In this document: one piece after another, positions 1 to 63,624 of the stretch
Layout: each line of letters opens with the position of its first letter
Numbering within the stretch: the stretch's first letter is position 1
DNA from: an uncultured Planctomycetia bacterium
GTDB lineage: Bacteria; Omnitrophota; Gorgyraeia; 2-02-FULL-51-18
NCBI GenBank assembly: GCA_964628355.1
Contig: CAZVNB010000014.1
Location: 1 to 63,624 of the forward strand
Reading direction: 5' to 3'
Length of the DNA: 63,624 nucleotides
Notes under the pieces: generated by a model
What the model saw: the letters and a program-made list of their open reading frames with translations, nothing else
The model's database searches: none
Told to the model about the DNA's origin: nothing
Translations under genes and position numbers: made by a program

Positions 1-29
1 AAAATTCGAAACCCTAGGAAGAGAGCAAA

Positions 30-2591
30 TTAATTTACAACAGTTTGCATGAGTCCGCCTATTTTTTTTCCGATGGTACGCCCCACAGGCATGAACATTT
101 TATCGTATTTAGGTTCTTTGAGTTTTCCATGCACATGGTACTGTGAAATTAAATCACCCGCCTGCTGCACCACCAACGGCACAAAACCTCCGGTGGCCGC
201 TGCTCCGCGATAAACGTCATCGGAGTACTGGATGTTCATGAGCATGTCCAGCTCGGAATCGAACGAAAGGGCGCCGCGCAGCGACAGGTTCACGGCATCT
301 CCCATCAGCGATAAATCCTCGGTGTAAATTTTTTTGTCGTGAATTTGAAAAGTGGCATTCATTTCCCGGAACGTGACCCAATCCAGACCTTCCACCTTCA
401 CCAGCGGCAGGTGTCCCATTGCTTTGAACTGTGCGGTTTGCCACAGAAGACCGTTGGTGACACTCAAGGCTCCTTGGCCGCGGTAGCTTTCCTGTGTCTG
501 CAAGGTTCCGCGCATAGCTAAATGTGCCACCAAAATTCCCGCTAGGTTTTTTTGGGTCGGCTCCAAGTTCAGATCAAGCTTGGCCAAATCAACATTATTC
601 AAATAAAGCCGACTATCGAAAAAAGTTCCCGGTTTATCCAAATTGAATAAAAACCGGCACCCGAGCGTGCCGTCGCCCAATTGTGCGCGCAAATACGGGA
701 CGTTGATGAGGCGATTTTTCATTCGGATCTGTATTTCAAGTTGTTGCAGGCGCAGCGTTTTTTGTAATTCAAGCAACGGAGTTTGAGCGTCCATTTTAAA
801 TTCCCAGTCTAGCGGCTGGTTCCAGTGTCCGATCAAAATAAAAGGGCCATGAAACGTTCCCTCGAGAATTAAAGATTTGAGCGCCGGTATTTTGCTGTTC
901 CATTCTGAAGTTAGTCGCTGCATAGAAATTTCCGCGTCACCTTCAAGCCGCATCGAAGGATCGTTCCAATCGACGAGCTTGCCTTTGAACGAGGCGGACA
1001 CTCCCGACAAAAATGCTTTGGCGTGTTCAAGCCAAAGCTCATTTCCATGCAGCGTGTAATCGGATCTTACTTCAAAATTTTTTGATTGAACGTGAAACCA
1101 TCCCGGCGTGGCCTCCTGTTTGGGAATGAACGCGTCCAGCAAATGGGCAGATCCGGAAAGCATGAAACGCGCCTGGCTGATTTCAATTCCTTTAGCGTTC
1201 ACGTGCAGCTGAGCGGAAAGATTCGAGCAATTGATTTTTCGGGCTCGGCTTTGCGCCGAAGCGTTTTGAATCGAAAGCATGTATTCGGTTGTTATTTTGG
1301 AAGGAGGTTTCAGGGAACCCTTCAAAAGCGTGATGGCCTGGCAGTCGCCGTCGATTTTTAAATCTTTTATTTTTTCAACCTCTTCGGCAGGCAAAAGGTC
1401 TATCAACTTGTCAATGGTCATGTGGGAACGTATCTGGCCGTCCAAAATAAGGTCATGGAAAGAGCGAACGGTTCCGGTGGCTTCAAAGGCCGTATCTTTG
1501 TATTCCCCGCGCAGAGTACGCACGGTCAAAAGATCCGGCTGGAAGTCCAAAAGCCCGGACAAATTATCCAGCCGCTTGATTTTAGATGACAAACCAGAGG
1601 CGTTGACACGGACGAGTTTTAGTTGCCCTTTGTACGTTTCAAATCGTTTCCAAATCGTATCAAAAACGCCCTGTGCTTCCAAATGCATCTGTCCGGAGTA
1701 CTGAGCGGTGGATACCTGTATCGATGCATTTTTTAAATGGGCAGTGCTTTGAAACAAAACAGAACTCTCTTTGCCGCTGACCAAATGGGTTTTGAGAAAA
1801 AATCGTCCTTGCTGCAGCACTAGAAAATGTCCTTTTTGGTAGTCGAGCAACCACGGCGGCACTTCTTGACTCAGCGCGGATAAATTAAAATCGTAACGAT
1901 CTTTTTCCAGGTCCCACCGACCTTCCACATCGACGGTTGCGTAAGAAGATGTGCCCAGCTTTATCTGTCCGTCAAAGCGTAACAGCGGGGGTTTCTGAAA
2001 GCCCATGCGGATATTGATGGACTGGATCACTTCCAGCGGGTCTTGGGACTTGTTTTGTCGGATGAGAAGGCGGCCGTTTTCAATTTCAATTTGTTCTAGA
2101 TAAACATTTTCCGGTAGAAAAAAATCCGGGCCATTGGCGATGTTTTTAAGATTCACGGGGGGATTGTCTGAAACGGCCGGGACTTCGATCTGTCCCGAGA
2201 TCACGGTTTTAGGGGGAGTCTCTTTGGGTTGCTTTTCTGTGGCCAGCGAATAGTCCCAAACGGGAGAATCGATGACAAAATGGTCGATAATAATTTTTTT
2301 CTCACGAAAAAAAGGCAAGATTTTTATATGAATAGAGAGTAAACGCGCGGAGAAAATAGGCGTTCCATCTTTTTCAAAAACTTTTAGGCGCTCCAACGTG
2401 AATCCGCGAAAGGGAAGGAAAATAATTTTATCGCAAAGCACTTTTTTGCGTGTTAGATGCTCTATTTTTACTAACGCTTTGTCCAGCAGGCGGCCTGGAA
2501 ATAGTCCCACTCGCCAGTAAACGACGCTCAGCACGCACAAAACAACCGCGAGTGTAAAAAGACGAAAAAATGGCGCGCGGCGCGATTTCAT
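30..2591 (-). CDS. AsmA-like / DUF748-type bridge-like envelope protein (N-terminal membrane anchor, beta-rich body, AsmA-like C-terminus)
   Basis: Long ORF with an N-terminal TM helix (LFTLAVVLCVLSVVYW), a beta-strand-rich body and a C-terminal ...ATFQIHDKKIYTEDLSLMGDAVNLSLRGALSFDSELDM...YHVHGKLKEP typical of AsmA C-termini. Start moved from 2612 to ATG 2591 because an extended -10 lies inside the longer ORF call. Confidence 0.7.
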   Translation of the reverse strand: MKSRRAPFFRLFTLAVVLCVLSVVYWRVGLFPGRLLDKALVKIEHLTRKKVLCDKIIFLPFRGFTLERLKVFEKDGTPIFSARLLSIHIKILPFFREKKIIIDHFVIDSPVWDYSLATEKQPKETPPKTVISGQIEVPAVSDNPPVNLKNIANGPDFFLPENVYLEQIEIENGRLLIRQNKSQDPLEVIQSINIRMGFQKPPLLRFDGQIKLGTSSYATVDVEGRWDLEKDRYDFNLSALSQEVPPWLLDYQKGHFLVLQQGRFFLKTHLVSGKESSVLFQSTAHLKNASIQVSTAQYSGQMHLEAQGVFDTIWKRFETYKGQLKLVRVNASGLSSKIKRLDNLSGLLDFQPDLLTVRTLRGEYKDTAFEATGTVRSFHDLILDGQIRSHMTIDKLIDLLPAEEVEKIKDLKIDGDCQAITLLKGSLKPPSKITTEYMLSIQNASAQSRARKINCSNLSAQLHVNAKGIEISQARFMLSGSAHLLDAFIPKQEATPGWFHVQSKNFEVRSDYTLHGNELWLEHAKAFLSGVSASFKGKLVDWNDPSMRLEGDAEISMQRLTSEWNSKIPALKSLILEGTFHGPFILIGHWNQPLDWEFKMDAQTPLLELQKTLRLQQLEIQIRMKNRLINVPYLRAQLGDGTLGCRFLFNLDKPGTFFDSRLYLNNVDLAKLDLNLEPTQKNLAGILVAHLAMRGTLQTQESYRGQGALSVTNGLLWQTAQFKAMGHLPLVKVEGLDWVTFREMNATFQIHDKKIYTEDLSLMGDAVNLSLRGALSFDSELDMLMNIQYSDDVYRGAAATGGFVPLVVQQAGDLISQYHVHGKLKEPKYDKMFMPVGRTIGKKIGGLMQTVVN

Positions 2592-2597
2592 GGGGTC

Positions 2598-2606
2598 ATT
2601 ATAGCA
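2598..2606 (-). promoter_or_regulatory. Extended -10 promoter (TGcTATAAT), probably giving a leaderless AsmA-like mRNA
   Basis: Minus strand reads TG-C-TATAAT-GACCCC-ATG(2591): consensus -10 followed by 6 nt and then the start codon. Confidence 0.65.
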
Positions 2607-2618
2607 TAGCAAAACTTC

Positions 2619-2647
2619 TTGATACGCTTTCGGCCATTCACTATAAT
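2619..2647 (+). promoter_or_regulatory. Sigma70-type promoter of the coaD-fab operon
   Basis: TTGATA (2619-2624), 17-bp spacer, TATAAT (2642-2647); coaD ATG at 2657. Confidence 0.75.
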
Positions 2648-2656
2648 GCGAGCATC

Positions 2657-3154
2657 ATGAAAAAAAGAATAACCCGAGGCGTGTACCCTGGCACGTTTGA
2701 CCCGGTGACTTACGGGCATATCGATTTGATTCATCGCGCGCTTGGGATGTTTGACGAAGTGATTGTTGCGGTCGCGCCTCAAGGCACGGACAAGCAGCCT
2801 CTTTTTTCCACCGAGGAACGCATGGTCTTTTTAAAAAAGGCGACGAAAAAATTGGGTCGGCGCGTTCGTATCGAGCCGTTTGAAGGTTTGGTCGTGAACT
2901 ATACGCGCAAAATGGGTGCGACGACGATGATCCGTGGCATCCGGATGTTGTCGGATTTTGAGTATGAGTTCCAAATGGCGCTCACCAATCGCAAGTTATC
3001 CGGTGACATAGAGACTATTTTTTTGATGCCGCATGAGGCGTACGCTTATCTTTCTAGCCGGCTTATCAAGGAGATTGCCGCGCTGGGGGGCGATATTCAT
3101 TCGTTCGTGCCTGATTATGTGGAGCGTGCGATTCGGCAAAAGTTCGGGAAATAG
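2657..3154 (+). CDS. coaD: Pantetheine-phosphate adenylyltransferase
   Basis: YPGTFDPVTYGHIDL (TxGH), IRGIRMLSDFEYEFQMALTNR, YLSSRLIKEIA. Start at ATG 2657, downstream of the promoter, rather than 2570. Confidence 0.96.
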   Translation: MKKRITRGVYPGTFDPVTYGHIDLIHRALGMFDEVIVAVAPQGTDKQPLFSTEERMVFLKKATKKLGRRVRIEPFEGLVVNYTRKMGATTMIRGIRMLSDFEYEFQMALTNRKLSGDIETIFLMPHEAYAYLSSRLIKEIAALGGDIHSFVPDYVERAIRQKFGK

Positions 3155-3167
3155 CCCGGGGCATTCG

Positions 3168-3584
3168 ATGAAAATTCTTTTGAAAAATTTTCGTGACGAT
3201 CAAAGCCAGGTTTTGGAAGAAGAGGTGGATGCGGAAGAATTGGACATCGACATCGGCATCATGCATTTTCCGGAGCCTATTCGCGTGAAGGCCGAAGCAT
3301 GGAAAAGCCAGGAAGATCTCACGGTGCAAGTGCATGTCGAGGGCGACCGTTTGTTCACCTGCTCGTTGTGCCTGGAAGAGTTCGATAATCTATTTGAAAA
3401 AGACATCACCCTTCATTATGATATCAAGGGTTTGGATTCAGTCACGATTGACCAGGATGTCCGGGATGAAATTATGCTGGACCACCCGATCCGCGTGCTT
3501 TGTCGCCCGGATTGTCGCGGGTTGTGCGCTTTTTGCGGGGCCAATTTGAACGACGGCCTGTGTGATTGTAAACCGGAACTATAG
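3168..3584 (+). CDS. yceD: DUF177/YceD family protein
   Basis: CSLCLEEF and LCRPDCRGLCAFCGANLN..CDC motifs; canonical position upstream of rpmF. Start at ATG 3168. Confidence 0.88.
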   Translation: MKILLKNFRDDQSQVLEEEVDAEELDIDIGIMHFPEPIRVKAEAWKSQEDLTVQVHVEGDRLFTCSLCLEEFDNLFEKDITLHYDIKGLDSVTIDQDVRDEIMLDHPIRVLCRPDCRGLCAFCGANLNDGLCDCKPEL

Positions 3585-3596
3585 AAAAGGAATAAA

Positions 3597-3815
3597 ATGC
3601 CAAATCCCAAACGTCGTCATTCCAACGCCCGCACGCGCAAACGCCGTACCCATGACGTGATGCGTGCCATGGCAACAGCCGTTGATCCCAACTGCCCGCT
3701 CGGCGCTGAAAATTGCGTTCCGCATGCCTCGCACCGTGTTTGTCCCAAATGCGGTTATTACAAGGGACGTCCGGTGCTTCAAATCAAAACGAAAGACAAG
3801 AAAAAATCCGCGTGA
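3597..3815 (+). CDS. rpmF: 50S ribosomal protein L32
   Basis: MPNPKRRHSNARTRKRR...HRVCPKCGYYKGR; SD-like AAGGA upstream; yceD-rpmF-plsX synteny. Confidence 0.95.
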   Translation: MPNPKRRHSNARTRKRRTHDVMRAMATAVDPNCPLGAENCVPHASHRVCPKCGYYKGRPVLQIKTKDKKKSA

Positions 3816-3854
3816 AATTCGAATTTTACCCCTATTTTCCATGAAGCTTCCTAA

Positions 3855-3976
3855 CAGTCTGCTCAAAAAGCCTCAGGTGCGAGGCGCGAGCGAGAGAGCA
3901 CGGAGGCGCTATGGGAATAGCGTCGCACAAGCGAACGAGCCCGCAACGAAGCAGGTGAGGCTTTTTCAGCAGGCTG
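3855..3976. mobile_element. 122-bp MITE-like element with 26-bp imperfect terminal inverted repeats and CTAA target duplication
   Basis: Left end CAGTCTGCTCAAAAAGCCTCAGGTGC matches the reverse complement of the right end (CAGCCTGCTGAAAAAGCCTCACCTGC) at 22/26. CTAA flanks both sides (3851-3854, 3977-3980). Internal hairpin GGCGCTAT-ggga-ATAGCGTC. Confidence 0.75.
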
Positions 3977-3983
3977 CTAATCG

Positions 3984-4979
3984 ATGAGAGTCGCGCTGGA
4001 CGCAATGGGCGGGGACGATGCGCCTTGTTCTGTCGTGGCGGGAGCAGTCGAAGCCGCGCGCGAGTTTGATTATCGTCTTATACTCGTTGGCGATCAAAAT
4101 CTATTGCAGTCCGAACTTGAAAAACACAGAAATCTTCCAAAGAACATTAGTGTGCATCATGCGGGAAGCTACGTGCGCATGGATGAGTCGGCGGCAATTT
4201 CAATCCGCAAGAAGAAAGACGCTTCCGTCGCTATTTGCGCGGATCTCTGCCGTGAAGGCAGAGTAGACGCGATGGTGACGGCAGGCCACACCGGCGCGGC
4301 TGTCGTGGCTTGTACGCTGAAATTGAGACTTCTCGAGGGCATCGAACGCCCGGGCATTGGTATTTTGTTTCCCACGATTGGCACGCCGACGTTTCTAATC
4401 GATGTGGGAGCCAACATCGATACCAAGCCTATTCATTTGTTTCAGTATGCGCTCATGGGCGATGTTTACTTTCGTTACCTTCTGAGAAAAAATCGTCCTT
4501 CCATCGGGATTTTGAACATCGGGGAGGAAGAAAGCAAAGGAACGGAATTCACCAAAGAAGCTCACCAGCTTCTGAGTAAAAGCCGGCTGCATTTTATCGG
4601 CAACGTGGAAGGGCGAGATATTTTTAACGGGCGTGTGGACATCGTGGTGTGCGACGGCTTTGTCGGCAATGTTGTTTTAAAAGTTTCCGAATCCATCGCT
4701 GATGTGATCGGAAGGCTGCTTAAACAAGAACTGCGCAAAAATCCAATCACGCAACTGGGGGCCTTGCTTGCCAAACCTGCATTCAATGCGTTAAGAAAAG
4801 AGATTGATTATGCCGAACAGGGCGGCGCGCCACTGTTGGGCATCCAAGGCACTTGTATTATCTGTCACGGATCTTCCAACGCACGCGCGATCAAAAATGC
4901 CGTTCGTGTCAGTGCCGAGTTCGTCAAATATGAAATCAATCAACATATCATCGAAGCGCTTCAAAATAGCAAGGAATGA
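3984..4979 (+). CDS. plsX: Phosphate acyltransferase PlsX
   Basis: MRVALDAMGGDDAP, AGHTGA, LIDVGAN, LNIGEEESKG, VCDGFVGNVVLK, GGAPLLG, ICHGSS. Confidence 0.97.
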   Translation: MRVALDAMGGDDAPCSVVAGAVEAAREFDYRLILVGDQNLLQSELEKHRNLPKNISVHHAGSYVRMDESAAISIRKKKDASVAICADLCREGRVDAMVTAGHTGAAVVACTLKLRLLEGIERPGIGILFPTIGTPTFLIDVGANIDTKPIHLFQYALMGDVYFRYLLRKNRPSIGILNIGEEESKGTEFTKEAHQLLSKSRLHFIGNVEGRDIFNGRVDIVVCDGFVGNVVLKVSESIADVIGRLLKQELRKNPITQLGALLAKPAFNALRKEIDYAEQGGAPLLGIQGTCIICHGSSNARAIKNAVRVSAEFVKYEINQHIIEALQNSKE

Positions 4980-5001
4980 CTTGCGCAGAGGTAAATAAAG
5001 C

Positions 5002-5982
5002 ATGAGCCTTCGAGCGGCGATCGCCGGGTTGGGATTTTATGTGCCCGACAAGGTGCTGACCAATCGCGATCTTGAAAAAATGGTGGAAACCTCCGACCAG
5101 TGGATACTGACCCGTACCGGTATCGCTGAAAGGCGCATCGCCGAAAAGGGGGTGGGTACTAGCCATCTGGCCGCACGCGCAGCCGAGATTGCGCTCCAAC
5201 GTGCCGGCATGAAAGCCCAGGAGTTGGATTTAATCATCGCGGCGACCACGACGCCTGATATGCCGTTACCTTCTTGCGCTTGTTTTGTTCAACAGAAAAT
5301 CGGCGCTACGCAGGCGGCGGCTTTTGATTTGGGGGCCGCCTGCGCGGGATTCGTTTACGCTCTTGTGACTGCCGAGCAGTTTATTCGCAATGGGCATTAT
5401 AAAAAAATATTGGTGCTGGGCGCCGACGTGATCTCTCCTTATATTGACTGGACGGACCGTTCCACTTGCATTCTTTTTGGGGATGGGGCAGGCGCCGCTA
5501 TTTTAATGCCTGCCTCCTCCGGAGGTATTCTCTCAAGCGTGCTCGGCTCCGATGGCAGGCATGCGGAGTTGCTCAAAATTTCCTGTGGCGGATCAAAAAC
5601 TCCTGCCAGCCATGAATCGGTGAATGCCAAAGGCCATTACTTGCGGATGAGCGGCGCCGATGTTTTCAAACTTGCCGTACGCGGGATGGCTGACGCGGTA
5701 ACAGAAGCGCTTTTACGTGCCGGCGTCAAACAGCAAGAGGTGGCGTGTTTCATCCCGCACCAGGCCAACCAGCGAATCATTGACGCCGTGGCAGAGCGCT
5801 TAGCGCTTCCGAAAGAAAAAATTTTCGTGAATCTGCAAAAATATGGCAACACGTCGGCGGCTTCCTGCGCGATTGCGCTGTGTGAAGCAGTGGAGGCTGG
5901 ACGAATTAAGAAAAAAGACAAAGTGGTGCTGGCCACATTTGGCAGCGGACTGGTTTGGGGTGCTTTGGTGATTGAATGGTAG
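5002..5982 (+). CDS. fabH: Beta-ketoacyl-ACP synthase III
   Basis: FDLGAACAGF (Cys), FIPHQAN (His), YGNTSAAS (Asn). Confidence 0.97.
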   Translation: MSLRAAIAGLGFYVPDKVLTNRDLEKMVETSDQWILTRTGIAERRIAEKGVGTSHLAARAAEIALQRAGMKAQELDLIIAATTTPDMPLPSCACFVQQKIGATQAAAFDLGAACAGFVYALVTAEQFIRNGHYKKILVLGADVISPYIDWTDRSTCILFGDGAGAAILMPASSGGILSSVLGSDGRHAELLKISCGGSKTPASHESVNAKGHYLRMSGADVFKLAVRGMADAVTEALLRAGVKQQEVACFIPHQANQRIIDAVAERLALPKEKIFVNLQKYGNTSAASCAIALCEAVEAGRIKKKDKVVLATFGSGLVWGALVIEW

Positions 5983-6899
5983 ACGTGGCCTTCCTCTTTC
6001 CTGGCCAAGGGTCTCAATTCACGGGAATGGGCAAAGATATCTATGAGACGTATCCCGCCGCCAAAAAAATCTATGACCGCGCGGCGGAAATTCTAGATTT
6101 TGACATCCGTTCCGTGTGTTTCAATGGTCCTGCCGAAACGCTGTCACAAACGCGATTCTGCCAGCCGGCTATTTTTGTCACCAGCATGGCAGCTTTAGAA
6201 GTTTTGAGGCATCATCCCAAGATGAAGCAGTTTAACGCGCGCTATGTCGCGGGACTGAGTCTGGGAGAGGCGACGGCGCTTTGCGCTGCCCAGGCAATTT
6301 CTTTCGACGATGGTCTGCGTTTTGTGCGCGCGCGCGGCCAGTTTATGGATGAAGCCGCACTTGAAAGACCCGGGCTGATGGCGGCGGTGCTGGGCACGGA
6401 CCTGCCGGTGGTCGAGCAAGTGTGTATCGAGACAGGCGCGGAAGTCGGGAATTTGAACGCACCCGGCCAAATCGTGATTTCCGGCTACCGAAAAAACGTG
6501 GAAGAAGCGATCGAAAAACTCCGCGAGAAAGGAGCCAAGAAAGTAATTCCCCTGGATGTGAGCGGGGGCTTTCATTCGCGTTGCATGGACTCCGCTTGCG
6601 TACGTATCGAGAAATCACTCGGCAATATCTCGATTGGTCTTCCCAGAATTGAAGTAGTCAGCAATCTGACGGCAAACGTGGAGCGCGACCCGGCAAAAAT
6701 CAAACAGAATCTTGTGCGCCAGATGAACCATCGCACGTTATGGGAAGATTCCATGCGTTTCATTCTTTCACAGGGCGTGCGAACGTTCATCGAATTTGCG
6801 CCGGGAAAAGTGTTAAAAGGTTTGCTAAAAAAAATCGATCCGAGCGCCGAAACCATTGCGCTCGGCACGTTGGAGGATTTTCATGCCATTGACGGATAA
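5976..6899 (+). CDS. fabD: Malonyl-CoA:ACP transacylase
   Basis: FLFPGQGSQ, TRFCQPAIF, AGLSLGE nucleophile motif, VSGGFHS. Confidence 0.96.
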   Translation: MVDVAFLFPGQGSQFTGMGKDIYETYPAAKKIYDRAAEILDFDIRSVCFNGPAETLSQTRFCQPAIFVTSMAALEVLRHHPKMKQFNARYVAGLSLGEATALCAAQAISFDDGLRFVRARGQFMDEAALERPGLMAAVLGTDLPVVEQVCIETGAEVGNLNAPGQIVISGYRKNVEEAIEKLREKGAKKVIPLDVSGGFHSRCMDSACVRIEKSLGNISIGLPRIEVVSNLTANVERDPAKIKQNLVRQMNHRTLWEDSMRFILSQGVRTFIEFAPGKVLKGLLKKIDPSAETIALGTLEDFHAIDG

Positions 6900-7641
6900 A
6901 CGCCTGGACGGAAAAGTAGCCATCGTGGTCGGCGCAAGTCGCGGGATTGGCCGAGAAATCTCTCTTTTATTCGCCGCTCATGGCGCCAAACTCGTCCTCA
7001 CCGCAAGAAATACCGAGCTTTTGCAGTCGCTTTCCGATGAAATTAAAAAAGCCGGAGGCTGTGAGCCACTTTGCGTGACGCTTGACGTAAAAAATTCCGA
7101 AAAAGTAGATGAAATGGTGGACAAAACGCTTGACAAGTTTAGCCGGGTTGATATACTCGTCAACAATGCAGGCGTGACACGCGATGGTCTTTTGCTTCGT
7201 ATGTCCGATGAAGATTGGGATGAGGTTCTCAACACGAATTTGCGAGGGGCTTTTTTTTGTCTTCGGGCTGTGGCCAAACCCATGATGCGTCAGCGGGCGG
7301 GGCGTGTTATCAACATGGCTTCTGTGATTGGTTTGATCGGAAATACAGGACAAGCCAATTACGCCGCAAGCAAAGCGGGTTTGATCGCGTTGACAAAATC
7401 TGCCGCCAAGGAGCTTGGTTCCCGTAATATCCTCGTAAATGCCATTGCGCCCGGATTTATTGATACGGAAATGACGCAAGCGCTCAGCGATGAGATCAAG
7501 AAAACAATTTTAAAATCAATTCCGGTTGGTTTTTTTGGAAAGCCGGCCGACGTAGCCAGAGTGGCGCTTTATCTGGCGACGGATGACAGCAGTTTCATAA
7601 CAGGGCAAGTTATTACCGTCGATGGCGGGATGGTAATGTAA
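6883..7641 (+). CDS. fabG: 3-oxoacyl-ACP reductase
   Basis: GASRGIG, NNAGVTRD, NYAASK, PGFIDTEMT; SD GGAGG precedes ATG 6883. Confidence 0.96.
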   Translation: MPLTDKRLDGKVAIVVGASRGIGREISLLFAAHGAKLVLTARNTELLQSLSDEIKKAGGCEPLCVTLDVKNSEKVDEMVDKTLDKFSRVDILVNNAGVTRDGLLLRMSDEDWDEVLNTNLRGAFFCLRAVAKPMMRQRAGRVINMASVIGLIGNTGQANYAASKAGLIALTKSAAKELGSRNILVNAIAPGFIDTEMTQALSDEIKKTILKSIPVGFFGKPADVARVALYLATDDSSFITGQVITVDGGMVM

Positions 7642-7674
7642 TGTGTATATATAAATGAAGGAGGAATGAATTCG

Positions 7675-7923
7675 ATGGCCGATGTCGTACAAAAAGTTAG
7701 ATCCATCATTGCGGAGCAATTGGGTGTCAAAATTGAAGAGGTGACTGATACCGCTTCTTTTGTTGATGACCTGGGAGCCGATTCTTTGGATACCGTGGAG
7801 CTAGTCATGGCTCTCGAGGAAGAATTCGGAATTGAAATTCCGGATGAAGAAGCGGAAAAAATGACATCGGTCGGTGAAGCTATTCGATATGTGGAAGTAA
7901 AGGCGGCCAAAAGCTCCAAATAA
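7675..7923 (+). CDS. acpP: Acyl carrier protein
   Basis: [21 protein letters not shown]; SD AAGGAGG spacing favours ATG 7675 over 7666. Confidence 0.97.
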
Positions 7924-7929
7924 AGCTGC

Positions 7930-9168
7930 ATGCCCTATTTACGTGTGGTGGTTACCGGTTTGGGAGTTGTGACGCCGGTCGGTAACAATGTCAACGATTT
8001 TTGGACCTCGCTTATCAGCGGCAAAAGCGGCGTTGATCGTTTAACCACGTTTGATCCCCACCAGTTTGACAGCAAAATAGCAGCCGAAGTTAAAAATTAC
8101 GATCCTAAGGCGACGATTCCGATGAAAGAATCCCGTCGCATGGAGAAGTTCTCTCAATTCGCCGTCACGGCGGCTAAAGAGGCCTTCACGGATTCAGGTC
8201 TGGATATGTCCAAGGAGAATCCTTATGAAGTCGGCGTCCTAATTGGTTCCGGCATTGGAAGCCTGCGAATCATTGAAGAAACCCATTCAATTTATCTCGA
8301 ACGCGGCCCCGAAAAATTTTCGCCGTTCATGATCCCTCTTCTTATTATCAATATGGCTTCAGGCTGGGTTTCTATTTTATTGGGACTGAAAGGGCCTAAC
8401 CTTGCCGTAGTCAGTGCTTGCGCCACAGGCACGCATGCGATTGGCGAGGCTTACCGCATGATTCAGCATGGCCAAGCCAAAGCGATGATTGCCGGGGGAA
8501 CAGAAAGTTGCATCACGCCGCTGGGTATCGGCGGATTTTGCGCGCTTAAGGCTCTCTCCAAACGAAATGACGATCCCAAAACGGCCTCAAGGCCGTTCGA
8601 CAAAGATCGTGATGGATTTGTCATGGGTGAAGGTGCGGGAGTGGTGGTGCTCGAAGAGCTCGAACATGCCAGTGCCCGTGGCGCGCGCATTTACGGAGAA
8701 GTCGCGGGGTACGCGCTTAACGGAGATGCTTTTCATATGACTGCACCTCATCCGGAGGGCGAAGGGGCCGCTCACTGCATGAACCAGGTTCTCAGGGAAG
8801 CAAATATGAAGCCCGAAGAAATTACGTACATCAACGCGCATGGGACTTCCACGGAATTAAACGACAAGATAGAAACTCTTGCGATCAAAAAAGTTTTTGG
8901 CGGATATGCAAAAAAAGTTCAGATCAGTTCCACCAAATCGATGACCGGGCACACGCTGGGCGCTGCCGGTGGCATCGAATTTGTGGCTTGCTGTCTTTCG
9001 CTGAAGCACCAAACGTTGCATCCTACGATCAACTGGACCACGCGCGACCCCGAATGCGATCTTGATTATATTCCCAACGTGGCAAGGAAAACGAACGTGG
9101 ATGTTTGTTTGTCCAACTCTCTGGGTTTTGGCGGCCACAACACTTCTTTGATCGTTAAACGGTTTTAG
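7930..9168 (+). CDS. fabF: Beta-ketoacyl-ACP synthase II
   Basis: SACATGTHAIG (Cys), INAHGTST (His), KSMTGHTLGAAG (His), SLGFGGHN. Confidence 0.97.
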   Translation: MPYLRVVVTGLGVVTPVGNNVNDFWTSLISGKSGVDRLTTFDPHQFDSKIAAEVKNYDPKATIPMKESRRMEKFSQFAVTAAKEAFTDSGLDMSKENPYEVGVLIGSGIGSLRIIEETHSIYLERGPEKFSPFMIPLLIINMASGWVSILLGLKGPNLAVVSACATGTHAIGEAYRMIQHGQAKAMIAGGTESCITPLGIGGFCALKALSKRNDDPKTASRPFDKDRDGFVMGEGAGVVVLEELEHASARGARIYGEVAGYALNGDAFHMTAPHPEGEGAAHCMNQVLREANMKPEEITYINAHGTSTELNDKIETLAIKKVFGGYAKKVQISSTKSMTGHTLGAAGGIEFVACCLSLKHQTLHPTINWTTRDPECDLDYIPNVARKTNVDVCLSNSLGFGGHNTSLIVKRF

Positions 9169-9183
9169 ATAGCTTAAGGGCAA

Positions 9184-9963
9184 ATGATGTCTCAATTGCT
9201 TCAGGGGAAAAAGGGCCTCATTCTTGGCGTGGCTAATAAGCGAAGCATCGCCTGGTCTATTGCGCAAAGCGCTGCCGGTGAAGGCGCGCAGTTGGCTTTT
9301 ACTTATCAAGGTGAGCGCTTGGAAGAAAATGTAAAAGAACTTGCCGGCACTTTAAATGGATCTCTGGTGATGCCTTGCGACGTGATGCAGGAGACACAAG
9401 TCGAGGATACTTTCAAAAAAATACAAGAGGCATGGGGCGGGCTTGATTTTGTGGCCCACTGCATTGCGTACGCAAGAGCCGAGGATTTAAGTGGCGGCTA
9501 CACCAAAACAAATAAAGAAGGTTTTGATACGGCGCTGGGCGTGAGCGCCTATTCGCTCACCAGTGTTTGTCAGAAAGCCGCGCCTCTAATGGAAGCTCGG
9601 GGAGGTGGAAGCATTCTCACGCTGACCTATCTCGGCGGGGATCGTGTGATGCCCGGTTACAATGTGATGGGTGTGGCAAAAGCCGCCTTGCAGTGCAGTG
9701 TGCGTTATCTTGCGTATGATTTGGGCAGTAAAAATATTCGTGTCAACGCCATCTCTGCGGGTCCCATCAATACGCTGGCCGCACGCGGCATTTCCGGTTT
9801 TACCGACATTCTCAAAATAGCGCGTGAGAAATCCCCGCTCAAACGAAACACCGAGCCTCAAGAAGTGGGTGATACGGCTCTTTTTTTATTCAGCGCCCTT
9901 AGCCGGGGAATTACTGGCCAAGTGATTTACGTAGACAGTGGCTACAGCATTCTCGGTATTTAA
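9184..9963 (+). CDS. fabI: Enoyl-ACP reductase FabI
   Basis: GVANKRSIAW, YNVMGVAKAAL, NAISAGPINTLAA. Confidence 0.95.
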   Translation: MMSQLLQGKKGLILGVANKRSIAWSIAQSAAGEGAQLAFTYQGERLEENVKELAGTLNGSLVMPCDVMQETQVEDTFKKIQEAWGGLDFVAHCIAYARAEDLSGGYTKTNKEGFDTALGVSAYSLTSVCQKAAPLMEARGGGSILTLTYLGGDRVMPGYNVMGVAKAALQCSVRYLAYDLGSKNIRVNAISAGPINTLAARGISGFTDILKIAREKSPLKRNTEPQEVGDTALFLFSALSRGITGQVIYVDSGYSILGI

Positions 9964-10024
9964 TAATCGCCCGCCAACTACGCCCAAAAATATTTCCCAA
10001 TAAGGGCGCGGGATTCAAATCCAA

Positions 10025-10040
10025 CCCCAACATATAGTAT
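10025..10040 (+). promoter_or_regulatory. Candidate NrdR-box-like site upstream of the smc promoter
   Basis: CCCCAACATATAGTAT matches the NrdR consensus (acaCwAtATaTwGtgt) at about 12/16 and ends 5 bp before the -35. Only one clear copy. Confidence 0.35.
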
Positions 10041-10045
10041 CTCAC

Positions 10046-10074
10046 TTGACGACCTACCCCAATCATGTTAATTT
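10046..10074 (+). promoter_or_regulatory. Sigma70-type promoter for smc
   Basis: TTGACG, 17-bp spacer, TAATTT with upstream TGn; SD-like GGAG before GTG 10116. Confidence 0.55.
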
Positions 10075-10115
10075 AAATCAACTAAAATTGACTAAGTTTA
10101 ACCGGAGAATCACAG

Positions 10116-13073
10116 GTGCATTTTAAGAAAATAGAAATTATCGGTTTTAAGTCGTTTGCGGGAAAAACGCTTATTGAATTTGAAGCGGGAGTGACTGCTA
10201 TTGTGGGGCCCAATGGTTGCGGGAAATCCAATGTTTCCGACGCGATCCGGTGGGTGCTGGGCGAACAAAGCGCCAAGTCCCTGCGTGGCTCCAATATGGA
10301 AGACGTCATTTTCAACGGCAGCGCCGATCTGGAGCCGCTCAATCTCGCCGAAGTATCTTTGACGCTTTCCAATGAATCTAGAATCTTCGCCATCGACTAT
10401 GAAGAAGTGACGATCACACGGCGTTTGTATCGGTCCGGTGAGAGTGAGTATTTGCTGAATAAAAACGTGGTGCGTTTGCGCGACATTCATGAGCTGCTCA
10501 TGGGAACAGGCATTGGCACCGAAAGTTATTCCGTGATTGAACAGGGCAAGATGGATGTGATATTGAATTCCAAGCCGGAAGACCGGCGCGTCATTTTCGA
10601 GGAAGCCGCAGGCATTACAAAATTTAAATCTAAAAAGAAAGAAGCGCTTCGCAAGCTGGAACAAACGGATGCGAATTTATTGCGCATCAACGATATTATT
10701 CAGGAGGTAAAGCGCCAGATTTCCTCCGTGGAGCGCCAAGCCAAAAAAGCCGAACAGTACAAAATCGAATTTGAAAAAATGAAAGATCTTGAACTACGGG
10801 TTGCTTGCCGAGAATTTCTTTTATTTGACCAGGATCACCGCCACAAGGAAGAGAGCCTCCAATCGCTGAAGCGTCAAGAGGTGGACTGTTTTTCGGTGGT
10901 ACGCTTAATTGAGGAAAAATGCGTCTTGGAAAAAACCCAAGTCCACCGCATCGAAGAATCGCTTCAAGCAGCCAGCGCCCAAGAGGTATGGGTCGGGGCT
11001 GAAATGAGAAAAACTCAAGACCGCATTCTCATGAACCGCGAACGCGTCGGTGAATTGCTTGAGCGAAAAGGCAACTTGGTTCACCAGATGCATGGCGCAA
11101 AAAAACGCCTTGAAGAGCTTGACGTAGAAACATCCAACCTAAACAATCAGCTCGAGCGCGCGAAAGTTGAGGAGGCTCAAGGGGCTTGTTTTCTTGCAGC
11201 GGTGCAAGGGGAGCTTGATGCCGTTGAGGCGTCTTTTGAGACGGCGCGGCAAGAAGAAGGGTTCGCGCAATCCGCCATTCAAGATTTGTCACGGCGTAAA
11301 GCCGCGGAAGAAAACAGTATCGCGCGAATTCACGCGGAATTATCTTCGATGGGCATTCAATGGAAGCGTCTGAAGCAGGAAGAAGAATCCCTGCTCAGGG
11401 AAATTCAAAAAATTGACGAACGCCTGACTCTTCCGCTTTTTGATTCGGCGGGAGCTTCTTCGTTCAGCACGCTGGAAAACAAGCTGCGTGAGTTTAAAGA
11501 AAAGATTTTTTCAATTTTACGCGCGTGGTTTGAACGGCAGCTCGCTCATCCGGGCGCAGAAGAAGAAAGGTTGCTGGAAGGCGATATCCAACGCTTTTCC
11601 GATGAAATATCAAAACTCCAAGGCAACCCCGATACTCGTGAAATCGAAAATAGGCATTTGCGTGACTCTCGCCGCCGCGTGGAAGAAAAACTTTCCGGGT
11701 TGGCGGGCGAACTGGACTTGTTTTCGGCGCAACAAGCGTCTCTGCGAGAACGCGAACAAAACCGAGAGGCCGTCTTGCCGCAGTTTGTCGAAGAAGAAAG
11801 CGGACTATTGCAAAGACTACAAAGCGTGCAAATGTTCCGTACCGATAAACAGCGCGACAAAGAGTCCGTGCTTGTGCAGCTTGCCGAAACGCGTTCACAG
11901 CAAAACAATATTTCTTCGCGTAGAGAAAAAGCCGAGCGAGACCGAAATTGGATACAAGAATCCAGGCGAGGGCAGGAAGAATTGTTGGCGGCGTTTGAAC
12001 GAGAATCCGAAGAATCTCTGATAAAAAAACAATCGTTGGAAGAAGAAAATAGTCGGTTGGAGTCCGATCAAAAGCGACTGGGTCTTGAGCGCGATGAAAT
12101 TTTGAGAAAAGTAGAGGCTTTGCGGCGGGACCGCGACAAGGCGGCCTCCTTGCTGGCGGAGCTCGAGCGCGAACGACAGGAGAAAAACGATTTTTTGAAC
12201 CAGGCGCGCCAACGAGTGCATGCGTTTGAAATGGAGAGTGCGGAAATTCGTTTTGCAATCGATCGGCTTAAAGAGAGGATTTTTAACGCCTATCAAGTGG
12301 ATTTGGCGTTGCAGGCGGGTGTTGCCCAAACGGCAGACGCCTTGAGCGAGCAGATGGAATTGCCTTCTGACATGAATTTTGAACAGGCCAAGCAGGAAAT
12401 CCAAAAATACCGTGAAAAATTAAACCGCATGGGTCCGGTCAATCTCGTTGCGATTGAAGAGCATGAGGAAATGACGCAACGGTTTAATTTCCTCACACAG
12501 CAGGAGCATGACCTTTTAAAGGCCAAGGAAGACCTTCATAAAGCCATTCAAAAAATAAACCGGACCACGCGTGAACTCTTCGCAGATACTTTTTCAAAGA
12601 TCCAGGCCCATTTCTCGGAATATTACCGCCTTTTGTTTGGTGGCGGTTCGGCGGAACTGGTTTTATTGGATGAAAACGATATTTTGGAAAGCGGGATCGA
12701 CATTGTGGCTCGTCCGCCCGGAAAAAAACTTCAGAATATTTCGCTGCTGTCCGGCGGAGAGAAAGCGCTGACGGCAGTGGCGCTTTTATTTGCATTATTC
12801 AAGGTAAAACCCAGTCCTTTTTGCGTGCTGGATGAAATTGATGCGCCCCTGGACGAATCGAATGTGGATCGTTTTTGCAACGTGCTTAAAGAATTTGTTT
12901 CCGCGTCGCAATTCATCGTGATCACGCACAACAAGCGTACGATGAACCTGGCAGATGCCATTTACGGAGTCACCATGGAACAAACAGGCATCAGCAAAAT
13001 CGTTTCTGTAAGATTTTCTTCAATTTTGCCAATGGTTGCGCCGGTGGAAAAAGCGGAGGTCGAGGCGTTTTAA
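10116..13073 (+). CDS. smc: SMC-family chromosome segregation ATPase, short (985 aa), no recognisable hinge domain
   Basis: Head motifs intact: GFKSF, GPNGCGKSN, IEQG, EEAAG, GPVN, LSGGE, LDEIDAPLD, ITHN. Long coiled coils. No GVHG/GRATF/GX6GX3GG hinge motifs visible in the centre. Confidence 0.9.
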   Translation: MHFKKIEIIGFKSFAGKTLIEFEAGVTAIVGPNGCGKSNVSDAIRWVLGEQSAKSLRGSNMEDVIFNGSADLEPLNLAEVSLTLSNESRIFAIDYEEVTITRRLYRSGESEYLLNKNVVRLRDIHELLMGTGIGTESYSVIEQGKMDVILNSKPEDRRVIFEEAAGITKFKSKKKEALRKLEQTDANLLRINDIIQEVKRQISSVERQAKKAEQYKIEFEKMKDLELRVACREFLLFDQDHRHKEESLQSLKRQEVDCFSVVRLIEEKCVLEKTQVHRIEESLQAASAQEVWVGAEMRKTQDRILMNRERVGELLERKGNLVHQMHGAKKRLEELDVETSNLNNQLERAKVEEAQGACFLAAVQGELDAVEASFETARQEEGFAQSAIQDLSRRKAAEENSIARIHAELSSMGIQWKRLKQEEESLLREIQKIDERLTLPLFDSAGASSFSTLENKLREFKEKIFSILRAWFERQLAHPGAEEERLLEGDIQRFSDEISKLQGNPDTREIENRHLRDSRRRVEEKLSGLAGELDLFSAQQASLREREQNREAVLPQFVEEESGLLQRLQSVQMFRTDKQRDKESVLVQLAETRSQQNNISSRREKAERDRNWIQESRRGQEELLAAFERESEESLIKKQSLEEENSRLESDQKRLGLERDEILRKVEALRRDRDKAASLLAELERERQEKNDFLNQARQRVHAFEMESAEIRFAIDRLKERIFNAYQVDLALQAGVAQTADALSEQMELPSDMNFEQAKQEIQKYREKLNRMGPVNLVAIEEHEEMTQRFNFLTQQEHDLLKAKEDLHKAIQKINRTTRELFADTFSKIQAHFSEYYRLLFGGGSAELVLLDENDILESGIDIVARPPGKKLQNISLLSGGEKALTAVALLFALFKVKPSPFCVLDEIDAPLDESNVDRFCNVLKEFVSASQFIVITHNKRTMNLADAIYGVTMEQTGISKIVSVRFSSILPMVAPVEKAEVEAF

Positions 13074-13081
13074 GAGCGAGT

Positions 13082-14251
13082 TTAGGGTTTTTGGTAGGCA
13101 CGCACGCGATTTTTTCCCGCGCGCTTTGCTTCGTACAGCGCGCCATCCGCGCAGAAAATCAGCTTATCTTTGTCGTCGGCGTCTTCGGGATAGCAAGATA
13201 CTCCGATCGATACGGTTGCTTTTTTGGGCATGCCGTCAGAAAACGCGGCGGTTGTGTCGCGTTCGATAGTTTCCCGCAGACGTTCGGCCAATTTCACGGC
13301 TTCGGATTTGGCGGTCCCCGGCAATATCGCCACAAATTCTTCTCCGCCATATCGCGCCAAGTTATCCTTGCGGCGTATCACTGTTTTTGAAATTGCAGAA
13401 ATTATTTCCAGGGCGCGGTCGCCGGCTTGGTGTCCGTAGGTATCGTTATAAGATTTAAAGTCATCCACGTCGAATACAATCAAGCTAAGAGGCAGGCTTT
13501 TTGTTTTGGCCTCTTTGAAGGCTTCGGATAAAATTTTTTGGAAATGACCGTGGTTCCAGAGCTTGGTAAGCGAGTCCTGTTGGGAGGTGATGACGACCTC
13601 ACTGTAGGTCTTGGCATTTTCAAGTGCCAGTCCTGCGTGATTGGCGAGCATCAGGATGCGTCTTAAGTCAGAATCCTTGAGCGGTTTTTTTGTGGTGATG
13701 TTGTCTACCAGCAGCACGCCGATCACGCTGTTTTTTCCACGCAGTGGCACCACGGCAAACTCCGTGATCCCCAAACCAATCAGCAGGGGATCGCATATCT
13801 GATGATTCACGTTTTCTTTCGGCACAACGGAAGGTTTATCGTGAATAACCGTTGCGGGAAGAATGCCGAAAGTTTTTTCGATGGGCAAACGGACCTGCTG
13901 CACGCTTTTGTTGAGCTCGATGTCAATGTTTTTGTTGGCTTTCTTATACACATCCAGCAGGCCTTCCAGCGTGATTTTGTTTTCCTCGATCATTTTCCAA
14001 ATATGCGGTGAAACCTCTGGATGCGTAGGGCCTATGCCCATTTTTCCTTCCAGAGTCGTGCCAAACTCATCCACCATGAAAAGAATGGCGCGGTTGTAGC
14101 CCAAACCCTCGTGGCTAGTCACGGCGCTCAAAATCAAATAAATAACTTCATCTAACAGAAGCGTCGTACGAATTAGGTTCCCAATTTCGTACAAAAGCAA
14201 AAGTTCTTGACGAGTTTTTCGTAGTTCTTCTTGTAATCTAAGTTCTTCCAT
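13082..14251 (-). CDS. GAF-domain diguanylate cyclase (GAF-GGDEF)
   Basis: DSLTKLWNH, DVDDFKSYNDTYGHQAGD, RRKD I-site, ARYGGEEF, ADGALYEAKRAGKN; N-terminal GAF-like region. Confidence 0.92.
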   Translation of the reverse strand: MEELRLQEELRKTRQELLLLYEIGNLIRTTLLLDEVIYLILSAVTSHEGLGYNRAILFMVDEFGTTLEGKMGIGPTHPEVSPHIWKMIEENKITLEGLLDVYKKANKNIDIELNKSVQQVRLPIEKTFGILPATVIHDKPSVVPKENVNHQICDPLLIGLGITEFAVVPLRGKNSVIGVLLVDNITTKKPLKDSDLRRILMLANHAGLALENAKTYSEVVITSQQDSLTKLWNHGHFQKILSEAFKEAKTKSLPLSLIVFDVDDFKSYNDTYGHQAGDRALEIISAISKTVIRRKDNLARYGGEEFVAILPGTAKSEAVKLAERLRETIERDTTAAFSDGMPKKATVSIGVSCYPEDADDKDKLIFCADGALYEAKRAGKNRVRAYQKP

Positions 14252-14257
14252 AGTAGG

Positions 14258-14266
14258 ATATTACCA
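14258..14266 (-). promoter_or_regulatory. Extended -10 promoter, probably giving a leaderless DGC mRNA
   Basis: Minus strand reads TG-G-TAATAT-CCTACT-ATG(14251); no SD. Confidence 0.55.
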
Positions 14267-14301
14267 CAATTTTTTAGGAAAAACCAATTAGCAATCCATC
14301 C

Positions 14302-15042
14302 ATGCCGCCCATAGTCGCATCTGAGCAGCCCAACATCAAAAGCATGTTCGACCGCTTATCGAATCGGTATGACATTTTCAATCGATTAACAAGTTTGGGG
14401 CTAGACAATGTTTGGCGACGAAAAACTTTGTCCGGTGTGAGGCCAGGAATGCGTATTTTGGATATAGGTTGCGGCACTGGGGACTTGAGCCTCTTAGCGG
14501 TCAAACGGTTAAAGGGCCATGGAGAAATCGTCGGCCTAGATTTTTCGGAAAAAATGCTCGAGATTGCCGAAAAAAGGTACCAAAATTTGAGTTTAAGCTC
14601 AGGAAAAGCCGTTTTACGGTTTGTGTGCCGCAGAGCGGAAGAATTGCCTTTTGAGCAAAAACCGTACGATCTTGCGGTCTCGGCATTTGTGCTCCGCAAC
14701 CTTTATGAAAATATGGATGCGATCTTGTCCGGCGTTTTTGAAGCGCTAAGGCCAGGCGCGCAAATCGCTTTTTTGGACTTTACCGAGCCTCCGGGACGCT
14801 TACGCCTGTGGTTGTGGCGTATGTACATGCAAACGGCAGCGGCTGTTTATGGAAATCTTCTTTTTGGCAAGGACTATCCAAAAAATTATATGACAGAATC
14901 TGCCCAACGTTTTTTAAAAGCGCCTGCTTTTGCGGAAAAATTACGTGAAATAGGCTTTGAAAACGTGACGGCGCAAAAATTCATGATGGGGATTATTGTG
15001 TTGTATCGCGCGGCCAAACCATTATCGACCGGCAAGGGATAG
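14302..15042 (+). CDS. menG: UbiE/MenG demethylmenaquinone methyltransferase
   Basis: MFDRLSNRYDIFNRLTSLGLDNVWRR, LDIGCGTGDL, FVLRN, FLDF; heads the menaquinone cluster. Confidence 0.88.
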   Translation: MPPIVASEQPNIKSMFDRLSNRYDIFNRLTSLGLDNVWRRKTLSGVRPGMRILDIGCGTGDLSLLAVKRLKGHGEIVGLDFSEKMLEIAEKRYQNLSLSSGKAVLRFVCRRAEELPFEQKPYDLAVSAFVLRNLYENMDAILSGVFEALRPGAQIAFLDFTEPPGRLRLWLWRMYMQTAAAVYGNLLFGKDYPKNYMTESAQRFLKAPAFAEKLREIGFENVTAQKFMMGIIVLYRAAKPLSTGKG

Positions 15043-15045
15043 AAA

Positions 15046-16518
15046 TTGAAAAAGGGTTTTAAGGATCTTCGCAGTTTCATCGAGCTTCTCGAAAAAAAAG
15101 GAGAACTGCTGCGTATTTCAAAGTTGGTGGACCCCGAGCTTGAGATTACTGAAATCACCGATCGTGTTTCAAAAATGAGCGGAGGGGGCAAAGCGCTTTA
15201 TTTTACAAATGTGAAAGGCGCTCAATTTCCGGTATTGATCAATGCTTTTGGGTCTTACCGGCGCATGGCGCTGGCCATGGGCGCGACAAACATCGAAGAA
15301 GCCGCCCAAAAAATCTCAGCGCTTCTTTCCATCCAGGGAATGCCGAAAAGTTTCTCCGGTAAAGTGAGCCTGCTGAGACAGTTGGTGGATTTGTCGAAGA
15401 TTCCTCCGAAGCGTATTTTGAGCGCGCCTTGCCAAGAAGTGGTGTTGAAGGAAAAGTTTAGTTTGTCCAATTTTCCCATTTTAAAGTGCTGGCCCAAAGA
15501 CGGGGGTCGCTTCATCACGATGCCGCTGGTATTCACCAAGGATCCTGAAACCGGCCAGCGGAATGTGGGAATGTATCGCATGCACGTGTACGATGATCGA
15601 TCCACCGGCATGCATTGGCAGACGCAAAAAGACGGCGCAATTCATGCGCAAAAAGCAAAGAAGCTTGGAAAAAAACTCGAGGTGGCTGTGGTGATCGGAG
15701 TGGATCCAGCGACGGTTTTTTCGGCGGTGGTGCCTTTGCCGTACGGTTTGGACGAGCTTTTGTTCAGCGGCTTCATTCGCAATTCTCCGGTGGAACTTGT
15801 GCGCTGCAAAACTTTGGACTTGGAAGTGCCAGCCGAAAGCGAAATCGTTTTGGAGGGCACCGTCGATCCGGAAGATCTTCGCGAGGAAGGTCCGTTTGGC
15901 GATCACACCGGTGTTTATACGCCAATCGAACTTTTTCCTGTATTTCGAATTCAATGCATCACACACCGAAAAAATCCGATTTATCACACGACGATCGTGG
16001 GAAAACCGCCAATGGAGGACTACTATATGGGCAAAGCCATCGAAAGGACCTTTCTGCCAATTTTGCAGAAACAAATTCCTGAAATTGTCGATATGAATTT
16101 TCCGATGGAAGGAACATTTAATAATGCCGTAATTGTTTCCATCGATAAAAATTATCCTTTCCAGGCGCGCAAGGTCGCGCACGCCATTTTTGGCTTGGGG
16201 CAACTGGCGTTTACGAAATTCGTTATTGTTGTGGATAAAAACGTGAATGTTCATGATCTATCGGCTGTCGCTTTGGCCGTGTTCAATAATATAGATCCCA
16301 AACGGGACATGTCTTTTGTGGAGGGACCGGTAGACACATTGAATCACGCCGCTCCGGTTAGAGACTTCGGGTCAAAAGTCTGTATGGATGCAACGGCCAA
16401 AACCAAAGAAGAAGGGTATGCGCGCACGTGGCCGGAGGAAATAGAAATGGATTCGATGACGAAGAAAAAGGTGGATGGCATGTGGAAAGAGCTGGGAATA
16501 AAAGATGAGCGCTGCTAA
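15046..16518 (+). CDS. mqnL: UbiD-family menaquinone biosynthesis decarboxylase (MqnL)
   Basis: VDPELEITEI, WPKDGGRFIT, NVGMYR, EGPFGDHTG, GSKVCMDAT; futalosine-pathway context; TTG start. Confidence 0.88.
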   Translation: MKKGFKDLRSFIELLEKKGELLRISKLVDPELEITEITDRVSKMSGGGKALYFTNVKGAQFPVLINAFGSYRRMALAMGATNIEEAAQKISALLSIQGMPKSFSGKVSLLRQLVDLSKIPPKRILSAPCQEVVLKEKFSLSNFPILKCWPKDGGRFITMPLVFTKDPETGQRNVGMYRMHVYDDRSTGMHWQTQKDGAIHAQKAKKLGKKLEVAVVIGVDPATVFSAVVPLPYGLDELLFSGFIRNSPVELVRCKTLDLEVPAESEIVLEGTVDPEDLREEGPFGDHTGVYTPIELFPVFRIQCITHRKNPIYHTTIVGKPPMEDYYMGKAIERTFLPILQKQIPEIVDMNFPMEGTFNNAVIVSIDKNYPFQARKVAHAIFGLGQLAFTKFVIVVDKNVNVHDLSAVALAVFNNIDPKRDMSFVEGPVDTLNHAAPVRDFGSKVCMDATAKTKEEGYARTWPEEIEMDSMTKKKVDGMWKELGIKDERC

Positions 16519-16978
16519 CGTGAAAACCAGCCCTGACTCAAAAACACTGAAATTTAGCCTTACTGGGAATCTTGCGTTTGCCTATTTATTGGTCGGATTT
16601 TTTGTTTATTCTTTTTTTAGTTTTTTAAGTTTTTCTTTGTTGAATGCGGGGCCGCTTTGGGGAAGTATTTTGAATTATAGCTTTTATTTTTTTAATCTGG
16701 ATTTGTTGCCGGTGCGCGGGATGCTTTTGTCGTATCCTTTCGTAATCGCTGGGCTGTCCCACTATTTTCCAGGTATCGGTAGTTTCGTTGGGCGTTCAAA
16801 TTTTTTACCTATTTTTTTAATGCTGGTTTATTTTCTGTATTTTTTGGTTTCCGCTTTTCTTGGCCCCATCGGCTTTCTCCGTGTTTATTCCGCCTACAAC
16901 GGATCAGTTCGGGGCAAAAAGGCTTCTCTGGGAATCATCGGATTTTTTCTGTTTGTACGTCTGGCCGAATTACGTTGA
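16505..16978 (+). CDS. Hypothetical polytopic membrane protein (possibly the 5' part of a frameshifted gene)
   Basis: 157 aa, Phe/Leu-rich with several TM-like stretches; overlaps the mqnL stop; no motif recognised. Confidence 0.45.
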   Translation: MSAANVKTSPDSKTLKFSLTGNLAFAYLLVGFFVYSFFSFLSFSLLNAGPLWGSILNYSFYFFNLDLLPVRGMLLSYPFVIAGLSHYFPGIGSFVGRSNFLPIFLMLVYFLYFLVSAFLGPIGFLRVYSAYNGSVRGKKASLGIIGFFLFVRLAELR

Positions 16979-17229
16979 TATGTTTCTACATTTTAAAAAA
17001 AACAGTTCTGCCCTCCCCCGCGAGGAAGTACGGTTTTTTGCTTCCGGTTGCGATTCTCCTTTTTGCCGGTGAAATTTTATTGGCTTTTTTCACATTTTAT
17101 ATAGTGCCTATGATGCATATGCAAGAACAGGATTTGTATGATACGGTACCATCTGCGCTTGCGTTGAGCACGCATCGTCCTTCCATAAACGAGCAGGGCA
17201 AACAATTTTTAATTTACAGTTTCTTTTGA
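16975..17229 (+). CDS. Small hypothetical membrane protein (possibly the 3' part of the same gene)
   Basis: 84 aa from TTG with a TM stretch GFLLPVAILLFAGEILLAFFTFYIVP; 4-nt overlap with the upstream ORF. Confidence 0.35.
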   Translation: MICFYILKKTVLPSPARKYGFLLPVAILLFAGEILLAFFTFYIVPMMHMQEQDLYDTVPSALALSTHRPSINEQGKQFLIYSFF

Positions 17230-17333
17230 AACCTTGGATAAATTTGAAAGACAAATTAACAATGTTTTTATCCCTGCACAGAGGACAAAGCTATCTTAAC
17301 CTCATTCCGGATCTGAAGTACGTCGCGGCGAAT

Positions 17334-17362
17334 TTGATACAATATACATTTTAGTGTATACT
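17334..17362 (+). promoter_or_regulatory. Sigma70 promoter with overlapping palindromic operator of the TA operon
   Basis: TTGATA, 17-bp spacer, TATACT. Inverted repeat TATACA-N6-TGTATA (17343-17360) covers the spacer and -10. SD AGGAGG at 17369-17374. Confidence 0.75.
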
Positions 17363-17378
17363 TTTGTTAGGAGGATTT

Positions 17379-17654
17379 ATGGTGCAAACAATGACATTGA
17401 AGGAGCTAAGGCCGGAACTGCCGAGGGTGGTCGAGCGCATTGATAAGAGGCTGGATCGTTATGTGATTACGCGGCATGGCAAGCCGGTAGTTGTGATGAT
17501 AGGCATCGATGATTATGAGGCGCTCATGGAGACACTGGACATTCTCAATGACCCGGTGACGATGCGCATGTTGAAACAAGGGGAAGCGGACGCCAAAAAG
17601 GGCCGGATGGTTCCCTGGAAAAAGGTAAAGAAATCTCTTGGTCTGGCGTCTTGA
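17379..17654 (+). CDS. Phd/YefM-family antitoxin
   Basis: TLKELRPELPRVV...YVITRHGKPVVVMIGIDDYEALMETLDIL; SD-supported ATG 17379. Confidence 0.92.
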   Translation: MVQTMTLKELRPELPRVVERIDKRLDRYVITRHGKPVVVMIGIDDYEALMETLDILNDPVTMRMLKQGEADAKKGRMVPWKKVKKSLGLAS

Positions 17655-17901
17655 GTTTTCGGGCTCGGCGCACAAAGCCCTGAATTGGATTCAGAAACGA
17701 GAACCTAGTCTTTTTCCAAGAATCATAGAAGTTCTTGAAAGCCTGGGCAAAAACCCCTTTCAGGGAAAACCCCTAAAAGGGGAGTTGATCGGGCGATACT
17801 CTTACCGCGTGGGCTCGTACAGGATTATTTACCGACTGCATAAAGGGGAATTGCTGGTGTTGATACTGAGTATTGGCCATCGTCGGGATATTTATCGTTG
17901 A
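17638..17901 (+). CDS. RelE/ParE-superfamily (RelE-like) toxin
   Basis: WRLEFSGSAHK...NPFQGKPLKG...YSYRVGSYRIIY...IGHRRDIY; overlaps the antitoxin; TTG start. Confidence 0.9.
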   Translation: MVWRLEFSGSAHKALNWIQKREPSLFPRIIEVLESLGKNPFQGKPLKGELIGRYSYRVGSYRIIYRLHKGELLVLILSIGHRRDIYR

Positions 17902-18755
17902 ACATGACTGGTAAAATCAAAACATTTTTTGAACTGATTAAATTCGAGCATACGGTATTTGCATTGCCGTTTGCGTATTTGGGTTTGTGGATGGCAAAAA
18001 AAAGCTGGCCGTCTTGGCGCTTGTTTTTGGCGGTGACTATTGCGATGGTTAGCGCGCGCACGGCCGGGATGACGCTCAACCGTATCGCCGACTGGGCCAT
18101 CGACGCAAAAAATCCGAGAACTAGAAAACGGGCGCTGGTGACCGGTGATTTTTCAATTTTTACGGCTTGGATTGCGGTGGCGGTTTCGGTGCTGATTTTT
18201 TTTCTGGCGGCGGCCTTGCTAAATCCACTTTGTTTTAAGTTGTCTCCGATTGCCCTGTTTTTGATTTCGGGGTATCATTACGTCAAACGCTTCAGTTTTC
18301 TCTGTCATTTTGCGCTTGGGGCAGTGCTTGGCATTGCGCCTGTCGGAGGATGGCTGGCGGCCACCGGGCATTTTTCCTGGCTGCCATTGCCGTTGGCTTT
18401 GGCCGTGATGGCCTGGGTAGCGGGATTCGATATTTTGTACAGTTTACAGGACATGGATTTTGATAAATCTATGGGGCTACATTCCGTTCCGGCACGGTTT
18501 GGCCTCAACCAGTCGCTTAAGATTTCATTTCTATGTCATGTGGCGGCCGTGGCATTCCTGGCGCTTTTTGGTTTTGTGGCGCAGCTGGGGATTTTGTACG
18601 CTTGCGGGGTTTTTATTACGGCTGTTTTGTTGAAAATTGAACATTCTTTGGTCGCGGACGGCGATTTATCGCGTTTGAACACGGCTTTTTTCACGATCAA
18701 TGGCTGGATCGGGATTTTGCTTTTTGTATTTGCTTTCATGGATGTGTACCGATGA
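17898..18755 (+). CDS. mqnP: UbiA-like polyprenyltransferase (MqnP)
   Basis: IKFEHTVFALPFAY, NRIADWAIDAKNPRT, FDILYSLQDMDFD, AFFTINGWIG. Start is TTG 17898 or ATG 17904. Confidence 0.9.
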   Translation: MNMTGKIKTFFELIKFEHTVFALPFAYLGLWMAKKSWPSWRLFLAVTIAMVSARTAGMTLNRIADWAIDAKNPRTRKRALVTGDFSIFTAWIAVAVSVLIFFLAAALLNPLCFKLSPIALFLISGYHYVKRFSFLCHFALGAVLGIAPVGGWLAATGHFSWLPLPLALAVMAWVAGFDILYSLQDMDFDKSMGLHSVPARFGLNQSLKISFLCHVAAVAFLALFGFVAQLGILYACGVFITAVLLKIEHSLVADGDLSRLNTAFFTINGWIGILLFVFAFMDVYR

Positions 18756-19363
18756 AAAAAATTATTGTGGGTATTACCGGCGCCAGCGGAGCCATTTTAG
18801 GTCAAAGGTTGGTGCGTTTTCTGCTGGATGATGGCAACCAAACGCATGTCATCATCAGCCCCAGCGGCGTGTCGGTGTTTGCCGAGGAGTTGGGAATAAA
18901 ACTTGGTAAGTCCCACCAAGAAATCCGAAAAAACTTTCTCAAACAGTATTCGAATCATAAAAATCTTGAGGTAGTGCCGGCGGATGATTTTGCGGCAAAA
19001 ATTTCCAGCGGCTCTTCTTGCATCGACGCGATGGTGATCGCGCCCTGTAGCATGTCCACGGCGGCGGCTGTTGCGCACGGGCTAACATTGAACCTCATCC
19101 ACCGGGCAGCCAGCGTATCGATCAAGGAAAAAAGGCCTTTGATAGTAGTGCCGCGGGAAAGCCCCATGAGCAGCATTCATTTGAGAAATCTTTTGACGCT
19201 TTCCGAAACGGGTGCGTACGTGGTGCCGGCCACCACAGCGTTTTATCACAAGCCAAAAACAGTGGAAGAAATGGTAGATTTCACGCTTGGAAGAGTGCTT
19301 GATATTTTAAAAATAAAGCATAAACTGTTTACGCGTTGGCGCGCGACTGGCGCCGAAGAGTGA
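18752..19363 (+). CDS. ubiX: Flavin prenyltransferase UbiX (MqnM)
   Basis: VGITGASG, ISSGS, IAPCSM, PRESP, AFYHKP. Confidence 0.94.
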   Translation: MKKIIVGITGASGAILGQRLVRFLLDDGNQTHVIISPSGVSVFAEELGIKLGKSHQEIRKNFLKQYSNHKNLEVVPADDFAAKISSGSSCIDAMVIAPCSMSTAAAVAHGLTLNLIHRAASVSIKEKRPLIVVPRESPMSSIHLRNLLTLSETGAYVVPATTAFYHKPKTVEEMVDFTLGRVLDILKIKHKLFTRWRATGAEE

Positions 19364-19365
19364 TT

Positions 19366-19437
19366 TGTCATTGTGAGGCCACGAAGTGGCCGAAGCAATC
19401 TGATCGGTTAGATTGCTTCGCTGCGCTCGCAATGACA
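19366..19437. repeat. 72-bp REP-like palindromic element (GTCATTGCGAG...GAAGCAATC...GATTGCTTC...CTCGCAATGAC type)
   Basis: Outer IR TGTCATTGTGAG/CTCGCAATGACA (11/12). Inner perfect 11-bp stem CGAAGCAATCT/AGATTGCTTCG. Side hairpin GGCCAC-GAA-GTGGCC. Confidence 0.85.
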
Positions 19438-19450
19438 CAAAGTGAGTGGT

Positions 19451-20557
19451 ATGAAAACTATTAAAGAATTCGCGGACATTTTTGACAAAGTAAATGCTGG
19501 AATCCGTCTTTCCCAGGACGATGGGAACCGTCTTATCCAATCCCATAACGTCGTGGAGCTGGGCGCCATGGCTGATTTCGTCAAGCGTCGCCTGCATGGA
19601 AACAAGGCGCATTTCACGCATAGCATCAACGTAAATCATTCGAATATTTGTGTTTTGAGCTGCAAATTTTGTGCATTTGCGAAGACAAAAAAAGATAAGG
19701 AGGCTTATTCGCTGTCCGTGGATGAGATCCAACGTCGCGTCGTCAACGCTGCCAAACATGGCGTATGGGAAGTGCACATCGTCGGTGGTTTGGACCCGGA
19801 TCTGAAACTTTCTTATTATGAAGAAATGCTGCGTGGCATCAAAAAAAATTGTCCCGGCGTTTTAATCCAAGCGTTTACGGCGGTGGAATTGGATTTTTAT
19901 GCGCGTCTTGAAAAAATAGATGTACAAGAAGTCATCGACCGTTTGATCCAGGCGGGGTTAGGCGGCGTACCCGGCGGCGGCGCCGAGATTTTTAGCCAGC
20001 GCGCGCGCGCGCTTATTTGCGCGCCAAAAATCAGCGCGCAGCGCTGGTTGGACATTCACAAGCTTGTGCATCGCGCAGGACTTCGTTCCAACGCGACCAT
20101 GCTTTATGGACATGTGGAAACACCACAAGAGCGCGTGGATCACATGATTCGCTTGCGAAACACCCAGGATGAAACGGGCGGGTTTCTCGCGTTTGTGCCT
20201 CTGGCATTTCAACCGGACCATACGGAACTTTCTTATCTGCCCAGAACCAGCGGTGTGACGGATTTGCAAGTTTTGGCCACGGCAAGGCTCTTGCTGGATA
20301 ATTTTTTGCATATTCGTCAGCTTTGGAATTATGTAGATGAAAAATTTATCCATGTGGCGATGCACACGGGAGTGGATGATCTGGGCGGCACTAATTTTGA
20401 TGAAACCATTGCCAAGGCAGCCGGCTCTCAGTCCAAGGGCTTCACTTACCAAGAGCTGGTGAAATTGATTGTGTCCAATGGACTGGAAGCGATGGAAGTC
20501 AACAGCACTTACACCGATATCCGTAAAGAAAGTTTGGTCGCTGTGGGTTCAGAATGA
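19451..20557 (+). CDS. mqnE: Aminofutalosine synthase (radical SAM)
   Basis: NICVLSCKFCAF (CX3CX2C), EVHIVGG, PGGGAEIF, NATMLYGHVET, ARLLLDNF. Start ATG 19451 (GTG 19442 possible). Confidence 0.88.
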   Translation: MKTIKEFADIFDKVNAGIRLSQDDGNRLIQSHNVVELGAMADFVKRRLHGNKAHFTHSINVNHSNICVLSCKFCAFAKTKKDKEAYSLSVDEIQRRVVNAAKHGVWEVHIVGGLDPDLKLSYYEEMLRGIKKNCPGVLIQAFTAVELDFYARLEKIDVQEVIDRLIQAGLGGVPGGGAEIFSQRARALICAPKISAQRWLDIHKLVHRAGLRSNATMLYGHVETPQERVDHMIRLRNTQDETGGFLAFVPLAFQPDHTELSYLPRTSGVTDLQVLATARLLLDNFLHIRQLWNYVDEKFIHVAMHTGVDDLGGTNFDETIAKAAGSQSKGFTYQELVKLIVSNGLEAMEVNSTYTDIRKESLVAVGSE

Positions 20558-21447
20558 GCGCCTTGCTCCTGGGGTCCATCGAGTTTATCAATTCGCTTCC
20601 GGTCGATTTTGGTTTTTTGAGCGGCCAGATCCCTATGGAAGCCCAAATCCGCATCGACTCGCCCAATCATTTGAATGAGGCGCTGCAGTGCGGACAGTTG
20701 GACATCAGCCCAGTGTCGGCGTTGTGGTATGCGCAGCACGCGGGAGAATTTTTATTGTTACCGGAATTGTCCATTAGCTCCGAAAGTTCCGTGGACAGCG
20801 TACTTCTTTTTAGCAATAGGCCTATAGAGGAATTAAAAGGCTGTCCTATTGGCGTAACGGCCAAAGGACGAACAACGCCGGTTCTTCTGGAGATTCTTTG
20901 CCGGGAGCGTTATGGTTTTGCGCCACAATGTCATTTGTTGGAAACCAAACCTGGAATTTCTTCGACACAACCCCACGCTGTTCTTCTTATCGGGGATGAG
21001 GCCTTGGTATTCAAGGAAAGGCTGTCTCGTCAGCAGTGTTTTGTGACAGACCTGGCCGAAGAATGGCGTTCCTGGACGGGGCTTGCTTTCGTGTTTGCGG
21101 TGTGGGTGGTGCGCCGAGACTATTTTCTGTCCAACGCCGAACGCGTGCACGAAATTCATGAAAAGATTTTAAAATCAAAAAAATGGGGTTTGGATCACAT
21201 GGACCTCGTGCTGGATGAAGCAAGGCGACGCACGGGTCTTTCCCAAGTTGTTCTGTCGCGGTATTTTTCGAAACTTTCTTTCGACTTTGATGAAAATCTG
21301 AAGAATGGCTTGAGACATTATCTGGAGTTGGCCCGCAAACTGGGTTTTTTAAAAACAATACAGGAGTTTGACGAATTACCCGTTATTGCCGATAGCCAAG
21401 TGTCCAGCGCCTTGACTGGCAACGACCAAAAAGGCCTCCGGATATGA
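20554..21447 (+). CDS. mqnA: Chorismate dehydratase (menaquinone biosynthesis protein)
   Basis: GSIEFINSLPV, DISPVS, VDSVLLFS, LLIGDEAL, GLAFVFAVW. Confidence 0.9.
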   Translation: MSALLLGSIEFINSLPVDFGFLSGQIPMEAQIRIDSPNHLNEALQCGQLDISPVSALWYAQHAGEFLLLPELSISSESSVDSVLLFSNRPIEELKGCPIGVTAKGRTTPVLLEILCRERYGFAPQCHLLETKPGISSTQPHAVLLIGDEALVFKERLSRQQCFVTDLAEEWRSWTGLAFVFAVWVVRRDYFLSNAERVHEIHEKILKSKKWGLDHMDLVLDEARRRTGLSQVVLSRYFSKLSFDFDENLKNGLRHYLELARKLGFLKTIQEFDELPVIADSQVSSALTGNDQKGLRI

Positions 21448-22556
21448 CCGTTCACGAGGTGTTGGACAATGCCCTTCAAGGCTCTCGCGTCACCATCGAG
21501 GAGGGGGTGAAGCTGTTTGAACAGGCGGATTTGTTTGATTTAGGCGCGGTGGCCGATACGCTCAATCATCAAAAAAATCCTGAGTCGAAATATCGCGCCA
21601 CGTTCGTTGTGGATCGCAATATCAACTATACGAACATTTGCTACACTTATTGCAAATTTTGCGCTTTTTATCGTGAGGTGGGGGATACGCGCGAGGGGTA
21701 TTTACGCACGCAGGAGGAGATCTTTCAAAAAATCGAAGAATTGTTAGCGCTGGGAGGCACGCAGGTGCTGATGCAAGGCGGTCACAACCCGGATCTGGGG
21801 ATCGATTATTATGAAAAATTGGTGCGCGCCGTGCATCAGCGTTTTCCGCAGGTACAGGTGCATTCTTTTTCCGCCTCGGAAGTGCAGCATATTTCCAGGG
21901 TTTCCAAAATATCCATCCGCGAAGTGTTGCTCAGGCTAAAAGCCGCTGGACTCAACAGCCTGCCGGGTGGCGGCGCCGAGATTTTAGTGGATCGCGTGCG
22001 GCAACTGGTGAGCCCCCTTAAAACAAAGACGGCCGAGTATTTCGACGTGCATCGCACGGCGCATGAAGTGGGGCTGAAAAGCACCTCCACGATGGTGTAT
22101 GGACTCGGAGAAACGATCCAGGAGCGGATGATGCATTTGGACGCTTACCGGCGATTGCAGGATGAAACCGGAGGATTTCGCGCTTTTATTCCCTGGAGTT
22201 TTGAATCCCAGTCCACCGAGATGAGCATGCCGCGTTGCACCGGCGCCGAATACCTGCGCATGATCGCTCTTTCGAGAATTATGCTGGATAACATACAGCA
22301 CTTGCAGGCCGGTTGGGTGACTGAGGGACCGAAGCTTTCGCAGATTGCTTTGTGTTACGGCGCAGATGATTTCGGAGGAATATTGATGGAAGAAAATGTG
22401 GTGAGCGCCACCAAAAGCGATAGGCTTTACTCCGAAGTCAGCAAAGAGGAGGCGATCCGTTTGATTCGTGAAGCGGGCAAGCTTCCTGTCCAGCGCAATA
22501 CCAATTACGAGGTGGTGCGCGTTTATTCCGAAGAACTGAGTTTTTTAATCGCTTGA
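21444..22556 (+). CDS. mqnC: Cyclic dehypoxanthine futalosine synthase (radical SAM)
   Basis: [55 protein letters not shown]. Confidence 0.93.
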
Positions 22557-23158
22557 AACTTCCCGTGAGTGCCCGCTTGCAATCCGCGCGTCCCTTTGTT
22601 TCGCATCCGACCAGCGAGGTGCACGAAAACGCCCAAGTGGGCGAGGGCACTCAGATATGGCACTTTTGTCACGTGATGCCGGGAGCTAAGATCGGAAAAA
22701 ATTGTGTGCTGGGTCAAAACGTTTTTGTGGGAAAAGGCGCAAACATCGGCAACGGCGTCAAAATTCAAAATAATGTTTCCATTTATGACGGCGTAGTGCT
22801 CGAAGACGACGTATTTTGCGGGCCCTCTTGCGTATTCACCAACGTCAAAAATCCGCGCAGCCATATTTCGAGAAAAAAAGAATTCGGAGCCACACGGGTC
22901 AAGCGCGGGGCAACGATCGGCGCGAACGCCACGATACTTTGTGGTCACACCATCGGTTCCTACGCTTTTATCGGCGCTGCTTCACTAGTAACGTGCGACG
23001 TGCCGGATTATGCGCTCGTGTTTGGGGTTCCTGCTCGACTGGCTGGCTGGATGTGCCGGTGCGGGGAGAAACTAACTTTCAAAAAACAACGTGCGGGCTG
23101 CGCCCGTTGCGGCCAGGCTTATTCAAAAAAGAAAAACAGGCTGGAAACCATTGTCTGA
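22553..23158 (+). CDS. WbpD-like hexapeptide-repeat sugar N-acetyltransferase
   Basis: [48 protein letters not shown]; TTG start overlaps the mqnC stop. Confidence 0.88.
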
Positions 23159-24260
23159 CCTCGCTGTCCCATTTATTGACTTTAAAGTCCAATCCAGGCG
23201 CTTAGAGAAAGACGTGAAGGGTGCCGTGGCTCGCGTATTGGATTCCCAGCAGTTTATCTTAAAAGAGAACGTTCTTCAGCTTGAAGAGGCTATTGCAAAA
23301 AAAATCGGCGCGCGCTACGCCGTTGGCGTGGCTTCGGGTTCGGACGCGCTTTATTTAGCTCTTTGGGCGCTCGGGATTGGCCCAGGCGATGAAGTGATCA
23401 CAACGCCATTCACTTTCTTTGCGACTGTGGGGGCTATTTCACGCACCGGTGCCGAGCCTGTTTTTGCCGATATTGATCCCGATACCTTCAATCTCGACCC
23501 GTCAGATTTCGAGCGCCGCATTACTTCTAAAACCAAAGCGGTGATCCCAGTTCATCTTTTTGGATTGCCTTGCGAAATGGACGCTATTTGTAAGATCGCG
23601 GCTAATCATTCCCTTTTTGTAGTGGAAGACGCAGCACAGTCCTTTGGTGCCGCTTACGCTGGAAAACAGACAGCCTCGATGGGCGATGCGGGCAGCCTTT
23701 CTTTTTTTCCTACGAAAAATTTAGGCGGTGCCGGCGACGGGGGAATGGTGACGACCTCTTCATCGGATCTTGCCGAAAAAATAAAAATCCTCCGTGTTCA
23801 CGGTTCGAAAAAAAAATATTATCATGAGGTGATAGGGATTAATAGCCGTTTGGACGAGATACAAGCCGCCGTTGTTTTGACCAAGTTAAAATATATTGAT
23901 GAGTGGAACGCCGCCAGGCAAGAGCATGCGCGGCGTTACAGTGAAGGTTTGAAAGGTTTGCCGATTCAGCTGCCCAAAGATCGTCCAAAAGCCATTTCTA
24001 CCTTCCACATCTATTCTATTTTAAGTGAACAGCGAGATGCTTTGAGCGAGTATCTGTCCAAAAAACGCATAGGCAACGGCGTTTATTACCCGCTACCTAT
24101 TCACCTGCAACCTTGTTACGCTTCCTTAGGCTATCAAAAGGGGGATTTTACGGTGAGTGAAAGAGTGGCTTCTAAAATTTTGGCCTTACCGATGTATCCC
24201 GAACTGACTTCGAAAAACGTGGATTATGTGATTGAGGCCATCCGCGCTTTCCACGCATGA
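23151..24260 (+). CDS. WbpE-like DegT/DnrJ/EryC1/StrS aminotransferase
   Basis: [32 protein letters not shown] (PLP Lys), [10 protein letters not shown]. Start TTG 23151. Confidence 0.92.
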
Positions 24261-25003
24261 TTTATATTTTTTTACCGGCTTATAATGAAGAAATCGCTCT
24301 CCCTCGGCTCGTAAAAAAATTCAATGAGGTTTTAAGGGAGGAGTTTCGATCCTACCAAATCCTTCTGTTGGATGATGGCAGTTCTGATCGGACGATTGCC
24401 GTCGCCGAAGAACTCGCAAAACGATATCCCATTCAATTGCTGCGTCATGAAAAAAATAAAGGACTCGGCGAAACGATGCGTGATGGTTTTGAGCATCTTG
24501 TAAAAATAGTCCAAGACGATGACGTGATTGTGACGCTTGATTGCGACGATACGCACGAGCCTGGATTTTTGCCGGCTGCCATCAAAAAGCTGAATACCGG
24601 CTACGACTTGGTGATTTTGTCCCGTTTTTGTGAGGGGGGAGGGCAGGAGGGTCTTTCCGCAACAAAAGTTTTTTTGAGTCAGGGTGCCGGATTTTTTTTA
24701 AAGTTGTTCTTTCCAATCCGCGGTGTCAAAGAATATAGCTGTAATTATCGCGTGTTTCGCGGAGCTATTTTAAAAAAGGCGGGCCGGGTTTTTGGAAAGG
24801 ACTTTATCCGGCTCGCGCATCTGGGATTTGCAGTTTCGCCGGAAATCCTGATCAAAATGCGACTGTTAGGCGCTAAGATCAGTGAATCGCCGTTTATGTT
24901 ACGGTATGGTCAGAAACCTACGCCAAGCAAAAATAATTCGCTTCGGACCATCAGAGGTTATTTTGCGATTGTCTGGAATTATTGGGGGCGGAGTTTGGGT
25001 TGA
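24257..25003 (+). CDS. GT2 glycosyltransferase, polyprenol-phosphate sugar synthase (DPM1/ArnC)-like
   Basis: PAYNEE, DDGSSD, LDCDDTH, LILSRF, EYSCNYR. Confidence 0.88.
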   Translation: MIYIFLPAYNEEIALPRLVKKFNEVLREEFRSYQILLLDDGSSDRTIAVAEELAKRYPIQLLRHEKNKGLGETMRDGFEHLVKIVQDDDVIVTLDCDDTHEPGFLPAAIKKLNTGYDLVILSRFCEGGGQEGLSATKVFLSQGAGFFLKLFFPIRGVKEYSCNYRVFRGAILKKAGRVFGKDFIRLAHLGFAVSPEILIKMRLLGAKISESPFMLRYGQKPTPSKNNSLRTIRGYFAIVWNYWGRSLG

Positions 25004-26354
25004 ATTTAAGACTAAGCCAAACCACGCCAAAATAGATTCCGCAAGCAATGATCGTTAAATAATTTATTCTTTTGTAAAAGGCCAGAAGCGCAACTGCCGA
25101 ATACAGAGTCGCCAGAAGCGTCGTTTTTGGCCAGTCTGACAAAACCAGCCACGGAAATGCCCACAGCCAATACCATGCCATCAGAGGGCTGATCAGCATC
25201 GTATAAAAACCCAAGTAGATACCGGCGAGGCACCGGAAAATTTTAGTTGTTTCATTGCGGGAGGAGTGGAGATACCGGAAGATGAGCAAAAAATAAACGA
25301 ATAAATAAGAAATTAGAAAAATATATTTCACGACCATCCAATGCACATGAATACCAAGCTGCTCAAGCCCTTTTTGAAAAGCATAGGGGATGGAGCTGGT
25401 ATAAAACCAGTTTCCTGCCTTCAATAAAGGGTCGAATGTCCGAGAGCCTCCCCAGATCGGGGCGAACAAAAGGACTAGCATAAAAAAATTCAACAAGAAA
25501 TGGACGAGCAAAGATTTCCATATTTTTAAACGACATGGGGCCTCATTTTTTAAGATATAAATAAAATAAACGGGTAGAATCAAAAGGACCATGTATTTAA
25601 ACGCGAATGCAATTGTCCAAAAGAAAAAAGCCCGGCCGTATTTTTTGGACAAGAGAAAATAAACCGAGATCACCGAAAAGGACATCAGCGTGATGTCGTT
25701 GTGGCCGTCTATGGCGGCATTCACAAGAATAAACGGTGAATAAGCGTAAAGCAGCCATCCGAGGTTGTCTTTTTTAAATTTTTTAACGATTTGAAAGAAA
25801 AAGTAAACCGACGGCGTAAAAATAAGAAGCAAGGAGAACTTGTAAAACCACACCATGCCGCTGATATTGTTTGGGAACAGCAGCACCGGTAAAGTTTGAA
25901 GATAAACGGACAGAGGCCCGTAGGCGTCGGTTTGGTTGGGCCAGGTGTCGTAAGGCCTTAGAAGATCGTTGGGGTACTCGCTGGGCGTGTGCAAATAGGG
26001 AGAATCGTGATAAATCCCCAAAATCCTTCCGCGCATGAGGTAATACATCATGTCCCCTGAAAAAACAGGATGCGTTAGGCAAAGGCCGGCGGCAATCAAA
26101 AAGAACAAAATCCAGGATGTCGGTTTTTCCACTTCGAAGTTTCGATTGTTTATCCAATAGAGATAGCTGAGAAAGAGCAAAACATATATCGTTAAAATAG
26201 CGTATCGAACCAAAATCTTAAGAGGAGGCAAGTTATCCTCATGGGCATAACGGATGATCCAGGGAATGAGAAACAAGAGAAGGCTGCTCAGTAAGAAATA
26301 ACCTTGTTTTAGAGAGGATAATTTATTCGAGAGATTTTTAATTTTGTTTCTCAT
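24951..26354 (-). CDS. GT-C fold membrane glycosyltransferase, MptA/MptB (alpha-1,6-mannosyltransferase)-like
   Basis: PVFSGDMMYYLMRGRI...SPY...AYGPL, NAAIDGHND; many TM helices. Start ATG 26354. Confidence 0.7.
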   Translation of the reverse strand: MRNKIKNLSNKLSSLKQGYFLLSSLLLFLIPWIIRYAHEDNLPPLKILVRYAILTIYVLLFLSYLYWINNRNFEVEKPTSWILFFLIAAGLCLTHPVFSGDMMYYLMRGRILGIYHDSPYLHTPSEYPNDLLRPYDTWPNQTDAYGPLSVYLQTLPVLLFPNNISGMVWFYKFSLLLIFTPSVYFFFQIVKKFKKDNLGWLLYAYSPFILVNAAIDGHNDITLMSFSVISVYFLLSKKYGRAFFFWTIAFAFKYMVLLILPVYFIYILKNEAPCRLKIWKSLLVHFLLNFFMLVLLFAPIWGGSRTFDPLLKAGNWFYTSSIPYAFQKGLEQLGIHVHWMVVKYIFLISYLFVYFLLIFRYLHSSRNETTKIFRCLAGIYLGFYTMLISPLMAWYWLWAFPWLVLSDWPKTTLLATLYSAVALLAFYKRINYLTIIACGIYFGVVWLSLKFNPNSAPNNSRQSQNNL

Positions 26355-26361
26355 TAAACAT

Positions 26362-27240
26362 TCACCCAAGCCAGGTTTTTAAACCGGCGTTCAGGCCGCG
26401 TGGTGCGTAACCAAACGCTTTGACCGTTTTTTCGATCGAATAGGTCCGACCATGGTAGATATTCTGAAGTTGAGCGTTGCCCCAGCAAGCTGATTTAAAA
26501 AACCGATCCCCAAGTTTCGCCGCCACGGCATATACGAAGTAAGGAATCGGAATAACCAGTTTTCTTAGTCCTCGTACTTCCAGCGCTTTCTTGATAAAGT
26601 CATTGATTGTCACGGTTTCAGACCCCGCGATGATAAACTCACCGTGTATGTTTTTTTGGACTGCCCGCAGAAGGTACTCCACCATATCGTCGATGTAAAT
26701 CGGCTGAATTTTGCAAGTTAAACCGCCAAAGAGTGGGGCCAAGCAGCTCTTTTCGGCGGCATTGAAAAGACGCCCGAGGCCATGATTATCTCCGCGGCCG
26801 TAAACGAAGCAGGGACGAAGAATCAAGTGATTGGAGAAATTTCGCACGATATCCTCGGCCTCCCGTTTGGTGCTGGCGTAAGCGTCATGAAGGTCTTCGC
26901 GCAAGGCATTTTCAGTGCTAACCAATATAAAATGATCCACGCTTTGTTTTTTAGCGGCTTCGACGAGATGGCGCGTTCCTTCGACATTTACTTTTTGAAT
27001 TTCTTGAGGGTCTTTTTCTCGTAAAAGTGCCGCCAAATGAATGACACACCGAACGCCTTGAAGTGCTGCCACAAGATTTTTTGGCGAAGCAAGATCTTCG
27101 ACAATGACTTCGACGGAGGCGTTGTCTTTTATTTTTTGAACGGATCCGGGCCGCACCAGACAACGGACCTTGGAGAATGAGGCAAGTCGGGGGACCAAGT
27201 ATGACCCAATAAAACCGGTTGCGCCGGTAACTAAAATCAT
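26362..27240 (-). CDS. NAD-dependent epimerase/dehydratase (SDR)
   Basis: TGATGFIG, HLAA, YASTK. Confidence 0.88.
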   Translation of the reverse strand: MILVTGATGFIGSYLVPRLASFSKVRCLVRPGSVQKIKDNASVEVIVEDLASPKNLVAALQGVRCVIHLAALLREKDPQEIQKVNVEGTRHLVEAAKKQSVDHFILVSTENALREDLHDAYASTKREAEDIVRNFSNHLILRPCFVYGRGDNHGLGRLFNAAEKSCLAPLFGGLTCKIQPIYIDDMVEYLLRAVQKNIHGEFIIAGSETVTINDFIKKALEVRGLRKLVIPIPYFVYAVAAKLGDRFFKSACWGNAQLQNIYHGRTYSIEKTVKAFGYAPRGLNAGLKTWLG

Positions 27241-27244
27241 GGAC

Positions 27245-27946
27245 TTACCAAAGTTTAAAGCGAAGCTTTAGCATATCGAGCAGCATGGAGATGATGAGAT
27301 TTAAGCGTAGGCAGTGGGAGTTGCCGAATTTTCTCCGATAATGGTGTACGCCTATTTCCTTGACCGGAAACTTGAGCCGTTTGGACTGAAGTAGAAGCTC
27401 CATATCTACCAGGCCGCTGTTTGTGTGAAAGGAGATTTTATCCAGAAATTTACGATGGATTAGTTTAAAACTGCAGTCGATGTCTTTGAAATAGATACCA
27501 AAAAGTAGGAATGTGAGCAAATGGAAACACCTGCTGGTAAAAATTCGCTTAAACCCCTCAGCACGTTTTAAACGGTAGCCAATAATTACGTCAAAATTGC
27601 CTGTGTGTTCGGCGAGAAGCGCTAGCTCTGATACGTCATATTGGGCGTCGCCATCGGTATAAAAAACCCACTCTTTTAGGGTGTTTTTATAACCGCTGAT
27701 CATCGCTTGTCCCACGCCCATATTTTCTGAATGATGGACAACGCGAACTTCTTTGAATTCCTTGGCCAAACGGTCGGCAACCTCACCGGTTTTATCCGGG
27801 CTTTTATCGTCTACAATGATAATCTCATAATCATCCGTGAGTGTTTTGGCGACCTCGATGCAGGCGTGTGTGAGCGGTTCTACGGTGTTTTCGTCGTAAT
27901 AAGCGGGAAAGAAAATACTGAGACTAGGTAACGGTTTATTGCTCAT
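27245..27946 (-). CDS. GT2 glycosyltransferase, DPM-synthase-like
   Basis: FFPAYYDE, DDKSPD, YTDGDAQY, DIDCSFKL. Confidence 0.9.
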   Translation of the reverse strand: MSNKPLPSLSIFFPAYYDENTVEPLTHACIEVAKTLTDDYEIIIVDDKSPDKTGEVADRLAKEFKEVRVVHHSENMGVGQAMISGYKNTLKEWVFYTDGDAQYDVSELALLAEHTGNFDVIIGYRLKRAEGFKRIFTSRCFHLLTFLLFGIYFKDIDCSFKLIHRKFLDKISFHTNSGLVDMELLLQSKRLKFPVKEIGVHHYRRKFGNSHCLRLNLIISMLLDMLKLRFKLW

Positions 27947-27966
27947 AGGGTTATGGCTTCAAAGCC

Positions 27967-27997
27967 TTGTTTTTGCGCATCGTAAAGTGATATCATA
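27967..27997. promoter_or_regulatory. Overlapping divergent -10 elements between the inverted cassette and the next + strand genes
   Basis: Plus strand: TTGTTT, 18 bp, TG-A-TATCAT (27991-27996). Minus strand: TATGAT (27997-27992). Both sit within the palindrome TGATATCA. Confidence 0.4.
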
Positions 27998-28037
27998 ACT
28001 TATTCATGAAAATATTAAAATATCTTTTCATCCGCCG

Positions 28038-29639
28038 ATGCCGTTGAGGCTTAAAATAGGTGTTTTTTTTCTGCTTTCGGCTTTCTTGGCGCAGGTCATC
28101 TTTTCCATGCGAGAGAAATCGCCGACCGTCGATGAGTTTGCCCATAATATTGCGAGCGGGTATTCTCATCTAATGACGCGTAATTTCAAGATGATCCCAG
28201 GCTCTCCGCCGCTACCCCGGCTTTTGTCCGCGATCCCGCTTTATTTTCTCAAAGCAAGGCTTCCTTTGGATCACATTTCATGGCAGCAAAATAATAGTCC
28301 TGAATTTGCCACACAATTTTTTCATCATTACAACCAAAACATGGACGAAATGGTTTTTTGGGCAAGGATACCCATCGCGATTTTGTCTGTTTTGTTGGGT
28401 TTGTGCGTTTTTATGTGGTCAAAAACCTTGTTTGGCGCTATCGGAGCGTTCACGAGCCTTGTTCTTTATTGTTTTTGTCCCGATATTATTGCCCATTCCG
28501 GTTTATCCACGGCCGATTTATCCGTGACCCTGTTTTTTTTTCTCACCCTCGCGTATTTTTGGAGTTATTTAAAAAAGCCGAGCTGCAAACACTTGGTTTT
28601 AACGGGGGTCGTGACGGGGCTCGCATTTCTTTCCAAATTTTCAGCCGTTTTAATTTTTCCTACCTTATTGATCATTGCATTTGTCTCAAAAAAAACAAAA
28701 GAAATATCGTTGTTGAAGATTTTTTCTTTTCTCGTCGTATGTTTTTTTACGGTGTGGGCAGGTTATTTCTTTGAATTAAAACCGCTGCTTAAAGACACGC
28801 CTGATCCTGCAAAAAAAGCTGCCCTGATCGAAAAATTGGGAGGAAAACAAGCTTTATCCTTCGCGGAAAGCACACCCATTCCGCTAGCCACGTTTGGCGT
28901 TGCATTTACGAGCATGATGTTTACTAGAGCCCAAGGAACCAACGCCTATTTGATGGGCGAATGGTCAAGGCATGGCTGGTGGTATTATTATCTCGTGGCT
29001 TTTTTGATCAAAAATTCGATACCCTTCGTCCTTTTTTCAGTATTGGCGCTGGTTTTTTTTAAAAAATTAGGATTGGATAAATTGACCACCGCTATTTTTT
29101 ATGTGCCAATCGCCGTTTTTTTTGTGGTTACGCTGAATGATAAGGCGCAAGCAGGGATACGTTATTTTTTACCAATTTACCCGTTGCTTTTCGTACTTGC
29201 AGGGGGTGTTGTTATGTATTTTTTCAAGAAGGGAAAGATTTTTAAATGGCTCATGATCTTTCTTTTGGCATGGCATGCTGCCGAAGCGTTTTTTATATAT
29301 CCTGATTATTTGGCGTATTTTAATGAATGGGTTGGTGGCCCAAAGAACGGGTATAAGTATTTGCGTGATTCCAATATCGATTGGGGGCAGGATTTGAAGG
29401 GATTAGGAGCCTATGTTAAAAAAGAGGGCTTCAAAGAAGTGGCGTTGTATTATTATGGCCCGGTCGATCCCGGTTATTATGGAATTCATTATCGGGTTTT
29501 GAGCCCATCCGAATTTAAAGTGCCCCAAAAAACTGTTTACGCGGTCAGCGTTCATCACCTGGATACGCTGGAGTGGACTGCCCACACTTTGCCGACCCAA
29601 AGAATCGGGTATTCAATGTATGTTTATGATCTCCGATAA
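28038..29639 (+). CDS. GT-C membrane glycosyltransferase (ArnT/PMT, GT39-like)
   Basis: SPTVDEFAHNIASGY, SPPLPRLL, STADL, SKFSA, YLRDSNIDWGQDL. Confidence 0.82.
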   Translation: MPLRLKIGVFFLLSAFLAQVIFSMREKSPTVDEFAHNIASGYSHLMTRNFKMIPGSPPLPRLLSAIPLYFLKARLPLDHISWQQNNSPEFATQFFHHYNQNMDEMVFWARIPIAILSVLLGLCVFMWSKTLFGAIGAFTSLVLYCFCPDIIAHSGLSTADLSVTLFFFLTLAYFWSYLKKPSCKHLVLTGVVTGLAFLSKFSAVLIFPTLLIIAFVSKKTKEISLLKIFSFLVVCFFTVWAGYFFELKPLLKDTPDPAKKAALIEKLGGKQALSFAESTPIPLATFGVAFTSMMFTRAQGTNAYLMGEWSRHGWWYYYLVAFLIKNSIPFVLFSVLALVFFKKLGLDKLTTAIFYVPIAVFFVVTLNDKAQAGIRYFLPIYPLLFVLAGGVVMYFFKKGKIFKWLMIFLLAWHAAEAFFIYPDYLAYFNEWVGGPKNGYKYLRDSNIDWGQDLKGLGAYVKKEGFKEVALYYYGPVDPGYYGIHYRVLSPSEFKVPQKTVYAVSVHHLDTLEWTAHTLPTQRIGYSMYVYDLR

Positions 29640-30963
29640 TACACCTCCTTGCGGGCAGACTTATTTTTATGTCGCGTTGGCCTTAGTTTTTTTACCACGG
29701 GTCTTTTTAATGCCAGTCACGATGCATAGCGATCTACTTTTTATTCATTACTTCCCTTATTTTTTGAGCTACAAGGGAGTATGGGATATTTATGGATACT
29801 TCGGCGATCATTATTTGTCGCAAGGATTCACTTATTATCCGCCGTTGCTTTATTACATCGTGGGCTTTTTTCAATGGGTGTTTCACTGGGTCAATCCGGG
29901 TTTTGATGAATTTATCAACCAGGCGCTTCAAAACGGCCCTGATCTTGTAGCTCGAGAGCATTCAACCTCTTTTACCACCAGCCGAATATTTCAATATGTT
30001 TTTTTTATGAAGCTGCCGTATCTATTCGCGGATTTGGGCTGCCTATGGGCGATCGGGCAAATTTACTCGGAGAAACAAACAAAAGCAGGGATGCGCTGGC
30101 TTTGGAACCCGGTACTTTTATTTTCCGTTTATATCTTCGGACAATACCGAATTTTTTCCGCATTTTTTACCTGGCTGGTTTTATTTGCTGTTTCAAAGAA
30201 CAAGAAAATACTGGCTTGTTTAGGCTTTGGGGCATTATGTCTTTTGGAAAATTACCCCGTTTATTTATTTCTGCCAAGCCTTCTGATTCTGGGCGATGAC
30301 TGGCGTGAGAGGTTCAAGCTTTTTTTCTGGATGATTTTACCCGTCGCAATGCTGTTGATACCATTGGCCATTGCTTCCAAAGGCTATGTATTTTATGCTT
30401 ATTTTTCCCCGCTTATTGTGAAGACCGCGGCACAGGGAATTTTCAGGCATTATCCTCAAGTCACCGGAGTTGTCGGAAAGACGATGCTGGCCGGTTTTTA
30501 TTTATTTACGCTGTTTGATTTATTGAAAAAAAATAGAAATGGCGCCAAAATAAATTTCCATAGCCGTTTCCTGTTGTTTATTTATGTGAATAGCACGCTA
30601 CTTTTGGTATTGTATGCGGTGTCAACAACGATGATTCATTATTTCATGTGGATCTTGCCTTTGTTTGTTGCGCTTCATATTGAGGGCCAGCCATGGAAGG
30701 CGTGGTGCACATGGGTGTTGATCGTGTTTTTGTTTTTATTTAATTTGGATTCGCGGGCACTTAATTTGGGGCTCTTAAGGCCTTTAGGCGAGGATTATTT
30801 TTTGTCTTTACCGAGTTTACATGAATGGATGAGTCGCATGGGAGTGCCTTGGGGGATTGTTGTAGGGCTCAGCCGCCTAGGTTTTTCTGCGCTGTGCCTT
30901 TATTTTACGGCCAGTATTTATATTTGGAGAATCAGGCCTCTGCATAGGGCCAATTCTCGTTAA
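29620..30963 (+). CDS. Probable GT-C membrane glycosyltransferase (GT87/PIG-M-like)
   Basis: HSDL, YYPPLLYY, KLPYLFADL, WLWNP; about 10 TM stretches. Confidence 0.6.
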   Translation: MFMISDNTPPCGQTYFYVALALVFLPRVFLMPVTMHSDLLFIHYFPYFLSYKGVWDIYGYFGDHYLSQGFTYYPPLLYYIVGFFQWVFHWVNPGFDEFINQALQNGPDLVAREHSTSFTTSRIFQYVFFMKLPYLFADLGCLWAIGQIYSEKQTKAGMRWLWNPVLLFSVYIFGQYRIFSAFFTWLVLFAVSKNKKILACLGFGALCLLENYPVYLFLPSLLILGDDWRERFKLFFWMILPVAMLLIPLAIASKGYVFYAYFSPLIVKTAAQGIFRHYPQVTGVVGKTMLAGFYLFTLFDLLKKNRNGAKINFHSRFLLFIYVNSTLLLVLYAVSTTMIHYFMWILPLFVALHIEGQPWKAWCTWVLIVFLFLFNLDSRALNLGLLRPLGEDYFLSLPSLHEWMSRMGVPWGIVVGLSRLGFSALCLYFTASIYIWRIRPLHRANSR

Positions 30964-30985
30964 AGAAAGGCAGTGGTTTTACTCG

Positions 30986-32005
30986 ATGACGGAAAAACCT
31001 TTTTTAGCGGTTTGTGGTGCCGGGTATTGGGGTAAAAACTTAGTCAGACATTTTCATGAACTCGGTGTGCTCAAGGGATTGTGTGATAAAAATCCGGAGA
31101 CTCTCAAAGAGTATTCTAGGCTCTATCCTGATTTTAAAATCACGGATTCTTTTGAAGAAATTCTCGGAGATCCGTCTTTTGTGGCTATTGCGATCGCGGT
31201 CCCCACGAGGCACCACTACGAATTTGCAAAAAAAGCGCTGTTGGCGGGCAAGCATGTGTTTGTCGAGAAACCCATTGCATTGGAAGTGGCGCATGCAAGA
31301 GAGCTTTGTTCGATCGCGAGAAAAAAGAAATTAAAATTGATGGTAGGGCATTTACTTTTATACCATCCTGCGGTGCGAAAACTAAAAGAGATCATTCATA
31401 CCAAAGAATTGGGCGAGGTTTATTATTTGTATACCCAACGCTTGAATCTTGGCCAAGTGAGAAAGGACGAAAATGCGCTTTGGAGTTTAGCGCCTCATGA
31501 TGTCTCGGTCATTCTCGAACTTTTTCCAAAAAAACCAATCTCGGTCAGCGCTTATGGCTATAGTTATATCCAAACGCAAAAAGGGATTGAAGACGTTATT
31601 TTCATGAATTTTAAGTTCGCCGACGGCAAGGCGGCGCACATTCATCTGAGTTGGCTTGATCCTCATAAAGTACGCCGCATCACGCTGGTAGGCAGTAAAA
31701 AAATGGTGGTATTTGATGACATGCAGCAGACGGACAAGATAAAAATTTTTGATAAAGGCGTCGAGCATTCTTCCGTCGAAGAGGATTCGAGGCTTGCAAG
31801 TTCGATGGTATTGCGTGTCGGCGAAGTGCATGTGCCGTACATTAGCAATATCGAACCGTTGCGCGCGGAATGTTTGCACTTTATTGAGTGCATTGAAAAA
31901 AACAAAGAGCCCCGTTCGAATGGCAAAAATGGACTCGAGGTGCTCAAAATTTTACATGCCGCATCGCGTTCACTGACGTTGGGCGGAAAAAACGTCAGGC
32001 TATGA
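30986..32005 (+). CDS. Gfo/Idh/MocA oxidoreductase (WbpB-like sugar 3-dehydrogenase)
   Basis: GAGYWGKNL, VFVEKP, MVGHLLLYHP, WSLAPHD, SWLDPHK. Confidence 0.88.
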   Translation: MTEKPFLAVCGAGYWGKNLVRHFHELGVLKGLCDKNPETLKEYSRLYPDFKITDSFEEILGDPSFVAIAIAVPTRHHYEFAKKALLAGKHVFVEKPIALEVAHARELCSIARKKKLKLMVGHLLLYHPAVRKLKEIIHTKELGEVYYLYTQRLNLGQVRKDENALWSLAPHDVSVILELFPKKPISVSAYGYSYIQTQKGIEDVIFMNFKFADGKAAHIHLSWLDPHKVRRITLVGSKKMVVFDDMQQTDKIKIFDKGVEHSSVEEDSRLASSMVLRVGEVHVPYISNIEPLRAECLHFIECIEKNKEPRSNGKNGLEVLKILHAASRSLTLGGKNVRL

Positions 32006-33105
32006 AACGTTTTAAAATCGCCGCAGTGATCGGTGCCAGGCCTCAATTTATCAAAGCTGCGGCGATCGTCCGCGCTTATAAAGTCCCCATTTTCAAAAAT
32101 AAACTCGATATTTTTTGGATTCACACCGGCCAGCATTACGATCACCGTTTATCGAATATTTTTTTTAAAGAGCTCTTGATTCCCAAGCCCAAATATCATT
32201 TAGGCGTCGGTTCTTTGCCGCAAGGCGCCCAAACGGGACTTATGATGCAAAAAATCGAATCCGTATTGATCAAGGAAAGTCCGGATGCCGTGCTTGTTTT
32301 TGGGGACACCAATTCGACATTGGCGGGCGCTTTGGCCGCGGCCAAATTGTGCGTCCCCGTTTTTCATGTGGAAGCGGGGTTAAGAAGCTTCAATTGGGCC
32401 ATGCCCGAGGAAATAAACCGCGTGGTGACGGACCGCATCTCCTCACTTCTTTTTTGCCCGACAACCGATTCGTTGAGCCAGCTAAAGCGCGAAGGGCTTG
32501 GACAGCGGGCTCATGTGGTTGGGGATGTGATGGCGGATATTTTATATTTTTACAAAACTAAACTCAGTTCATTGATGGAAAAAAAACCTTATTATTTAGC
32601 GACAATTCATCGCAGCACCAATACCGATGACCAAAAAAGACTTGAAAGTATTTTAAAAGCGCTTACGGATCTTAGGCATCGCATTATTTTTCCATTGCAT
32701 CCCAGGACCCGAAATAAAATTAAGAGCAGCCCTGTCTTGACGCGATTGTTGCGGACGTCACTTCGGATAAAAATCATAGACCCTGTGTCCTATCTTGAAA
32801 TGTTAAATCTCGAGAAGCATGCGGACGGGATCATTACGGATTCTGGCGGTGTCCAGAAAGAGGCGTGGATATGGGGGATACCCTGCGTGACATTGCGTCG
32901 GGAAACAGAGTGGCGAGAGACAGTTCAACGTGGCTTAAATACGCTTTGTGAGCCTGACGCCACGCGGATCAAGCGCGCATTTCAAAAAATGAAGTCAAAT
33001 AAGAGTGGCCGTAAGAGCGTCTTATATGGAAGCGGGAATGCTTCAAGCCAAATTCTAAAGATCATGATTCAGTATTTATCAAAATACCATCGGAAGAAAA
33101 TATGA
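32002..33105 (+). CDS. Non-hydrolysing UDP-sugar 2-epimerase (WbpI/WecB-like)
   Basis: GARPQFIK, HTGQHYD, FGDTNSTLA, HVEAGLRS, PEEINR, DSGGVQKEA. Confidence 0.92.
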   Translation: MKRFKIAAVIGARPQFIKAAAIVRAYKVPIFKNKLDIFWIHTGQHYDHRLSNIFFKELLIPKPKYHLGVGSLPQGAQTGLMMQKIESVLIKESPDAVLVFGDTNSTLAGALAAAKLCVPVFHVEAGLRSFNWAMPEEINRVVTDRISSLLFCPTTDSLSQLKREGLGQRAHVVGDVMADILYFYKTKLSSLMEKKPYYLATIHRSTNTDDQKRLESILKALTDLRHRIIFPLHPRTRNKIKSSPVLTRLLRTSLRIKIIDPVSYLEMLNLEKHADGIITDSGGVQKEAWIWGIPCVTLRRETEWRETVQRGLNTLCEPDATRIKRAFQKMKSNKSGRKSVLYGSGNASSQILKIMIQYLSKYHRKKI

Positions 33106-34079
33106 AGAGAAGAAGAATTCTGATCACTGGCGTTTGCGGCATGATCGGCTCGCATCTTTTGGACAAGCTTCTTAAAAACGGAGAAAACGTGGTCGGCGTG
33201 GACAATCTCTCTTTTGGAAGGATGGAGAATATCCGCGCCCATATCGGAAATTCCAATTTCAAGTTTCAGAAGATGGATATTTGCAATACTCGTGCGTTCC
33301 AGCGTGTCGCAGGAAAACCTCATACCATTTTTCATTTGGCCGCTGTTAAGAAGATCGGTGAAAAAGACGCATCGTTGGCGACGTTGATGGGGAGTGCCGT
33401 TGCCATGGAATCGGTGCTTCGGGTCGCTAAAGATTGCGGTGCAAAAATCATTGTGGGGTCCACCTCGGATGTGTACGGAGTTTCAGAGGCTCTGCCGTTT
33501 AGGGAAGACGGGGATTCAGTGATCGGTCCTTCCACGGCCAAGCGTTGGGCGTACGCGGTGTCAAAGCTTTTTTGCGAGCATCTGGCGATGAGTTATCACA
33601 AGGATTTTGGCGTGCCCGTCGTGATTTTGAGGTATTTTGGCGCGTTTAGCGAACGCTCAAGCGTTTCTTGGAGCGGAGGGCATATCCCTATTTTTATAGA
33701 TGCGATCTTGAAAGGAAAGCCAGTCATAATCCATGGCGACGGCAAACAAACGCGCTCGATGGCTTATGTTTCGGATGTGGTTTGCGGAACGATCCTGGCG
33801 ATGGAGTCCTCGAAGGCTATTGGAGAGATCATTAATATCGGCAACGACGAGGAAGTCAGCGTGCTTCAGTCGGCAAAGATGATTCATAAGCTTTCCGGCG
33901 TCAAGACGGAGTTGCGTGTGAAGTTCGTGCCGATTAAAAAAGTATTTGGTACGTATAAAGAAATCCAGCGAAGAGTTCCTTCGCTCAAAAAAGCAAAAAT
34001 GTTGCTCGGTTATTCGCCGCAAGTGACCCTTCAAGAGGCATTGCTCAAAGTGATTGACTGCCGAAAACGCGTTTTATGA
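33102..34079 (+). CDS. NAD-dependent epimerase / UDP-glucuronate decarboxylase-like SDR
   Basis: GVCGMIG, STSDVYG, RWAYAVSK, GDGKQTRS. Confidence 0.88.
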   Translation: MKRRRILITGVCGMIGSHLLDKLLKNGENVVGVDNLSFGRMENIRAHIGNSNFKFQKMDICNTRAFQRVAGKPHTIFHLAAVKKIGEKDASLATLMGSAVAMESVLRVAKDCGAKIIVGSTSDVYGVSEALPFREDGDSVIGPSTAKRWAYAVSKLFCEHLAMSYHKDFGVPVVILRYFGAFSERSSVSWSGGHIPIFIDAILKGKPVIIHGDGKQTRSMAYVSDVVCGTILAMESSKAIGEIINIGNDEEVSVLQSAKMIHKLSGVKTELRVKFVPIKKVFGTYKEIQRRVPSLKKAKMLLGYSPQVTLQEALLKVIDCRKRVL

Positions 34080-34813
34080 TCATTTTTGTTGTTCCCGCCT
34101 ACAATGAGGAACAGAATATAGGCTCTCTGATCGAAGAAACTCATGCCTATGCCCAGCGCGAAGCGCTTGATTATCATTTGATCGTTGTAGATGATGGCAG
34201 TACGGACAAGACGGCGGAAATAGTTTATGAAAGAAGTCGGGGCTTGCCTTGCACGTTAGTCAATTATCAACCCAATTGCGGCGTGGGCGAGGCATTTCGT
34301 CAAGGGCTTAAAAAGGCGCTCAGCCTTTCCAAGGCAAAGGATATTATTGTTACCAAAGAGGCGGACCGAACCAGTGACTTGAGCATTTTGAAGGCGTTGA
34401 TCTCAAAAATCCAATCCGGCGCCGACGTGGCGCTGGCTTCCTGCTATGCCAAGGATGGCGCGGTGACCGGGACGAGCTGGGATCGCAGGTTTTTAAGCCG
34501 GTGTGCAAATATTCTGATCTATTCGGTGTTTCATATCCAAGGAATTCATACCTACAGTTCTTTTTATCGCGCTTACCGGCCGTCCGCGCTTCAGGCTGTT
34601 TGGGAGCGGTACGGCGATTTTTATGAAGAAACAGGTTTTGTGTGTGTGGTGGAGCTTTTGGTGAGGCTTTCCAGGCTTTCCATGAAAATTGTCGAGGTGC
34701 CGATGATATTGCAGGCAAATCGTCGAGTGGGCCAAAGCAAAATGAAAATCGGAAAAACGATTTTAGGCTATCTCAGGGTGATCGGCCGCAATGCCGCCTT
34801 CCGTCAATTATAA
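34076..34813 (+). CDS. GT2 glycosyltransferase, polyprenol-phosphate sugar synthase-like
   Basis: VPAYNEE, DDGSTD, EADRTSD. Confidence 0.86.
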   Translation: MIIFVVPAYNEEQNIGSLIEETHAYAQREALDYHLIVVDDGSTDKTAEIVYERSRGLPCTLVNYQPNCGVGEAFRQGLKKALSLSKAKDIIVTKEADRTSDLSILKALISKIQSGADVALASCYAKDGAVTGTSWDRRFLSRCANILIYSVFHIQGIHTYSSFYRAYRPSALQAVWERYGDFYEETGFVCVVELLVRLSRLSMKIVEVPMILQANRRVGQSKMKIGKTILGYLRVIGRNAAFRQL

Positions 34814-36284
34814 AAAAGCTGCCATAGGTGTTTTTTTTCTCGCGTTTCTCGTCAGGACGATTTATCTGAACATTCCCCTGATTGAGCCCTACAACAACAT
34901 CACCCGCCAGACGGTGGTAGGCATGGTCGCGCGGAATTTTTATCAGCACGGATTTAACTTTTTTTATCCGGAGCTTGATGACAATGGCGCGGGACCGTAT
35001 CTTTTTAATGCGGAGATGCCGGTTTATTCATATCTGATGGCGATCGGTTATTGGCTGGTGGGTGGAGTCAAAGAATGGGCCGCACGGCTTGTCTCGGTCA
35101 TTTTTTCCATGGGAATGCTGTGGATTCTTTATCGTTTTGTCCGGCGTCTTCACGGGGAACAGATGGCGTTTTTTACACTCTTAATAGCGGCTTTTTGTCC
35201 ATTGAATGTGGCGCTCAGTCGTTCCATTCAACCGGAGGCCACAATGCTTTTTGCGTCCGTTGGCGCGATTTATGCTTTTTATCTTTATCAAGAAACGGGC
35301 CGGTTACGTTATTATTGGACGTCCGCGGTTTTTATGGCACTGGCCTTGGCTGTCAAAGCTTACACCGTGTATCTTTTTTTGCCGCTGGCGCTCTGGGTCT
35401 GGAAAAAACAACGCGCGCGAATATTCACAGACTATCGGAATTATTTTTACCTTCTTTTTTCCTGTTTGCCGCTGGCGTGGTATGTTTCAATGTGGTTTGC
35501 CGGCAAGCACCAAGCCCTTGCTTACTCGACTATTTCCTACATTCATGGCAGAGGGGAGGATTATTCTAATATTCGGGACATCTTCTCGTTTTCTTATCTT
35601 TACAAAACGTCCAAGATTTTTGTTTTACATATTCTGACACCTGCCGGCGCGTTATTTTTTATAATGGGTTTTTTTGAGCGTAAAAAAGAAGAAACGGATT
35701 TTTTATTTCGCGCGTGGTTTTTTTCCATCGCGCTGTTCCTTCTAATTTTTTGGCGGACGGCTGTCGAACATTCGTATTATCAGCTTCCACTCGTGCCCGC
35801 CGTTTCGTTTTATATCGCAAAAGGTATCGTGCGGGCACTGGAGAATCTATCTTTACGCCGCGTAATTTGTCACCCATTTTTTTTGACGGCAATCGGGGCA
35901 GTTACGCTTGTAACGCTTTTTCATTTTTATCAGCGTCTCTACTTTATTCCGAAAGAATTGCACGTGATCGTGGAGGCTGGTAAGGCGCTGGACCGCATCG
36001 CACCCAAACAAAGTTTAGTGATTGGAAGTTATGAAAGCAGTCCCGCGCAATTATACTACTGCAACCGCAAAGGCTGGGCGTTTGATATGCGCCAAAGAAC
36101 TGATGATGAGCTGATCGGTCGTTTTGAGGCGTTGCACGCTAAAGGTGCATCTTATTTCGTGATCTCTAATCTTAAAGAAATTTTTTTAGCGCAAGGTTTT
36201 TATCGATATCTCAAAGACCACTACCCTATTTCCGAAGAAACACCGCGATACCTTATTTTCAAACTCTCTGCCCAGACTTCCTAA
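34791..36284 (+). CDS. GT-C membrane glycosyltransferase (ArnT/GT39-like)
   Basis: RQTVVGMVARNF, EMPVY, SRSIQPE, LAVKAY, LYYCNRKGW. Confidence 0.82.
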   Translation: MPPSVNYKKAAIGVFFLAFLVRTIYLNIPLIEPYNNITRQTVVGMVARNFYQHGFNFFYPELDDNGAGPYLFNAEMPVYSYLMAIGYWLVGGVKEWAARLVSVIFSMGMLWILYRFVRRLHGEQMAFFTLLIAAFCPLNVALSRSIQPEATMLFASVGAIYAFYLYQETGRLRYYWTSAVFMALALAVKAYTVYLFLPLALWVWKKQRARIFTDYRNYFYLLFSCLPLAWYVSMWFAGKHQALAYSTISYIHGRGEDYSNIRDIFSFSYLYKTSKIFVLHILTPAGALFFIMGFFERKKEETDFLFRAWFFSIALFLLIFWRTAVEHSYYQLPLVPAVSFYIAKGIVRALENLSLRRVICHPFFLTAIGAVTLVTLFHFYQRLYFIPKELHVIVEAGKALDRIAPKQSLVIGSYESSPAQLYYCNRKGWAFDMRQRTDDELIGRFEALHAKGASYFVISNLKEIFLAQGFYRYLKDHYPISEETPRYLIFKLSAQTS

Positions 36285-36295
36285 AAGATAAAATT

Positions 36296-36345
36296 TGAGT
36301 ACTAATGACATCTAATAATATCTATTGACATCCAGTGAAAATATC
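36296..36345 (+). repeat. Five degenerate 10-bp tandem direct repeats overlapping the -35 of the HTH/pseB promoter
   Basis: TGAGTACTAA / TGACATCTAA / TAATATCTAT / TGACATCCAG / TGAAAATATC at an exact 10-bp period. Confidence 0.6.
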
Positions 36346-36353
36346 ATTACCTT
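36325..36353 (+). promoter_or_regulatory. Sigma70 promoter of the HTH-pseB glycan operon
   Basis: Consensus TTGACA, 17-bp spacer, TACCTT; SD-like GAGG before ATG 36371. Confidence 0.65.
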
Positions 36354-36370
36354 GAATATTTGAGGAAGTT

Positions 36371-36625
36371 ATGGAAATTAAAGAAAATGAAGTTTATACA
36401 CACGAAGAAACCCAAGCACTGCTGAAAGTCAGCGCGAGTACGGTCACGCGCATGATTAAAAAAGGGTTGATCCGGACTGCAAAAGTGGGCAAACAGTACC
36501 GCATTATGGGTAAAGAACTTCTGAGGATATTGTCGCCGGAGCTTGAGGATAAGGTGGGAAAGGTCTACAACAAGGCTCGGAATTGGGCGCATGCCGACGT
36601 TGACGATAAGCGGGGGGTTCAATGA
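36371..36625 (+). CDS. Excisionase/MerR-like (HTH_17, BldC-like) DNA-binding protein
   Basis: YTHEETQALLKVSASTVTRMIKKGLIRTAKVGKQYRI winged-HTH pattern; stop overlaps pseB (ATGA). Confidence 0.88.
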   Translation: MEIKENEVYTHEETQALLKVSASTVTRMIKKGLIRTAKVGKQYRIMGKELLRILSPELEDKVGKVYNKARNWAHADVDDKRGVQ

Positions 36626-37590
36626 GCATCCACGGAAAAAATATTTTGATTACGGGCGGAACCGGATCGTTCGGAAAAAAATTTGTGGAAATCGCGCTGA
36701 AAGAAAGTCCTCCGAAACGCCTTGTGGTTTTTAGTCGTGATGAGTTTAAGCAACACCAAATGCAGCAACAGTTCGATCACCCTTGCATGCGTTATTTCAT
36801 CGGCGATGTTCGCGATGCCGAAAGGCTCCGCCGTGCGATGTATGACATTGATTATGTAATTCATGCGGCGGCACTGAAGCAGGTTCCGGCGATAGAATAC
36901 AATCCATTTGAAGCGGTCAAAACGAATATTATTGGTGCTGAAAACGTGATCAACGCGGCGATCGATTGTGGAGTTAAAAAGGTGATCGCGCTCAGCTCCG
37001 ACAAAGCGGTAAACCCCATCAACATGTACGGCGCGACCAAACTTTGCGCCGATAAGATGTTCATTTCCGGCAATAGCTATGCGGGCGCTTCAAACACATC
37101 TTTCAGCGTGGTGCGGTACGGCAATGTTATCGGATCTCGGGGGAGTGTGGTGGAAGTTTTTAATCATTTGAAATCCACGGGAGTCGTACCAGTAACGGAT
37201 AAACGAATGACAAGATTTTGGATTACGCTTGAGCAGGGAGTAAAGTTTGTTCTGGAAAATCTTGAAGAGATGCAGGGCGGTGAAATTTTTGTGCCCAAGA
37301 TTCCGAGCATGAAAATCATGGACCTTGTGGCGGCAATTGCTCCGAACTGCAAAGTGAAAACCATTGGTATCCGGCCAGGCGAAAAACTGCATGAAGTTCT
37401 TTTGACCGAAGACGATGCAGCTCACGCGTTGGAATTTAAAACAAAATTTATTGTTCAGCCTGAGTTTTTACCTGAAAAGAAAAAAGTTTGGAAAGACGTG
37501 AAAACTGTACGGCCTTTTTTCAGATATTCTAGCGATACCAATACCCAGTGGCTTAGCGTCCCGGAACTCAAGAAATTGATTCATCATTGA
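36622..37590 (+). CDS. pseB: UDP-N-acetylglucosamine 4,6-dehydratase (inverting)
   Basis: TGGTGSFGK, RDEFKQ, HAAALKQVPAIEYNPFE, STDK-like SSDKA, YGATK, RYGNVIGSRGSV, IGIRPGEKLHE. Confidence 0.92.
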   Translation: MSIHGKNILITGGTGSFGKKFVEIALKESPPKRLVVFSRDEFKQHQMQQQFDHPCMRYFIGDVRDAERLRRAMYDIDYVIHAAALKQVPAIEYNPFEAVKTNIIGAENVINAAIDCGVKKVIALSSDKAVNPINMYGATKLCADKMFISGNSYAGASNTSFSVVRYGNVIGSRGSVVEVFNHLKSTGVVPVTDKRMTRFWITLEQGVKFVLENLEEMQGGEIFVPKIPSMKIMDLVAAIAPNCKVKTIGIRPGEKLHEVLLTEDDAAHALEFKTKFIVQPEFLPEKKKVWKDVKTVRPFFRYSSDTNTQWLSVPELKKLIHH

Positions 37591-37594
37591 CGGA

Positions 37595-38530
37595 GTGTCG
37601 GTGAAAATTTCCGTGCTTGGGGATAGCGGCCTTCTGGGCCAGGCGCTTGTTCAAAGATTTTTATCAGGTACGGATGAAGTGCTTGGAATTTCTTCCGGTG
37701 ATTTCACAGGAAATCCTCACCGGGTATGGAATGAAGCAGGCTATCGGCATCAAAAGATCGATATTTTAAAGCAGAGAAAGTTGTTTTATAACATCCTAGG
37801 TCATTTTAAACCGCAGCTTTTAGTAAACTGCGCGGCATTGGTGGATTTGGGTTTTTGTGAGAAAGAACCCGGCCTGGCAGAAGCATTGAATTCATGCGTT
37901 CCGGAAGATTTGGCCAAATTTACGAAGATGGAAGGGATCCGTTTTATTCATATCTCAACGGATCAAGTGTTCGATGGAAAAAAGTCCAGCCCTTACCTGG
38001 AAACCGATACAGCCAAGCCTCTTCACGTTTATGGCCAAACAAAATATGTGGGTGAACAAAAAACAATGGAGCGAAACCCAACCGCTTTGGTGATACGAAC
38101 GAATATTGTGGGTTTTCGTGACCGCCAGGACCGACCCACATTTGCGGAGTGGTTGAGTGAAACTTTGCGGCGGAGAGAGCCCATTTTGTTGGCCGATGAT
38201 TTTGTGACAAGTTCCGTGCATGTGGACGCGCTTTCCCAATGGATCGTGAGTGCGCATCAACGCCGGCTTGAGGGACTGTTTCATTTTGCCACCCGCGACA
38301 GCGCTTCCAAATATGATTTTGGACGCCAGTTTGCTTTGAATGCCGGTTTGGATTTTGGGACCGTGAAGAAAGGAAAACTTAGTCAGTTGCAACTTAAACC
38401 GGAACGTGCACCGTATCTGGCACTCGATGTCCAACGTGGTGAGAAGATGTTGGAGATGTCATTGGAAACTATCGCTGATACAACGCGTCGCTTAGCGCGA
38501 GATTTTCAATCCAGACAGAAAAAAAGATGA
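37595..38530 (+). CDS. RmlD-like NDP-4-keto-sugar reductase (SDR)
   Basis: GDSGLLG, NCAA, HISTDQVFDG, YGQTK. Confidence 0.87.
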   Translation: MSVKISVLGDSGLLGQALVQRFLSGTDEVLGISSGDFTGNPHRVWNEAGYRHQKIDILKQRKLFYNILGHFKPQLLVNCAALVDLGFCEKEPGLAEALNSCVPEDLAKFTKMEGIRFIHISTDQVFDGKKSSPYLETDTAKPLHVYGQTKYVGEQKTMERNPTALVIRTNIVGFRDRQDRPTFAEWLSETLRRREPILLADDFVTSSVHVDALSQWIVSAHQRRLEGLFHFATRDSASKYDFGRQFALNAGLDFGTVKKGKLSQLQLKPERAPYLALDVQRGEKMLEMSLETIADTTRRLARDFQSRQKKR

Positions 38531-39621
38531 ATAGGCATAAAAGTAAAATCAAAAGAGAAACGACTCTGAATGTGCAGGGACGACTGATCGGTTTGGCGCA
38601 CCCCACCTATTTTATAGCGGATATCGCGGCGAATCATGATGGAAACCTTGAAAAAGCCAAGAAGTTGATTTCGCTGGCAAAGCAAGCCGGAGCTGACGCG
38701 GCTAAATTCCAGCATTTCCAAGCGGACAAAATTGTGAGTCGCCATGGTTTTGAGTCCTTTGGGAGCCAGCTATCGCATCAGTCCCGATGGAAGAAATCGG
38801 TTTATCAGGTTTATCAAGAAGCCAGCGTCCCATGGGAGTGGACCAAGAGCTTAAGGGATCACTGCCAAAAGGTGGGCATTCATTTTTTTTCGGCGCCGTA
38901 CGATCTTGAAGTTATTGACAAGTTGAATTCATATATGCCCGCCTACAAGGTAGGTTCTGGAGACATTACTTGGCATGAATCCTTAGAACGAATGGCTTCC
39001 AAAAAAAAACCCATATTTCTGGCGACGGGCGCTTCCTCCATTGAAGAAGTCAGTCGGGCGGTCCAGATCATCACCAAAATTAATCCGCGGCTTTGCTTGA
39101 TGCAGTGCAACACCAACTACACCGGCAGTCGTGATAATTTCCGTTATATTCATCTCAATGTATTGAAGGCCTATGCCCGTAAATTTCCAAATGTTGTGTT
39201 GGGTTTAAGCGACCACACCCCGGGACACGCGACGGTATTGGGAGCGGTGGCTCTGGGCGCACGTGCTATTGAAAAACATTTTACCGATAGCCGTAAAAAT
39301 ACAGGTCCGGATCACGGTTTTTCAATGGAACCGGGGGATTGGAAGGAGATGATCGATAGGACGCGCGAACTTGAAATGGCGCTCGGGATCGAGCAAAAAA
39401 AAATTCAGCCAAATGAAAAAGAAACGGTGTTGATCCAGAGGCGTTGTTGCCGCGCAGCGCGGGATCTTAAACCCGGCGATCTGGTTCGGCGCCAGGACAT
39501 CGATGTATTAAGGCCCATGAAACCCGGCTCCCTGACTCCGCCGGAAATGCACGGCCTCATCGGCAAAAAAATTAAACGCTTCGTTCCGAAAGGTGAAGCG
39601 TTGATGAGTCATTGGTTTTAA
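38527..39621 (+). CDS. N-acetylneuraminate synthase family (PseI/NeuB) nonulosonate synthase with C-terminal SAF domain
   Basis: IADIAANHDG, AKFQ, YKVGSGD, GLSDHT, IEKHFT, PDHGFS. Confidence 0.93.
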   Translation: MNRHKSKIKRETTLNVQGRLIGLAHPTYFIADIAANHDGNLEKAKKLISLAKQAGADAAKFQHFQADKIVSRHGFESFGSQLSHQSRWKKSVYQVYQEASVPWEWTKSLRDHCQKVGIHFFSAPYDLEVIDKLNSYMPAYKVGSGDITWHESLERMASKKKPIFLATGASSIEEVSRAVQIITKINPRLCLMQCNTNYTGSRDNFRYIHLNVLKAYARKFPNVVLGLSDHTPGHATVLGAVALGARAIEKHFTDSRKNTGPDHGFSMEPGDWKEMIDRTRELEMALGIEQKKIQPNEKETVLIQRRCCRAARDLKPGDLVRRQDIDVLRPMKPGSLTPPEMHGLIGKKIKRFVPKGEALMSHWF

Positions 39622-40653
39622 ATGTCCAATTCCCACTCGGTGGATAAAAAAATAGGCAAGCCGATGAATATTAGTCGGTTTAAACAGAGTGCCCTCCAAA
39701 CCCAAAACCTCGAGAAAATACAGAAGGAATTTAGCCGACTAGCCCGTTACGTTATTTCGTCGCCAAGCAAAGTCCAGGTCAAGCATTGCTATGTCTGCGA
39801 ATCTTCCAGAAGACAGAAGGCGGGTACGGTTTACGGGATTGATTATTTGAAGTGCCGCGATTGTAGCCATTTCTATTCGAATATTCGTCTGAGCCAGGAC
39901 GGGATGGAGGATTATTATAAAAAAAATCAAAACTATTCCGCAGATTACGCAAATCCCTCAACGTATCGGTATCGCTTAAAGGAAATAGCACTGCCTAAAG
40001 TCCAATTTGTGCAGGCTTATGTCAAAACCAAGCGAAAACGCTGGCTTGATGTCGGCAGCGGAATTGGGGATATGGTGGTGGCAGCCAAAAGAAAGGGGTT
40101 TGATGCGCAAGGAATAGAAATCAGCGAGAAATCAGCCCGGTTTGCTAAAAAAGTTTTTGGCATCGATATCTCATCAGAAACCCTCAAGAAGGTTTTGGAA
40201 CGGGAGGGCGAGGGGGCTTTTGACGTTGTTTCTTTTTTCGGAGTTCTTGAGCATATCCCAAATTTAAAAGAACAAGTGGCGTTGACCACGCGCCTTGTTT
40301 CAAAAAATGGCCTTTTGGTGATTGAAGTTCCCAATGCCAATAGCATTTCGACTTTATCCGATTTTTTGTATCCCGACCAGGTAACGCGTCATATGTATCC
40401 GCCTTTTCATATCATGGCGTTCACAAAAAAAAGTTTGTTCCGATTTGTTCGGAGTGCTGGGTTTAAACCGGCGGCTTTATGGTATTTTGGCCTTGATTTT
40501 TATAATCTTTTGATCCATTGGGGAATGCAATCCGAGCGGATGATGCGCGGGCCTTTGGCGGATTTTCTAATTTCCTGCAATAATCAGTTTCAGGAGGTCA
40601 TTGACCGTAACGAAATGAGCGATGAGATGATCCTCGTTTCGCGAAAAAAGTAG
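39622..40653 (+). CDS. Class I SAM-dependent methyltransferase with N-terminal Cys-rich zinc-binding region
   Basis: CYVC...CRDC, LDVGSGIG, FFGVLEHIP, EVPN. Confidence 0.85.
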   Translation: MSNSHSVDKKIGKPMNISRFKQSALQTQNLEKIQKEFSRLARYVISSPSKVQVKHCYVCESSRRQKAGTVYGIDYLKCRDCSHFYSNIRLSQDGMEDYYKKNQNYSADYANPSTYRYRLKEIALPKVQFVQAYVKTKRKRWLDVGSGIGDMVVAAKRKGFDAQGIEISEKSARFAKKVFGIDISSETLKKVLEREGEGAFDVVSFFGVLEHIPNLKEQVALTTRLVSKNGLLVIEVPNANSISTLSDFLYPDQVTRHMYPPFHIMAFTKKSLFRFVRSAGFKPAALWYFGLDFYNLLIHWGMQSERMMRGPLADFLISCNNQFQEVIDRNEMSDEMILVSRKK

Positions 40654-40656
40654 CCC

Positions 40657-41424
40657 GTGGCTACGGCGACTGAATTTTCATTGATTGTAACCTGCTATAA
40701 TTTTGAAGAGTATCTTGGCGAATGCCTCGAGTCCCTTATCCAGCAGCAGTATGAACCTAAAAATTTTGAAATTATCTGCGTCGATGATGGAAGCACGGAT
40801 GGATCGCCAGAAATTATAAAAGAGTATCAGAAAAAATCAGACTGCCTAATCCCCATTCGACTAAATAACTCAGGTCTTGAAAAGGCGTGTAACGCGGGAA
40901 TTCAGGTCGCCCATTTCAAACGCGTTGTTCGCGTCGACTCCGATGACATGCTGGCGACTAATTTTTTAGCGGTGATGAATCAGGCGATTTTGACCCGACC
41001 CGATTTTGATTTTTATTATTGCAAAAATTATTACGAATATTATTCGCCCAATGAAAACTTCGCCAAAATACTCCCGGATTTTGATGTTGAGGAAATTTTC
41101 AAAAGGGGCGATTTTTTTGCAACCGGAACGGTTTATCAAAAAAAAGATCTTGCTCAAATAGGTTTTTTCCCAGAAGGGATTAAAAATTGCGGGCTTGAGA
41201 ATTATAGCGTGATACTTGCGATGCTTGAGGACGGAAAAAAGGGGCTCGCCGTTCCCGGGACTTTTTTTAGTTATCGTAGGCACAAGACCAATATGAGTAC
41301 GCTGAGACGCCAGTCGATCATCGAGTATGGAAAAAAATTGCTTAGAAAGCACAACCGTGTTTTTCAAACTAACCCGTATCATCCTTACGGATTGAAGCTT
41401 GTGGCGGAGGAAACTAAAAAGTGA
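40657..41424 (+). CDS. GT2/GT-A glycosyltransferase
   Basis: VTCYN, DDGSTD, RVDSDD; GTG start. Confidence 0.85.
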   Translation: MATATEFSLIVTCYNFEEYLGECLESLIQQQYEPKNFEIICVDDGSTDGSPEIIKEYQKKSDCLIPIRLNNSGLEKACNAGIQVAHFKRVVRVDSDDMLATNFLAVMNQAILTRPDFDFYYCKNYYEYYSPNENFAKILPDFDVEEIFKRGDFFATGTVYQKKDLAQIGFFPEGIKNCGLENYSVILAMLEDGKKGLAVPGTFFSYRRHKTNMSTLRRQSIIEYGKKLLRKHNRVFQTNPYHPYGLKLVAEETKK

Positions 41425-42179
41425 AGTCTCGAATGTCACAACGGCGTGTTGCGACGGTGGAAGCGCGCATGGCCTCGAGTCGTTTGCCGGGAAAAATCTT
41501 GAAGAATATTTTAGGAAAATCAAGCCTCGAGAGGCTTGTGGAGAGGGTGCGCCGCTCAAGACTGATCGACGAAGTGGTGGTGGCGACGACGATCAATCCG
41601 CAGGACGATGCGGTGGAGACGTGGGCAAAAAAAACGGCTGTCTCTTTTTATCGTGGCAGTGAAGAAGATGTTCTTTTGAGAGTGCTTGAAGCGGCAAAAG
41701 CGTTTCAGGCGGATATTATCGTGGAACTGACCGGCGATTGTCCGTTGCTCGACCCCGTGCTGATAGATCAGGTGATTGAGAAATATCTTCATAGTGACTA
41801 TGACTATGTTAGCAATAACAAAGAAAGAAGCTACGCCAGGGGTTTTGACGCGCAAGTTTTTTCGGTCAAGGTGCTTGATGAAGTGAGCCGATTGACGAAA
41901 GATCCCGCCGATCACGAGCACGTCTCCCTTTATATTTATGAGCATCCTGAGCGTTATAAATTATTCACACTGTGGGCACCGGAACACCTTCACGCGCCGG
42001 ATCTAAGATTGTGCGTGGACACGCCCGAAGATTTTTTTGTCGTAGAGTCCATCTACAAGGCGTTGTATCCCAAAAAGCCGGACTTTGACGCCGAGGAGAT
42101 TATGAATTTTATCAAACAACACCCTGAAATAGCTCAAGTCAATAGCGTGGTCAAGCAAAAGCCCGCGAGGATGCCATGA
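41421..42179 (+). CDS. SpsF/PseF-type acylneuraminate cytidylyltransferase family protein
   Basis: EARMASSRLPGKIL, RGSEEDVL, LTGDCPLLDP, EHV, LCVDTPED. Confidence 0.88.
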   Translation: MKSRMSQRRVATVEARMASSRLPGKILKNILGKSSLERLVERVRRSRLIDEVVVATTINPQDDAVETWAKKTAVSFYRGSEEDVLLRVLEAAKAFQADIIVELTGDCPLLDPVLIDQVIEKYLHSDYDYVSNNKERSYARGFDAQVFSVKVLDEVSRLTKDPADHEHVSLYIYEHPERYKLFTLWAPEHLHAPDLRLCVDTPEDFFVVESIYKALYPKKPDFDAEEIMNFIKQHPEIAQVNSVVKQKPARMP

Positions 42180-43204
42180 AAAAAAAGGTTTATAAAGCTG
42201 CCATTGTGGGCTGCGGCCGGATTGCGAGTCTTTTTGCGGCGGATAAAAAAAGAAAGGGAATCGTCACGCATGCACAAGCCTATCAGGCACATCCTCGCAC
42301 GAGGCTTATTTCCGCCTGTGACCTTAACCGCGAGAGGCTTGAGGATTTTGGGCGCCGTTGGAACGTGGACAGGCTTTACACCGATTTTGAGGAAATGATG
42401 AAGACCGAAAAACCTGACATCGTCAGTATTTGCACGTTCAACTCAAGCCACGCGGAGATTGCCGGCCAAGCGGCTAAGCATGGCGTGAGTGGAATTATTT
42501 GCGAGAAACCCATTGCCGATTCGCTGGCTTCTGCCGAGCGGATGATCAAGATTTGCCGCGATAAAAACATCCCGCTCCTGGTTAATTATTCTAGGCGTTA
42601 CGATGCACTTCATCAGCAGTTTAAAACGTGGATTGAAAAAGGTCATTTGGGGAAGGTGCAAACCGTTTCCTGTTATTACACGGCCGGGATCATGAATACT
42701 GGGACGCATCTTTTTGATATCCTACGCTACTTCTTCGGAGAGGTCCGATGGGTTTGGGCAAATCCAGAAAAAGTGCTGCCCGGTAAGGACCCAACCGCGG
42801 ACCTCTATTTATTTTTTAAAAAGGGATTTGGCTGCAATGTATCCGCCCTCGATGTGCGGAATTATATGCAATTCGAGATTGATATTTATGGGACTAAAAG
42901 TCGGCTCCGGATCGAAGACAGCGGCATGAGGGCTACGCGATGGAAAGTAGAAAATCACAGGCTTTATTCGGGGTACAAGACGTTGGTTCCGAGTAAAATT
43001 TTTAGTACGGATTTTGGAAAAAATCTATATGGAATGGTTGATAGCCTGGTGCGTTTGATCGAGAGAAAAAAAGCGCCTGCCTGCAAAGGGGAAGATGGAA
43101 AAAAATCATTAGAAATAGCCATTGCCGCTTATCTGTCGCTTCAAAGGAAACAAAAAATATTTCTCCCACTTAAAGATAAAAAATTGGTTTTGGAGTCTTT
43201 ATGA
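42176..43204 (+). CDS. Gfo/Idh/MocA oxidoreductase
   Basis: GCGRIA, ICEKP, VNYSRR, NTGTHLFD. Confidence 0.88.
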   Translation: MKKKVYKAAIVGCGRIASLFAADKKRKGIVTHAQAYQAHPRTRLISACDLNRERLEDFGRRWNVDRLYTDFEEMMKTEKPDIVSICTFNSSHAEIAGQAAKHGVSGIICEKPIADSLASAERMIKICRDKNIPLLVNYSRRYDALHQQFKTWIEKGHLGKVQTVSCYYTAGIMNTGTHLFDILRYFFGEVRWVWANPEKVLPGKDPTADLYLFFKKGFGCNVSALDVRNYMQFEIDIYGTKSRLRIEDSGMRATRWKVENHRLYSGYKTLVPSKIFSTDFGKNLYGMVDSLVRLIERKKAPACKGEDGKKSLEIAIAAYLSLQRKQKIFLPLKDKKLVLESL

Positions 43205-44493
43205 AAAAATCAAATCTGGCTATTTTGGGCGGCCAACCCGTAAGAAAAAAAGCGTTCAAATCACATCCGTTGTTTGGAAAAGAAGAAAAAAAAGAAGTGT
43301 TGTCTGTGTTGAAAAGTGGACAATTGTCAGGTTTTATCGCGAACGCGGGTCCCGCTTTTTTGGGAGGAATGAAGGTTCGCGCGCTGGAGTCGCTCGTTTC
43401 AAGATATTTCGATATTCCTTATGTGGTTGCCATGAACTCCGCCACATCCGCACTGCACGCAGCGTTATCGGCTTTGGGCATAGGTCCGGGCGACGAAGTG
43501 ATCGTGACGCCTTATACCATGGCGGCAAGCGCTTCGGCTATTTTGATGCAGGGGGCCGTACCAATTTTTGCTGATATTGACGAGCGCACTTTTTGCTTTA
43601 ATCCTAAAAAAATCGAAGAAAAAATTTCATCACGCAGCAAAGCTCTAATGGTTGTGCATCTTTTTGGCCAGCCGGCACCGATGGATGAGATCATGAAAAT
43701 AGCGAGAACACACAAGCTTTCAGTCGTTGAAGACTGTGCTCAGTCGCCCGGAGCGCGCTATCATGACCAATTCGTTGGAACTTTGGGCGATGTCGGCGTT
43801 TTTAGTTTGAACCAACACAAAACTATCACTACCGGCGAAGGAGGTTTCGCAGTAACAAAAGACAAAAAATTGGCCGTGAGACTGCAACTTGTCCGAAATC
43901 ATGGCGAGGTCGTCGTCGATCATTTGAAAATGGATTTTGATCCAGGGCCGGTTTTGGGCTTCAATTACCGCATGACGGAACTGGAAGCGGCAGTGGGAGT
44001 GGCGCAGTTTAAGAAATTAGACAAGCTGAATCAACACAGAATAAAACTTGCAGAATATTTGATCGAAAAACTTTCGGATTTACCCGGGATCACCGTTCCT
44101 CACAGGCTTTCCGAGACAAGCCACGTCTATTTCCTTTTGCCTCTGAAATATGATGAGGCGATAACAGGTATTCCGCGTGATATTTTTATCAAAGCGTTGA
44201 ATGCGGAAGGAGTGCCATTTGGCGCGGGTTACGTGCGCCCGATTTATCTGGACCGCGCTTATCGCGAACGCCGGATTTACCCATACAGCTCTTTTCCGTT
44301 CGAGGGAACACTCCCATACAAAAAAGGCGATTGTCCGACGGCCGAACGTCTGCATTTCAAGGAATTGATTACGACTTCTTTGTGCCGGTATCCGCTTTCA
44401 TTGTCTGACATGGCCGATGTTGCTGCTGTTGTTAAAAAAGTTTTAGAATGCCGCAACGAACTTCAAAACGCTCGTCGATTGGGAAAGGCCTAA
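43201..44493 (+). CDS. DegT/DnrJ/EryC1/StrS sugar aminotransferase (PseC-role candidate)
   Basis: NSATSAL, EDCAQSPGA, FSLNQHKTITTGEGG (PLP Lys), NYRMTELEAA. Confidence 0.92.
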   Translation: MKKSNLAILGGQPVRKKAFKSHPLFGKEEKKEVLSVLKSGQLSGFIANAGPAFLGGMKVRALESLVSRYFDIPYVVAMNSATSALHAALSALGIGPGDEVIVTPYTMAASASAILMQGAVPIFADIDERTFCFNPKKIEEKISSRSKALMVVHLFGQPAPMDEIMKIARTHKLSVVEDCAQSPGARYHDQFVGTLGDVGVFSLNQHKTITTGEGGFAVTKDKKLAVRLQLVRNHGEVVVDHLKMDFDPGPVLGFNYRMTELEAAVGVAQFKKLDKLNQHRIKLAEYLIEKLSDLPGITVPHRLSETSHVYFLLPLKYDEAITGIPRDIFIKALNAEGVPFGAGYVRPIYLDRAYRERRIYPYSSFPFEGTLPYKKGDCPTAERLHFKELITTSLCRYPLSLSDMADVAAVVKKVLECRNELQNARRLGKA

Positions 44494-44496
44494 ATC

Positions 44497-46383
44497 ATGA
44501 GAGACCTTTTCTTAATCGAGACCACGGGCTGCGTTTCCTTGCTAAAATCAATACGCGGCGAGCGATCGGAGGGTTATTGCGCATCTTTTGACGAGCTTGT
44601 GATCCGTGAACTTAAAACAGCGGGAATCTCTGCCGTATGGCTTGGAAATTTTTCGAACGCGCAAGAATTAGCTCAAGCAGACGATGTGGCGGTGAGTGCG
44701 GCGAGAGGATGGCATGAAGGGCAGACGCATTGGAGCTATCGCGGCGTCAATCTTGCTTCTCTGGTGGAGTTGGCGCTGGGACCTTATCTAATGCGTGCTC
44801 TTGAGTATTTGACGTGTGCGGATAATTTTCTCAAAGTTCATTCGTTCAGGCAAGTGACAGTTCTTCGTAAAATTCCGGAGAGACCGGTGAGTTCTTTGAA
44901 TTGGATGCCCTCCGAAGCGATTGCGGAAGCCCTATTTAAAATGCTGGGCTGCAATGTTCAGGTCAAAACTGTACAAAAAATCGATAAGCCGGCGGTGCAT
45001 TTTAACTTCAAAATAGCTGCGAAAAAGACGATGGAATTTCTAACAAAAATATTTTCGCATTTTGAAACTTCAGGGGGTGCCACACTTTCCCAAAAAACCA
45101 TTTTGATTTGTTCAGCACTCCATCATATCCAAAATCTGGCTCCGCTGGTCGCACGAAAAAACCGGGTGATTTATCTGGACGAGAGTTTTCAAGGGTCCAA
45201 ATTAAATTTTTTACACCGGCATCAGATTTTTTATATGCCAATGCCATGGCTTGACCATAAACTCTGCCAAGAATCCCAAGAGAAAAGGAATTTTGTTCAG
45301 CGGCTTCGAGTCGAATGGCCAGGGATCATGGATTTATTAAAACAGTCCAAAGATTGGCAATGGCGCGGCGTGCCAATTTTTTGTCTGGCAGAGCTCAAGC
45401 TCCGTTTTTTTGCGGACATCAAAGTCCCCGAACTCTTGGATCGTATCGATATTTTTTTTGACGTATTGTCCCGATGGAATATTCAGGCTGTTGTTGTGGA
45501 TGAGGACGTGATTGAGTTTAGAAAAGGCCTGGTTAGTGTGGCGCGGCTTTTAGGGATTCCGAGTCTTGTGGTGTTACACGCGTCGACACCCAGTTTTTGC
45601 AAAGGTTTGGATCTAGCGCCTTTGACTGCAGATTATTTAGCCGTGGGCGGTGAAGGGATCAAACATGATTGCGTTCAATGGGGGATTTCACCGGAGAAAA
45701 TCGTGGTGTCCGGTATCCCGCGTTACGACGGCTTAAAAAAAATGAATTCGCATCGATCGCGCAAGGAAATAGAGCGGACGCTAGGAATTTCTTCTAAAAA
45801 GGAGCTGGTCGTATTTGCCGCCACCTATATTGCCGATCATCTGGAGACTCGTGGCTCGTGGACCGATATCGAAAGAGCCTATCGAGATTTTTTCGAGGTG
45901 ATGAGTCGTTTCCCCGATAAGCAAATCCTCGTGAAATTATACCCGATGGACCCCAATCCTTCCTGGGTCAGGCGCATTGCCGAAGAATCCGGCGTGTTCG
46001 ATGTTTTGTTCGCTGGCGATTGCGATCTCCCGACGGTTCTCGCGGGGGCCGATTACGCATTGTCGTTTTACTCAAGCGCTGTAACGGAGGCTTTTGTTCT
46101 TGGGAAGTGGACCGTGGTGATGGATTATTTGAGCAGGCTTTCTCCTATCGAGCCTTTATCTCATTATCCGGGTTCGGTATTTACAGTAAAAAATAAGGCG
46201 CAGCTTGAAACGTTGCTACATGGTTTTTTTGATCGCGATGAGAATATTTTAAGAGCAGCCGAACAGGCCCGTGCTGAATTAACCTTTGCTTGGGCCGGAC
46301 GTTGCGATGGCCGCGCTTCTTTGCGCGTGTCGGATTTTCTAGATCGTATGGTGACGAATCCGAAGGAATTACAAGCGGCATGA
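44497..46383 (+). CDS. Uncharacterised GT-B-like surface-carbohydrate protein (candidate nonulosonate transferase)
   Basis: C-terminal half resembles GT-B / 2-epimerase-like folds (VVVDED, SGIPRYD, VKLYP, SSAVTEAFVLGK). Function inferred from its position between NulO synthesis genes and the flippase. Confidence 0.5.
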   Translation: MRDLFLIETTGCVSLLKSIRGERSEGYCASFDELVIRELKTAGISAVWLGNFSNAQELAQADDVAVSAARGWHEGQTHWSYRGVNLASLVELALGPYLMRALEYLTCADNFLKVHSFRQVTVLRKIPERPVSSLNWMPSEAIAEALFKMLGCNVQVKTVQKIDKPAVHFNFKIAAKKTMEFLTKIFSHFETSGGATLSQKTILICSALHHIQNLAPLVARKNRVIYLDESFQGSKLNFLHRHQIFYMPMPWLDHKLCQESQEKRNFVQRLRVEWPGIMDLLKQSKDWQWRGVPIFCLAELKLRFFADIKVPELLDRIDIFFDVLSRWNIQAVVVDEDVIEFRKGLVSVARLLGIPSLVVLHASTPSFCKGLDLAPLTADYLAVGGEGIKHDCVQWGISPEKIVVSGIPRYDGLKKMNSHRSRKEIERTLGISSKKELVVFAATYIADHLETRGSWTDIERAYRDFFEVMSRFPDKQILVKLYPMDPNPSWVRRIAEESGVFDVLFAGDCDLPTVLAGADYALSFYSSAVTEAFVLGKWTVVMDYLSRLSPIEPLSHYPGSVFTVKNKAQLETLLHGFFDRDENILRAAEQARAELTFAWAGRCDGRASLRVSDFLDRMVTNPKELQAA

Positions 46384-47879
46384 AGGACTCGTTGAGAGAC
46401 AGAATAGCCAAGGATACGCTTTGGTACACGCTGAGCGTTTATATCGCGCAATTCTTGGGTATTTTTTCAGGCCTTGCATCACGCAAATTTTTGGGCCCCG
46501 AGGACATGGGGCTCTGGGTATTGCTCCAGACTTTTATGACATTTGGTCTATTTTCCGAGATGGGCATTCTCACGGCGATGTATTGCAAGATACCGGTTTT
46601 TGTGGGACAGAAGGACGCGGAGCAAGTTCGTCAAACTCAAAATGCCGCTTTCACGTTTGCGTTTACAGGCGTGATCGGCGTAGCGTTTCTTTTTATCGGT
46701 TATGGTTTATTTGCCGGGCATGAGAGCCCAAAGATTTTTTTAGGATCTGTCGCGATGGCGGCCTTGACGATTCTCACATGCATTTATAATTTTTATATTT
46801 TATGTTCGTGGGCGCTGAACCGTTTTAAAGCATTGGCGCTCACTGTGATTTTAAATGCGGTGTTGACTCTTGTGCTCGTTTTTTTGTTTGTTCGCCCGTG
46901 GGGTTTTTATGGAAGCTGCGCCTATACGTTGATAGTCACTTTGATTTCTGTCGTCACCCTCTCTAACGCTTTGAAAATCAGCCCATCTTTTCTATGGGAC
47001 TGGAAGCGCATAAAAGATCTTTTATGGTTTGGTTTTCCGGTTTTTGCCGGTGGAATGATTTTCGTATTTTTTCTCACGGTCGATCGTATGATCATCACCC
47101 GTTTTTTTGACAGCCGCGCGCTCGGTTATTACAGCATTACGATGATTGTCTTTTCGCTCTCGAGCACGGCACCGAAGATGCTCAGCATCGTGCTGTTTCC
47201 TAAGATGCAGGAAGAATATGCAGCGTCCGGCGATTTGGATAAAATTATGCAGATGGTGGTGAAGCCCGATCTTGCGATCGCTTTTTTCTCACCGCTGCTT
47301 TTGGGGAGCGTCTATTTTTTTGTGCCAACCGTTGTGACACAAATACTACCGAAGTTCACACCGGGCATTTTAAGTGCCCAGGTATTGCTTCTGGGAGGGT
47401 TTTTTATTTCTTTGGTATACAATGCCCAGAGTTTCTTGATTGCTGTCGATAAGCGGATGCATTCGATCCCGTTTGTCTTGTGCTCGATTCTCGTTCTTTA
47501 CGCGGTCAGCAGGTGTTTGATTCGGCTTGGGTATGGAATTGAAGGCGTCGCGGCCGGGGCGAGCGTTGCATTTTTTACCTATTTTGTATCGCTCACTTTT
47601 TACGTGTTGAATCATCGACTGAATTACGCAAAGATGGCGGCGTACTACGTACCAATTATTACGGTCTTTCTGTATTTTCTTTTCTGGATTTGGTGGATCG
47701 GAGCCCATGTTTACCCCGGAGGCCCATGGATGGGAAGCAGCATCAAAACTATTTTACTGACGGTGGTATCCGTGCCGATTTTTTATCTCGGGGATAGGAA
47801 AACCCACGCGATCCGATATGGTTTTTATTTGATCGCGCAACGTTTGGGGCGTCGTGAAACAGAAAGGGCGACAAGATGA
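46380..47879 (+). CDS. wzx: Wzx-type oligosaccharide/polysaccharide flippase (MOP superfamily)
   Basis: About 12-14 TM segments; KFLGPEDMG, DRMIITRFF..ALGYYS; start ATG 46380. Confidence 0.85.
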   Translation: MKDSLRDRIAKDTLWYTLSVYIAQFLGIFSGLASRKFLGPEDMGLWVLLQTFMTFGLFSEMGILTAMYCKIPVFVGQKDAEQVRQTQNAAFTFAFTGVIGVAFLFIGYGLFAGHESPKIFLGSVAMAALTILTCIYNFYILCSWALNRFKALALTVILNAVLTLVLVFLFVRPWGFYGSCAYTLIVTLISVVTLSNALKISPSFLWDWKRIKDLLWFGFPVFAGGMIFVFFLTVDRMIITRFFDSRALGYYSITMIVFSLSSTAPKMLSIVLFPKMQEEYAASGDLDKIMQMVVKPDLAIAFFSPLLLGSVYFFVPTVVTQILPKFTPGILSAQVLLLGGFFISLVYNAQSFLIAVDKRMHSIPFVLCSILVLYAVSRCLIRLGYGIEGVAAGASVAFFTYFVSLTFYVLNHRLNYAKMAAYYVPIITVFLYFLFWIWWIGAHVYPGGPWMGSSIKTILLTVVSVPIFYLGDRKTHAIRYGFYLIAQRLGRRETERATR

Positions 47880-48433
47880 AGCAAAAAATTTTTTGGGAAG
47901 GACGGCGACTTTATTTCAGAGGTTTAGAGAAAAAGGATCTTCGCGAGCGTTATTTTGATTGGTTCAACGACCAAGAGGTCACGCGCTACATGTTCAACGG
48001 GATGTTTCCAAATACGACCAAACGGATGCGCGAGTTTTATGAGGAAATATTAGTGCAGAAGCATGTGGTATTTGCGATCATGGACAAGCGCAGGGGCCAG
48101 CATATCGGCAACGTGGGGATTCATCGGATCAACTGGCGGGACGGCATCGGGGAGTATGGTATAATCATCGGGGAGAAAAAATTTCACGGCAAAGGCTATG
48201 GCCATGAAGCTACCGGGATGATCCTCGATTATATTTTCCAACGCGTCGGTCTGCGTCGCGTATGGCTGGGTGTTCACGAACAGCATAAAAAAGCGATCGC
48301 AATTTATAAAAAAATTGGGTTTGAAACCGAAGGTCGGCTTAGGAAAGAAATTTATACGGATGGCCGATGGCATGATCGTTTGATCATGGGTATTTTCCGG
48401 GACGAATATCTGGCTCGAAAAAAGAGGGGATGA
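47876..48433 (+). CDS. GNAT (RimJ/RimL-type) N-acetyltransferase, PseH-role candidate
   Basis: HIGNVG, GKGYGHEA, YKKIGFETEGRLR. Confidence 0.88.
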   Translation: MKQKIFWEGRRLYFRGLEKKDLRERYFDWFNDQEVTRYMFNGMFPNTTKRMREFYEEILVQKHVVFAIMDKRRGQHIGNVGIHRINWRDGIGEYGIIIGEKKFHGKGYGHEATGMILDYIFQRVGLRRVWLGVHEQHKKAIAIYKKIGFETEGRLRKEIYTDGRWHDRLIMGIFRDEYLARKKRG

Positions 48434-49530
48434 TGTCAAAATACGGCGAACCGATGTACCCGACCTTGAAATACTGTGCGCGTTGCTGCCTGCCGGAAAC
48501 CACCGAGGGCATCCAGTTTGATGAGATGGGAATTTGCCAAGCTTGCCAGTCTGCCGAACAAAAAATCCATATCAATTGGGTGGAGCGCGAAAAAGAACTA
48601 CGCAAGATTCTAGATCATCATAAAAAAATTGCCGGAGATAACTACGACTGCATTGTTCCGATCAGCGGTGGGAAGGACAGCACGTTTCAATTGCACGTGT
48701 TGACGCAGGTTTACAAAATGAAACCTTTGGCTGTGACGTTCAGCCACAATTGGTTCAGCGAAACGGGCCGCTACAATTTGACGAACGCAATCGAAAAATT
48801 CAACGTGGATCATATCCTGTTCACGCCGAGTCGCGATTTGGTCAACCGCCTGGCGCGTGAATCGTTGAAACAGATCGGTGATTCCTGCTGGCATTGTCAT
48901 GCTGGAGTGGGAGCCTTTCCCCTGCAGGTGGCGGTGCGTTTCAGGGTCCCTCTTTTAATTTGGGGTGAATCTATCTCCGAGTCATCAGGCCGTGCCTGCT
49001 ATTTTGAGCCGGTCCGAAAATTTGACCGGGATTATTTTACCAAAGTCTCGGCCAAGGTGTATCCAGACAAAATGATCAATCAAGAAATTTCAAAAAAAGA
49101 TATTTACCCCTTCCAGTTGCCAACTTATGAGGAAATTGATCGAGTTGGAGTGGTCGGAATACATCTCGGGGATTATCTTTTTTGGGATGACGAACGACAA
49201 ATGGAGTTCGTCAGGGACGTTTATGGGTGGCGCGAAGATAAAGTGGAAGGTACTTACAAACGTTATAAAAGCGTCGAATGTGTCATGGCGGGCGTGCATG
49301 ATTATTCAAAATTTGTGAAACGCGGATTTGGACGAGGCACGGATCATGCCAGCGCGGATGTGCGCGCCGGCCTTTTGACGCGTGAAGAAGCTTTCGAAAT
49401 GGCAAAGAAATATGATTCGGAAAGACCCGAAATGTTGGATTATTATCTCAAGCTCACCGGCTATACGGAGCAGCAATTCATGGAAATTGTTAAATCTCAC
49501 CGGGAAGGCAAATCCAAATATCTTTCTTGA
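48430..49530 (+). CDS. N-acetyl sugar amidotransferase (WbuX/WbpG/PseA family, PP-loop)
   Basis: CARCCLP..CQAC, YDCIVPISGGKDS, CWHCH, KFVKRGFGR. Confidence 0.9.
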   Translation: MMSKYGEPMYPTLKYCARCCLPETTEGIQFDEMGICQACQSAEQKIHINWVEREKELRKILDHHKKIAGDNYDCIVPISGGKDSTFQLHVLTQVYKMKPLAVTFSHNWFSETGRYNLTNAIEKFNVDHILFTPSRDLVNRLARESLKQIGDSCWHCHAGVGAFPLQVAVRFRVPLLIWGESISESSGRACYFEPVRKFDRDYFTKVSAKVYPDKMINQEISKKDIYPFQLPTYEEIDRVGVVGIHLGDYLFWDDERQMEFVRDVYGWREDKVEGTYKRYKSVECVMAGVHDYSKFVKRGFGRGTDHASADVRAGLLTREEAFEMAKKYDSERPEMLDYYLKLTGYTEQQFMEIVKSHREGKSKYLS

Positions 49531-49534
49531 TGTT

Positions 49535-50896
49535 ATGAGCGGCGATCTTCATCTCTTAACGGTGGCGGAAGCTACAAATCTTATCCGATCGGGCGAAATA
49601 AATTCGCAGGAACTGGTGTCCGCCTGCGTTGGGCAGATCGAGAAGTTCGAGCCTCGCCTTAAGGCTTGGGCTTATTTGAACGCCGAGAAGGCGTTGGACC
49701 AAGCCAAAGCATTCGATGAAAAACGGCCACGGAGCGGCCAGGCCCCAGGTCTTTTAGGAGGTGTGCCCGTCGGAATCAAAGATGTTTTTAATACGATTGA
49801 TGCGCCAACGGCGATGGGTAGTCCCCTCTGGAAGGATTTTACCCCCGGTAACGATGCCCGCGCCGTGTTTCATCTTAAACGTGCGGATGCCATCATGATG
49901 GGCAAGACGGTTACGGCCGAATTTGCCGTACATGCCCCGGGTCCGACGTTAAATCCTCACGACCCCACGCGAATTCCAGGCACTTCTTCCAGCGGTTCAG
50001 CGGTGGCTGTGGCTTCCAAGATGGTTCCATGCGCACTTGGTACGCAAACCGCCGGCTCTGTGATTCGTCCAGCCAGCTATTGCGGTATTTACGGCATGAA
50101 ACCTTCTTTTGGCTTGATTCCGCGCACCGGCATGCTCAAAACTACGGATTCACTGGACACCATAGGTTTTTTTTCAAGAAGCGCGGAAGATCTTGAGATT
50201 TTATTGGATGTTTTGAGGGTACACGGCCAGGATTACCCTATCAGCGAAACCAAGTTAAGCGACCGTATTTTCCAAAATAAAAAAGGCGAAAAATGGCGGG
50301 TCGCTATTGTCGAGACGACCGTTTCAGAATGCGCCGAATCTTATGCAAGAGAAGCCTTGCGAGATTTTGCCGAAACGCTTTCCGAAGACAAGGACATGCA
50401 AATTTCTTATTTTAATTTGCCCACAGCTTTTGGTGAGGCGCATGATGTTCATGAGATTATTTATGACAAAAGCTTAGCCTATTATTTCAAGAATGAATAT
50501 AAAGAAAAGACGCTGATTAGCCGGGAAATCAAGGCGATGATCGAACACGGCAATGCGGTGACGCTTGAAGAATACCGCAAGGCGACCCTCCGGCAAAATC
50601 AACTGGCGCACCAGCTGGAGGATTTGCTATCGGAATTCGATGCGTGCTTTACGCTTTCCACTGCCGGTGAAGCGCCAAAAATCGGTGTTGATGAAAAAAA
50701 GGACAGCTGTCTTATTTGGACGCTTTGCGGCATTCCGGCGGTGAATCTGCCATTTTTGAAGGGGCCGTCGGGTTTGCCGATGGGACTTCAAGCGATATCC
50801 GAAAGATATTCGGACCTGCGCTTGCTTCGGTTTGTAAAAATTTTAGGTGAGCGTTTTGCCGAGCCGTTTCAACTATCTAAAAGAGGGAGATCATGA
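49535..50896 (+). CDS. Amidase-signature (GatA-like) amidase
   Basis: VGIKD (Lys), PGTSSSGSAV (Ser), GTQTAGSVIRPAS (nucleophile Ser), GMKPSFG, LPMGLQ; start ATG 49535. Confidence 0.9.
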   Translation: MSGDLHLLTVAEATNLIRSGEINSQELVSACVGQIEKFEPRLKAWAYLNAEKALDQAKAFDEKRPRSGQAPGLLGGVPVGIKDVFNTIDAPTAMGSPLWKDFTPGNDARAVFHLKRADAIMMGKTVTAEFAVHAPGPTLNPHDPTRIPGTSSSGSAVAVASKMVPCALGTQTAGSVIRPASYCGIYGMKPSFGLIPRTGMLKTTDSLDTIGFFSRSAEDLEILLDVLRVHGQDYPISETKLSDRIFQNKKGEKWRVAIVETTVSECAESYAREALRDFAETLSEDKDMQISYFNLPTAFGEAHDVHEIIYDKSLAYYFKNEYKEKTLISREIKAMIEHGNAVTLEEYRKATLRQNQLAHQLEDLLSEFDACFTLSTAGEAPKIGVDEKKDSCLIWTLCGIPAVNLPFLKGPSGLPMGLQAISERYSDLRLLRFVKILGERFAEPFQLSKRGRS

Positions 50897-51486
50897 AAGA
50901 TACGCAACAGCTCGAGATTTGGAGAGGAAAATTTGGGAAGGCTTACACGGATCGCAATCTCGTCAGCCCTGGAGAGAAGAAACCTTTGTTCAAGAAAATG
51001 CTAAAAGGACTAACATTGTCACAGGTTCTTGAGGTCGGCTGTAACCGTGGCCACAATCTTGTGGCGTTGGCGGATCTTTTAAAGATCGAACCGGTGGGTA
51101 TCGAGCCCAATGATTACGCAAGAAAGAAGGCCAGGCAGGCCGACCCGCGAATTTCGGTTCTTAAAAGCACCGCGTTTGATCTGCCATTTAAGGATGGCGT
51201 GTTTGACCTCGCATTTACTTCGGGTGTGCTGATCCATATTTGTTTGCAGGATCTTCCGCTGGCCATTGACGAGCTCTGTCGGGTGAGTCGACGGTATGTT
51301 CTGGCTTCCGAATATTATGGCGAAAAGGAGACCGCGATCCACTATCGGGGCCACAACCATTTATTGTGGAAGAGAGATTTCAAGTCCCATTTTCTTAAGC
51401 GTCATCCGGAGCTTAAATTAATTCACAGCGGTTTCTACGGAGAAGAGATCAACCATCGCATGGACTGGTGGTTATTTGAAAAGTAG
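50893..51486 (+). CDS. Pseudaminic acid biosynthesis-associated methyltransferase
   Basis: QLEIWRGKFGKAYTDRN, LEVGCN.G.NL, FTSGVLIH, EYY...YRG....LWKRDF. Confidence 0.85.
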   Translation: MKDTQQLEIWRGKFGKAYTDRNLVSPGEKKPLFKKMLKGLTLSQVLEVGCNRGHNLVALADLLKIEPVGIEPNDYARKKARQADPRISVLKSTAFDLPFKDGVFDLAFTSGVLIHICLQDLPLAIDELCRVSRRYVLASEYYGEKETAIHYRGHNHLLWKRDFKSHFLKRHPELKLIHSGFYGEEINHRMDWWLFEK

Positions 51487-53149
51487 GCCTAACTCTTTTT
51501 TCTTTTTTATTGTTTTCGTCGCGTTGTGTTTGCGCAGTTACGGTATCAATTTTGGTCTTTATCATGCCGATGAGCCAATTGTCGTGAATCATGCGCTCGC
51601 GTATGGCACCCACGATTTGAACCCCCATTTTTTTAAAATTCCTCCGTTGGCGTCTTATATTTTATTTTTTGTTTACACCGCATTTTTTTTATGCGGCAAG
51701 GTGACGGGTATTTTTAGTGGTTTGGGGGCTTTTCAGGCGCTGTTTATTCGGGATCCGCATCTTTTTTATGTGGTGGCCAGAATTTTTTTAGGAGTCATTC
51801 CGGGGGTTCTTGCAGTCATGGCCTTGTACGTGTGGACAAAAGAGCATTATTTGGAACGCAGGGCTTTGTTGGCGGCACTTTTTTTGGCAGTCAATTTTCT
51901 CCACGTAAGGGATTCTCACTACGCTTATGTGGACGGTCTGATGGTGTTAGGTGTCGTGTTGTCTGCCGGCTCATTTTTGTGGATATTGAAACGAGGGGAA
52001 AGAAGGGATTATGTGTTATCGGGCTTGTGGATAGGTGCGGCGACGGCTGCAAAATACAACGCGGCTATTCTATTTTCGGGAATGCTAGCCGCACATTTTT
52101 TAAAAAGCGAACGACATTGGCAAAAACTAGTTTTGGGAAGTGTTTGCGCTCTGGGTGTTTACGCATTGTTTAATCCGTATTCATTTGTAGATTTTGATTA
52201 TTTTAAACGTGAGATACTGACGCAATCAGGCGCCGAGGCTGCCGTCGGCTTTGCCCACCATTTTTATTTTTCTATTTTAGGTTCCGCAGGTTGGGGTTTG
52301 GTCTTTTTGGCAGCCTGTGGAATTTTTAAAATGATTCAAGAAGATGCGAAGAAATCTCTCGCGATTCTTTCTTTCCCTTTTTTATTTTACGGGACGATCA
52401 GTTTATTTAGCCAACATCACGAGCGTTATGCGCTGCCGCTTATTCCGTTTATTTGCTTGGCTGCCGCTACCGGTGTCGACGCGCTCTGGAATTGGACGGG
52501 AACTTGGGCAAAACTGCCTAGATTATTTTTAGGAGCAATTTTTTTTGGTTCGGCTTTGTTTTTCCCTTTGTTTAAAGATATTCAGACGAACCGTTTGTTC
52601 AATCGCCAGGACACCACTGCGCAAATGAGTCAGTGGATAGAAAAAAATATCCCCCCTGAATCCAAGATAGCGTTCGATGATAGTTTTTACAGGCCCGCTT
52701 TGTTGAGATCAATAAAACAATCCGAAGGGGTTAGTCGGGACACATCATCGGGCGCACTTGAAGTTCAAAAAAAGCTAAAGAACAAGCTTCAGATGAAATA
52801 CCAAGACCCTGGTCACCCCGCTTATTTTCTTTATTTTTTATCAGAGAATCCATCGTCAATGTTCAGCAGTGTGTGGCCAATTTTGCCGTTCCGTTGGAGC
52901 AGTCTTCGGGCCAAAGACGTGCAATACATAGTGTTGCACTATGGCGCTGAGCCCAAGCACATGGGGTTTTATACTGATCTGCGCCGGCGATTGAAGCTGC
53001 TGCAAAGGTTCAGTCCGTACGCAGACTCGTCAAAAAATTATTCAAGCGACAAAATCTCAGTGACCTGCGCTGCGTATTCTTGGGAGGAAATTTTCTCGAG
53101 GCGGAGTTTTGGCCCAGTGCTGGAGATTTATGCGCTGGAGACTGTATGA
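51476..53149 (+). CDS. GT-C membrane glycosyltransferase (GT39/PMT-like)
   Basis: YHADEPIVV, NPHFFKIPPL, SHYAYVD, AAKYNA, HHERYALP. Confidence 0.82.
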   Translation: MKSRPNSFFFFIVFVALCLRSYGINFGLYHADEPIVVNHALAYGTHDLNPHFFKIPPLASYILFFVYTAFFLCGKVTGIFSGLGAFQALFIRDPHLFYVVARIFLGVIPGVLAVMALYVWTKEHYLERRALLAALFLAVNFLHVRDSHYAYVDGLMVLGVVLSAGSFLWILKRGERRDYVLSGLWIGAATAAKYNAAILFSGMLAAHFLKSERHWQKLVLGSVCALGVYALFNPYSFVDFDYFKREILTQSGAEAAVGFAHHFYFSILGSAGWGLVFLAACGIFKMIQEDAKKSLAILSFPFLFYGTISLFSQHHERYALPLIPFICLAAATGVDALWNWTGTWAKLPRLFLGAIFFGSALFFPLFKDIQTNRLFNRQDTTAQMSQWIEKNIPPESKIAFDDSFYRPALLRSIKQSEGVSRDTSSGALEVQKKLKNKLQMKYQDPGHPAYFLYFLSENPSSMFSSVWPILPFRWSSLRAKDVQYIVLHYGAEPKHMGFYTDLRRRLKLLQRFSPYADSSKNYSSDKISVTCAAYSWEEIFSRRSFGPVLEIYALETV

Positions 53150-55467
53150 ATCACTCCGTTTTTTCAAAAAAAGAAATTTTATCTTACTCTTTTTTGCTAG
53201 GCGGCGTGATCGTCATATTTTTTTGGGATCTATTGTTTTTAGGTCATGGGTATTACTACGGTGATTATAAACAACAGTATTATCCGTGGTCATTGTATCT
53301 TAGCCGACATATTAAAAATTTTACATTGCCATTGTGGGCACCCGAGATCGGCTGCGGTTTTCCGCTTCTAGCCGAAGGACAAATCGCTGCGTTTTACCCG
53401 CTTCATTGGATTTTATTTTTGCTGCTGCCGTTTGAGTTTGCATACCCTCTTGGCATTCTTTTTTTATTTTTTATATCCGGAGTTTTTACCTATCTTTTTG
53501 CAAGACAGTACGGATTGACCCATCGCGGCGCGACGTTCACAGCGTTGGTTTTTTTGTTCAGCAGTTCTTACGCGGGTTTTTTCGGCGGTTTAGCCTGTTT
53601 CCGTACGCTCGTCTGGTTTTCACCATGCCTCTATTTCACAGAGAGGCTTCTTCAGTCCCGCGTGTGGCGGCATGCGGTTTTTTTAGCCTTGTCGTTTTGT
53701 TTTAGTATTTTTGGTGGCCATCCACAGATGGCCAGCTATTCTTTGCTAGCAGTTTTTGTATATTTTTTATTGAGATGTTTATTGCCACCTACGGCTTTAT
53801 CCTGGTGGGGCACTTTCATGTTTTTGGCGGCGTTGGCCCTAGGGATTGGACTGTCCTCCTGCCAGATTTTACCTACAGCCGAACTTGTGTCTCTGTCCAG
53901 TCGAGCGGCGGCAACTGTGGATTTTGCTTTAGAAAAATCCACAAACCCTTTGAGCGTGGTCACTTTTTTTTGGCCCAGTTTGGCCTCTTTTTTTGTGAAC
54001 GATTTCTATTTAGGTTTATGGCCGTTTTGTTTGGCATGTTTTGCGTTTTTTTATAGCCGCCGAGATCCTCGGGTGATCTTTCTTGCTTTTTTTGGTTTGT
54101 TTTTTTTCCTGTTGTCGCTGGGCCGCTACAACCCGGTTTACGTTTTGCTTTTAAAACTTTTACCGCTCCGGGTCTTTAGATTTCCATCACGATTTTTATT
54201 TTTTTCTTCTTTTGTATTTTCGCTGCTGGCGGGGATTGGCTTCGAGATGTTATTGTCCGGCAGGAATGGGAGCCAAACACGATTTAAGAAAATAGCGCTT
54301 GGTCTTCTGATTGCCGGAGCCATTGCGTTCTTGACAGCGCATTTTGCCGCGCGTATTTTTGGAGATCAGATATTGCAATGGGCCGAACAGTATGTCCGCA
54401 ACCATGTTTTCGGCAAGCCGTGGCACCTGCATTCCCTGGAAAGCTATTTGCAGAAACTACCCTTGATTCTCAACTTTATACAGGAACGCACAAAATTCAC
54501 CAATCTGTACTTTATGAGAACGGCGGTGATATGGTTTTTTATCATGGTCTTTTCTTTTTTATTTTTGAAAGAGAATAGCCGAAGGAAAAACATCGCGGCG
54601 TTATTTATCGTGGCAGTGACACTTTTAGATCTTTATTGGTATACGGATCTTGGAACCGGTTTCAAAGGAAACCGGATCGGCGCTTCAGTCATCGCCCCCG
54701 ACGAAGTCATTCGTTGCCTGTTGGAAAAAAAAGAGGAGGCTTTCAGGACTTACGAGTTCATTACTAATTCAGGGAACACGCATCCTGATTGGCTGCCTAA
54801 CGCCAATATGCTTTTTGGCTACGCCAGTATCGGACTCTATACGCCATTGGCGACGAGTTCTTACCGGGAATATTTAAAGGAATTGGGGGATGTGGATAAT
54901 TCTTCGGGGTTTTACATGGCCAACAAGCAATCGGTGAGAAAGAATTTAGACTTGTTAAGCCTGATGAATGTTCGGTATCTGCTTTCGCGTGTAGAGTTGG
55001 ATGATCTGAAAGGTCTCTCCAGGGTATTGACGAGTTCCAAAGGCGATATTTTGTACGAAAACTCGGGTGTTTTCCCCCGGACGTTTTTGGACCGTGCCGC
55101 GGTATTGGATGACACGCAGAAAACCGCCCAAGTTTCCTACGCAATAGCTGGAAAAGATTTTCAAGGCATTCGGTGGGATGTCGATGAGCCTATGAGGAAA
55201 GTGTTTCGAGTGGACACCGAGGAGCCCTCATTTCTTTTTTTTAGTGAGACTTTTTACCCGGGCTGGATTGCCGAGTTGGACGGTACCCGCGTCCCTATTT
55301 ATAAAACCAATACTATTTTTAAGGGGATGCGCGTGCCGGTCGGGATCCATCGAGCGGAGTTCCGTTATGAGCCGGCGTCATTTCGCCTTGGCGTCTGGAT
55401 CAGCTTGGCTTGCGGTCTGGCACTCATTTTTTTATGGTTCAAAAAGTCGCCGGTGAAGCGGGTCTAA
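53146..55467 (+). CDS. YfhO-family large membrane protein (probable GT-C)
   Basis: GDYKQQYYPW, PLWAPEIGCGFPL, GGHPQ, FRFPSRF, SETFYPGW.A, FRYEP; start ATG 53146. Confidence 0.8.
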   Translation: MNHSVFSKKEILSYSFLLGGVIVIFFWDLLFLGHGYYYGDYKQQYYPWSLYLSRHIKNFTLPLWAPEIGCGFPLLAEGQIAAFYPLHWILFLLLPFEFAYPLGILFLFFISGVFTYLFARQYGLTHRGATFTALVFLFSSSYAGFFGGLACFRTLVWFSPCLYFTERLLQSRVWRHAVFLALSFCFSIFGGHPQMASYSLLAVFVYFLLRCLLPPTALSWWGTFMFLAALALGIGLSSCQILPTAELVSLSSRAAATVDFALEKSTNPLSVVTFFWPSLASFFVNDFYLGLWPFCLACFAFFYSRRDPRVIFLAFFGLFFFLLSLGRYNPVYVLLLKLLPLRVFRFPSRFLFFSSFVFSLLAGIGFEMLLSGRNGSQTRFKKIALGLLIAGAIAFLTAHFAARIFGDQILQWAEQYVRNHVFGKPWHLHSLESYLQKLPLILNFIQERTKFTNLYFMRTAVIWFFIMVFSFLFLKENSRRKNIAALFIVAVTLLDLYWYTDLGTGFKGNRIGASVIAPDEVIRCLLEKKEEAFRTYEFITNSGNTHPDWLPNANMLFGYASIGLYTPLATSSYREYLKELGDVDNSSGFYMANKQSVRKNLDLLSLMNVRYLLSRVELDDLKGLSRVLTSSKGDILYENSGVFPRTFLDRAAVLDDTQKTAQVSYAIAGKDFQGIRWDVDEPMRKVFRVDTEEPSFLFFSETFYPGWIAELDGTRVPIYKTNTIFKGMRVPVGIHRAEFRYEPASFRLGVWISLACGLALIFLWFKKSPVKRV

Positions 55468-55470
55468 GCA

Positions 55471-55578
55471 ATGAAAAAATATCTTTTCTTGTTTTGGACG
55501 TTTTTTGTGCTGATAAACTATTTTAGTTTGTTTGCAATGCCTAAACTTACGGCTCTCGCGGGGCATCACCCATGGTGA
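55471..55578 (+). CDS. Small single-TM peptide (35 aa), not in the ORF track
   Basis: MKKYLFLFWTFFVLINYFSLFAMPKLTALAGHHPW. Starts 3 nt after the YfhO stop and its TGA overlaps the next start, filling the only gap in the operon. Confidence 0.45.
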   Translation: MKKYLFLFWTFFVLINYFSLFAMPKLTALAGHHPW

Positions 55579-57392
55579 GCGTATTTTTATGGGGCGTGAT
55601 TTTAATTGCTTCAACGGGTGCGACCCTCCGGATTTTTAGGCTTTTGCGTGTGCGCTTTGCTTGTGTAACCGAAGAGTTGGTTTTTTCTGCCGCGGCGGGA
55701 CTTGGGTTCTTATCCTACCTAGTATTTTTTTTCGGGTCTTTTGGATGGCTTTACAAACCGCTGTGGCTTAGCTTGATCGCGGTGTTATTTTTATATTTTC
55801 AGAAGGTTTTTATACCTGTTTTTAAAACTGCGGCCGCTGAGCTTAGCGGAGGCTTCCAATTGCTAGAGTTTTGGGAAAAAATTCCGCTTGCCTTCTTTTT
55901 AGTGGTATTTTTTTGTAGCTTATCCGGGGCTTTAGCGCCTGCGACGGGCCATGACGAACTTTGTTATCATTTGTATCATCCAAAGCTCTACGTACAGGCG
56001 CATCGGATTTACGAAATTCCTTATGCGACCAATTCTGTTTGGCCGTATCTCATGGAAATGCTTTTTACGCTCGGGCTTCTTTTGAAGGGCGCGGGTCTGG
56101 CAAAACTTTTTCATTTCACGATGTATCTTCTTTCTGCGGGAGCCATTTTTGTTTTTTTAAAACGGTTTTTCAGCTCGCGCATCGCATGGCTAGGGTTTTT
56201 TATTTACGCATTGACGCCGGCTGTTTTTATTCAAGCTTCCTTTGCGTATGTAGAAAATGCGCTGACTTGTTACGTGTTTTTATGTTTTTATGCTCTGTTT
56301 TTGTTTTTCACGGAAAGGCGGAGGTCATGGGTTGTTCTGGCTGGTGTTTTTGGTGGTTTAGCGGCTTCCACCAAATTGATCGGCCTTTTTATCCTGCCGA
56401 TAGCCGCTTTAATTTTTTCGTTCGATTTTTTTTCTAGTTCCAAAAAAAAACAAAGCCTTTTAGGAATTTTTTTATTTTTAGTCGGATTTACCGTTTTCAG
56501 TGGCGTCTGGTATTTACGTGCGCTGTTACTGCGAGGCAATCCCGTTTTCCCGTTTTACCCACAGTTTTTTGGAGGACACGGATGGCAGGATCCCTCGTAC
56601 ATGGGGGTCCACGGGCGAGGACGGGATATTTTCTCCTTTTTTATTTTTCTTTGGGATGTCACGATGCATCCGGGATGGTTTGGTGGTGAACATATTGGGA
56701 TTCTCTATCTAATTTTTTTGCCGGTGCTTTTATGGGCGCGTCCGTTGCCAGCGCCCATAAAATTTATTTTATTTTGCAGTATCGCTTATGCGTTTTTGTG
56801 GCATAACACGGACCCGAACGTGAGATTTCTTTTTCCAGCCCTTGCAATGTTTTCTGCGGCGAGCGCATTTACCGCAGATCTATTGATAGGCAATAGGCCC
56901 AGTTTTTTCAATCGTTCGATTCGAATGCTTTATTCGACTTTTCTCTTAATGCAATCTTTATTCGCGATTTACCATTTTAAAGATGAGTTTTTGTTGTTGA
57001 TGAGAGGCGGGGAAGACCGCTATTTATACGAAAAAGAGCGTACCTATGCGGCCGCCCGACAGATAAATTCCTACCTCAAAGCAGGAGATAAAATTCTTTC
57101 GGTAGGGGAGATCCGAGGGTATTATTTTGATGTTCCATTTGTGGTGGAGTCGGATTTTAGCCGCTTCACCTCCTATGGGTCTCGGTATTTTTCCTGGGAT
57201 GAAACCGTAAATTTTTTAAAAAAGGAAGGATTCACGCATTTACTAAACACCGTGGGCAATTATCAAAAGTCCAGGGAGGGTTTTAACGCACTGCGGCTTT
57301 TACAGGAAACATCGGCTGCTCGCGCGTTTTTAAAACAAGAAATGATCGTAAGCCATCGAGGGACAAGGTATGTTTTGTACAGGATTCTTTGA
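55572..57392 (+). CDS. GT-C membrane glycosyltransferase-like protein
   Basis: APATGHDELCYHL, WPYLMEML, STK, GNPVFP, NVRFLFP; many TM segments. Confidence 0.72.
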   Translation: MVSVFLWGVILIASTGATLRIFRLLRVRFACVTEELVFSAAAGLGFLSYLVFFFGSFGWLYKPLWLSLIAVLFLYFQKVFIPVFKTAAAELSGGFQLLEFWEKIPLAFFLVVFFCSLSGALAPATGHDELCYHLYHPKLYVQAHRIYEIPYATNSVWPYLMEMLFTLGLLLKGAGLAKLFHFTMYLLSAGAIFVFLKRFFSSRIAWLGFFIYALTPAVFIQASFAYVENALTCYVFLCFYALFLFFTERRRSWVVLAGVFGGLAASTKLIGLFILPIAALIFSFDFFSSSKKKQSLLGIFLFLVGFTVFSGVWYLRALLLRGNPVFPFYPQFFGGHGWQDPSYMGVHGRGRDIFSFFIFLWDVTMHPGWFGGEHIGILYLIFLPVLLWARPLPAPIKFILFCSIAYAFLWHNTDPNVRFLFPALAMFSAASAFTADLLIGNRPSFFNRSIRMLYSTFLLMQSLFAIYHFKDEFLLLMRGGEDRYLYEKERTYAAARQINSYLKAGDKILSVGEIRGYYFDVPFVVESDFSRFTSYGSRYFSWDETVNFLKKEGFTHLLNTVGNYQKSREGFNALRLLQETSAARAFLKQEMIVSHRGTRYVLYRIL

Positions 57393-57395
57393 CCC

Positions 57396-58343
57396 ATGGC
57401 TGATCTGACTACCGAGGCATTCGTGCTGAATTATAATGGGGAGGCTTTGCTTGTCGAATGCTTGCCATCGATCGTGGATGCCTGCCAACGCGCTTCCCCT
57501 CCTTGCCGCCTGACGGTGATCGACAATGACAGCTTCGATCATAGCGTGGAGATGCTCAAGCGCGATTTTTCCAGCGTGTATTTGCGCCAGTTCGAAAACC
57601 GGGTACTATGTTCTTTCAATGACGCGGTGCGTGAGAGCGACGCCGATATCGTGCTGCTCTTGAACAATGATTTAAAAGTGGAGCCTGATTTTATAGACCC
57701 GCTCGTTGAGGTGTTCCGAAATCATGAAGATGCATTTTTGGCGGCTCCGAAAGCGTACACGTTTGACGGCAAACAGTACGAAGGTAGTTTGGCTAAAATA
57801 AACTTCAAAAATGGGATATTGTGGGGGAATAGTCGCTTTCCCGGCTACGAGAATAAAGTGGACGTCCCCGGTATTACGATGTTGGCCGGCGGATTTGCCG
57901 CGTACCGAAAAGATATTTTTTTAAAATTAGGTGGTTTTGATGATCTGTATCTTCCGGGCACGGTCGAGGACGCGGATCTGTGTTTTCGTGCCTGGAAAGC
58001 CGGTTATAAGGGATATTATGTTCCCAAAAGCCGCGTGTATCACAAAGGCCAGGTAACATTCAAAAAAACTTTTGGCTCGTCCCGTCTTTCAGCCATCAAC
58101 CAAAGGAATCTGCATCTATTCGTTTGGAAAAATATCTCGGATCCCCTGTTGCTTTTGAAATACATTTTATGGCTACCTTTCCGCCTTTTATTTTTTTTGC
58201 TGCAAGGACGTTTTGAGTTTTTTTATGGATTCATTTGGGCTTGGCTCCGGTTGCCACAGGCATTTCGTCGGCGTTGGGGTGCTAAGGGGATGATGCCCGT
58301 GCGTACCGACCGTGAAATTTTTAAAATTTCCGAGGCAATCTGA
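57396..58343 (+). CDS. GT2 glycosyltransferase
   Basis: VLNYNG, DNDS.D, LLNND, EDADLCFRAW. Confidence 0.9.
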   Translation: MADLTTEAFVLNYNGEALLVECLPSIVDACQRASPPCRLTVIDNDSFDHSVEMLKRDFSSVYLRQFENRVLCSFNDAVRESDADIVLLLNNDLKVEPDFIDPLVEVFRNHEDAFLAAPKAYTFDGKQYEGSLAKINFKNGILWGNSRFPGYENKVDVPGITMLAGGFAAYRKDIFLKLGGFDDLYLPGTVEDADLCFRAWKAGYKGYYVPKSRVYHKGQVTFKKTFGSSRLSAINQRNLHLFVWKNISDPLLLLKYILWLPFRLLFFLLQGRFEFFYGFIWAWLRLPQAFRRRWGAKGMMPVRTDREIFKISEAI

Positions 58344-59083
58344 TGAGTATCTCCGCTGTCGTGATCACGTTAAATGAGGAAAAGAATCTGTTGCGCTGCC
58401 TCGAGGCGCTGCGTTTCGCCGACGAGATCGTGGTGGTGGACAGCGGCAGCACGGACAGAACGCTGGATCTGGCGCGTGGCGTGACAGGCAAGGTCTACTT
58501 CCGAAAGTTCGACAATTTTTCAGCACAAAAAAATTTTGCTGTTTCAAAAGCCACGAATGAATGGATACTGTCCATCGATGCCGACGAGTTTGTGGACTCT
58601 GCGCTGGCACGGGAGGCTCGCCGGGTGGTAAGCTCAAAGCCGATTGAGAATGCCTTTACTGTTCTACGCCGTACGAAGTTGTTCGGTAGAGAGTTCCGTT
58701 TCAGCGGTCTGCAGTGGGACAAACCCATACGTTTTTTTCGCAAGGAGTTCGCGCGTTTCGAGCAGCCGGTGCATGAAAAAGTGATGGTGGAAGGAAGGGT
58801 GGGGGAGCTGTGCGAAGCGTTGCGACATGTTTCATTCCAAACCATCGGTGCTTATTGGCAGAAACTGCAACTTTATACTTCGCTTGAAAACGGGCAAGAG
58901 AATTCTGCATTGGGGCCCGGGCATTTTCTGCTGCGTCCTTTTTATCGTTTTTTTTCGATGTATGTTTGGGGGCAAGGCTTTCGTGACGGCACGCAGGGAT
59001 TTATTTACTGCGTGCTGTCATCCTATTACGAATTTGTGCGTTGGGCAAAGCATTGGGAAAAAAGAAGGGCCGACGTTGAATAA
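58343..59083 (+). CDS. GT2, LPS-core beta-1,4-glucosyltransferase (WaaE/LgtF)-like
   Basis: ITLNEE, VDSGSTDRT, IDADE, VHE, GFRDGTQG. Confidence 0.88.
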   Translation: MSISAVVITLNEEKNLLRCLEALRFADEIVVVDSGSTDRTLDLARGVTGKVYFRKFDNFSAQKNFAVSKATNEWILSIDADEFVDSALAREARRVVSSKPIENAFTVLRRTKLFGREFRFSGLQWDKPIRFFRKEFARFEQPVHEKVMVEGRVGELCEALRHVSFQTIGAYWQKLQLYTSLENGQENSALGPGHFLLRPFYRFFSMYVWGQGFRDGTQGFIYCVLSSYYEFVRWAKHWEKRRADVE

Positions 59084-59675
59084 TATTCGTAAAAGTTGGG
59101 GTGATTTTTATGCCGGAGCCGGTGACGTGGGTTATTTTCTAGAGCATCTGGCCATTCACAAGGATTTTTTGAAAGAAATTCTTCGAGGCGCCCCACGAAC
59201 GACTTTGGAAGCCGGTTGCGGATCTGCCGTTATGTCTATTTTTTTGGCGATGACCGGCGTTCAGACCACTGCCTGCGATCGGGATAAGGAAGTGCTTCAA
59301 AAGGCCAGTCAAACAGCAAGACAGTGGAACGGTCCCGTGAAGTTCGTAAAAGAAGACATTTTAAAAATGAGTTTTGCCGATAATTCCTTCGAGGTCGTGT
59401 TTTCACAAGGAGTGCTGGAGCACATGAACGACGAACAAATACGTCGCGCTTCGCGCGAGTCATTGCGAGTGGCCAAAAGATTCATTTTCAGCGTGCCGGG
59501 CGAGAACTACCGGCATCAGGATTTCGGAGATGAACGCCTGCTCTCCGAAGCTCAGTGGAAAAAAATGCTGAATGGCGTCGGAAATTTAGAACTTATTCCT
59601 TATTATAGGATCCGCACGAAGCGTAATTTTCTCATCAAGCGCCCGCTGATGTTGATGGGGGTTCTTTCGCATTGA
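59076..59675 (+). CDS. Class I SAM-dependent methyltransferase
   Basis: LEAGCGS, FSQGVLEH, FSVP; start TTG 59076 overlaps the upstream stop. Confidence 0.85.
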   Translation: MNNIRKSWGDFYAGAGDVGYFLEHLAIHKDFLKEILRGAPRTTLEAGCGSAVMSIFLAMTGVQTTACDRDKEVLQKASQTARQWNGPVKFVKEDILKMSFADNSFEVVFSQGVLEHMNDEQIRRASRESLRVAKRFIFSVPGENYRHQDFGDERLLSEAQWKKMLNGVGNLELIPYYRIRTKRNFLIKRPLMLMGVLSH

Positions 59676-60751
59676 AGATTGCGGTTGATTATCAGTCCGT
59701 TTTTGGCACAAAAACCGGCATCGGAACTGCCGCTGAGCAAATGTGCGCTGCCCTCCGGCAAGTTTCGCCGGAAACCGAATTTATTCTCTACGGCCGTGAA
59801 AGAGACAGGGATTTAAACGCTATCCAGCGCATGAGGTGGGAGAGTATTACGATTCCATTGCGTGCTTTAAAGGACAAGCCAGACCTCATTTACAGCCCGG
59901 GGTTCGCGCCGGCATTTGTCTCCAGCTTTCCTCAAGTCGTGACAGTCCATGATCTGATCGGGCTTGCGCTGCCTTCCAACCAAAGAGCCGTTTCCAAATT
60001 TTACTGGATGGTCTGGCTTCCTGCCGCGGTTCGGCGCGCAAAACGCATTGTGGCCAGTTCTCAAAGTACGCGCAGAGACATCGAACGTTTTTTAGGTATC
60101 CCGGCTGAGCGCGTGTCGGTGGTCCCGCTGGGTGCGGATGCCAGATTCAAAAGAATAGACGATGCCCGCCGGATTGCACCGGTTTTGAACCGGTACGGCA
60201 TCGGCACGCCTTACTTTATTTCCGTCAGTTCTCTCGAGCCCCGGAAGAACCATCTGCGTCTCCTCGAGGCTTACGAAAAGCTCCGCAGGAACGCAGTGGC
60301 ATCTTTTTCCTTAGTTATTGTCGGAAAACCCGCCGGAGCCGAAAAAAAACTTTATGACTTCGTCGAGTGGAAGGGTCTGGGAGCCCACGTGAAATTTCTT
60401 GGCTATGTAACTCACGAGGACTTGATTTGTCTCTATAACGGGGCTTTGGGATATGTTATGATTTCGCTTTATGAAGGTTTTGGTTTACCGGCGTTGGAGG
60501 CGATGCGGTGTGGTCTGGGTGGTGTTGTCTCGAACCGCTCCTCGTTGCCCGAAGTGACAGGGGACACAGCCCTCTTGGTCAATCCCGATCTACCGGAAGA
60601 AATAGCTGGAGCCCTTTCGCGCTTTGCCGGCGACCAAAAATTAAGGCAATCGCTAGCGGCGGCGGCGTTCAAGCGTTCCCAAGAATTTTCGTATGAAAAA
60701 GCCGCCCAAACCATGATGACGATTTTTAAAGATGAATGCAAAAAAAAATAA
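59672..60751 (+). CDS. GT4 family glycosyltransferase
   Basis: VTVHDL, EPRKN, EGFGLPALEAM, SLPEV. Confidence 0.92.
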   Translation: MKIAVDYQSVFGTKTGIGTAAEQMCAALRQVSPETEFILYGRERDRDLNAIQRMRWESITIPLRALKDKPDLIYSPGFAPAFVSSFPQVVTVHDLIGLALPSNQRAVSKFYWMVWLPAAVRRAKRIVASSQSTRRDIERFLGIPAERVSVVPLGADARFKRIDDARRIAPVLNRYGIGTPYFISVSSLEPRKNHLRLLEAYEKLRRNAVASFSLVIVGKPAGAEKKLYDFVEWKGLGAHVKFLGYVTHEDLICLYNGALGYVMISLYEGFGLPALEAMRCGLGGVVSNRSSLPEVTGDTALLVNPDLPEEIAGALSRFAGDQKLRQSLAAAAFKRSQEFSYEKAAQTMMTIFKDECKKK

Positions 60752-61853
60752 AGGCTCGCTCGGCGTCATTTTTGGCACGCGTCCCGAGATTATCAAACTT
60801 AGCGCGCTGATCCGTCTACTGCAGAACCGGCAGCGGCCTTATTTTTTATTGCACACCGGGCAACACTATTCTTACGACATGGACAGCCTGTTTTTTAAAG
60901 AACTGGGATTATGGGAGCCGAAATACCGATTATCATCTATTCATCAGAATCCGTTTGCGAGACACGGCCATCAGGTGGGTCGCATGTTGCCGGAGATCGA
61001 GAGCATTTTATTGAAAGAACGTCCGCACACAGTGCTCGTACAGGGCGACACCAACACGGTGCTGGCTGGCGCTTTAGCGGCTTCCAAGATCGGTGGTATG
61101 AAATTGGCACATGTGGAGGCGGGTTTACGAAGCTATGACAGGCAGATGCCGGAGGAGACCAACCGCATTGTCACGGACCATGTATCGGATTATTTGTTTG
61201 CGCCGACACCGGGTGCGAGAAAAATATTGAAGTCTGAAGGAGTGTCCGGCAAGAAAATATTCATGATTGGCAACACCATCGTTGATGCGGTATTGCAAAA
61301 TTTGGCGCTTGCCAAGAAGCGATCGAATGCATTGCCATACGGTCTCTCCTCCAATAAAGATTTTTTTCTGCTAACCTTGCACCGGCAGGAAAATGTGGAC
61401 GATAAAAATAGGCTGGCCTCCATTTTACGGGGGCTGGAAAAAGTTTCCTCGCACTTCAAAATTCCAATTATTTTTCCCGCGCACCCGCGCACCGTAAAAA
61501 TGCTAAAGTTCTTTAAGTTTGTTCTACCCCGGGGTGTCCAAGCACATCCTCCGGCAGGATTTTTAGATTTTCTACGTCTGGAGGGCGCCGCACGCTTGAT
61601 TCTGTCGGACTCCGGTGGCGTACAGGAAGAGGCTTGTATCTTGCGCGTGCCTTGTGTCACATTACGCACTTCCACGGAACGCCCCGAGACTGTCAACGTC
61701 GGCGCGAATATCGTCACAGGCTATGACCCAAGCTCGATTTTACGTGGCGTGATCGCTATGAGCCGAAAAAAACGCGTATGGGAAAATCCCTTGGGTGACG
61801 GCAAAGCGTCCGAACGGATCTTGCGGACCATCGAAAGAGATCATTCTTCATGA
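60732..61853 (+). CDS. wecB: Non-hydrolysing UDP-GlcNAc 2-epimerase (WecB/FnlC-like)
   Basis: GTRPEIIK, HTGQHY, QGDTNT, HVEAGLRS, PEETNR, HRQENVD, DSGGVQEEA, ERPE. Confidence 0.85.
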   Translation: MNAKKNKGSLGVIFGTRPEIIKLSALIRLLQNRQRPYFLLHTGQHYSYDMDSLFFKELGLWEPKYRLSSIHQNPFARHGHQVGRMLPEIESILLKERPHTVLVQGDTNTVLAGALAASKIGGMKLAHVEAGLRSYDRQMPEETNRIVTDHVSDYLFAPTPGARKILKSEGVSGKKIFMIGNTIVDAVLQNLALAKKRSNALPYGLSSNKDFFLLTLHRQENVDDKNRLASILRGLEKVSSHFKIPIIFPAHPRTVKMLKFFKFVLPRGVQAHPPAGFLDFLRLEGAARLILSDSGGVQEEACILRVPCVTLRTSTERPETVNVGANIVTGYDPSSILRGVIAMSRKKRVWENPLGDGKASERILRTIERDHSS

Positions 61854-62533
61854 AACTGACCGTGATCGTCCCGGTTTATAATGAAAATAAAACCGTCCGC
61901 CACCTTCTTGAAGTCATCCAAAGTGTTCCGGTTTCAAAAGAAATCATTATTGTGGATGATGGATCGACGGACGGGACGCGTGAAATGCTGAAAGAATCGC
62001 CCCAGACCCCGGAGATTCGGATGATTTACCACGATAAGAATCGGGGGAAAGGCAGTGCGGTACGAACGGGAATACGTGCGGCGCTGGGGGATGTGATTAT
62101 CATTCAAGACGCGGATCTTGAATATGATCCAATGGATTATTTGCTGCTATTGGACGCCATGCAAACAAATAACGCCCATGTGGTGTACGGTTCGCGTTTT
62201 TTGAAAAAAAAACCAGCGAGCTCTTTTTGGCACCGCTGGGTCAATTATTTTCTCACGGGGCTCACAAATATTTTGTTTGGCTCACGCTTGACCGATATGG
62301 AAACATGCTACAAGCTTTTCAGGACCTCCTGCTTAAGAGCTATCTCGCTTGGATCGGACGGATTTGAAATCGAGGTGGAAATCACCGCAAAGATGTTGAA
62401 AGGTGGTGAAAAGATCATCGAGGTGCCTATTTCTTACAAAGGCCGCTCGTTTCACGAGGGAAAAAAGATAGGATGGAAAGACGGTGTGAAAGCCGTCTGG
62501 GCGCTGTTTCGTTATCGTTTTTTTAGCGAATGA
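61850..62533 (+). CDS. GT2 glycosyltransferase, DPM-synthase-like
   Basis: VPVYNE, DDGSTD, NRGKG, QDADLEYDP, TDMETCYK. Confidence 0.92.
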   Translation: MKLTVIVPVYNENKTVRHLLEVIQSVPVSKEIIIVDDGSTDGTREMLKESPQTPEIRMIYHDKNRGKGSAVRTGIRAALGDVIIIQDADLEYDPMDYLLLLDAMQTNNAHVVYGSRFLKKKPASSFWHRWVNYFLTGLTNILFGSRLTDMETCYKLFRTSCLRAISLGSDGFEIEVEITAKMLKGGEKIIEVPISYKGRSFHEGKKIGWKDGVKAVWALFRYRFFSE

Positions 62534-63624
62534 AATACGTTTTCAAAAGGAAAACGCTGCGTGTTTTAGCTGCTATGCTGGATGCCGTCGGCTGGTTTTT
62601 ATTTGTGGCGGGACGGTGTCGAGAATCCCCCGTTAAAAATTTTAGAAATATCCTTATTCTCCGCCTGGACCATCTGGGCGACATCCTGCCGGCCACGGCT
62701 ATCCCGCAGCTTTTAAAAGAACATTTCGGGGGCTGCGGCGTCACTTTTTTGACTTCGTCGGCGGGTGCGGCTTTGTTGAAAAATAACCCTTTTGTCGACG
62801 AGGTACTGGTGTATGACGCGCCCTGGTTTGCAAGGCGTCGACCTGTGAAAAAAGAAAGCGCGGGCTTCTGGCAGACGGTAAGGCAAATTCAAAAAAGAAA
62901 ATTTGACTTGGCTTTGTGCTTGCGCGGAGATATAAGAGAAAATTTTCTGGTTTTTGCAGGCGGTGTGTCCCATCGCGTCGGTTACGGCGTTACGGGCGGC
63001 GGTTTTTTTCTTACCCGGCAACTTGTGTATCGCGAAGGGACACATGAAAATCAACATACCCTAGACATCCTTCGCGTACTGGGCATTTGGCTAGAAGTTT
63101 TGCGGGGGGTCATTTATTTTACGTTCGAGGAAGAGCAGTTTCTACGTACTCACTGGCAAGTAAACAGCTTGCAAAAAAACTGGGCGACTGTGCAGCTTAA
63201 AGCAGGAACAGAGGCCAAGCAGTGGCCGCGTTCTCAAGCCGAAGAATTTATGGCATTGTGCGCAGAAAAATTACCACAGCAGTCACTGCTGTTCATTGGA
63301 GACTCGATGGAAGGTTTGGAGTGGCTGTCGGATTTTTTTAAGAAGAACCCGTCGCTTGCCTGGAAAAATCTGATCGGGCAAACTTCTTTGCGCGACCTTT
63401 TTTGGTTGATACGCCAAAGCCGCTTTTTCCTCGGGCCGGATTCGGGGCCGGCGCACATCGCTGCTTGTTTTGGTGTTCAGACCCTGTTTCTTTACAGTGG
63501 CACCAACGAATTTGAACAGTGGAAATCTTTGGAAGAAAATGCGGATTTTTTGAGAAATCCCGTTCCGTGTTCACCCTGCCATAAACTGGACTGCCCCGTC
63601 CCAGGCCATCCGTGCATGTCCGGC
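62530..63624 (+). CDS. GT9 heptosyltransferase family (WaaF/WaaQ-like), 3'-truncated by the window edge
   Basis: My translation is open to the end: LRLDHLGD, FDLALCLRGD, DSGPAHIA, C-terminal CSPC...C...HPCM. Absent from the ORF track because no stop codon is reached. Confidence 0.88.
   Translation, partial: MKYVFKRKTLRVLAAMLDAVGWFLFVAGRCRESPVKNFRNILILRLDHLGDILPATAIPQLLKEHFGGCGVTFLTSSAGAALLKNNPFVDEVLVYDAPWFARRRPVKKESAGFWQTVRQIQKRKFDLALCLRGDIRENFLVFAGGVSHRVGYGVTGGGFFLTRQLVYREGTHENQHTLDILRVLGIWLEVLRGVIYFTFEEEQFLRTHWQVNSLQKNWATVQLKAGTEAKQWPRSQAEEFMALCAEKLPQQSLLFIGDSMEGLEWLSDFFKKNPSLAWKNLIGQTSLRDLFWLIRQSRFFLGPDSGPAHIAACFGVQTLFLYSGTNEFEQWKSLEENADFLRNPVPCSPCHKLDCPVPGHPCMSG

What the first reader, a model, noticed from the sequence alone, without database searches (positions are those of the whole stretch)
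10116..13073. SMC ATPase with intact heads but apparently no hinge domain
Seen: one uninterrupted 985-aa ORF with all SMC head motifs and the GPVN arm motif. The centre (aa about 437-507, nt 11424-11640: LTLPLFDSAGASSF...AHPGAEEE...GNPDT) has no hinge motifs (GVHG, GRATF, GX6GX3GG) and no Rad50 CxxC hook. Known: bacterial SMCs are about 1,150-1,200 aa and dimerise through a hinge of about 150-180 aa; the roughly 200-aa deficit matches a missing hinge. Inference: a fold-back SMC with a novel apex dimerisation module, or one that dimerises only at the heads, which would challenge ring-based loading and loop-extrusion models. No scpA/scpB in the window.
Basis: partly seen in the sequence, partly recalled or inferred. 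Interest (0 to 1): 0.75.

Follow-up and report, generated by a model that had tools for sequence, protein, structure and literature searches.

The report
Natural hinge-less SMC condensin in Omnitrophota
This gene is the organism's ordinary chromosome-organising SMC ATPase, but the central dimerising "hinge" domain has been cut out and replaced by a plain helical hairpin, and a whole clade of Omnitrophota bacteria shares this design, so it is a natural test of whether the hinge is needed.

Summary
ORF 10116-13073 (+) encodes a 985-aa SMC with intact head motifs. It has no hinge by Pfam (E<=10) or by a clade-specific hinge HMM, and no CxxC hook.

It is not an artefact or decay. About 44 protein clusters from independent assemblies, labelled Candidatus Omnitrophota where named, share the architecture at 49-80% identity. 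Head halves are ~82% identical within the clade. The gene sits in the same fabF-fabI-smc-GGDEF-ubiE slot as the canonical 1,205-aa, hinge-bearing SMC of a relative.

The deletion removed the ~170-aa hinge and ~65 aa of distal N-arm. AF2 predicts that the first ~50 aa of the former C-arm fold back as two short helices (aa 446-473 and 481-501). This gives an extended hairpin with its tip at aa 474-480 and no globular apex. The tip carries a conserved, unusually hydrophobic patch.

Best reading: a functional Smc ortholog that closes its dimer through this helical tip. Tip dimerisation is inferred, not shown. ScpAB and a second SMC could not be checked.

Precedents exist. Engineered B. subtilis Smc works with a Rad50 zinc hook in place of the hinge, and a 2025 paper reports hinge-less SMCs in ocean metagenomes. 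This is a new variant of a known kind, of solid interest.

The parts
10116..13073 (+). smc gene, 985 aa, hinge-less positional ortholog of canonical Smc
   Evidence: ORF. SMC_N 5e-73 with no PF06470. TIGR02168 842 bits against a 567 cut-off. B. subtilis Smc head 1e-143. Same locus as canonical smc in a relative.
10116..10610 (+). N-terminal head half (aa 1-165) with Walker A GPNGCGKS (aa 31-38) and VIEQG (aa 140)
   Evidence: Motifs. Mean pairwise identity 0.82 within the short clade. Foldseek 53-58% identity to Bacillus/Geobacillus Smc heads.
10611..11429 (+). N-arm helix (aa 166-438), about 65 aa shorter than in canonical relatives
   Evidence: AF2 helix 154-438. Walker A to hinge-start relic is 408 aa, against 473 aa in P0036.
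11430..11450 (+). L-P-L-F motif and variable Gly/Ser-rich loop (aa 439-445). Probable relic of the hinge-start motif EGF(L/W)GG.
   Evidence: L441 in 27/36 and F442 in 25/36 sequences. P0032 keeps GFWG exactly where its sister P0036 has HEGFWGGVKALL; P0018 has PLFGGV. AF2 loop with pLDDT below 50.
11451..11534 (+). Apex helix A (aa 446-473, ...LENKLREFKEKIFSILRAWFE). This is the former post-hinge C-arm start (GRExRIRE...), now running in the N-strand position. It is basic, and its end is a hydrophobic patch (aa 462-472).
   Evidence: AF2 helix 446-473 with block pLDDT 75-85. F/W460 in 34/36, K/R461 in 36/36, K/R463 in 33/36. Hydrophobicity 0.51 against an arm mean of 0.26+-0.09, among the top four 11-residue windows. 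Collinear with the P0036 post-hinge segment.
11535..11555 (+). Tip turn (aa 474-480, RQLAHPG), the predicted apex of the molecule
   Evidence: AF2 non-helical 474-480. Variable in sequence and length, with frequent P/G. Model geometry matches a long two-helix hairpin, TM 0.70-0.71 to p85 iSH2.
11556..11618 (+). Apex helix B (aa 481-501, AEEERLLEGDIQRFSDEISKL), acidic, predicted to pair antiparallel with helix A
   Evidence: AF2 helix 481-501. E484, L487, D/E488 (36/36), E490, I/V491 and F494 (34/36, the most conserved central residue).
11619..11627 (+). Kink Q-G-N (aa 502-504) between helix B and the C-arm, level with the LPLF loop on the other strand
   Evidence: AF2 break 502-504. Q502 in 25/36 and G503 in 23/36.
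11628..12515 (+). C-arm (aa 505-800), including a predicted break at about aa 727-777 that contains the invariant MGPVN motif (aa 772-776)
   Evidence: AF2 helices 505-551 and 554-726, breaks 727-777, helix 778-841. G773, V775, L777, A779 and E782 are invariant across 77 short and canonical sequences.
12516..13070 (+). C-terminal head half (aa 801-985) with signature LSGGE (aa 878), Walker B/D-loop FCVLDEIDAPLD (aa 902) and H-loop ITHN (aa 936)
   Evidence: Motifs. Mean pairwise identity 0.81 in the clade. Matches PDB 5h66_B at 4e-64; entry 5h66 is the B. subtilis Smc head complexed with the ScpA C-terminal domain.
7930..9963 (+). fabF (7930-9168) and fabI (9184-9963), the conserved upstream neighbours that define the smc locus
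   Evidence: ORFs. Same order in hinge-less loci L001, L006, L087 and L088 and in hinge-bearing locus L002. In hinge-bearing L005 an mgtE gene lies between fabI and smc.
13082..15042 (.). Downstream neighbours: GAF-GGDEF gene (13082-14251, minus strand) and ubiE methyltransferase (14302-15042, plus strand), the conserved downstream boundary of the locus
   Evidence: Pfam GGDEF 8e-45 plus GAF. ubiE follows smc in all loci examined, and GAF-GGDEF is also present in L001, L002, L006, L087 and L088.

Best explanation
**What it is.** This is the organism's single-locus Smc, the ATPase core of the bacterial Smc-ScpAB condensin. In one clade of Candidatus Omnitrophota the hinge has been deleted.

**Shown.**
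- An ancestral in-frame loss removed the ~170-aa hinge together with ~65 aa of the distal N-arm.
- The head halves and the proximal arms remain under strong constraint.
- The gene occupies the ancestral smc slot.
- Sub-lineages have further trimmed both arms symmetrically while keeping the apex helices.

**Predicted.** The first ~50 aa of the old C-arm, having lost their N-arm partner, fold back on themselves as helix A (basic, aa 446-473) and helix B (acidic, aa 481-501). The monomer is then one continuous antiparallel coiled-coil hairpin. It is about 30 residues per strand shorter than in canonical relatives (roughly 4-5 nm, my estimate). Its tip is at aa 474-480, and a flexible break lies one helix below the tip (LPLF loop and QGN kink).

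**Inferred.**
- Two such hairpins are held together at the tip by the conserved, unusually hydrophobic end of helix A (aa 462-472) together with F460 and F494. They would form a small four-helix bundle that does the one job the hinge must do, which is constitutive dimerisation.
- ATP-driven head engagement, kleisin bridging and arm zipping would then work as in ordinary Smc-ScpAB. DNA entrapment and loop extrusion would proceed without a hinge DNA-binding surface.
For: **Real and conserved.**
- About 44 clusters of 821-994 aa lack PF06470, at 49-80% identity over 98-100% of the query. They come from NCBI, ENA, JGI and Logan assemblies, on contigs up to 399 kb.
- Heads are 0.81-0.82 mean pairwise identity within the clade. 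The protein matches the B. subtilis Smc head at 1e-143 and passes the TIGR02168 equivalog cut-off.

**Orthology.**
- Gene order is identical (DUF748, coaD, yceD, rpmF, plsX, fabH, fabD, fabG, acpP, fabF, fabI, smc, GGDEF, ubiE) in hinge-less L001 and hinge-bearing L002.
- The same fabI-smc-GGDEF-ubiE slot is seen in L006, L087 and L088.

**Deletion map.**

**Hairpin apex.**
- The AF2 full-length model and the AF2 apex fragment (pLDDT 81.9) agree on the helices.
- The best structural matches are long two-helix hairpins, TM 0.70-0.71.

**Tip interface.**
- Anchor residues are conserved and the two helices carry complementary charge.
- The tip is among the four most hydrophobic 11-residue windows of the arm region.
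- The apex helices are retained in the arm-shortened variants.

**Precedent that any dimeriser suffices.** Smc(Zh), with the hinge replaced by the Rad50 zinc hook, supports normal growth, whereas loss of hinge dimerisation inactivates Smc (PMC5344682).
Against: - Tip dimerisation has not been tested.
- The apex as a whole is no more conserved than the distal arms (0.27-0.38).
- Apex pLDDT in the full-length model is low (37-64).
- The fold search gave no significant hit and no known dimerising fold.
- ScpA, ScpB, ParB and a possible second SMC or MukB-type protein could not be looked for in any hinge-less genome.
- The arm shortening of ~30 aa, and the further variants of roughly 14 to 82 aa per arm, do not obviously follow the ~91-99-aa periodicity reported for functional B. 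subtilis arms.
Confidence: 0.55

Rival explanations
1. Functional Smc ortholog that does not dimerise at the apex. Two fold-back rods are held together only by ATP-dependent head engagement, the asymmetric ScpA bridge, ScpB and lateral arm-arm zipping. DNA would be held in the head/kleisin compartment or clamped on the heads, and there would be no closed SMC lumen.
For: - The AF2 apex is a plain hairpin with no recognisable dimerisation fold.
- The apex is not more conserved than neighbouring arm segments.
- The tip turn is variable in length and sequence.
- The head halves, which match the B. subtilis Smc head constructs crystallised with ScpA fragments (PDB 3zgx, 5h66), are the best-conserved parts.
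Against: - In B. subtilis, abolishing hinge dimerisation gives a non-functional protein (PMC5344682).
- The conserved aromatic and hydrophobic excess at aa 460-472 and F494 exceeds what a two-stranded coiled coil needs.
- The apex helices survive in every arm-length variant.
Confidence: 0.25
2. The hairpin tip is a docking site for a separate partner. This could be a trans-acting bridging protein, or a second hinge-bearing SMC-family protein encoded elsewhere, so that the complex is closed in trans or is a heterodimer.
For: - The hydrophobic, charged tip could equally be a hetero-interface.
- The rest of each genome could not be inspected.
Against: - The short gene occupies the ancestral smc slot.
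- None of the canonical SMCs listed in the two protein searches has a longest contig of the same length as a short SMC's contig. This is weak evidence only.
- No candidate partner gene is conserved next to smc in any locus.
Confidence: 0.08
3. The short protein no longer works as a condensin. It is either a decaying gene or has been repurposed, for example as a Rad50- or RecN-like repair factor or a defence ATPase.
For: - NCBI names several members only 'AAA family ATPase' (P0027, P0058, P0061).
- Arm lengths drift within the clade from 821 to 994 aa.
Against: - Intact ORFs occur in about 44 clusters, with heads ~82% identical.
- Arm deletions are symmetrical, so the antiparallel pairing is preserved.
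- The protein passes the Smc equivalog cut-off, while Rad50, RecN and ASRP models score far below theirs.
- No nuclease or defence partner gene is adjacent.
- No PADLOC scan was run.
Confidence: 0.07
4. Assembly or gene-calling artefact in this contig.
For: None found.
Against: The same architecture, with the same junction motifs, appears in dozens of independent assemblies from four data sources.
Confidence: 0.01

Closest known systems
Canonical bacterial Smc of Smc-ScpAB condensin (B. subtilis Smc; TIGR02168)
   Same: - Head halves with all ATPase motifs.
- A long antiparallel coiled-coil arm with a mid-arm break containing the MGPVN motif.
- 53-58% identity to Bacillus/Geobacillus head structures.
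- Passes the equivalog HMM cut-off.
- Occupies the smc slot of hinge-bearing Omnitrophota relatives.
   Different: - No hinge domain of any kind.
- Arms about 30 residues per strand shorter.
- The apex is a bare helical hairpin.
- ScpAB partnership not verified.
Engineered B. subtilis Smc(Zh) and Mini-Smc (Burmann et al. 2017, PMC5344682)
   Same: An Smc whose hinge is replaced by a small, structurally unrelated apex, and whose arms are resized. Smc(Zh) supports normal growth, which shows that the hinge fold is dispensable.
   Different: - Smc(Zh) has a proven dimeriser, the zinc hook with CxxC. Here there is no Cys and dimerisation is only inferred.
- The natural arm lengths here do not obviously fit the reported ~91-99-aa periodicity.
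'Hinge-less' SMC cluster from ocean metagenomes, assigned to Actinomycetes (Environ Microbiome 2025;20:65, PMC12153180)
   Same: - Natural bacterial SMC homologs (COG1196) with a head and coiled coil but no hinge and no CxxC.
- Not found together with a regular SMC in the genomes screened by that paper.
- Function and mechanism unknown.
   Different: - Different phylum assignment and habitat.
- Sequence relationship to this clade was not tested.
- The apex module here has no relatives outside its own clade among 1.84 billion representative proteins.
- That paper gives no positional orthology, deletion map or apex anatomy.
Rad50 / SbcC
   Same: An SMC-like ABC head with a fold-back coiled coil and no globular hinge; dimerises through a tiny apex element.
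   Different: - No CxxC zinc hook.
- Rad50 HMMs score 39-60 bits against cut-offs of 700-1087.
- No Mre11/SbcD gene nearby.
- Head sequence is clearly Smc-type.
RecN (recalled from my own knowledge: SMC-like, no hinge, reported to dimerise through the coiled-coil tips)
   Same: The concept of tip-to-tip dimerisation of a hinge-less fold-back coiled coil.
   Different: - TIGR00634 scores 32 bits against a cut-off of 408.
- RecN arms are much shorter.
- No structural match was recovered.
- This resemblance is a lead from memory, not a test.
Other hinge-reduced SMCs seen here (L007 and L008 Omnitrophota, L020 Kiritimatiellia, P0126, P0155)
   Same: SMC_N proteins of 1050-1094 aa with no PF06470 hit.
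   Different: L007, L008 and L020 keep full-length arms and a ~70-90-aa central remnant that may still be a small domain. Their centres are unrelated in sequence to the apex described here. P0126 and P0155 were not examined beyond their Pfam listing.

Membership tests
Bacterial Smc (Smc-ScpAB condensin, TIGR02168 SMC_prok_B) | Split ABC ATPase head with Walker A, Q-loop, signature motif, Walker B/D-loop and H-loop | tested here: met
   All motifs located. SMC_N 5e-73. B. subtilis Smc head 1e-143.
Bacterial Smc (Smc-ScpAB condensin, TIGR02168 SMC_prok_B) | Whole-protein score above the curated equivalog cut-off | tested here: met
   842.5 bits against a cut-off of 567.35, in two stretches; the first maps aa 3-436 to profile positions 2-436 of 1181.
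Bacterial Smc (Smc-ScpAB condensin, TIGR02168 SMC_prok_B) | Long intramolecular antiparallel coiled-coil arm with a mid-arm break (joint) | tested here: met
   AF2 helices 154-438 and 505-841, with breaks at 727-777 that contain the invariant MGPVN motif.
Bacterial Smc (Smc-ScpAB condensin, TIGR02168 SMC_prok_B) | Central globular hinge domain (PF06470) that mediates constitutive homodimerisation | tested here: not met
   No PF06470 at E<=10. The clade-specific hinge HMM gives no hit at the apex. Only helices are predicted there.
Bacterial Smc (Smc-ScpAB condensin, TIGR02168 SMC_prok_B) | Orthologous genomic position relative to hinge-bearing Smc of relatives | tested here: met
   Identical neighbourhood in hinge-less L001 and hinge-bearing L002; the same slot in L006, L087 and L088.
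Bacterial Smc (Smc-ScpAB condensin, TIGR02168 SMC_prok_B) | Partner kleisin ScpA and ScpB encoded in the genome | not testable with these tools
   None in the window or in the ~20-kb loci. scpAB is also unlinked to smc in the canonical relatives.
Rad50/SbcC | CxxC zinc hook at the coiled-coil apex | tested here: not met
   No CxxC in the protein and no Cys at aa 430-510; 0 of 44 short proteins have a central CxxC.
Rad50/SbcC | Family HMM score above cut-off, and an Mre11/SbcD partner gene | tested here: not met
   Rad50 models score 39-60 bits against cut-offs of 700-1087. No nuclease gene is adjacent.
RecN | TIGR00634 equivalog score | tested here: not met
   32 bits against a cut-off of 407.85.
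Natural hinge-less SMC (as described in PMC12153180) | SMC-type head and coiled coil, no hinge, no CxxC, forming a cohesive clade rather than isolated truncated sequences | tested here: met
   description.
Natural hinge-less SMC (as described in PMC12153180) | Same evolutionary lineage as the published oceanic cluster | not tested
   The published sequences were not retrieved. Taxonomic labels differ (Actinomycetes versus Omnitrophota). The apex profile finds nothing outside this clade.

The most novel reading that the evidence does not exclude
The SMC hinge is naturally dispensable for a bacterial condensin. In Omnitrophota it has been replaced by a minimal self-associating helical tip made from re-folded arm sequence.

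Hinge loss would also not be a one-off. Hinge-less and hinge-bearing alleles are interleaved among close relatives: P0032 against P0036 have flanking UbiD 93% identical, and L001 pairs with L002. Other hinge-reduced forms exist in Omnitrophota and Kiritimatiellia.

So the hinge-less state either arises repeatedly or spreads between lineages by recombination of the central smc cassette. Either route would imply that it is selectively favoured in these organisms.
Probability: 0.35. Interest if true: 0.8.

Novelty: new variant of a known kind. Interest (0 to 1): 0.62.

Why it matters
The hinge is one of the three defining parts of every textbook SMC. It has been proposed to be the constitutive dimeriser, a DNA-binding site and a DNA entry gate.

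Engineering in B. subtilis showed that a foreign dimeriser can replace it. Whether evolution ever dispenses with it in a housekeeping condensin has been barely documented; I found one 2025 metagenomic report, with no anatomy or mechanism.

This clade offers:
- a positional ortholog with a mapped deletion;
- a 60-residue apex that can be transplanted and tested;
- natural arm-length variants (821-994 aa);
- hinge-bearing sister lineages as controls.

It makes three questions directly testable:
- What is the minimal apex requirement for DNA entrapment or loop extrusion?
- Is hinge-DNA contact needed?
- How strict are arm-length rules outside B. subtilis?

If the tip does not dimerise, this would be the first housekeeping Smc that works without a closed SMC lumen, which would be much more disruptive.

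Tried and rejected
1. **Divergent hinge hidden in the centre.** Rejected by Pfam at E<=10, a clade-specific hinge HMM run with --max and all-helical AF2 models.
2. **Rad50-like hook.** Rejected: no Cys in the centre of any of the 44 members.
3. **Paralog or defence SMC.** Rejected by synteny and HMM scores. No PADLOC scan was run.
4. **In-silico dimer test.** No multimer prediction or coordinates are available, so the topology was inferred only from Foldseek geometry.
5. **Second SMC, ScpAB and taxonomy through the genome collection.** It did not answer the question, though it did reveal L007, L008 and L020.
6. **Full-length Foldseek.** It returns only other SMC-family rods at TM 0.1-0.2 and says nothing about the apex.
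7. **Single origin versus repeated loss.**
   - The NJ tree intermixes short and canonical forms, as does the flanking-gene tree.
   - P0032 has a P0036-like backbone, but its apex is more similar to other short forms.
   - A dedicated search found no second example of that allele.
   - Recombination, parallel loss with convergence and assembly chimera therefore cannot be separated.
   - Synonymous sites between the two genes look close to saturated (about 80% nucleotide identity where protein identity is 90-100%), so I judged a dS test to have no power and did not run it.
8. **ScpA motif scan.** A six-frame regex scan of the window and ten loci found nothing. The pattern came from my memory of the family, so this is a weak negative.


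Full report
**1.

The window contains one uninterrupted ORF at 10116-13073 on the plus strand, with a GTG start, encoding 985 aa. The following head motifs are present:
- Walker A GPNGCGKS (aa 31)
- VIEQG (aa 140)
- signature LSGGE (aa 878)
- Walker B/D-loop FCVLDEIDAPLD (aa 902)
- ITHN (aa 936)
- MGPVN (aa 772)

Pfam gives SMC_N at 5e-73 spanning aa 3-960, and does not list SMC_hinge (PF06470) even at E<=10. NCBIfam TIGR02168, the bacterial Smc equivalog, scores 842 bits against a cut-off of 567. The match falls in two stretches, the first mapping aa 3-436 to profile positions 2-436 of 1181. The head matches the crystallised B. subtilis Smc head at 1e-143.

I built a 183-position hinge HMM from 19 hinge-bearing Omnitrophota SMCs. 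It scores at least 79.5 bits on every canonical relative. In the short proteins it finds nothing at the apex. There is no CxxC anywhere in the protein and no Cys between aa 430 and 510.

**2. It is a conserved clade, not an artefact or decay**

A search of 5.8 billion proteins returned about 44 clusters of 821-994 aa without PF06470. They are 49-80% identical to the query over 98-100% of its length. They come from NCBI, ENA, JGI and Logan assemblies, on contigs of up to 399 kb. Where a source names them, most are labelled Candidatus Omnitrophota.

Aligned with 33 hinge-bearing Omnitrophota SMCs of 1180-1226 aa, they show one clean central gap. Within the clade the head halves are 0.81-0.82 pairwise identical, while the distal arms and apex are 0.27-0.41.

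An exhaustive profile search with the apex alignment against 1.84 billion representative proteins found only three representatives at E<=1e-10, all from this clade. The apex is therefore lineage-specific.

**3. It is the ortholog of ordinary smc**

The gene order around the window's smc is DUF748(-), coaD, [yceD, rpmF region], plsX, fabH, fabD, fabG, acpP, fabF, fabI, smc, GAF-GGDEF(-), ubiE, ubiD and the menaquinone genes. The neighbourhoods compare as follows:
- Hinge-less P0054 (L001) has this order.
- Hinge-bearing P0048 (L002, 1,205 aa with PF06470, on a 1.59-Mb contig) has the same order from DUF748 to ubiE.
- Hinge-less P0018 (L006) also has it.
- The arm-shortened P0051 (843 aa, L087) and P0058 (911 aa, L088) sit in the same fabI-smc-GGDEF-ubiE slot.

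The window contains no scpA, scpB or second SMC. The hinge-bearing loci do not have them near smc either, so the absence is uninformative.

**4. What exactly was deleted**

The closest short/canonical pair is P0032 (985 aa) and P0036 (1,216 aa). They are 92-96% identical in the heads and 70-78% in the arms.

P0032 retains GFWG exactly where P0036 has the hinge-start motif HEGFWGGVKALL. It resumes with RIRQFKEKI where P0036 has the post-hinge GRESRIRECAESL. So 169 aa of hinge are cleanly excised, together with about 52 aa of distal N-arm.

In the window protein the L-P-L-F motif (aa 439-442) and KLREFKEK (aa 456-463) are the corresponding relics. Two length comparisons with P0036 complete the picture:
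- Post-hinge motif to MGPVN: 317 aa in the window protein against about 321 aa in P0036. The C-strand length is unchanged.
- Walker A to the hinge-start relic: 408 aa against 473 aa. The N-strand is 65 aa shorter.

The deletion is therefore the hinge plus about 65 aa of N-arm. That leaves the first ~50 aa of the C-arm without a partner.

**5. Predicted structure of the apex**

The full-length AF2 model used 77 sequences and reached a mean pLDDT of 72.5. It predicts the following elements and no beta-rich domain:

| Element | Residues |
|---|---|
| N-arm helix | to 438 |
| Loop | 439-448 |
| Helix | 449-473 |
| Turn (RQLAHPG) | 474-480 |
| Helix | 481-501 |
| Kink (GNP) | 502-504 |
| C-arm | from 505 |

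A fragment model of aa 400-540, built with 24 short-clade fragments, reached pLDDT 81.9 and gave the same four helices.

Foldseek found no significant match for the fragment. The only good geometric matches (TM 0.70-0.71) are to the p85 iSH2 domain, which is a long antiparallel two-helix hairpin. The model is therefore an extended fold-back hairpin:
- Helix A continues the N-strand and helix B begins the C-strand.
- The tip is at aa 474-480.
- Both strands are interrupted at the same level, by the LPLF loop on one and the QGN kink on the other.

By my estimate this shortens the arm by about 30 residues per strand, roughly 4-5 nm.

**6. Evidence for a functional tip**

The apex is not globally more conserved than the neighbouring arm, but it has strong anchor residues:
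- L441 and F442
- F/W460 (34/36)
- K/R461 (36/36) and K/R463 (33/36)
- E484, L487, D/E488 (36/36), E490 and I/V491
- F494 (34/36, the best-conserved central residue)
- Q502 and G503

Helix A is basic and helix B is acidic. The end of helix A (aa 462-472, EKIFSILRAWF) is among the four most hydrophobic 11-residue windows of the ~640-residue arm region. It scores 0.51 against a mean of 0.26+-0.09. The other top windows lie in the head-proximal arm (188-198, 227-237) and at the predicted break around 722-732. By my reading, the hydrophobic residues at the end of helix A occupy more positions than a single a/d stripe, whereas helix B has one regular stripe.

The arm-shortened variants P0047, P0051, P0055, P0058 and P0061 lose matching segments on both arms but keep helices A and B. 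This fits a tip that contacts something. A second copy of itself is the most economical candidate, but no test of dimerisation could be run.

**7. Comparison with what is known**

Burmann et al. 2017 (PMC5344682) report three relevant results:
- Loss of hinge dimerisation inactivates B. subtilis Smc.
- Arm length is constrained with a ~91-99-aa period.

Tatebe et al. 2020 (PMC6969161) showed the converse swap in Rad50. A 2025 study (PMC12153180) reported a monophyletic, abundant "hinge-less SMC" cluster in ocean metagenomes. It was assigned to Actinomycetes, had no CxxC, and came with no mechanism.

A full-text search for SMC, hinge and Omnitrophota together found no paper. The concept is therefore known. 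The new elements here are this clade, its positional orthology, its deletion map and its apex anatomy.

**8. Evolutionary pattern (unresolved)**

Short and canonical forms are interleaved in an NJ tree of shared columns. Three further observations bear on this:
- The P0032 and P0036 genomes are close relatives. Their flanking UbiD is 93% identical and UbiE 87%, against 74-77% and 40-58% to the other loci.
- P0032's apex (aa 451-525) resembles other short forms (normalised score 0.39-0.47) more than any canonical SMC (0.28 or less). Identity to P0036 collapses to 13-27% over aa 466-560 and recovers to 80% by aa 576.
- A flanking-gene tree built from fabH, fabG, fabF and fabI (1,236 columns) pairs hinge-less L001 with hinge-bearing L002 at 92% bootstrap.

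This suggests either recombinational spread of the central cassette or repeated loss. However, P0032 is still a singleton after a dedicated search, so an assembly chimera is not excluded.

Independent hinge reductions of another kind do exist. L007 and L008 (Omnitrophota) and L020 (Kiritimatiellia) are ~1085-1094 aa, have full-length arms and carry a ~70-90-aa remnant in place of the hinge. P0126 and P0155 also lack PF06470.

**9. Verdict**

This is a real, conserved, hinge-less Smc ortholog.
- Shown: the absence of a hinge, the conservation, the orthology and the deletion map.
- Predicted: the hairpin apex.
- Inferred: tip-mediated dimerisation and a retained ScpAB-dependent condensin function.

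I put about 0.85 on it being a functional Smc ortholog. I put about 0.55 on the full model, which includes tip dimerisation. It is a new variant of a known kind, with interest 0.62.

Noticed in passing
L007:3001-6267, L008:3001-6249, L020:3001-6282; proteins P0126, P0155: These are other SMCs without a Pfam hinge. L007 and L008 are from a different Omnitrophota lineage (1089 and 1083 aa) and L020 is from Kiritimatiellia (1094 aa). All three keep full-length arms and have only a ~70-90-aa central remnant, unrelated in sequence to the apex described here. P0126 (1050 aa) and P0155 (1086 aa) also lack PF06470. Hinge reduction appears to have happened several times.
   Followed up: partly
P0047, P0051 (L087:6001-8532), P0055, P0058 (L088:6001-8736), P0061, P0038, P0049: Within the hinge-less clade, some members are 821-958 aa because matching segments are deleted on both arms, roughly 14 to 82 aa per arm by my estimate. 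Helices A and B are kept. P0051 and P0058 sit in the same genomic slot. These lengths do not obviously follow the ~91-99-aa periodicity reported for B. subtilis arms.
   Followed up: partly
L004:108-3065 (P0032) versus L005:10001-13651 (P0036): A hinge-less and a hinge-bearing smc occur in two closely related genomes (flanking UbiD 93% and UbiE 87% identical). A central segment of about 170 aa is 13-47% identical, while the rest of the gene is 70-100% identical. P0032 is a singleton, and its contig starts about 100 nt upstream of smc. Recombination, parallel loss or assembly chimera cannot be told apart.
   Followed up: partly
proteins P0027, P0058, P0061, P0126: NCBI annotation names these hinge-less SMCs only 'AAA family ATPase'. 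P0027 is also binned as Candidatus Eisenbacteria, so hinge-less SMCs are easy to miss in annotation-based surveys.
   Followed up: no
window 17364-17901 (+): A type II toxin-antitoxin pair, Phd/YefM antitoxin (3.6e-16) overlapping a ParE/RelE-family toxin (2.1e-12). In the window it lies between ubiD and ubiA. At that position L001 and L004 have a STAS-domain gene, and L006, L087 and L088 have no gene called.
   Followed up: partly
window 23091-63000 (for example 28038-29639, 34791-36284, 51476-53149, 53080-55467, 55572-57392): A very large glycan-biosynthesis region. It includes four PMT_2-type and one YfhO-type polytopic membrane glycosyltransferases. It also includes NeuB-like, cytidylyltransferase-like, two UDP-GlcNAc 2-epimerase, DegT aminotransferase and several GT2 genes, some of which I identified only by reading the translations. 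Almost all are on the plus strand.
   Followed up: partly
window 14302-22556 (+): A menaquinone cluster that looks like the futalosine route (ubiE, ubiD, ubiA, ubiX-like flavoprotein, radical-SAM genes, VitK2_biosynth) lies directly downstream of smc. The arrangement is conserved in all related loci.
   Followed up: no
window 1-63624: GC skew is positive in all but the first 2-kb window, and about 50 of 64 called ORFs are on the plus strand. This is consistent with the whole contig lying on one replichore's leading strand.
   Followed up: no
window 29620-30963 (+) and 16505-16978 (+): A 447-aa and a 157-aa predicted membrane protein have no Pfam hit at E<=0.001.
   Followed up: no

What the first reader, a model, noticed from the sequence alone, without database searches (positions are those of the whole stretch)
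36622..51486. Non-canonical nonulosonic acid pathway: PseB plus RmlD-like reductase plus extra oxidoreductase, no PseG
Seen: PseB, a NulO synthase, a cytidylyltransferase, a DegT aminotransferase, a GNAT, a Pse-associated methylase and a WbuX-like enzyme, plus an RmlD-like reductase and a Gfo/Idh/MocA enzyme that canonical Pse synthesis does not use. No PseG nucleotide-sugar hydrolase or hydrolysing NeuC is recognisable. Inference A: reduce/re-oxidise/aminate steps change stereochemistry to give a rarer NulO isomer. Inference B: PseB, the reductase and the 2-epimerase at 60732 make an L-FucNAc/L-QuiNAc-type sugar (Fnl/Wbv logic) that WbuX amidinates, alongside a separate NulO.
Basis: partly seen in the sequence, partly recalled or inferred. 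Interest (0 to 1): 0.55.

Follow-up and report, generated by a model that had tools for sequence, protein, structure and literature searches.

The report
Composite non-canonical nonulosonic acid operon
One tightly packed operon of an uncultured Omnitrophota-like bacterium joins three widespread but biochemically untested gene modules that probably make, aminate late, amidinate and export an undescribed sialic-acid-like nine-carbon sugar without the textbook PseC, PseH and PseG enzymes.

Summary
No PseG or hydrolysing NeuC reaches its cut-off in the window, the 96%-complete genome, or five related genomes. The reading needs correction. PseB, the RmlD-like reductase and the NeuB-like synthase form a cassette kept together in about 58 of 62 loci across many phyla, mostly with no aminotransferase. 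The synthase is a separate clade, sister to PseI. This predicts reduction, not amination, of the PseB product, giving a 7-hydroxy 3,5,9-trideoxy sugar. That is the fusaminic-acid type known from Fusobacterium nucleatum 25586. The DegT is not PseC. It belongs to a clade always beside a Gfo/Idh/MocA enzyme and a cytidylyltransferase, and it co-occurs with true PseC in two loci. It therefore looks like a portable late amination module acting on a carbon other than C7 (inferred). WbuX plus an amidase would form an acetamidino group. The best candidate for the missing hydrolase is a 255-aa GT2 that occupies the post-NeuB slot held by a GT4 in other phyla. Inference A is partly supported; Inference B is not. 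This scan has noted all three modules before on other DNA. All chemistry here is inferred.

The parts
36371..36625 (+). 84-aa HTH_17-type small DNA-binding protein. Its stop overlaps the pseB start. Probable regulator of the locus.
   Evidence: ORF listed. Copies 65-88% identical lie directly upstream of pseB or NeuB in L170, L171, L115, L117, L174, L175 and L094. Pfam HTH_17 is annotated on the L170, L171, L174 and L175 copies.
36622..37590 (+). [quoted passage not shown]
   Evidence: TIGR03589 scores 505.7 > 407.75; FnlA scores 240.6 << 730. The best PDB match is H. pylori FlaA1 2gn4 at 393 bits, against Pen 6bwc at 244. The SDK...YGATK motif is present.
37595..38530 (+). RmlD-like NAD(P)H reductase, a paralogue of RmlD. 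Inferred to be the C4 ketoreductase acting on the PseB product.
   Evidence: TIGR01214 scores 160 < 224. GDSGLLG, STD and YGQTK are retained. It is adjacent to the cassette NeuB in 58 of 62 loci. A true RmlD (236.6 bits) lies elsewhere on contig C25.
38527..39621 (+). NeuB-family nonulosonate synthase of the cassette-specific clade.
   Evidence: It is below both the NeuB and PseI cut-offs. Its clade is set off by a branch of length 1.36 with SH-aLRT 100 and is sister to PseI-scoring proteins. It is the only NulO synthase in the genome.
39622..40653 (+). Zn-ribbon plus class I SAM methyltransferase (343 aa). It is an insertion relative to the syntenic locus L174.
   Evidence: Methyltransf_23. 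A CxxC...CxxC N-terminus is present. Homologues 31-40% identical occur in L117-L120. It is absent between NeuB and GT2 in L174.
40657..41424 (+). 255-aa GT-A fold GT2. Candidate UDP-6-deoxy-hexosamine hydrolase, functionally in place of PseG (inferred).
   Evidence: Glycos_transf_2. The AF2 model has pLDDT 94.9 and a plain GT-A fold. Orthologues occur in 3 of 400 other phylum genomes (plus this one), each next to the cassette NeuB. NeuB-GT2 adjacency holds in L170-L174 down to 39% identity. It takes the slot held by a GT4 in 55 of 62 other loci.
41421..42179 (+). CTP_transf_3 cytidylyltransferase of the 'CMPt2' clade. It is the only such enzyme in the operon.
   Evidence: Pfam CTP_transf_3 at 107 bits; no PseF hit. 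Its clade has SH-aLRT 99 together with the second cytidylyltransferases of L047, L057, L062 and L031, and with that of L117.
42176..43204 (+). Gfo/Idh/MocA oxidoreductase, the inferred oxidising step of the add-on amination module.
   Evidence: Homologues sit beside a DegT of the window's clade and a CTP_transf_3 in L047, L057, L062, L117, L170, L173, L174, L175, L176 and L177.
43201..44493 (+). DegT-family aminotransferase of the Gfo-partnered clade. It is not PseC.
   Evidence: PseC scores 236 < 423.5. Its clade of 10 rows has SH-aLRT 97 and is separate from the PseC clade. L175 and L176 each hold one member of both clades.
44497..46383 (+). 628-aa GT-B protein related to the LIC12162 / Glyphos_transf / Capsule_synth families. 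Probable CMP-nonulosonate transferase; alternative hydrolase candidate.
   Evidence: BFO_1060 at 50 bits and Glyphos_transf. Atlas look-alikes. The AF2 model has pLDDT 82. Foldseek's best matches are WecB/NeuC and GT4-type GT-B structures, TM about 0.6-0.7 of the target. Counterparts lie in L174 (42%), L175, L170, L171 and L118.
46290..47879 (+). Wzx-type flippase. The true start is probably the ATG at 46380.
   Evidence: Polysacc_synt and Polysacc_synt_3. Candidate start codons.
47876..48433 (+). GNAT acetyltransferase, inferred to N-acetylate the newly installed amine.
   Evidence: Acetyltransf_3 at 91.7 bits; PseH at 43.6 < 93.1. Homologues lie next to Gfo/DegT in L057, L176 and L177.
48430..49530 (+). 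WbuX/PseA-family PP-loop N-acetyl-sugar amidotransferase, which forms acetamidino groups.
   Evidence: TIGR03573 scores 343 > 203.2. It is 85% identical in L174 and 75% in L057.
49382..50896 (+). Amidase-signature (GatA-like) enzyme, the probable ammonia supplier for WbuX. The true start is probably the ATG at 49535.
   Evidence: Pfam Amidase at 267.7 bits. It is adjacent to WbuX here, in L057 and in L174. Candidate start codons.
50893..51486 (+). Pseudaminic-acid-biosynthesis-associated methylase family protein.
   Evidence: TIGR03587 scores 159.5 > 112.05.

Best explanation
The operon 36371-51486 is a composite pathway for a modified nonulosonic acid (NulO). It is built from three portable modules plus export genes.

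(1) Reductive core. [quoted passage not shown] The RmlD-like enzyme reduces C4 to give UDP-6-deoxy-L-AltNAc, where the canonical route would aminate. A UDP-sugar hydrolase releases the free sugar; the best candidate is the 255-aa GT2. The clade-specific NeuB-like synthase then condenses the sugar with PEP. The product would be a 5-acetamido-3,5,9-trideoxy-non-2-ulosonic acid with a 7-hydroxyl.

(2) Late amination add-on. The CMPt2-type cytidylyltransferase activates the acid. Gfo/Idh/MocA oxidises one hydroxyl. The Gfo-partnered DegT transaminates the ketone, and the GNAT acetylates the new amine. The target is most likely a carbon other than C7. C8 has a natural precedent; C4 is possible.

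(3) Tailoring. WbuX, fed with ammonia by the amidase, turns an N-acetyl group into an acetamidino group. Two methyltransferases add methyl groups.

The 628-aa GT-B protein then transfers the CMP-sugar and Wzx flips the lipid-linked glycan.

Shown: gene identities, synteny, clade membership, and the absence of PseC, PseG and NeuC. Inferred: every chemical step after PseB, the order of the steps, and the site of amination.
For: The cassette is conserved. Of 62 loci with at least 3.5 kb of flank on each side, 60 have PseB, 58 the RmlD-like gene, 58 a cytidylyltransferase, 55 a GT4 and 3 the GT2. Only 10 have any DegT.

The synthase clade is distinct and sister to PseI. In RmlD-type loci the NeuB is 54-72% identical to the window's. 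In PseC-type loci with the add-on (L175, L176) it is 33-35%.

The RmlD-like protein keeps its cofactor and catalytic motifs. The genome has its own true RmlD and RmlC elsewhere.

The matching sugar chemistry exists in nature. [quoted passage not shown]

The DegT lies in the Gfo-partnered clade (SH-aLRT 97), separate from PseC, and co-occurs with PseC that scores over its cut-off (463 and 465 bits) in L175 and L176.

The window's cytidylyltransferase is in the clade that always precedes Gfo-DegT. The triad is adjacent in 10 loci from Omnitrophota, Gemmatimonadota, Acidobacteriota, marine bacteria and an archaeon.

An 8-amino NulO is known from Flexibacter maritimus (PMC3210612).

The GT2 is strictly linked to the cassette NeuB.

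Locus L174 carries the same gene order at 42-88% identity.

PseG and NeuC are absent here and in five related genomes that carry the cassette.
Against: There is no biochemical or glycan-structure evidence for any step.

Acidobacteriaceae loci (L026 and relatives) carry a true PseC (474.6 bits) together with the RmlD-like gene. The reductase is therefore not simply a replacement for PseC.

Some cassette loci (L117-L120) have neither the GT2 nor the GT4 beside NeuB. L116 lacks the RmlD-like gene. The hydrolase assignment is therefore not universal.

The GT2 fold is an ordinary GT-A glycosyltransferase fold and cannot distinguish a hydrolase from a transferase.

The 628-aa GT-B protein resembles WecB/NeuC-type folds and could be the hydrolase instead.

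Gfo/Idh/MocA plus DegT pairs classically act on C3 of UDP-GlcNAc(A). They might therefore make a separate sugar.

The site of the late amination is deduced only from co-occurrence with PseC.
Confidence: 0.5

Rival explanations
1. Reader's Inference A taken literally. The 4-keto group is reduced, the same carbon (C7 of the acid) is later re-oxidised by Gfo/Idh/MocA and aminated by DegT. This gives a 5,7-diamino-3,5,7,9-tetradeoxy isomer with unusual C7 stereochemistry.
For: The operon holds a reductase, an oxidoreductase, an aminotransferase and an N-acetyltransferase. In this window C7 would carry a free hydroxyl for Gfo to use. Add-on modules could have been bolted onto a 7-hydroxy cassette.
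Against: The same Gfo-DegT-cytidylyltransferase module co-occurs with true PseC in L175 and L176, where C7 should already carry nitrogen. Orthologues are expected to act at the same position.
Confidence: 0.15
2. Gfo/Idh/MocA, DegT and GNAT make a separate UDP-2,3-diamino-2,3-dideoxy-hexose by WbpB/WbpE/WbpD logic, which WbuX amidinates. This sugar would be unrelated to the nonulosonate and merely shares the same glycan locus.
For: Gfo2 scores 92.9 bits on the archaeal UDP-GlcNAc 3-dehydrogenase model. The classical Gfo plus DegT pairs act on C3 of UDP-GlcNAc(A) (established knowledge of WbpB/WbpE and GnnA/GnnB). WbuX-family enzymes amidinate 3-acetamido sugars in P. aeruginosa O5 (from memory).
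Against: The window already has a separate set for that chemistry: Gfo1 at 30986 (173 bits on the same model), DegT at 23091, an LbH acetyltransferase at 22553 and WecB at 32002. A CTP_transf_3 gene is adjacent to, or one gene from, the Gfo gene in all 10 loci examined. The window's only cytidylyltransferase belongs to that linked clade.
Confidence: 0.15
3. An essentially canonical pseudaminic acid route. DegT acts as PseC, the GNAT as PseH, the NeuB-like enzyme as PseI and the cytidylyltransferase as PseF, with an unrecognised hydrolase. The RmlD-like and Gfo enzymes would serve side products.
For: PseC is the best NCBIfam hit of the DegT (236 bits) and PseH is a weak hit of the GNAT. The synthase clade is sister to PseI.
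Against: All four proteins score far below their equivalog cut-offs. The DegT lies in a clade separate from PseC. The synthase clade travels with the RmlD-like gene, mostly without any aminotransferase.
Confidence: 0.1
4. Reader's Inference B. PseB, the reductase and the 2-epimerase at 60732 make an L-FucNAc or L-QuiNAc-type sugar, which WbuX amidinates.
For: The Wbv pathway does use an RmlD-like reductase (from memory). WbuX was named for FucNAm synthesis. UDP-6-deoxy-L-AltNAc might also serve directly as a glycosyl donor, as the F. nucleatum O-chain suggests.
Against: The dehydratase is a PseB equivalog, not FnlA. No WecB-like gene lies within about 10 kb in any of 87 cassette loci. The 2-epimerase at 60732 is 9 kb beyond the operon, among unrelated glycosyltransferases.
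Confidence: 0.05

Closest known systems
CMP-pseudaminic acid pathway (PseB, PseC, PseH, PseG, PseI, PseF) of Campylobacter jejuni and Helicobacter pylori
   Same: The first enzyme is the same (a PseB equivalog). The synthase clade is sister to PseI. The acid is CMP-activated. A WbuX/PseA-type amidotransferase and a 'Pse-associated methylase' are present as tailoring genes.
   Different: PseC, PseH, PseG, PseI and PseF all score below their equivalog cut-offs or are absent. An RmlD-like reductase sits where the amination steps would be. The only DegT belongs to a different, Gfo-partnered clade.
[quoted passage not shown]
   Same: This is the sugar type expected from PseB plus C4 reduction, a NeuB-type condensation and WbuX-type amidination: one ring nitrogen, a 7-hydroxyl and a 9-deoxy end.
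   Different: Only the structure is known. I found no published pathway in the library searched. I could not test whether Fusobacterium carries this cassette. The window also encodes an oxidoreductase, aminotransferase and acetyltransferase set that fusaminic acid does not need.
8-amino-3,5,7,8,9-pentadeoxynonulosonic acid of the Flexibacter (Tenacibaculum) maritimus O-antigen; Kdo8N formation in Shewanella (KdnB oxidase plus KdnA aminotransferase, from memory)
   Same: Both are precedents for installing an amino group on the side chain of an ulosonic acid by oxidising an alcohol and then transaminating.
   Different: The genes for the Flexibacter sugar are not described in the papers I searched. 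KdnB is an iron-type alcohol dehydrogenase, not a Gfo/Idh/MocA enzyme. The site of action in this window is unknown.
WbuX/WbuY/WbuZ-type acetamidino systems (E. coli O145, P. aeruginosa WbpG, C. jejuni PseA)
   Same: WbuX scores well above the family cut-off.
   Different: The HisH/HisF-like partners are replaced by an adjacent amidase-signature enzyme. L175 shows the HisH/HisF version in an otherwise related locus.

Membership tests
Canonical pseudaminic acid pathway | [quoted passage not shown] | tested here: met
   TIGR03589 scores 505.7 > 407.75. FlaA1 is the best PDB hit. The SDK...YxxxK motif is present.
Canonical pseudaminic acid pathway | PseC aminotransferase | tested here: not met
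   The window's DegT scores 236 < 423.5, and the second DegT at 23091 scores 267.6 < 423.5. The operon DegT falls in a clade separate from PseC proteins that score over the cut-off.
Canonical pseudaminic acid pathway | PseH N-acetyltransferase | tested here: not met
   The GNAT scores 43.6 < 93.1 on TIGR03585.
Canonical pseudaminic acid pathway | PseG UDP-sugar hydrolase | tested here: not met
   The best whole-genome hit is 43 bits against a cut-off of 153.55, and it is an MGDG-synthase-like GT28. It is also absent from 5 related genomes.
Canonical pseudaminic acid pathway | PseI synthase and PseF cytidylyltransferase equivalogs | tested here: not met
   PseI scores 254 < 340.25. There is no PseF hit at E <= 1e-5; only KdsB-like and CTP_transf_3 hits are found.
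Legionaminic / neuraminic acid pathways | Hydrolysing 2-epimerase (NeuC/LegG) and NeuB/LegI equivalog | tested here: not met
   The best NeuC score is 69 < 235.9. NeuB scores 261 < 399.65.
FnlABC / WbvBRD L-FucNAc and L-QuiNAc pathways | FnlA-type 4,6-dehydratase/5,3-epimerase with an adjacent reductase and 2-epimerase | tested here: not met
   FnlA scores 240.6 < 730. No WecB-like gene is found in 87 cassette loci.
Reductive ('aminotransferase-free') NulO cassette (defined by synteny in this scan, not a curated family) | PseB, the RmlD-like gene and the cassette-clade NeuB adjacent on one strand | tested here: met
Reductive ('aminotransferase-free') NulO cassette (defined by synteny in this scan, not a curated family) | GT4-like gene after NeuB, and a cassette-type (CMPt1) cytidylyltransferase | tested here: not met
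   There is no GT4-like orthologue in the genome; a GT2 takes the slot. The cytidylyltransferase is in the CMPt2 clade.
Add-on amination module (cytidylyltransferase, Gfo/Idh/MocA, DegT, GNAT; defined by synteny) | Adjacent CTP_transf_3, Gfo and DegT genes, with the DegT in the Gfo-partnered clade | tested here: met
   The same arrangement is seen in L047, L057, L062, L117, L170, L173-L177.
WbuX N-acetyl sugar amidotransferase (TIGR03573) | Score over the curated cut-off | tested here: met
   343.1 > 203.2.
WbuX N-acetyl sugar amidotransferase (TIGR03573) | HisH/HisF-like (WbuY/WbuZ) partners | tested here: not met
   The neighbour is an amidase. No GATase or His_biosynth gene is present in the operon.

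The most novel reading that the evidence does not exclude
The operon makes a nonulosonic acid not yet described: a 9-deoxy acid with a 5-acetamidino group, a 7-hydroxyl and a second acetamido group installed late on the CMP-activated sugar at C8 (or C4). In the same reading, a small GT-A fold GT2 serves as the UDP-sugar hydrolase in place of the GT-B enzyme PseG. That would be a non-homologous replacement, and it would also explain the GT4 found in the same slot in other phyla.
Probability: 0.2. Interest if true: 0.7.

Novelty: new variant of a known kind. Interest (0 to 1): 0.52.

Why it matters
Nonulosonic acids are major surface determinants of bacteria and archaea. Their diversity is usually predicted from the three textbook pathways (Neu, Leg, Pse). 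This operon shows that three gene modules can be combined like building blocks: reductive entry, late oxidise-and-aminate, and amidase-fed amidination. None of them has been tested biochemically, and none was found described in the papers I searched. The modules are spread over many environmental phyla.

If the inferred chemistry holds, three things follow. It would supply the missing genes for fusaminic-type sugars and perhaps for 8-amino sugars. It would give a candidate for the long-missing hydrolase. It would also change how NulO types are predicted from genomes. The synteny here offers a small, clearly defined set of enzymes for in vitro reconstitution.

Tried and rejected
- **Pen/Pal-type two-enzyme start (Bacillus thuringiensis).** Rejected. 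The dehydratase matches FlaA1 far better than Pen, and the RmlD-like protein does not hit Pal.
- **The RmlD-like gene as the housekeeping dTDP-rhamnose reductase.** Rejected. A true RmlD and RmlC lie elsewhere in the genome.
- **A PseG hidden elsewhere.** The best genome hit is an MGDG-synthase-like GT28.
- **A GT4-like hydrolase candidate in this genome.** No orthologue was found.
- **Metagenome scan with the DegT.** It returned only generic DegTs of 45% identity or less, with no informative context.
- **Word-based search for relatives of the 628-aa protein.** It found only the protein itself.
- **Foldseek on the GT2 model.** It gave ordinary GT-A glycosyltransferases, which cannot separate a hydrolase from a transferase.
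- **Foldseek on the 628-aa model.** It gave generic GT-B matches led by WecB/NeuC epimerases, also not decisive.
- **Promoter and terminator scan.** Promoter-like sites were not above shuffled expectation. Terminator-like sites were somewhat above it but scattered inside genes, so neither set operon boundaries.
- **Literature searches for the cassette.** None of these described the pathway: RmlD with PseB, NeuB and nonulosonic; Omnitrophota with nonulosonic; fusaminic acid biosynthesis.

Full report
**What is there**

The window is contig C14 of a 1.67-Mb genome that is 96% complete. The nearest relatives of its NulO synthase are Omnitrophota MAGs.

From 36371 to 51486, fifteen genes lie on the + strand with gaps or overlaps of a few bases. 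In order they are:
- an 84-aa HTH_17 protein
- PseB
- an RmlD-like SDR
- a NeuB-family synthase
- a Zn-ribbon methyltransferase
- a 255-aa GT2
- a CTP_transf_3 cytidylyltransferase
- a Gfo/Idh/MocA oxidoreductase
- a DegT aminotransferase
- a 628-aa GT-B protein
- Wzx
- a GNAT
- WbuX
- an amidase-signature enzyme
- a 'Pse-associated' methylase

Only PseB, WbuX and the methylase exceed their curated NCBIfam cut-offs. The synthase (NeuB 261 / PseI 254), the DegT (PseC 236), the GNAT (PseH 43.6) and the RmlD-like protein (160) all fall well below theirs.

No PseG or hydrolysing NeuC reaches its cut-off anywhere in the genome. The best PseG-like hit is an MGDG-synthase-like GT28. Five related genomes that carry the same synthase clade also lack both.

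**The core is a conserved reductive cassette**

A scan of one genome per species with the synthase returned more than 588 relatives. I examined the 80 best, at 56-70% identity. They come from Chloroflexota (Anaerolineae), Acidobacteriota, Gemmatimonadota, Verrucomicrobiota, Planctomycetota, Thermodesulfobacteriota and Omnitrophota.

Of 62 loci with at least 3.5 kb on both sides:
- 60 have PseB
- 58 have the RmlD-like gene
- 58 have a cytidylyltransferase
- 55 have a roughly 380-aa GT4 directly after the synthase
- only 10 have any DegT

In a tree of NeuB-family proteins, the cassette synthases, including the window's, sit on one side of a branch of length 1.36 (SH-aLRT 100). That clade is sister to proteins that pass the PseI cut-off. 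I picked the group by identity to the window, so the long branch is the evidence, not the grouping.

The RmlD-like protein keeps the GxxGxxG, STD and YxxxK motifs. It is not the housekeeping enzyme: a true RmlD (236.6 bits) and RmlC lie on other contigs. PseB is a genuine inverting dehydratase. FlaA1 is its best PDB match, it has the SDK...YGATK motif, and it scores far below the FnlA cut-off.

The simplest reading is that the PseB product is reduced at C4 rather than aminated. That gives UDP-6-deoxy-L-AltNAc and then a 5-acetamido-3,5,9-trideoxy acid. Exactly this pair of sugars, L-6dAltNAc and a 5-acetimidoylamino-3,5,9-trideoxy-gluco-nonulosonic acid (fusaminic acid), is known from the F. 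nucleatum ATCC 25586 O-antigen. I found no paper that assigns genes to it.

There is a caveat. Acidobacteriaceae loci carry a true PseC (474.6 bits) next to PseB together with the RmlD-like gene. So the reductase does not always replace PseC.

**The DegT is not PseC but part of a portable amination module**

The window's cytidylyltransferase does not belong to the usual cassette clade. It belongs to a second clade (SH-aLRT 99). In Gemmatimonadota and Pyrinomonadaceae this clade occurs as an extra copy, always followed by Gfo/Idh/MocA and DegT.

I sampled contexts of Gfo homologues at 63-43% identity:
- **L174** is a near-copy of this operon. Identities are HTH 88%, PseB 76%, RmlD-like 49%, NeuB 72%, GT2 63%, cytidylyltransferase 71%, Gfo 63%, DegT 72%, the 628-aa protein 42%, GNAT 77%, WbuX 85% and amidase 63%.
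- **L175** (bacterial) and **L176** (Halobacteriota MAG) each contain a PseC over the cut-off (463 and 465 bits). Each also has a second DegT of the window's type beside Gfo and a cytidylyltransferase. Their NeuB is only 33-35% identical to the window's. L175 shows no RmlD-like gene; L176 has a LegB/RmlB-like SDR next to PseB.

In a DegT tree the ten Gfo-partnered proteins, including the window's, form one side of a branch (SH-aLRT 97). The PseC proteins form another.

So the triad, plus a GNAT that is adjacent in L057, L176 and L177, is an add-on that works with both 7-amino and 7-hydroxy backbones. I infer three things from this:
- The module installs an additional acetamido group on a carbon other than C7.
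- It probably acts on the CMP-activated acid. DegT-type sugar aminotransferases use nucleotide-linked keto sugars (established knowledge), and a dedicated cytidylyltransferase travels with the pair.
- C8 has a natural precedent in the 8-amino-pentadeoxy acid of Flexibacter maritimus. C4 cannot be excluded.

A rival is that the pair makes a separate 2,3-diamino hexose. It is weakened because the window already has a separate set for that chemistry: Gfo at 30986, DegT at 23091, an LbH acetyltransferase at 22553 and WecB at 32002.

**The missing hydrolase**

In the window and its closest relatives, a 255-aa GT2 takes the slot after the synthase that a GT4 holds in 55 of 62 other loci.
- Among 400 sampled genomes of the phylum, orthologues of this GT2 occur only in three, each directly beside the cassette synthase.
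- In public assemblies the family (66-39% identity) again sits directly after NeuB in all five contexts inspected. These include a marine contig.
- In the window a methyltransferase gene has been inserted between the two.
- The GT4 is conserved across phyla about as well as the reductase (36.5% against 39.5% mean identity).
- Between the window and L174 the GT2 is 63% identical, against 42% for the 628-aa GT-B protein.

This pattern fits an enzyme with a fixed small-molecule substrate. I therefore propose the GT2 (and the GT4 elsewhere) as the UDP-6-deoxy-hexosamine hydrolase, and the 628-aa protein as the CMP-nonulosonate transferase. The 628-aa protein has look-alikes in the Glyphos_transf, Capsule_synth and LIC12162 families.

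This is inference only:
- The GT2 model is a plain GT-A fold.
- The 628-aa model resembles WecB/NeuC-type GT-B structures.
- Four cassette loci have no glycosyltransferase gene beside the synthase.

**Tailoring**

WbuX (343 bits) is followed by an amidase-signature enzyme instead of HisH/HisF-like partners. The same pair occurs in L057 and L174, while L175 has the HisH/HisF form. The likely role of the amidase is to supply ammonia for forming an acetamidino group. Two methyltransferases remain unassigned.

Inference A has the right kinds of enzymes, but the evidence points to amination at another carbon.

Inference B is not supported:
- The dehydratase is not FnlA-like.
- The reductase is tied to the synthase.
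- No cassette locus of 87 has a 2-epimerase nearby.
- The genome has a single NulO synthase.

**Relation to earlier notes of this scan**

Earlier notes on other DNA describe the reductive cassette, the extra amination module and the WbuX-amidase pair. My tests were run independently on this window and agree with them. They are AI notes and do not count as support.

New here:
- all three modules are combined in one operon
- the GT2-for-GT4 replacement
- the conserved small HTH gene

All chemistry remains untested.

Noticed in passing
window 36371-36625 (+): An unlisted 84-aa HTH_17 ORF overlaps the pseB start. It is more conserved (65-88% identity) than most of the enzymes. It sits upstream of pseB or NeuB in seven other NulO loci, including one with a different synthase type (L094, L175).
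   Followed up: partly
window 22553-24260 and 30986-34079 (+): A second sugar-amination set is present: an LbH acetyltransferase, a DegT (PseC 267 < 423), a Gfo/Idh/MocA (UDP-GlcNAc 3-dehydrogenase model, 173 bits), a WecB-type 2-epimerase and an SDR. It resembles WbpB/E/D/I logic for a 2,3-diacetamido sugar.
   Followed up: partly
window 27245-29639, 34076-36284, 51476-57392, 61850-62533: There are several pairs of ArnC/AglJ-like polyprenyl-phosphate sugar synthases (GT2) with PMT_2/YfhO-type GT-C membrane transferases. This suggests periplasmic glycosylation of proteins or lipids in addition to the Wzx route.
   Followed up: no
window 39622-40653 (+) versus L174: The Zn-ribbon methyltransferase sits between the synthase and the GT2 only in this window. 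In L119 and L120 a homologue sits between the RmlD-like gene and the synthase. It looks like a mobile accessory of the cassette.
   Followed up: partly
L026, L034, L041, L052, L070, L022 (Acidobacteriota, Verrucomicrobiota): These loci hold a DegT next to PseB, and most also have the RmlD-like gene and the cassette synthase. The L026 copy is over the PseC cut-off, four others cluster with it, and L022's does not. The simple 'reductase replaces aminotransferase' reading does not explain this.
   Followed up: partly
L173:5468-7495 (marine metagenome contig): A 675-aa fusion of a CTP_transf_3 cytidylyltransferase with a class-III aminotransferase lies beside an aldo-keto reductase in a cassette locus. 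This looks like a second, non-homologous 'activate, oxidise or reduce, aminate' trio.
   Followed up: no
L116 (G088:C24): The RmlD-like gene is missing between the cytidylyltransferase and the synthase in an otherwise typical PseB - cytidylyltransferase - NeuB - GT2 locus.
   Followed up: no
window 17898-22556 (+): This stretch holds futalosine-type menaquinone genes: UbiA prenyltransferase, a UbiX-like flavoprotein, two CofH/MqnC-type radical SAM enzymes and a VitK2_biosynth protein. They lie directly upstream of the glycan island. plsX-fabHDF and smc lie further upstream.
   Followed up: no
L174:17692-18287: The Pse-associated methylase homologue is split into two short ORFs (106 and 86 aa) in the syntenic relative. 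This may be a frameshift or an assembly error.
   Followed up: no

What the first reader, a model, noticed from the sequence alone, without database searches (positions are those of the whole stretch)
47876..51486. WbuX-family amidotransferase paired with a GatA-like amidase instead of HisH/HisF: a candidate new ammonia-supply module for sugar amidination
Seen: GNAT, then a PP-loop N-acetyl sugar amidotransferase (SGGKDS, Cys clusters), then a 453-aa amidase-signature protein with an intact Lys/Ser/Ser triad (4 nt downstream), then the Pse methylase (ATGA overlap). No hisH/hisF-like, gatB or gatC gene is in the window. Known: WbuX/WbpG-type enzymes that form acetamidino or amide sugars are normally encoded with HisH/HisF-like glutaminase partners (WbuY/WbuZ), and GatA is the glutaminase that feeds ammonia in GatCAB. 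Inference: a GatA-fold glutaminase has been recruited as a non-orthologous ammonia donor for glycan modification. Alternatively it de-N-acylates the sugar before re-acylation or methylation.
Basis: partly seen in the sequence, partly recalled or inferred. Interest (0 to 1): 0.78.

Follow-up and report, generated by a model that had tools for sequence, protein, structure and literature searches.

The report
Amidase-partnered sugar acetamidino synthase module
A sugar-decorating enzyme that usually gets its ammonia from two histidine-pathway-like helper proteins is here, and in well over 100 other bacterial and archaeal species, always paired with (sometimes fused to) an amidase, which points to an undescribed two-part amidotransferase for cell-surface sugars.

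Summary
GNAT (47876-48433), a WbuX/NASAT PP-loop amidotransferase (48430-49530), a 453-aa amidase-signature protein with an intact Lys82/cis-Ser151/Ser175 triad (49535-50896) and a Pse-associated methylase (50893-51486) sit head to tail inside a nonulosonic-acid gene cluster. The window has no HisH, HisF, GatB or GatC.

The pairing is not a local accident.
- Of 80 genomes found through this WbuX type, 79 carry the amidase next to it. The single exception is a truncated contig.
- Of 63 loci of a HisH/HisF-type WbuX clade, none carries the amidase and 57 carry HisH and HisF.
- In a tree of 190 WbuX copies, all amidase-linked copies form one clade that contains no HisH/HisF-linked copy.
- Where HisH/HisF occur in an amidase locus, they adjoin extra, divergent WbuX paralogues wherever the fetched sequence is long enough to check.
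- At least 60 protein clusters are natural WbuX-amidase fusions.

The amidase is therefore a dedicated partner that displaces HisH/HisF, most likely as the ammonia-generating subunit. Its closest solved relative is malonamidase E2, not GatA. The amide donor and any ammonia channel remain inferred. I found no paper describing this pairing.

Verdict: a real, widespread, apparently undescribed variant of a known kind of enzyme system.

The parts
47876..48433 (+). GNAT N-acetyltransferase (PseH-like). It probably installs the N-acetyl group that WbuX then converts.
   Evidence: PF13302 E 8.5e-26 and a weak TIGR03585 PseH match. A homologue is present in 62 of 80 related loci, usually directly upstream of WbuX. 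GNAT-WbuX fusion proteins exist, for example P0163 and P0225.
48430..49530 (+). WbuX/NASAT-family PP-loop N-acetyl sugar amidotransferase of the amidase-linked clade. This is the synthetase subunit.
   Evidence: TIGR03573 scores 343 bits against a cut-off of 203. SGGKDS lies at residues 79-84 and the Zn-type motif at C16xxC19...C36xxC39. More than 100 protein clusters are 72-86% identical. The protein falls in the single amidase-linked clade of the WbuX tree.
49535..50896 (+). Amidase-signature protein with a K82/cis-S151/S175 triad. It is the proposed ammonia-generating subunit.
   Evidence: PF01425 E 1.8e-79. The triad is invariant in 27 homologues. The best solved relative is malonamidase E2. 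It lies immediately downstream of WbuX in 118 of 126 unique loci, is fused to WbuX in 5, and lies upstream in 3.
50893..51486 (+). Pse-associated SAM methyltransferase. It is an accessory gene and possibly N-methylates the acetamidino group.
   Evidence: TIGR03587 scores 159 bits against a cut-off of 112. It overlaps the amidase by ATGA. A homologue is present in only 16 of 80 related loci. Precedent: PtmG and PtmH in C. jejuni (PMC13317340).
36622..37590 (+). PseB, the inverting UDP-GlcNAc 4,6-dehydratase. This is the first gene of the nonulosonic-acid pathway that supplies the substrate.
   Evidence: TIGR03589 scores 506 bits against a cut-off of 408.
37595..38530 (+). RmlD-like sugar-nucleotide reductase.
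   Evidence: PF04321 E 1.2e-44. TIGR01214 scores 160 bits, below its cut-off.
38527..39621 (+). NeuB/PseI-like nonulosonic acid synthase.
   Evidence: TIGR03569 scores 261 bits and TIGR03586 scores 254 bits, both below their cut-offs. A homologue is present in most related loci.
41421..42179 (+). CMP-sugar cytidylyltransferase (CTP_transf_3).
   Evidence: PF02348 E 1.4e-30. It recurs in related loci.
42176..43204 (+). Gfo/Idh/MocA oxidoreductase.
   Evidence: PF01408 and PF02894. It recurs next to DegT in related loci.
43201..44493 (+). DegT/PseC-like aminotransferase.
   Evidence: PF01041 E 6e-93. TIGR03588 PseC scores 236 bits, below its cut-off. It is present in nearly all related loci.
44497..46383 (+). 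Putative nonulosonic-acid transferase (BFO_1060-like, with a Glyphos_transf region).
   Evidence: NF046086 E 2e-13 and PF04464 E 2e-6. The function is inferred from the family name only.
46380..47879 (+). Wzx-type flippase. The start is taken at the ATG at 46380; the ORF as listed starts at a TTG at 46290.
   Evidence: PF13440 and PF01943. The relative in L227 is 495 aa long.

Best explanation
The WbuX-type PP-loop enzyme and the adjacent amidase-signature protein form one dedicated amidotransferase, made of two subunits here and fused in other organisms.

The amidase hydrolyses a small primary amide and hands the released ammonia to WbuX. The donor is most plausibly glutamine, but this is not shown. 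WbuX uses ATP to activate the carbonyl of an N-acetyl group on the cluster's nonulosonic-acid sugar (or its nucleotide-sugar precursor). It then converts that group to an acetamidino group.

The upstream GNAT makes the N-acetyl group. In this window the downstream methylase may N-methyl the amidine. The amidase plays the role that the HisH/HisF-like pair (WbuY/WbuZ, HisH2/HisF2) plays for other WbuX clades.

Shown: the anatomy, intact catalytic motifs, strict clade-specific co-occurrence, exclusivity with HisH/HisF, and gene fusions.

Inferred: ammonia release and transfer, the identity of the amide donor, the acceptor sugar and position, and the target of the methylase.
For: - **Motifs and domain assignments:**
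- **Reciprocal conservation across about 126 species-level loci:**. The taxa include Omnitrophota, CPR, Verrucomicrobiota, Chloroflexota, Proteobacteria, Bacteroidota, Halobacteriales and Nanoarchaeota.
- **A HisH/HisF-type WbuX clade:** 57 of 63 loci have HisH and HisF, and 0 of 63 have the amidase.
- **Phylogeny:** a neighbour-joining (NJ) tree of 190 WbuX copies puts all 121 amidase-linked tips in one clade with no HisH/HisF-only tip.
- **Loci with several WbuX paralogues:** in L016 and L054 each paralogue sits next to its own partner type.
- **Fusions:** five WbuX-amidase fusions occur in genome loci. At least 60 fusion clusters and 8 WbuX-WbuX'-amidase clusters occur in the protein database, including Solidesulfovibrio alcoholivorans and Thalassospira isolates.
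- **Structure prediction:** the AlphaFold2 model of a fusion has mean pLDDT 92.6, with only about 10 poorly ordered linker residues.
- **Relatives release ammonia:** the nearest characterised relatives (malonamidase E2, GatA) and the hydrolases of the AtzE and allophanate families all release ammonia from small carboxy-amides (family knowledge; matches). The nearest WbuX-less sister amidases sit behind TRAP carboxylate transporters.
- **Precedent:** HisF2 physically binds WbpG and was proposed to deliver ammonia to it (PMC11445079).
- **No other ammonia source in the window:** no other glutaminase gene is present.
Against: - No biochemical data exist for any member. Glutaminase activity is not shown.
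- The gatA equivalog model is not met (226 bits against a cut-off of 481).
- By a hand alignment that relies on my recollection of the S. aureus GatA sequence, the glutamine-binding Arg358 and Asp425 of GatA do not appear conserved. This was not tested with a tool.
- The pTM of the fusion model is only 0.64 and no PAE or coordinates were available, so a defined interface or tunnel is not demonstrated.
- Some WbuX homologues (Alistipes L084, and PseA of Campylobacter from the literature) have no encoded partner, so WbuX enzymes may be able to use free ammonia.
- In Chthoniobacterales loci HisH/HisF are encoded in the same cluster, yet the amidase is kept. That fits dedicated pairing, but it also leaves room for a role other than ammonia supply.
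Confidence: 0.65

Rival explanations
1. The amidase acts on the sugar itself. It removes an N-acyl group (de-N-acetylation) or hydrolyses the amidine, as an editing, re-acylation or turnover step coupled to WbuX. It is not an ammonia source.
For: Some amidase-signature enzymes cleave secondary amides, for example FAAH, NylA, aryl acylamidases and urethanases, all of which appear among the structural matches. Tight coupling and fusion would also fit two consecutive steps on one substrate. Glutamine-binding residues of GatA are not evident.
Against: - The complementary distribution with HisH/HisF by WbuX clade is what non-orthologous displacement of the same role predicts. It is not what an extra tailoring step predicts.
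- The conserved upstream neighbour, sometimes a fusion partner of WbuX, is an N-acetyltransferase. A deacetylase in the same module would be futile.
- The closest relatives hydrolyse small primary amides.
Confidence: 0.12
2. The amidase does supply ammonia, but this WbuX clade (at most 38% identical to the sampled HisH/HisF-linked WbuX clade) makes a different product. Examples would be a carboxamide at C1 of the nonulosonic acid, or amidination of another acyl group.
For: The clade is deeply separated from the HisH/HisF-linked clade sampled here. From general knowledge, no WbuX-family enzyme has been reconstituted in vitro (the LpNASAT structure paper, says little is known about function). 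PP-loop enzymes also amidate carboxylates, for example NadE and AsnB (family knowledge). Some loci carry three WbuX paralogues, more than the two N-acyl positions of a standard nonulosonic acid.
Against: The protein scores well above the TIGR03573 cut-off and keeps all family motifs. GNAT adjacency and fusion point to an N-acetyl substrate. The methylase pairing mirrors PtmG/PtmH, which make an N-methylacetimidoyl group.
Confidence: 0.1
3. The amidase works as an acyl-transferase or transamidase, like the amidase-signature enzyme ClbL. It would attach an acyl or aminoacyl group to the sugar or to the WbuX-activated intermediate, giving a substituted amidine or amide.
For: ClbL is among the sequence matches (8es6), so the fold can form amide bonds. 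Nonulosonic acids carry many exotic N-acyl groups (PMC5378307).
Against: The match to ClbL is weak (90 bits against 200 for malonamidase E2). The displacement pattern against HisH/HisF argues for plain ammonia supply. Nothing positive points to a transferase role.
Confidence: 0.05
4. The adjacency has no functional meaning and reflects chance or hitch-hiking within a mobile glycan island.
For: Glycan clusters are mosaic and often transferred horizontally.
Against: 79 of 80 loci carry the amidase against 0 of 63 (p = 2e-40). The gene order is fixed, with gaps of -10 to +50 nt. Independent protein fusions exist. The pair persists across phyla while the flanking genes vary.
Confidence: 0.01

Closest known systems
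WbuX/WbuY/WbuZ (E. coli O145), WbpG/HisH2/HisF2 (P. aeruginosa O5), MMP1081-1083 (Methanococcus maripaludis): N-acetyl sugar amidotransferase with HisH/HisF-like ammonia suppliers
   Same: The synthetase family is the same: TIGR03573, a PP-loop and a Zn tetracysteine motif. The logic is the same: a dedicated, adjacently encoded partner for each WbuX paralogue. The glycan-modification context is the same.
   Different: The partner is one amidase-signature protein instead of a class-I glutaminase plus a HisF barrel. This WbuX clade is at most 38% identical to the sampled HisH/HisF-linked WbuX clade and separates cleanly from it. Fused forms exist.
GatCAB tRNA-dependent amidotransferase (GatA = amidase-signature glutaminase)
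   Same: It combines an amidase-signature fold and Lys/cis-Ser/Ser triad with an ATP-using activating subunit. To my knowledge it is the only established case in which this fold serves as the ammonia-generating part of an amidotransferase.
   Different: The amidase here is not a GatA orthologue: 226 bits against a cut-off of 481, and TM 0.76-0.79 against 0.86-0.87 for malonamidase E2. There is no GatB or GatC. The acceptor is a sugar N-acetyl group, not an aminoacyl-tRNA. The activating partner is a PP-loop adenylating enzyme, not the GatB kinase type.
Malonamidase E2 of Bradyrhizobium japonicum (PDB 1ocl, 1obi and others)
   Same: It is the closest solved relative over the full length: 200 bits, about one third identity, TM 0.86-0.87. 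It hydrolyses a small carboxy-amide to ammonia. The GKT-T--FA...NPH and TQT-GSVIRPA motifs are shared.
   Different: Malonamidase E2 is a free-standing catabolic enzyme. The WbuX-linked family is a separate orthologous group (51-65% identity within the group), has family-specific invariant residues and is tied or fused to WbuX.
PseA / PtmG (acetamidino synthases) with PtmH (N-methyltransferase) in the Campylobacter jejuni flagellin glycosylation locus
   Same: A WbuX-family enzyme acts in a pseudaminic/legionaminic acid pathway and is followed by a methyltransferase that can give an N-methylacetimidoyl group.
   Different: The Campylobacter enzymes have no described dedicated ammonia-supplying partner. 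Here an amidase is obligatory for the clade.
Glutamine-dependent NAD synthetase, GMP synthetase and asparagine synthetase B (PP-loop-type synthetases joined to nitrilase-type, class I and class II glutaminases)
   Same: The design is the same: an adenylating PP-loop synthetase joined or fused to an ammonia-generating hydrolase domain (family knowledge).
   Different: The hydrolase fold here is the amidase-signature fold. I found no description of that fold joined to a PP-loop synthetase.

Membership tests
WbuX / NASAT N-acetyl sugar amidotransferase (TIGR03573) | Score above the curated family cut-off | tested here: met
   343 bits against a cut-off of 203, covering model positions 2-343 of 344.
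WbuX / NASAT N-acetyl sugar amidotransferase (TIGR03573) | PP-loop SGGXDS | tested here: met
   S79-GGKDS-84. The motif is defined in PMC10607449.
WbuX / NASAT N-acetyl sugar amidotransferase (TIGR03573) | Zn-binding tetracysteine motif CXXCXn[GN]XCXXC | tested here: met
   C16-ARC19 ... G34-I-C36-QAC39. The motif is given in PMC10607449. These Cys residues are invariant across distant WbuX proteins.
WbuX / NASAT N-acetyl sugar amidotransferase (TIGR03573) | Adjacent HisH-like and HisF-like genes (WbuY/WbuZ type). This is typical context, not strictly defining. | tested here: not met
   There is no HisH or HisF in the window. Only 2 of 80 amidase-seeded loci and 5 of 80 WbuX-seeded loci carry HisH or HisF. 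Where the flanks are long enough, those genes adjoin other WbuX paralogues.
WbuX / NASAT N-acetyl sugar amidotransferase (TIGR03573) | Converts a sugar N-acetyl group to an acetamidino group | not testable with these tools
   This needs MS or NMR of the product, or an enzyme assay.
Amidase-signature family (PF01425) | Pfam domain over the full length | tested here: met
   E 1.8e-79, residues 26-431 matching model positions 1-445 of 445.
Amidase-signature family (PF01425) | Lys / cis-Ser / Ser catalytic triad and a Gly/Ser-rich signature | tested here: met
   K82, S151 and S175 align with K62, S131 and S155 of malonamidase E2. They are invariant in 27 homologues. The signature reads GTSSSGS.
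GatA (glutaminase subunit of GatCAB, TIGR00132) | Score above the equivalog cut-off | tested here: not met
   226 bits against a cut-off of 481. The best-matching stretch covers only the N-terminal part, residues 16-296.
GatA (glutaminase subunit of GatCAB, TIGR00132) | Encoded and working with GatB and GatC | tested here: not met
   No GatB or GatC domain occurs in any sizeable ORF of the window. The conserved neighbour is WbuX instead.
GatA (glutaminase subunit of GatCAB, TIGR00132) | Glutamine-binding residues (S. aureus Tyr309, Arg358, Asp425) | not tested
   I had only a hand alignment based on my recollection of the S. aureus sequence. It suggested that Arg358 and Asp425 have no conserved equivalent. 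No GatA sequence was available for a tool-based alignment.
Malonamidase E2-like amidases | Closest sequence and fold match | tested here: met
   phmmer gives 200 bits over residues 62-433. Foldseek gives TM 0.86-0.87 and 32% identity, ranks 1-8.
Malonamidase E2-like amidases | Hydrolyses malonamate | not testable with these tools
   Substrate specificity needs an assay.
Channel-coupled amidotransferase (hydrolase plus synthetase complex) | Physical association of the two activities | tested here: inconclusive
   Natural fusions occur in at least 60 clusters. Translational coupling is common. The AF2 fusion model has pLDDT 92.6 but pTM 0.64, and no PAE or coordinates were available.
Channel-coupled amidotransferase (hydrolase plus synthetase complex) | Amide-donor-dependent synthetase activity through an ammonia path | not testable with these tools
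   This needs enzymology and a complex structure.

The most novel reading that the evidence does not exclude
A widespread, unrecognised class of amidotransferase exists. A malonamidase-E2-like amidase-signature enzyme, recruited independently of GatA, serves as the dedicated (sometimes fused) ammonia-generating module of a PP-loop sugar amidine synthase. It would have its own interface and ammonia path and possibly an amide donor other than glutamine. This would be the second known use of the amidase-signature fold in an amidotransferase and a fourth hydrolase fold found joined to PP-loop synthetases.
Probability: 0.55. Interest if true: 0.72.

Novelty: new variant of a known kind. Interest (0 to 1): 0.66.

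Why it matters
- **Unsolved enzymology.** Acetamidino sugars shape the surface charge, antigenicity and phage or lectin recognition of many bacteria and archaea. To my knowledge the enzymology of amidine formation has never been reconstituted.
- **A better experimental target.** This clade offers a simpler system of two proteins or one fused protein, instead of WbuX plus HisH plus HisF. It occurs in culturable hosts such as Massilia, Pseudoduganella, Methylosinus, Thalassospira and Solidesulfovibrio. That makes the reaction and its ammonia source directly testable.
- **A wider catalogue of amidotransferases.** An amidase-signature ammonia module joined to a PP-loop synthetase is a textbook-style case of non-orthologous displacement.
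- **Annotation.** These genes are currently named only 'amidase' or 'GatA family amidase', and the fusions only 'N-acetyl sugar amidotransferase'. Recognising the pair would improve prediction of surface glycan chemistry in hundreds of genomes, including CPR, Omnitrophota and archaeal lineages.

Tried and rejected
- **Distant WbuX alignment as a locus query.** I used a single HisH/HisF-linked WbuX from plasmid CP049031 instead.
- **Literature.** Searches combining 'N-acetyl sugar amidotransferase', nonulosonic, pseudaminic or legionaminic acid, PP-loop, 'amidase signature' and glutaminase found no paper on this pairing. The Tannerella, Vibrionaceae and Clostridium nonulosonic-acid papers do not mention an amidase.
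- **Malonamidase E2 structure paper.** I tried to read it to map substrate-binding residues, but it is not held.
- **A bona fide GatA sequence.** A plasmid protein search with the amidase listed only 'amidase' genes at 32-39% identity, with no WbuX-linked family member and no gatA among the rows shown. The GatA glutamine-site test was therefore not done with tools.
- **Interface evidence from AF2.** The output gives only pLDDT and pTM (0.64) and no coordinates, so no tunnel or interface analysis was possible.
- **A concatenated WbuX+amidase model for the window proteins.** Not attempted, because only native sequences may be submitted.
- **Inter-protein coevolution (DCA).** Considered and rejected. 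About 200 paired sequences are too few for roughly 800 columns.
- **Rejected readings.** 'GatA orthologue' fails the equivalog score and has no GatB or GatC. 'Chance adjacency' is ruled out by the survey statistics.

Full report
**1. Observation**

| Gene | Coordinates | Evidence |
|---|---|---|
| GNAT | 47876-48433 | PF13302 E 8.5e-26; weak PseH match |
| WbuX/NASAT | 48430-49530, 366 aa | TIGR03573 343 bits, cut-off 203 |
| Amidase | 49535-50896, 453 aa | PF01425 E 1.8e-79 over the full domain |
| Methylase | 50893-51486 | TIGR03587 159 bits, cut-off 112 |

- WbuX has the PP-loop S79-GGKDS and the motif C16xxC19...G34xC36xxC39. That motif matches the Zn tetracysteine motif defined for the only solved family member, LpNASAT (PMC10607449).
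- In the amidase, Lys82, Ser151 and Ser175 align with the K62/cis-S131/S155 triad of malonamidase E2. They are invariant in 27 homologues.
- The genes are translationally coupled. GNAT/WbuX overlap by ATGA, 4 nt separate WbuX from the amidase, and amidase/methylase overlap by ATGA.
- tblastn with E. coli HisH and HisF finds nothing in the window. Domain scans of every sizeable ORF show no HisH, HisF, GatB, GatC or other glutaminase.

**2. Context**

The module closes a nonulosonic-acid cluster:

- PseB (36622-37590; 506 bits against a cut-off of 408)
- an RmlD-like reductase
- a NeuB/PseI-like synthase
- a methyltransferase
- a GT2 glycosyltransferase
- a CMP-sugar cytidylyltransferase
- a Gfo/Idh/MocA oxidoreductase
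- a DegT/PseC-like aminotransferase
- a BFO_1060-like putative nonulosonic-acid transferase
- a Wzx flippase

Downstream lie PMT_2 and YfhO membrane glycosyltransferases. A relative with 86% identical WbuX has the same gene order. FabF resembles Omnitrophota MAGs most closely, at 59-62% identity. The window is therefore probably from that group or near it, but this is tentative.

**3. Is the pairing conserved?**

- The amidase belongs to a large, well-defined orthologous group. More than 120 clusters are 51-65% identical, and their sources name them only 'amidase' or 'GatA family amidase'.
- **Amidase-seeded scan.** A scan of one genome per species found at least 561 relatives. In the best 80 loci, about 69 of the 71 with at least 44% identity have a WbuX of 51-78% identity next to the amidase, nearly always directly upstream on the same strand. 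DegT, Gfo, NeuB, PseB and a cytidylyltransferase are usually nearby.
- **WbuX-seeded scan.** Of 80 loci found through this WbuX type (64-75% identity), 79 carry the amidase. The exception (L200) has only 400 nt of contig after WbuX.
- **Gene order.** Among 126 unique loci the amidase is directly downstream in 118, mostly with gaps of -10 to +50 nt. It is fused to WbuX in 5 and lies upstream in 3.
- **Taxa.** These include Omnitrophota, Patescibacteria/CPR, Verrucomicrobiota, Chloroflexota, Acidobacteriota, Bacteroidota, Cyanobacteriota/Melainabacteria, many Proteobacteria (Massilia, Pseudoduganella, Methylobacter, Methylosinus, Thalassospira, Sulfuricurvum, Pelagibacteraceae), Halobacteriales and Nanoarchaeota.

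**4. Exclusivity with HisH/HisF**

- Other WbuX clades behave as the literature says. Plasmid examples show WbuX-hisH-hisF, hisF-hisH-WbuX and WbuX-hisF-neuD-hisH. One (Alistipes) has no partner at all.
- In 63 genome loci of one such clade (33-38% identical to the window WbuX), 57 have HisH and HisF, mostly immediately downstream. None has the amidase.
- Conversely, only 2 of 80 amidase-seeded loci and 5 of 80 WbuX-seeded loci have HisH or HisF within reach.
- Wherever the fetched flanks are long enough, these genes sit next to additional, divergent WbuX paralogues of 28-36% identity.
  - L016: WbuX2-HisH, and HisF-HisH-WbuX3.
  - L054: HisH-HisF-WbuX2.
  - In L171 and L178 no extra paralogue was seen within the 6-kb flanks.
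- Fisher tests give p = 2e-40 for the amidase and 8e-27 for HisH/HisF.
- In a neighbour-joining (NJ) tree of 190 unique WbuX copies, all 121 amidase-linked tips plus the truncated L200 form one clade. All 60 HisH/HisF-linked tips and all 6 partner-less tips lie outside it.

**5. Fusions**

- Five genome loci encode WbuX and the amidase as one ORF of 855-874 aa (about 875-1002 aa in L049, depending on the start codon), joined by a conserved linker of about 70 residues. They come from a Dehalococcoidia MAG, a Desulfarculia MAG, two proteobacterial MAGs and the isolate Thalassospira sp. MCCC 1A01148.
- A database search with the Thalassospira protein returned at least 60 clusters of full-length fusions (790-1010 aa). 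One is from Solidesulfovibrio alcoholivorans, which NCBI annotates simply as 'N-acetyl sugar amidotransferase'. It also returned 8 clusters of WbuX-WbuX'(degenerate)-amidase.
- GNAT-WbuX fusions also exist.
- An AF2 model of a fusion has mean pLDDT 92.6, with only about 10 poorly ordered linker residues. Its pTM is 0.64 and no PAE or coordinates were returned, so the interface is not established.

**6. What the amidase is related to**

- It is not a GatA orthologue. The gatA model scores 226 bits against a cut-off of 481, and the best match covers only the N-terminal part.
- The closest solved relative by sequence is malonamidase E2, at 200 bits over the full length. GatA structures score 139-147 bits.
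- The same holds by fold. TM is 0.86-0.87 for malonamidase E2, 0.87 for 2dc0, 0.83-0.84 for chain A of 6c62/6c6g (which matches the AtzE family) and 0.76-0.79 for GatA.
- The nearest WbuX-less sister amidases (40-42% identity) sit directly behind TRAP transporters (DctQ and DctM in both loci, DctP also in L074). This is a catabolic context for small carboxy-amides.
- The WbuX-linked family therefore looks like a recruitment from malonamidase-like catabolic amidases, independent of GatA.

**7. Mechanism proposed**

1. GNAT N-acetylates the amino sugar.
2. WbuX adenylates the acetamido carbonyl through its PP-loop.
3. The amidase hydrolyses a small primary amide (glutamine is the obvious candidate) and delivers ammonia.
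4. The acetamidino group forms.
5. In this window, and in about a fifth of related loci, a SAM methylase may then N-methylate the amidine. PtmG and PtmH do this for legionaminic acid in C. jejuni.

Shown: the anatomy, intact motifs, clade-specific obligate pairing, displacement of HisH/HisF, and fusions.

Inferred: ammonia release and transfer, the donor, the acceptor position, and the methylation target.

The precedent for partner-delivered ammonia is HisF2-WbpG, whose interaction was confirmed by co-immunoprecipitation (PMC11445079).

**8. Rivals**

- **A sugar de-N-acylase or amidine hydrolase.** This is disfavoured by the displacement pattern and by the acetyltransferase being the conserved neighbour and occasional fusion partner.
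- **The same ammonia-donor role with a different acceptor,** for example a carboxamide. This cannot be excluded, because to my knowledge no WbuX enzyme has been reconstituted.
- **A ClbL-like transacylase role.** Nothing positive supports it.
- **Chance adjacency.** The statistics exclude it.

**9. Novelty**

I found no paper linking a WbuX/NASAT enzyme with an amidase. The library lacks most subscription journals. No curated NCBIfam model captures this amidase family.

The system is a new variant of a known kind: the sugar amidotransferase is known and its ammonia-supplying module is new. If the mechanism holds, it is, to my knowledge, the second amidotransferase to use the amidase-signature fold and the first to join that fold to a PP-loop synthetase.

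**10. Verdict**

- 'GatA-like' should read 'amidase-signature, malonamidase-E2-like'.
- Glutaminase activity and ammonia channelling remain to be shown.

Noticed in passing
Proteins P0130, P0173, P0185 (614-640 aa) and P0242, P0244-P0248, P0266, P0273 (1123-1183 aa): Some amidase-clade WbuX proteins carry a second, degenerate WbuX-like copy that lacks the PP-loop. It is N-terminal in the 614-640 aa forms and lies between WbuX and the amidase in the 1123-1183 aa forms. This suggests a built-in pseudo-dimer.
   Followed up: partly
L016 (= L196, Chthoniobacterales) 1368-14732; L054 (Adlerbacteria) 8451-15494: Single glycan clusters carry two or three WbuX paralogues, each next to its own partner type (amidase or HisH/HisF). 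L016 also has two NeuB genes. This hints at multiply amidinated sugars or several modified sugars.
   Followed up: partly
L074 6781-11329; L079 8000-11329: The closest WbuX-less relatives of the amidase (40-42% identity, Gammaproteobacteria and Pelomicrobium) lie directly downstream of TRAP transporter genes (DctQ and DctM in both, DctP also in L074). A Rieske oxygenase or a PEP-mutase-like gene is adjacent. Their substrate is unknown.
   Followed up: partly
window 36622-44493: The nonulosonic-acid pathway is non-canonical. It has PseB, an RmlD-like reductase, a Gfo/Idh/MocA oxidoreductase and a DegT aminotransferase. NeuB and PseC score below their equivalog cut-offs. There is no PseG-like gene, although the close relative L227 has a Glyco_tran_28_C gene where the window has a GT2. 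The sugar may not be standard pseudaminic acid.
   Followed up: no
window 28038-29639, 34791-36284, 51476-53149, 53080-55467, 55572-57392: Five large PMT_2/PMT/YfhO-type membrane glycosyltransferases lie in one 63-kb window. Several GT2 and GT4 genes and two UDP-GlcNAc 2-epimerases (32002-33105, 60732-61853) are also present. This is an unusually dense surface-glycosylation region.
   Followed up: no
window 14302-22556: A menaquinone (futalosine-type) and prenyl-decarboxylase gene set is present: a UbiE-like methyltransferase, UbiD, UbiA, a UbiX-like flavoprotein, two radical-SAM CofH/MqnC-type proteins and VitK2_biosynth (MqnA-like).
   Followed up: no
window 24951-26369 (-), 29620-30963 (+), 16505-16978 (+): ORFs of 472, 447 and 157 aa have no Pfam match. 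The first two lie inside the glycan region.
   Followed up: no
window 48430-49530, residues 153-156 (CWHC): A third CxxC motif (GDxCWHCH) is shared by the amidase-type WbuX and the CP049031-type HisH/HisF-linked WbuX. It is absent from the Azospirillum, Pseudohalocynthiibacter and Alistipes WbuX proteins. Its role is unknown.
   Followed up: no
window 3984-9963 and 10116-14251: Housekeeping genes flank the glycan region: plsX, fabH, fabD, fabG, fabF and a FabI-type enoyl-ACP reductase, then SMC and a GAF-GGDEF diguanylate cyclase on the opposite strand.
   Followed up: no
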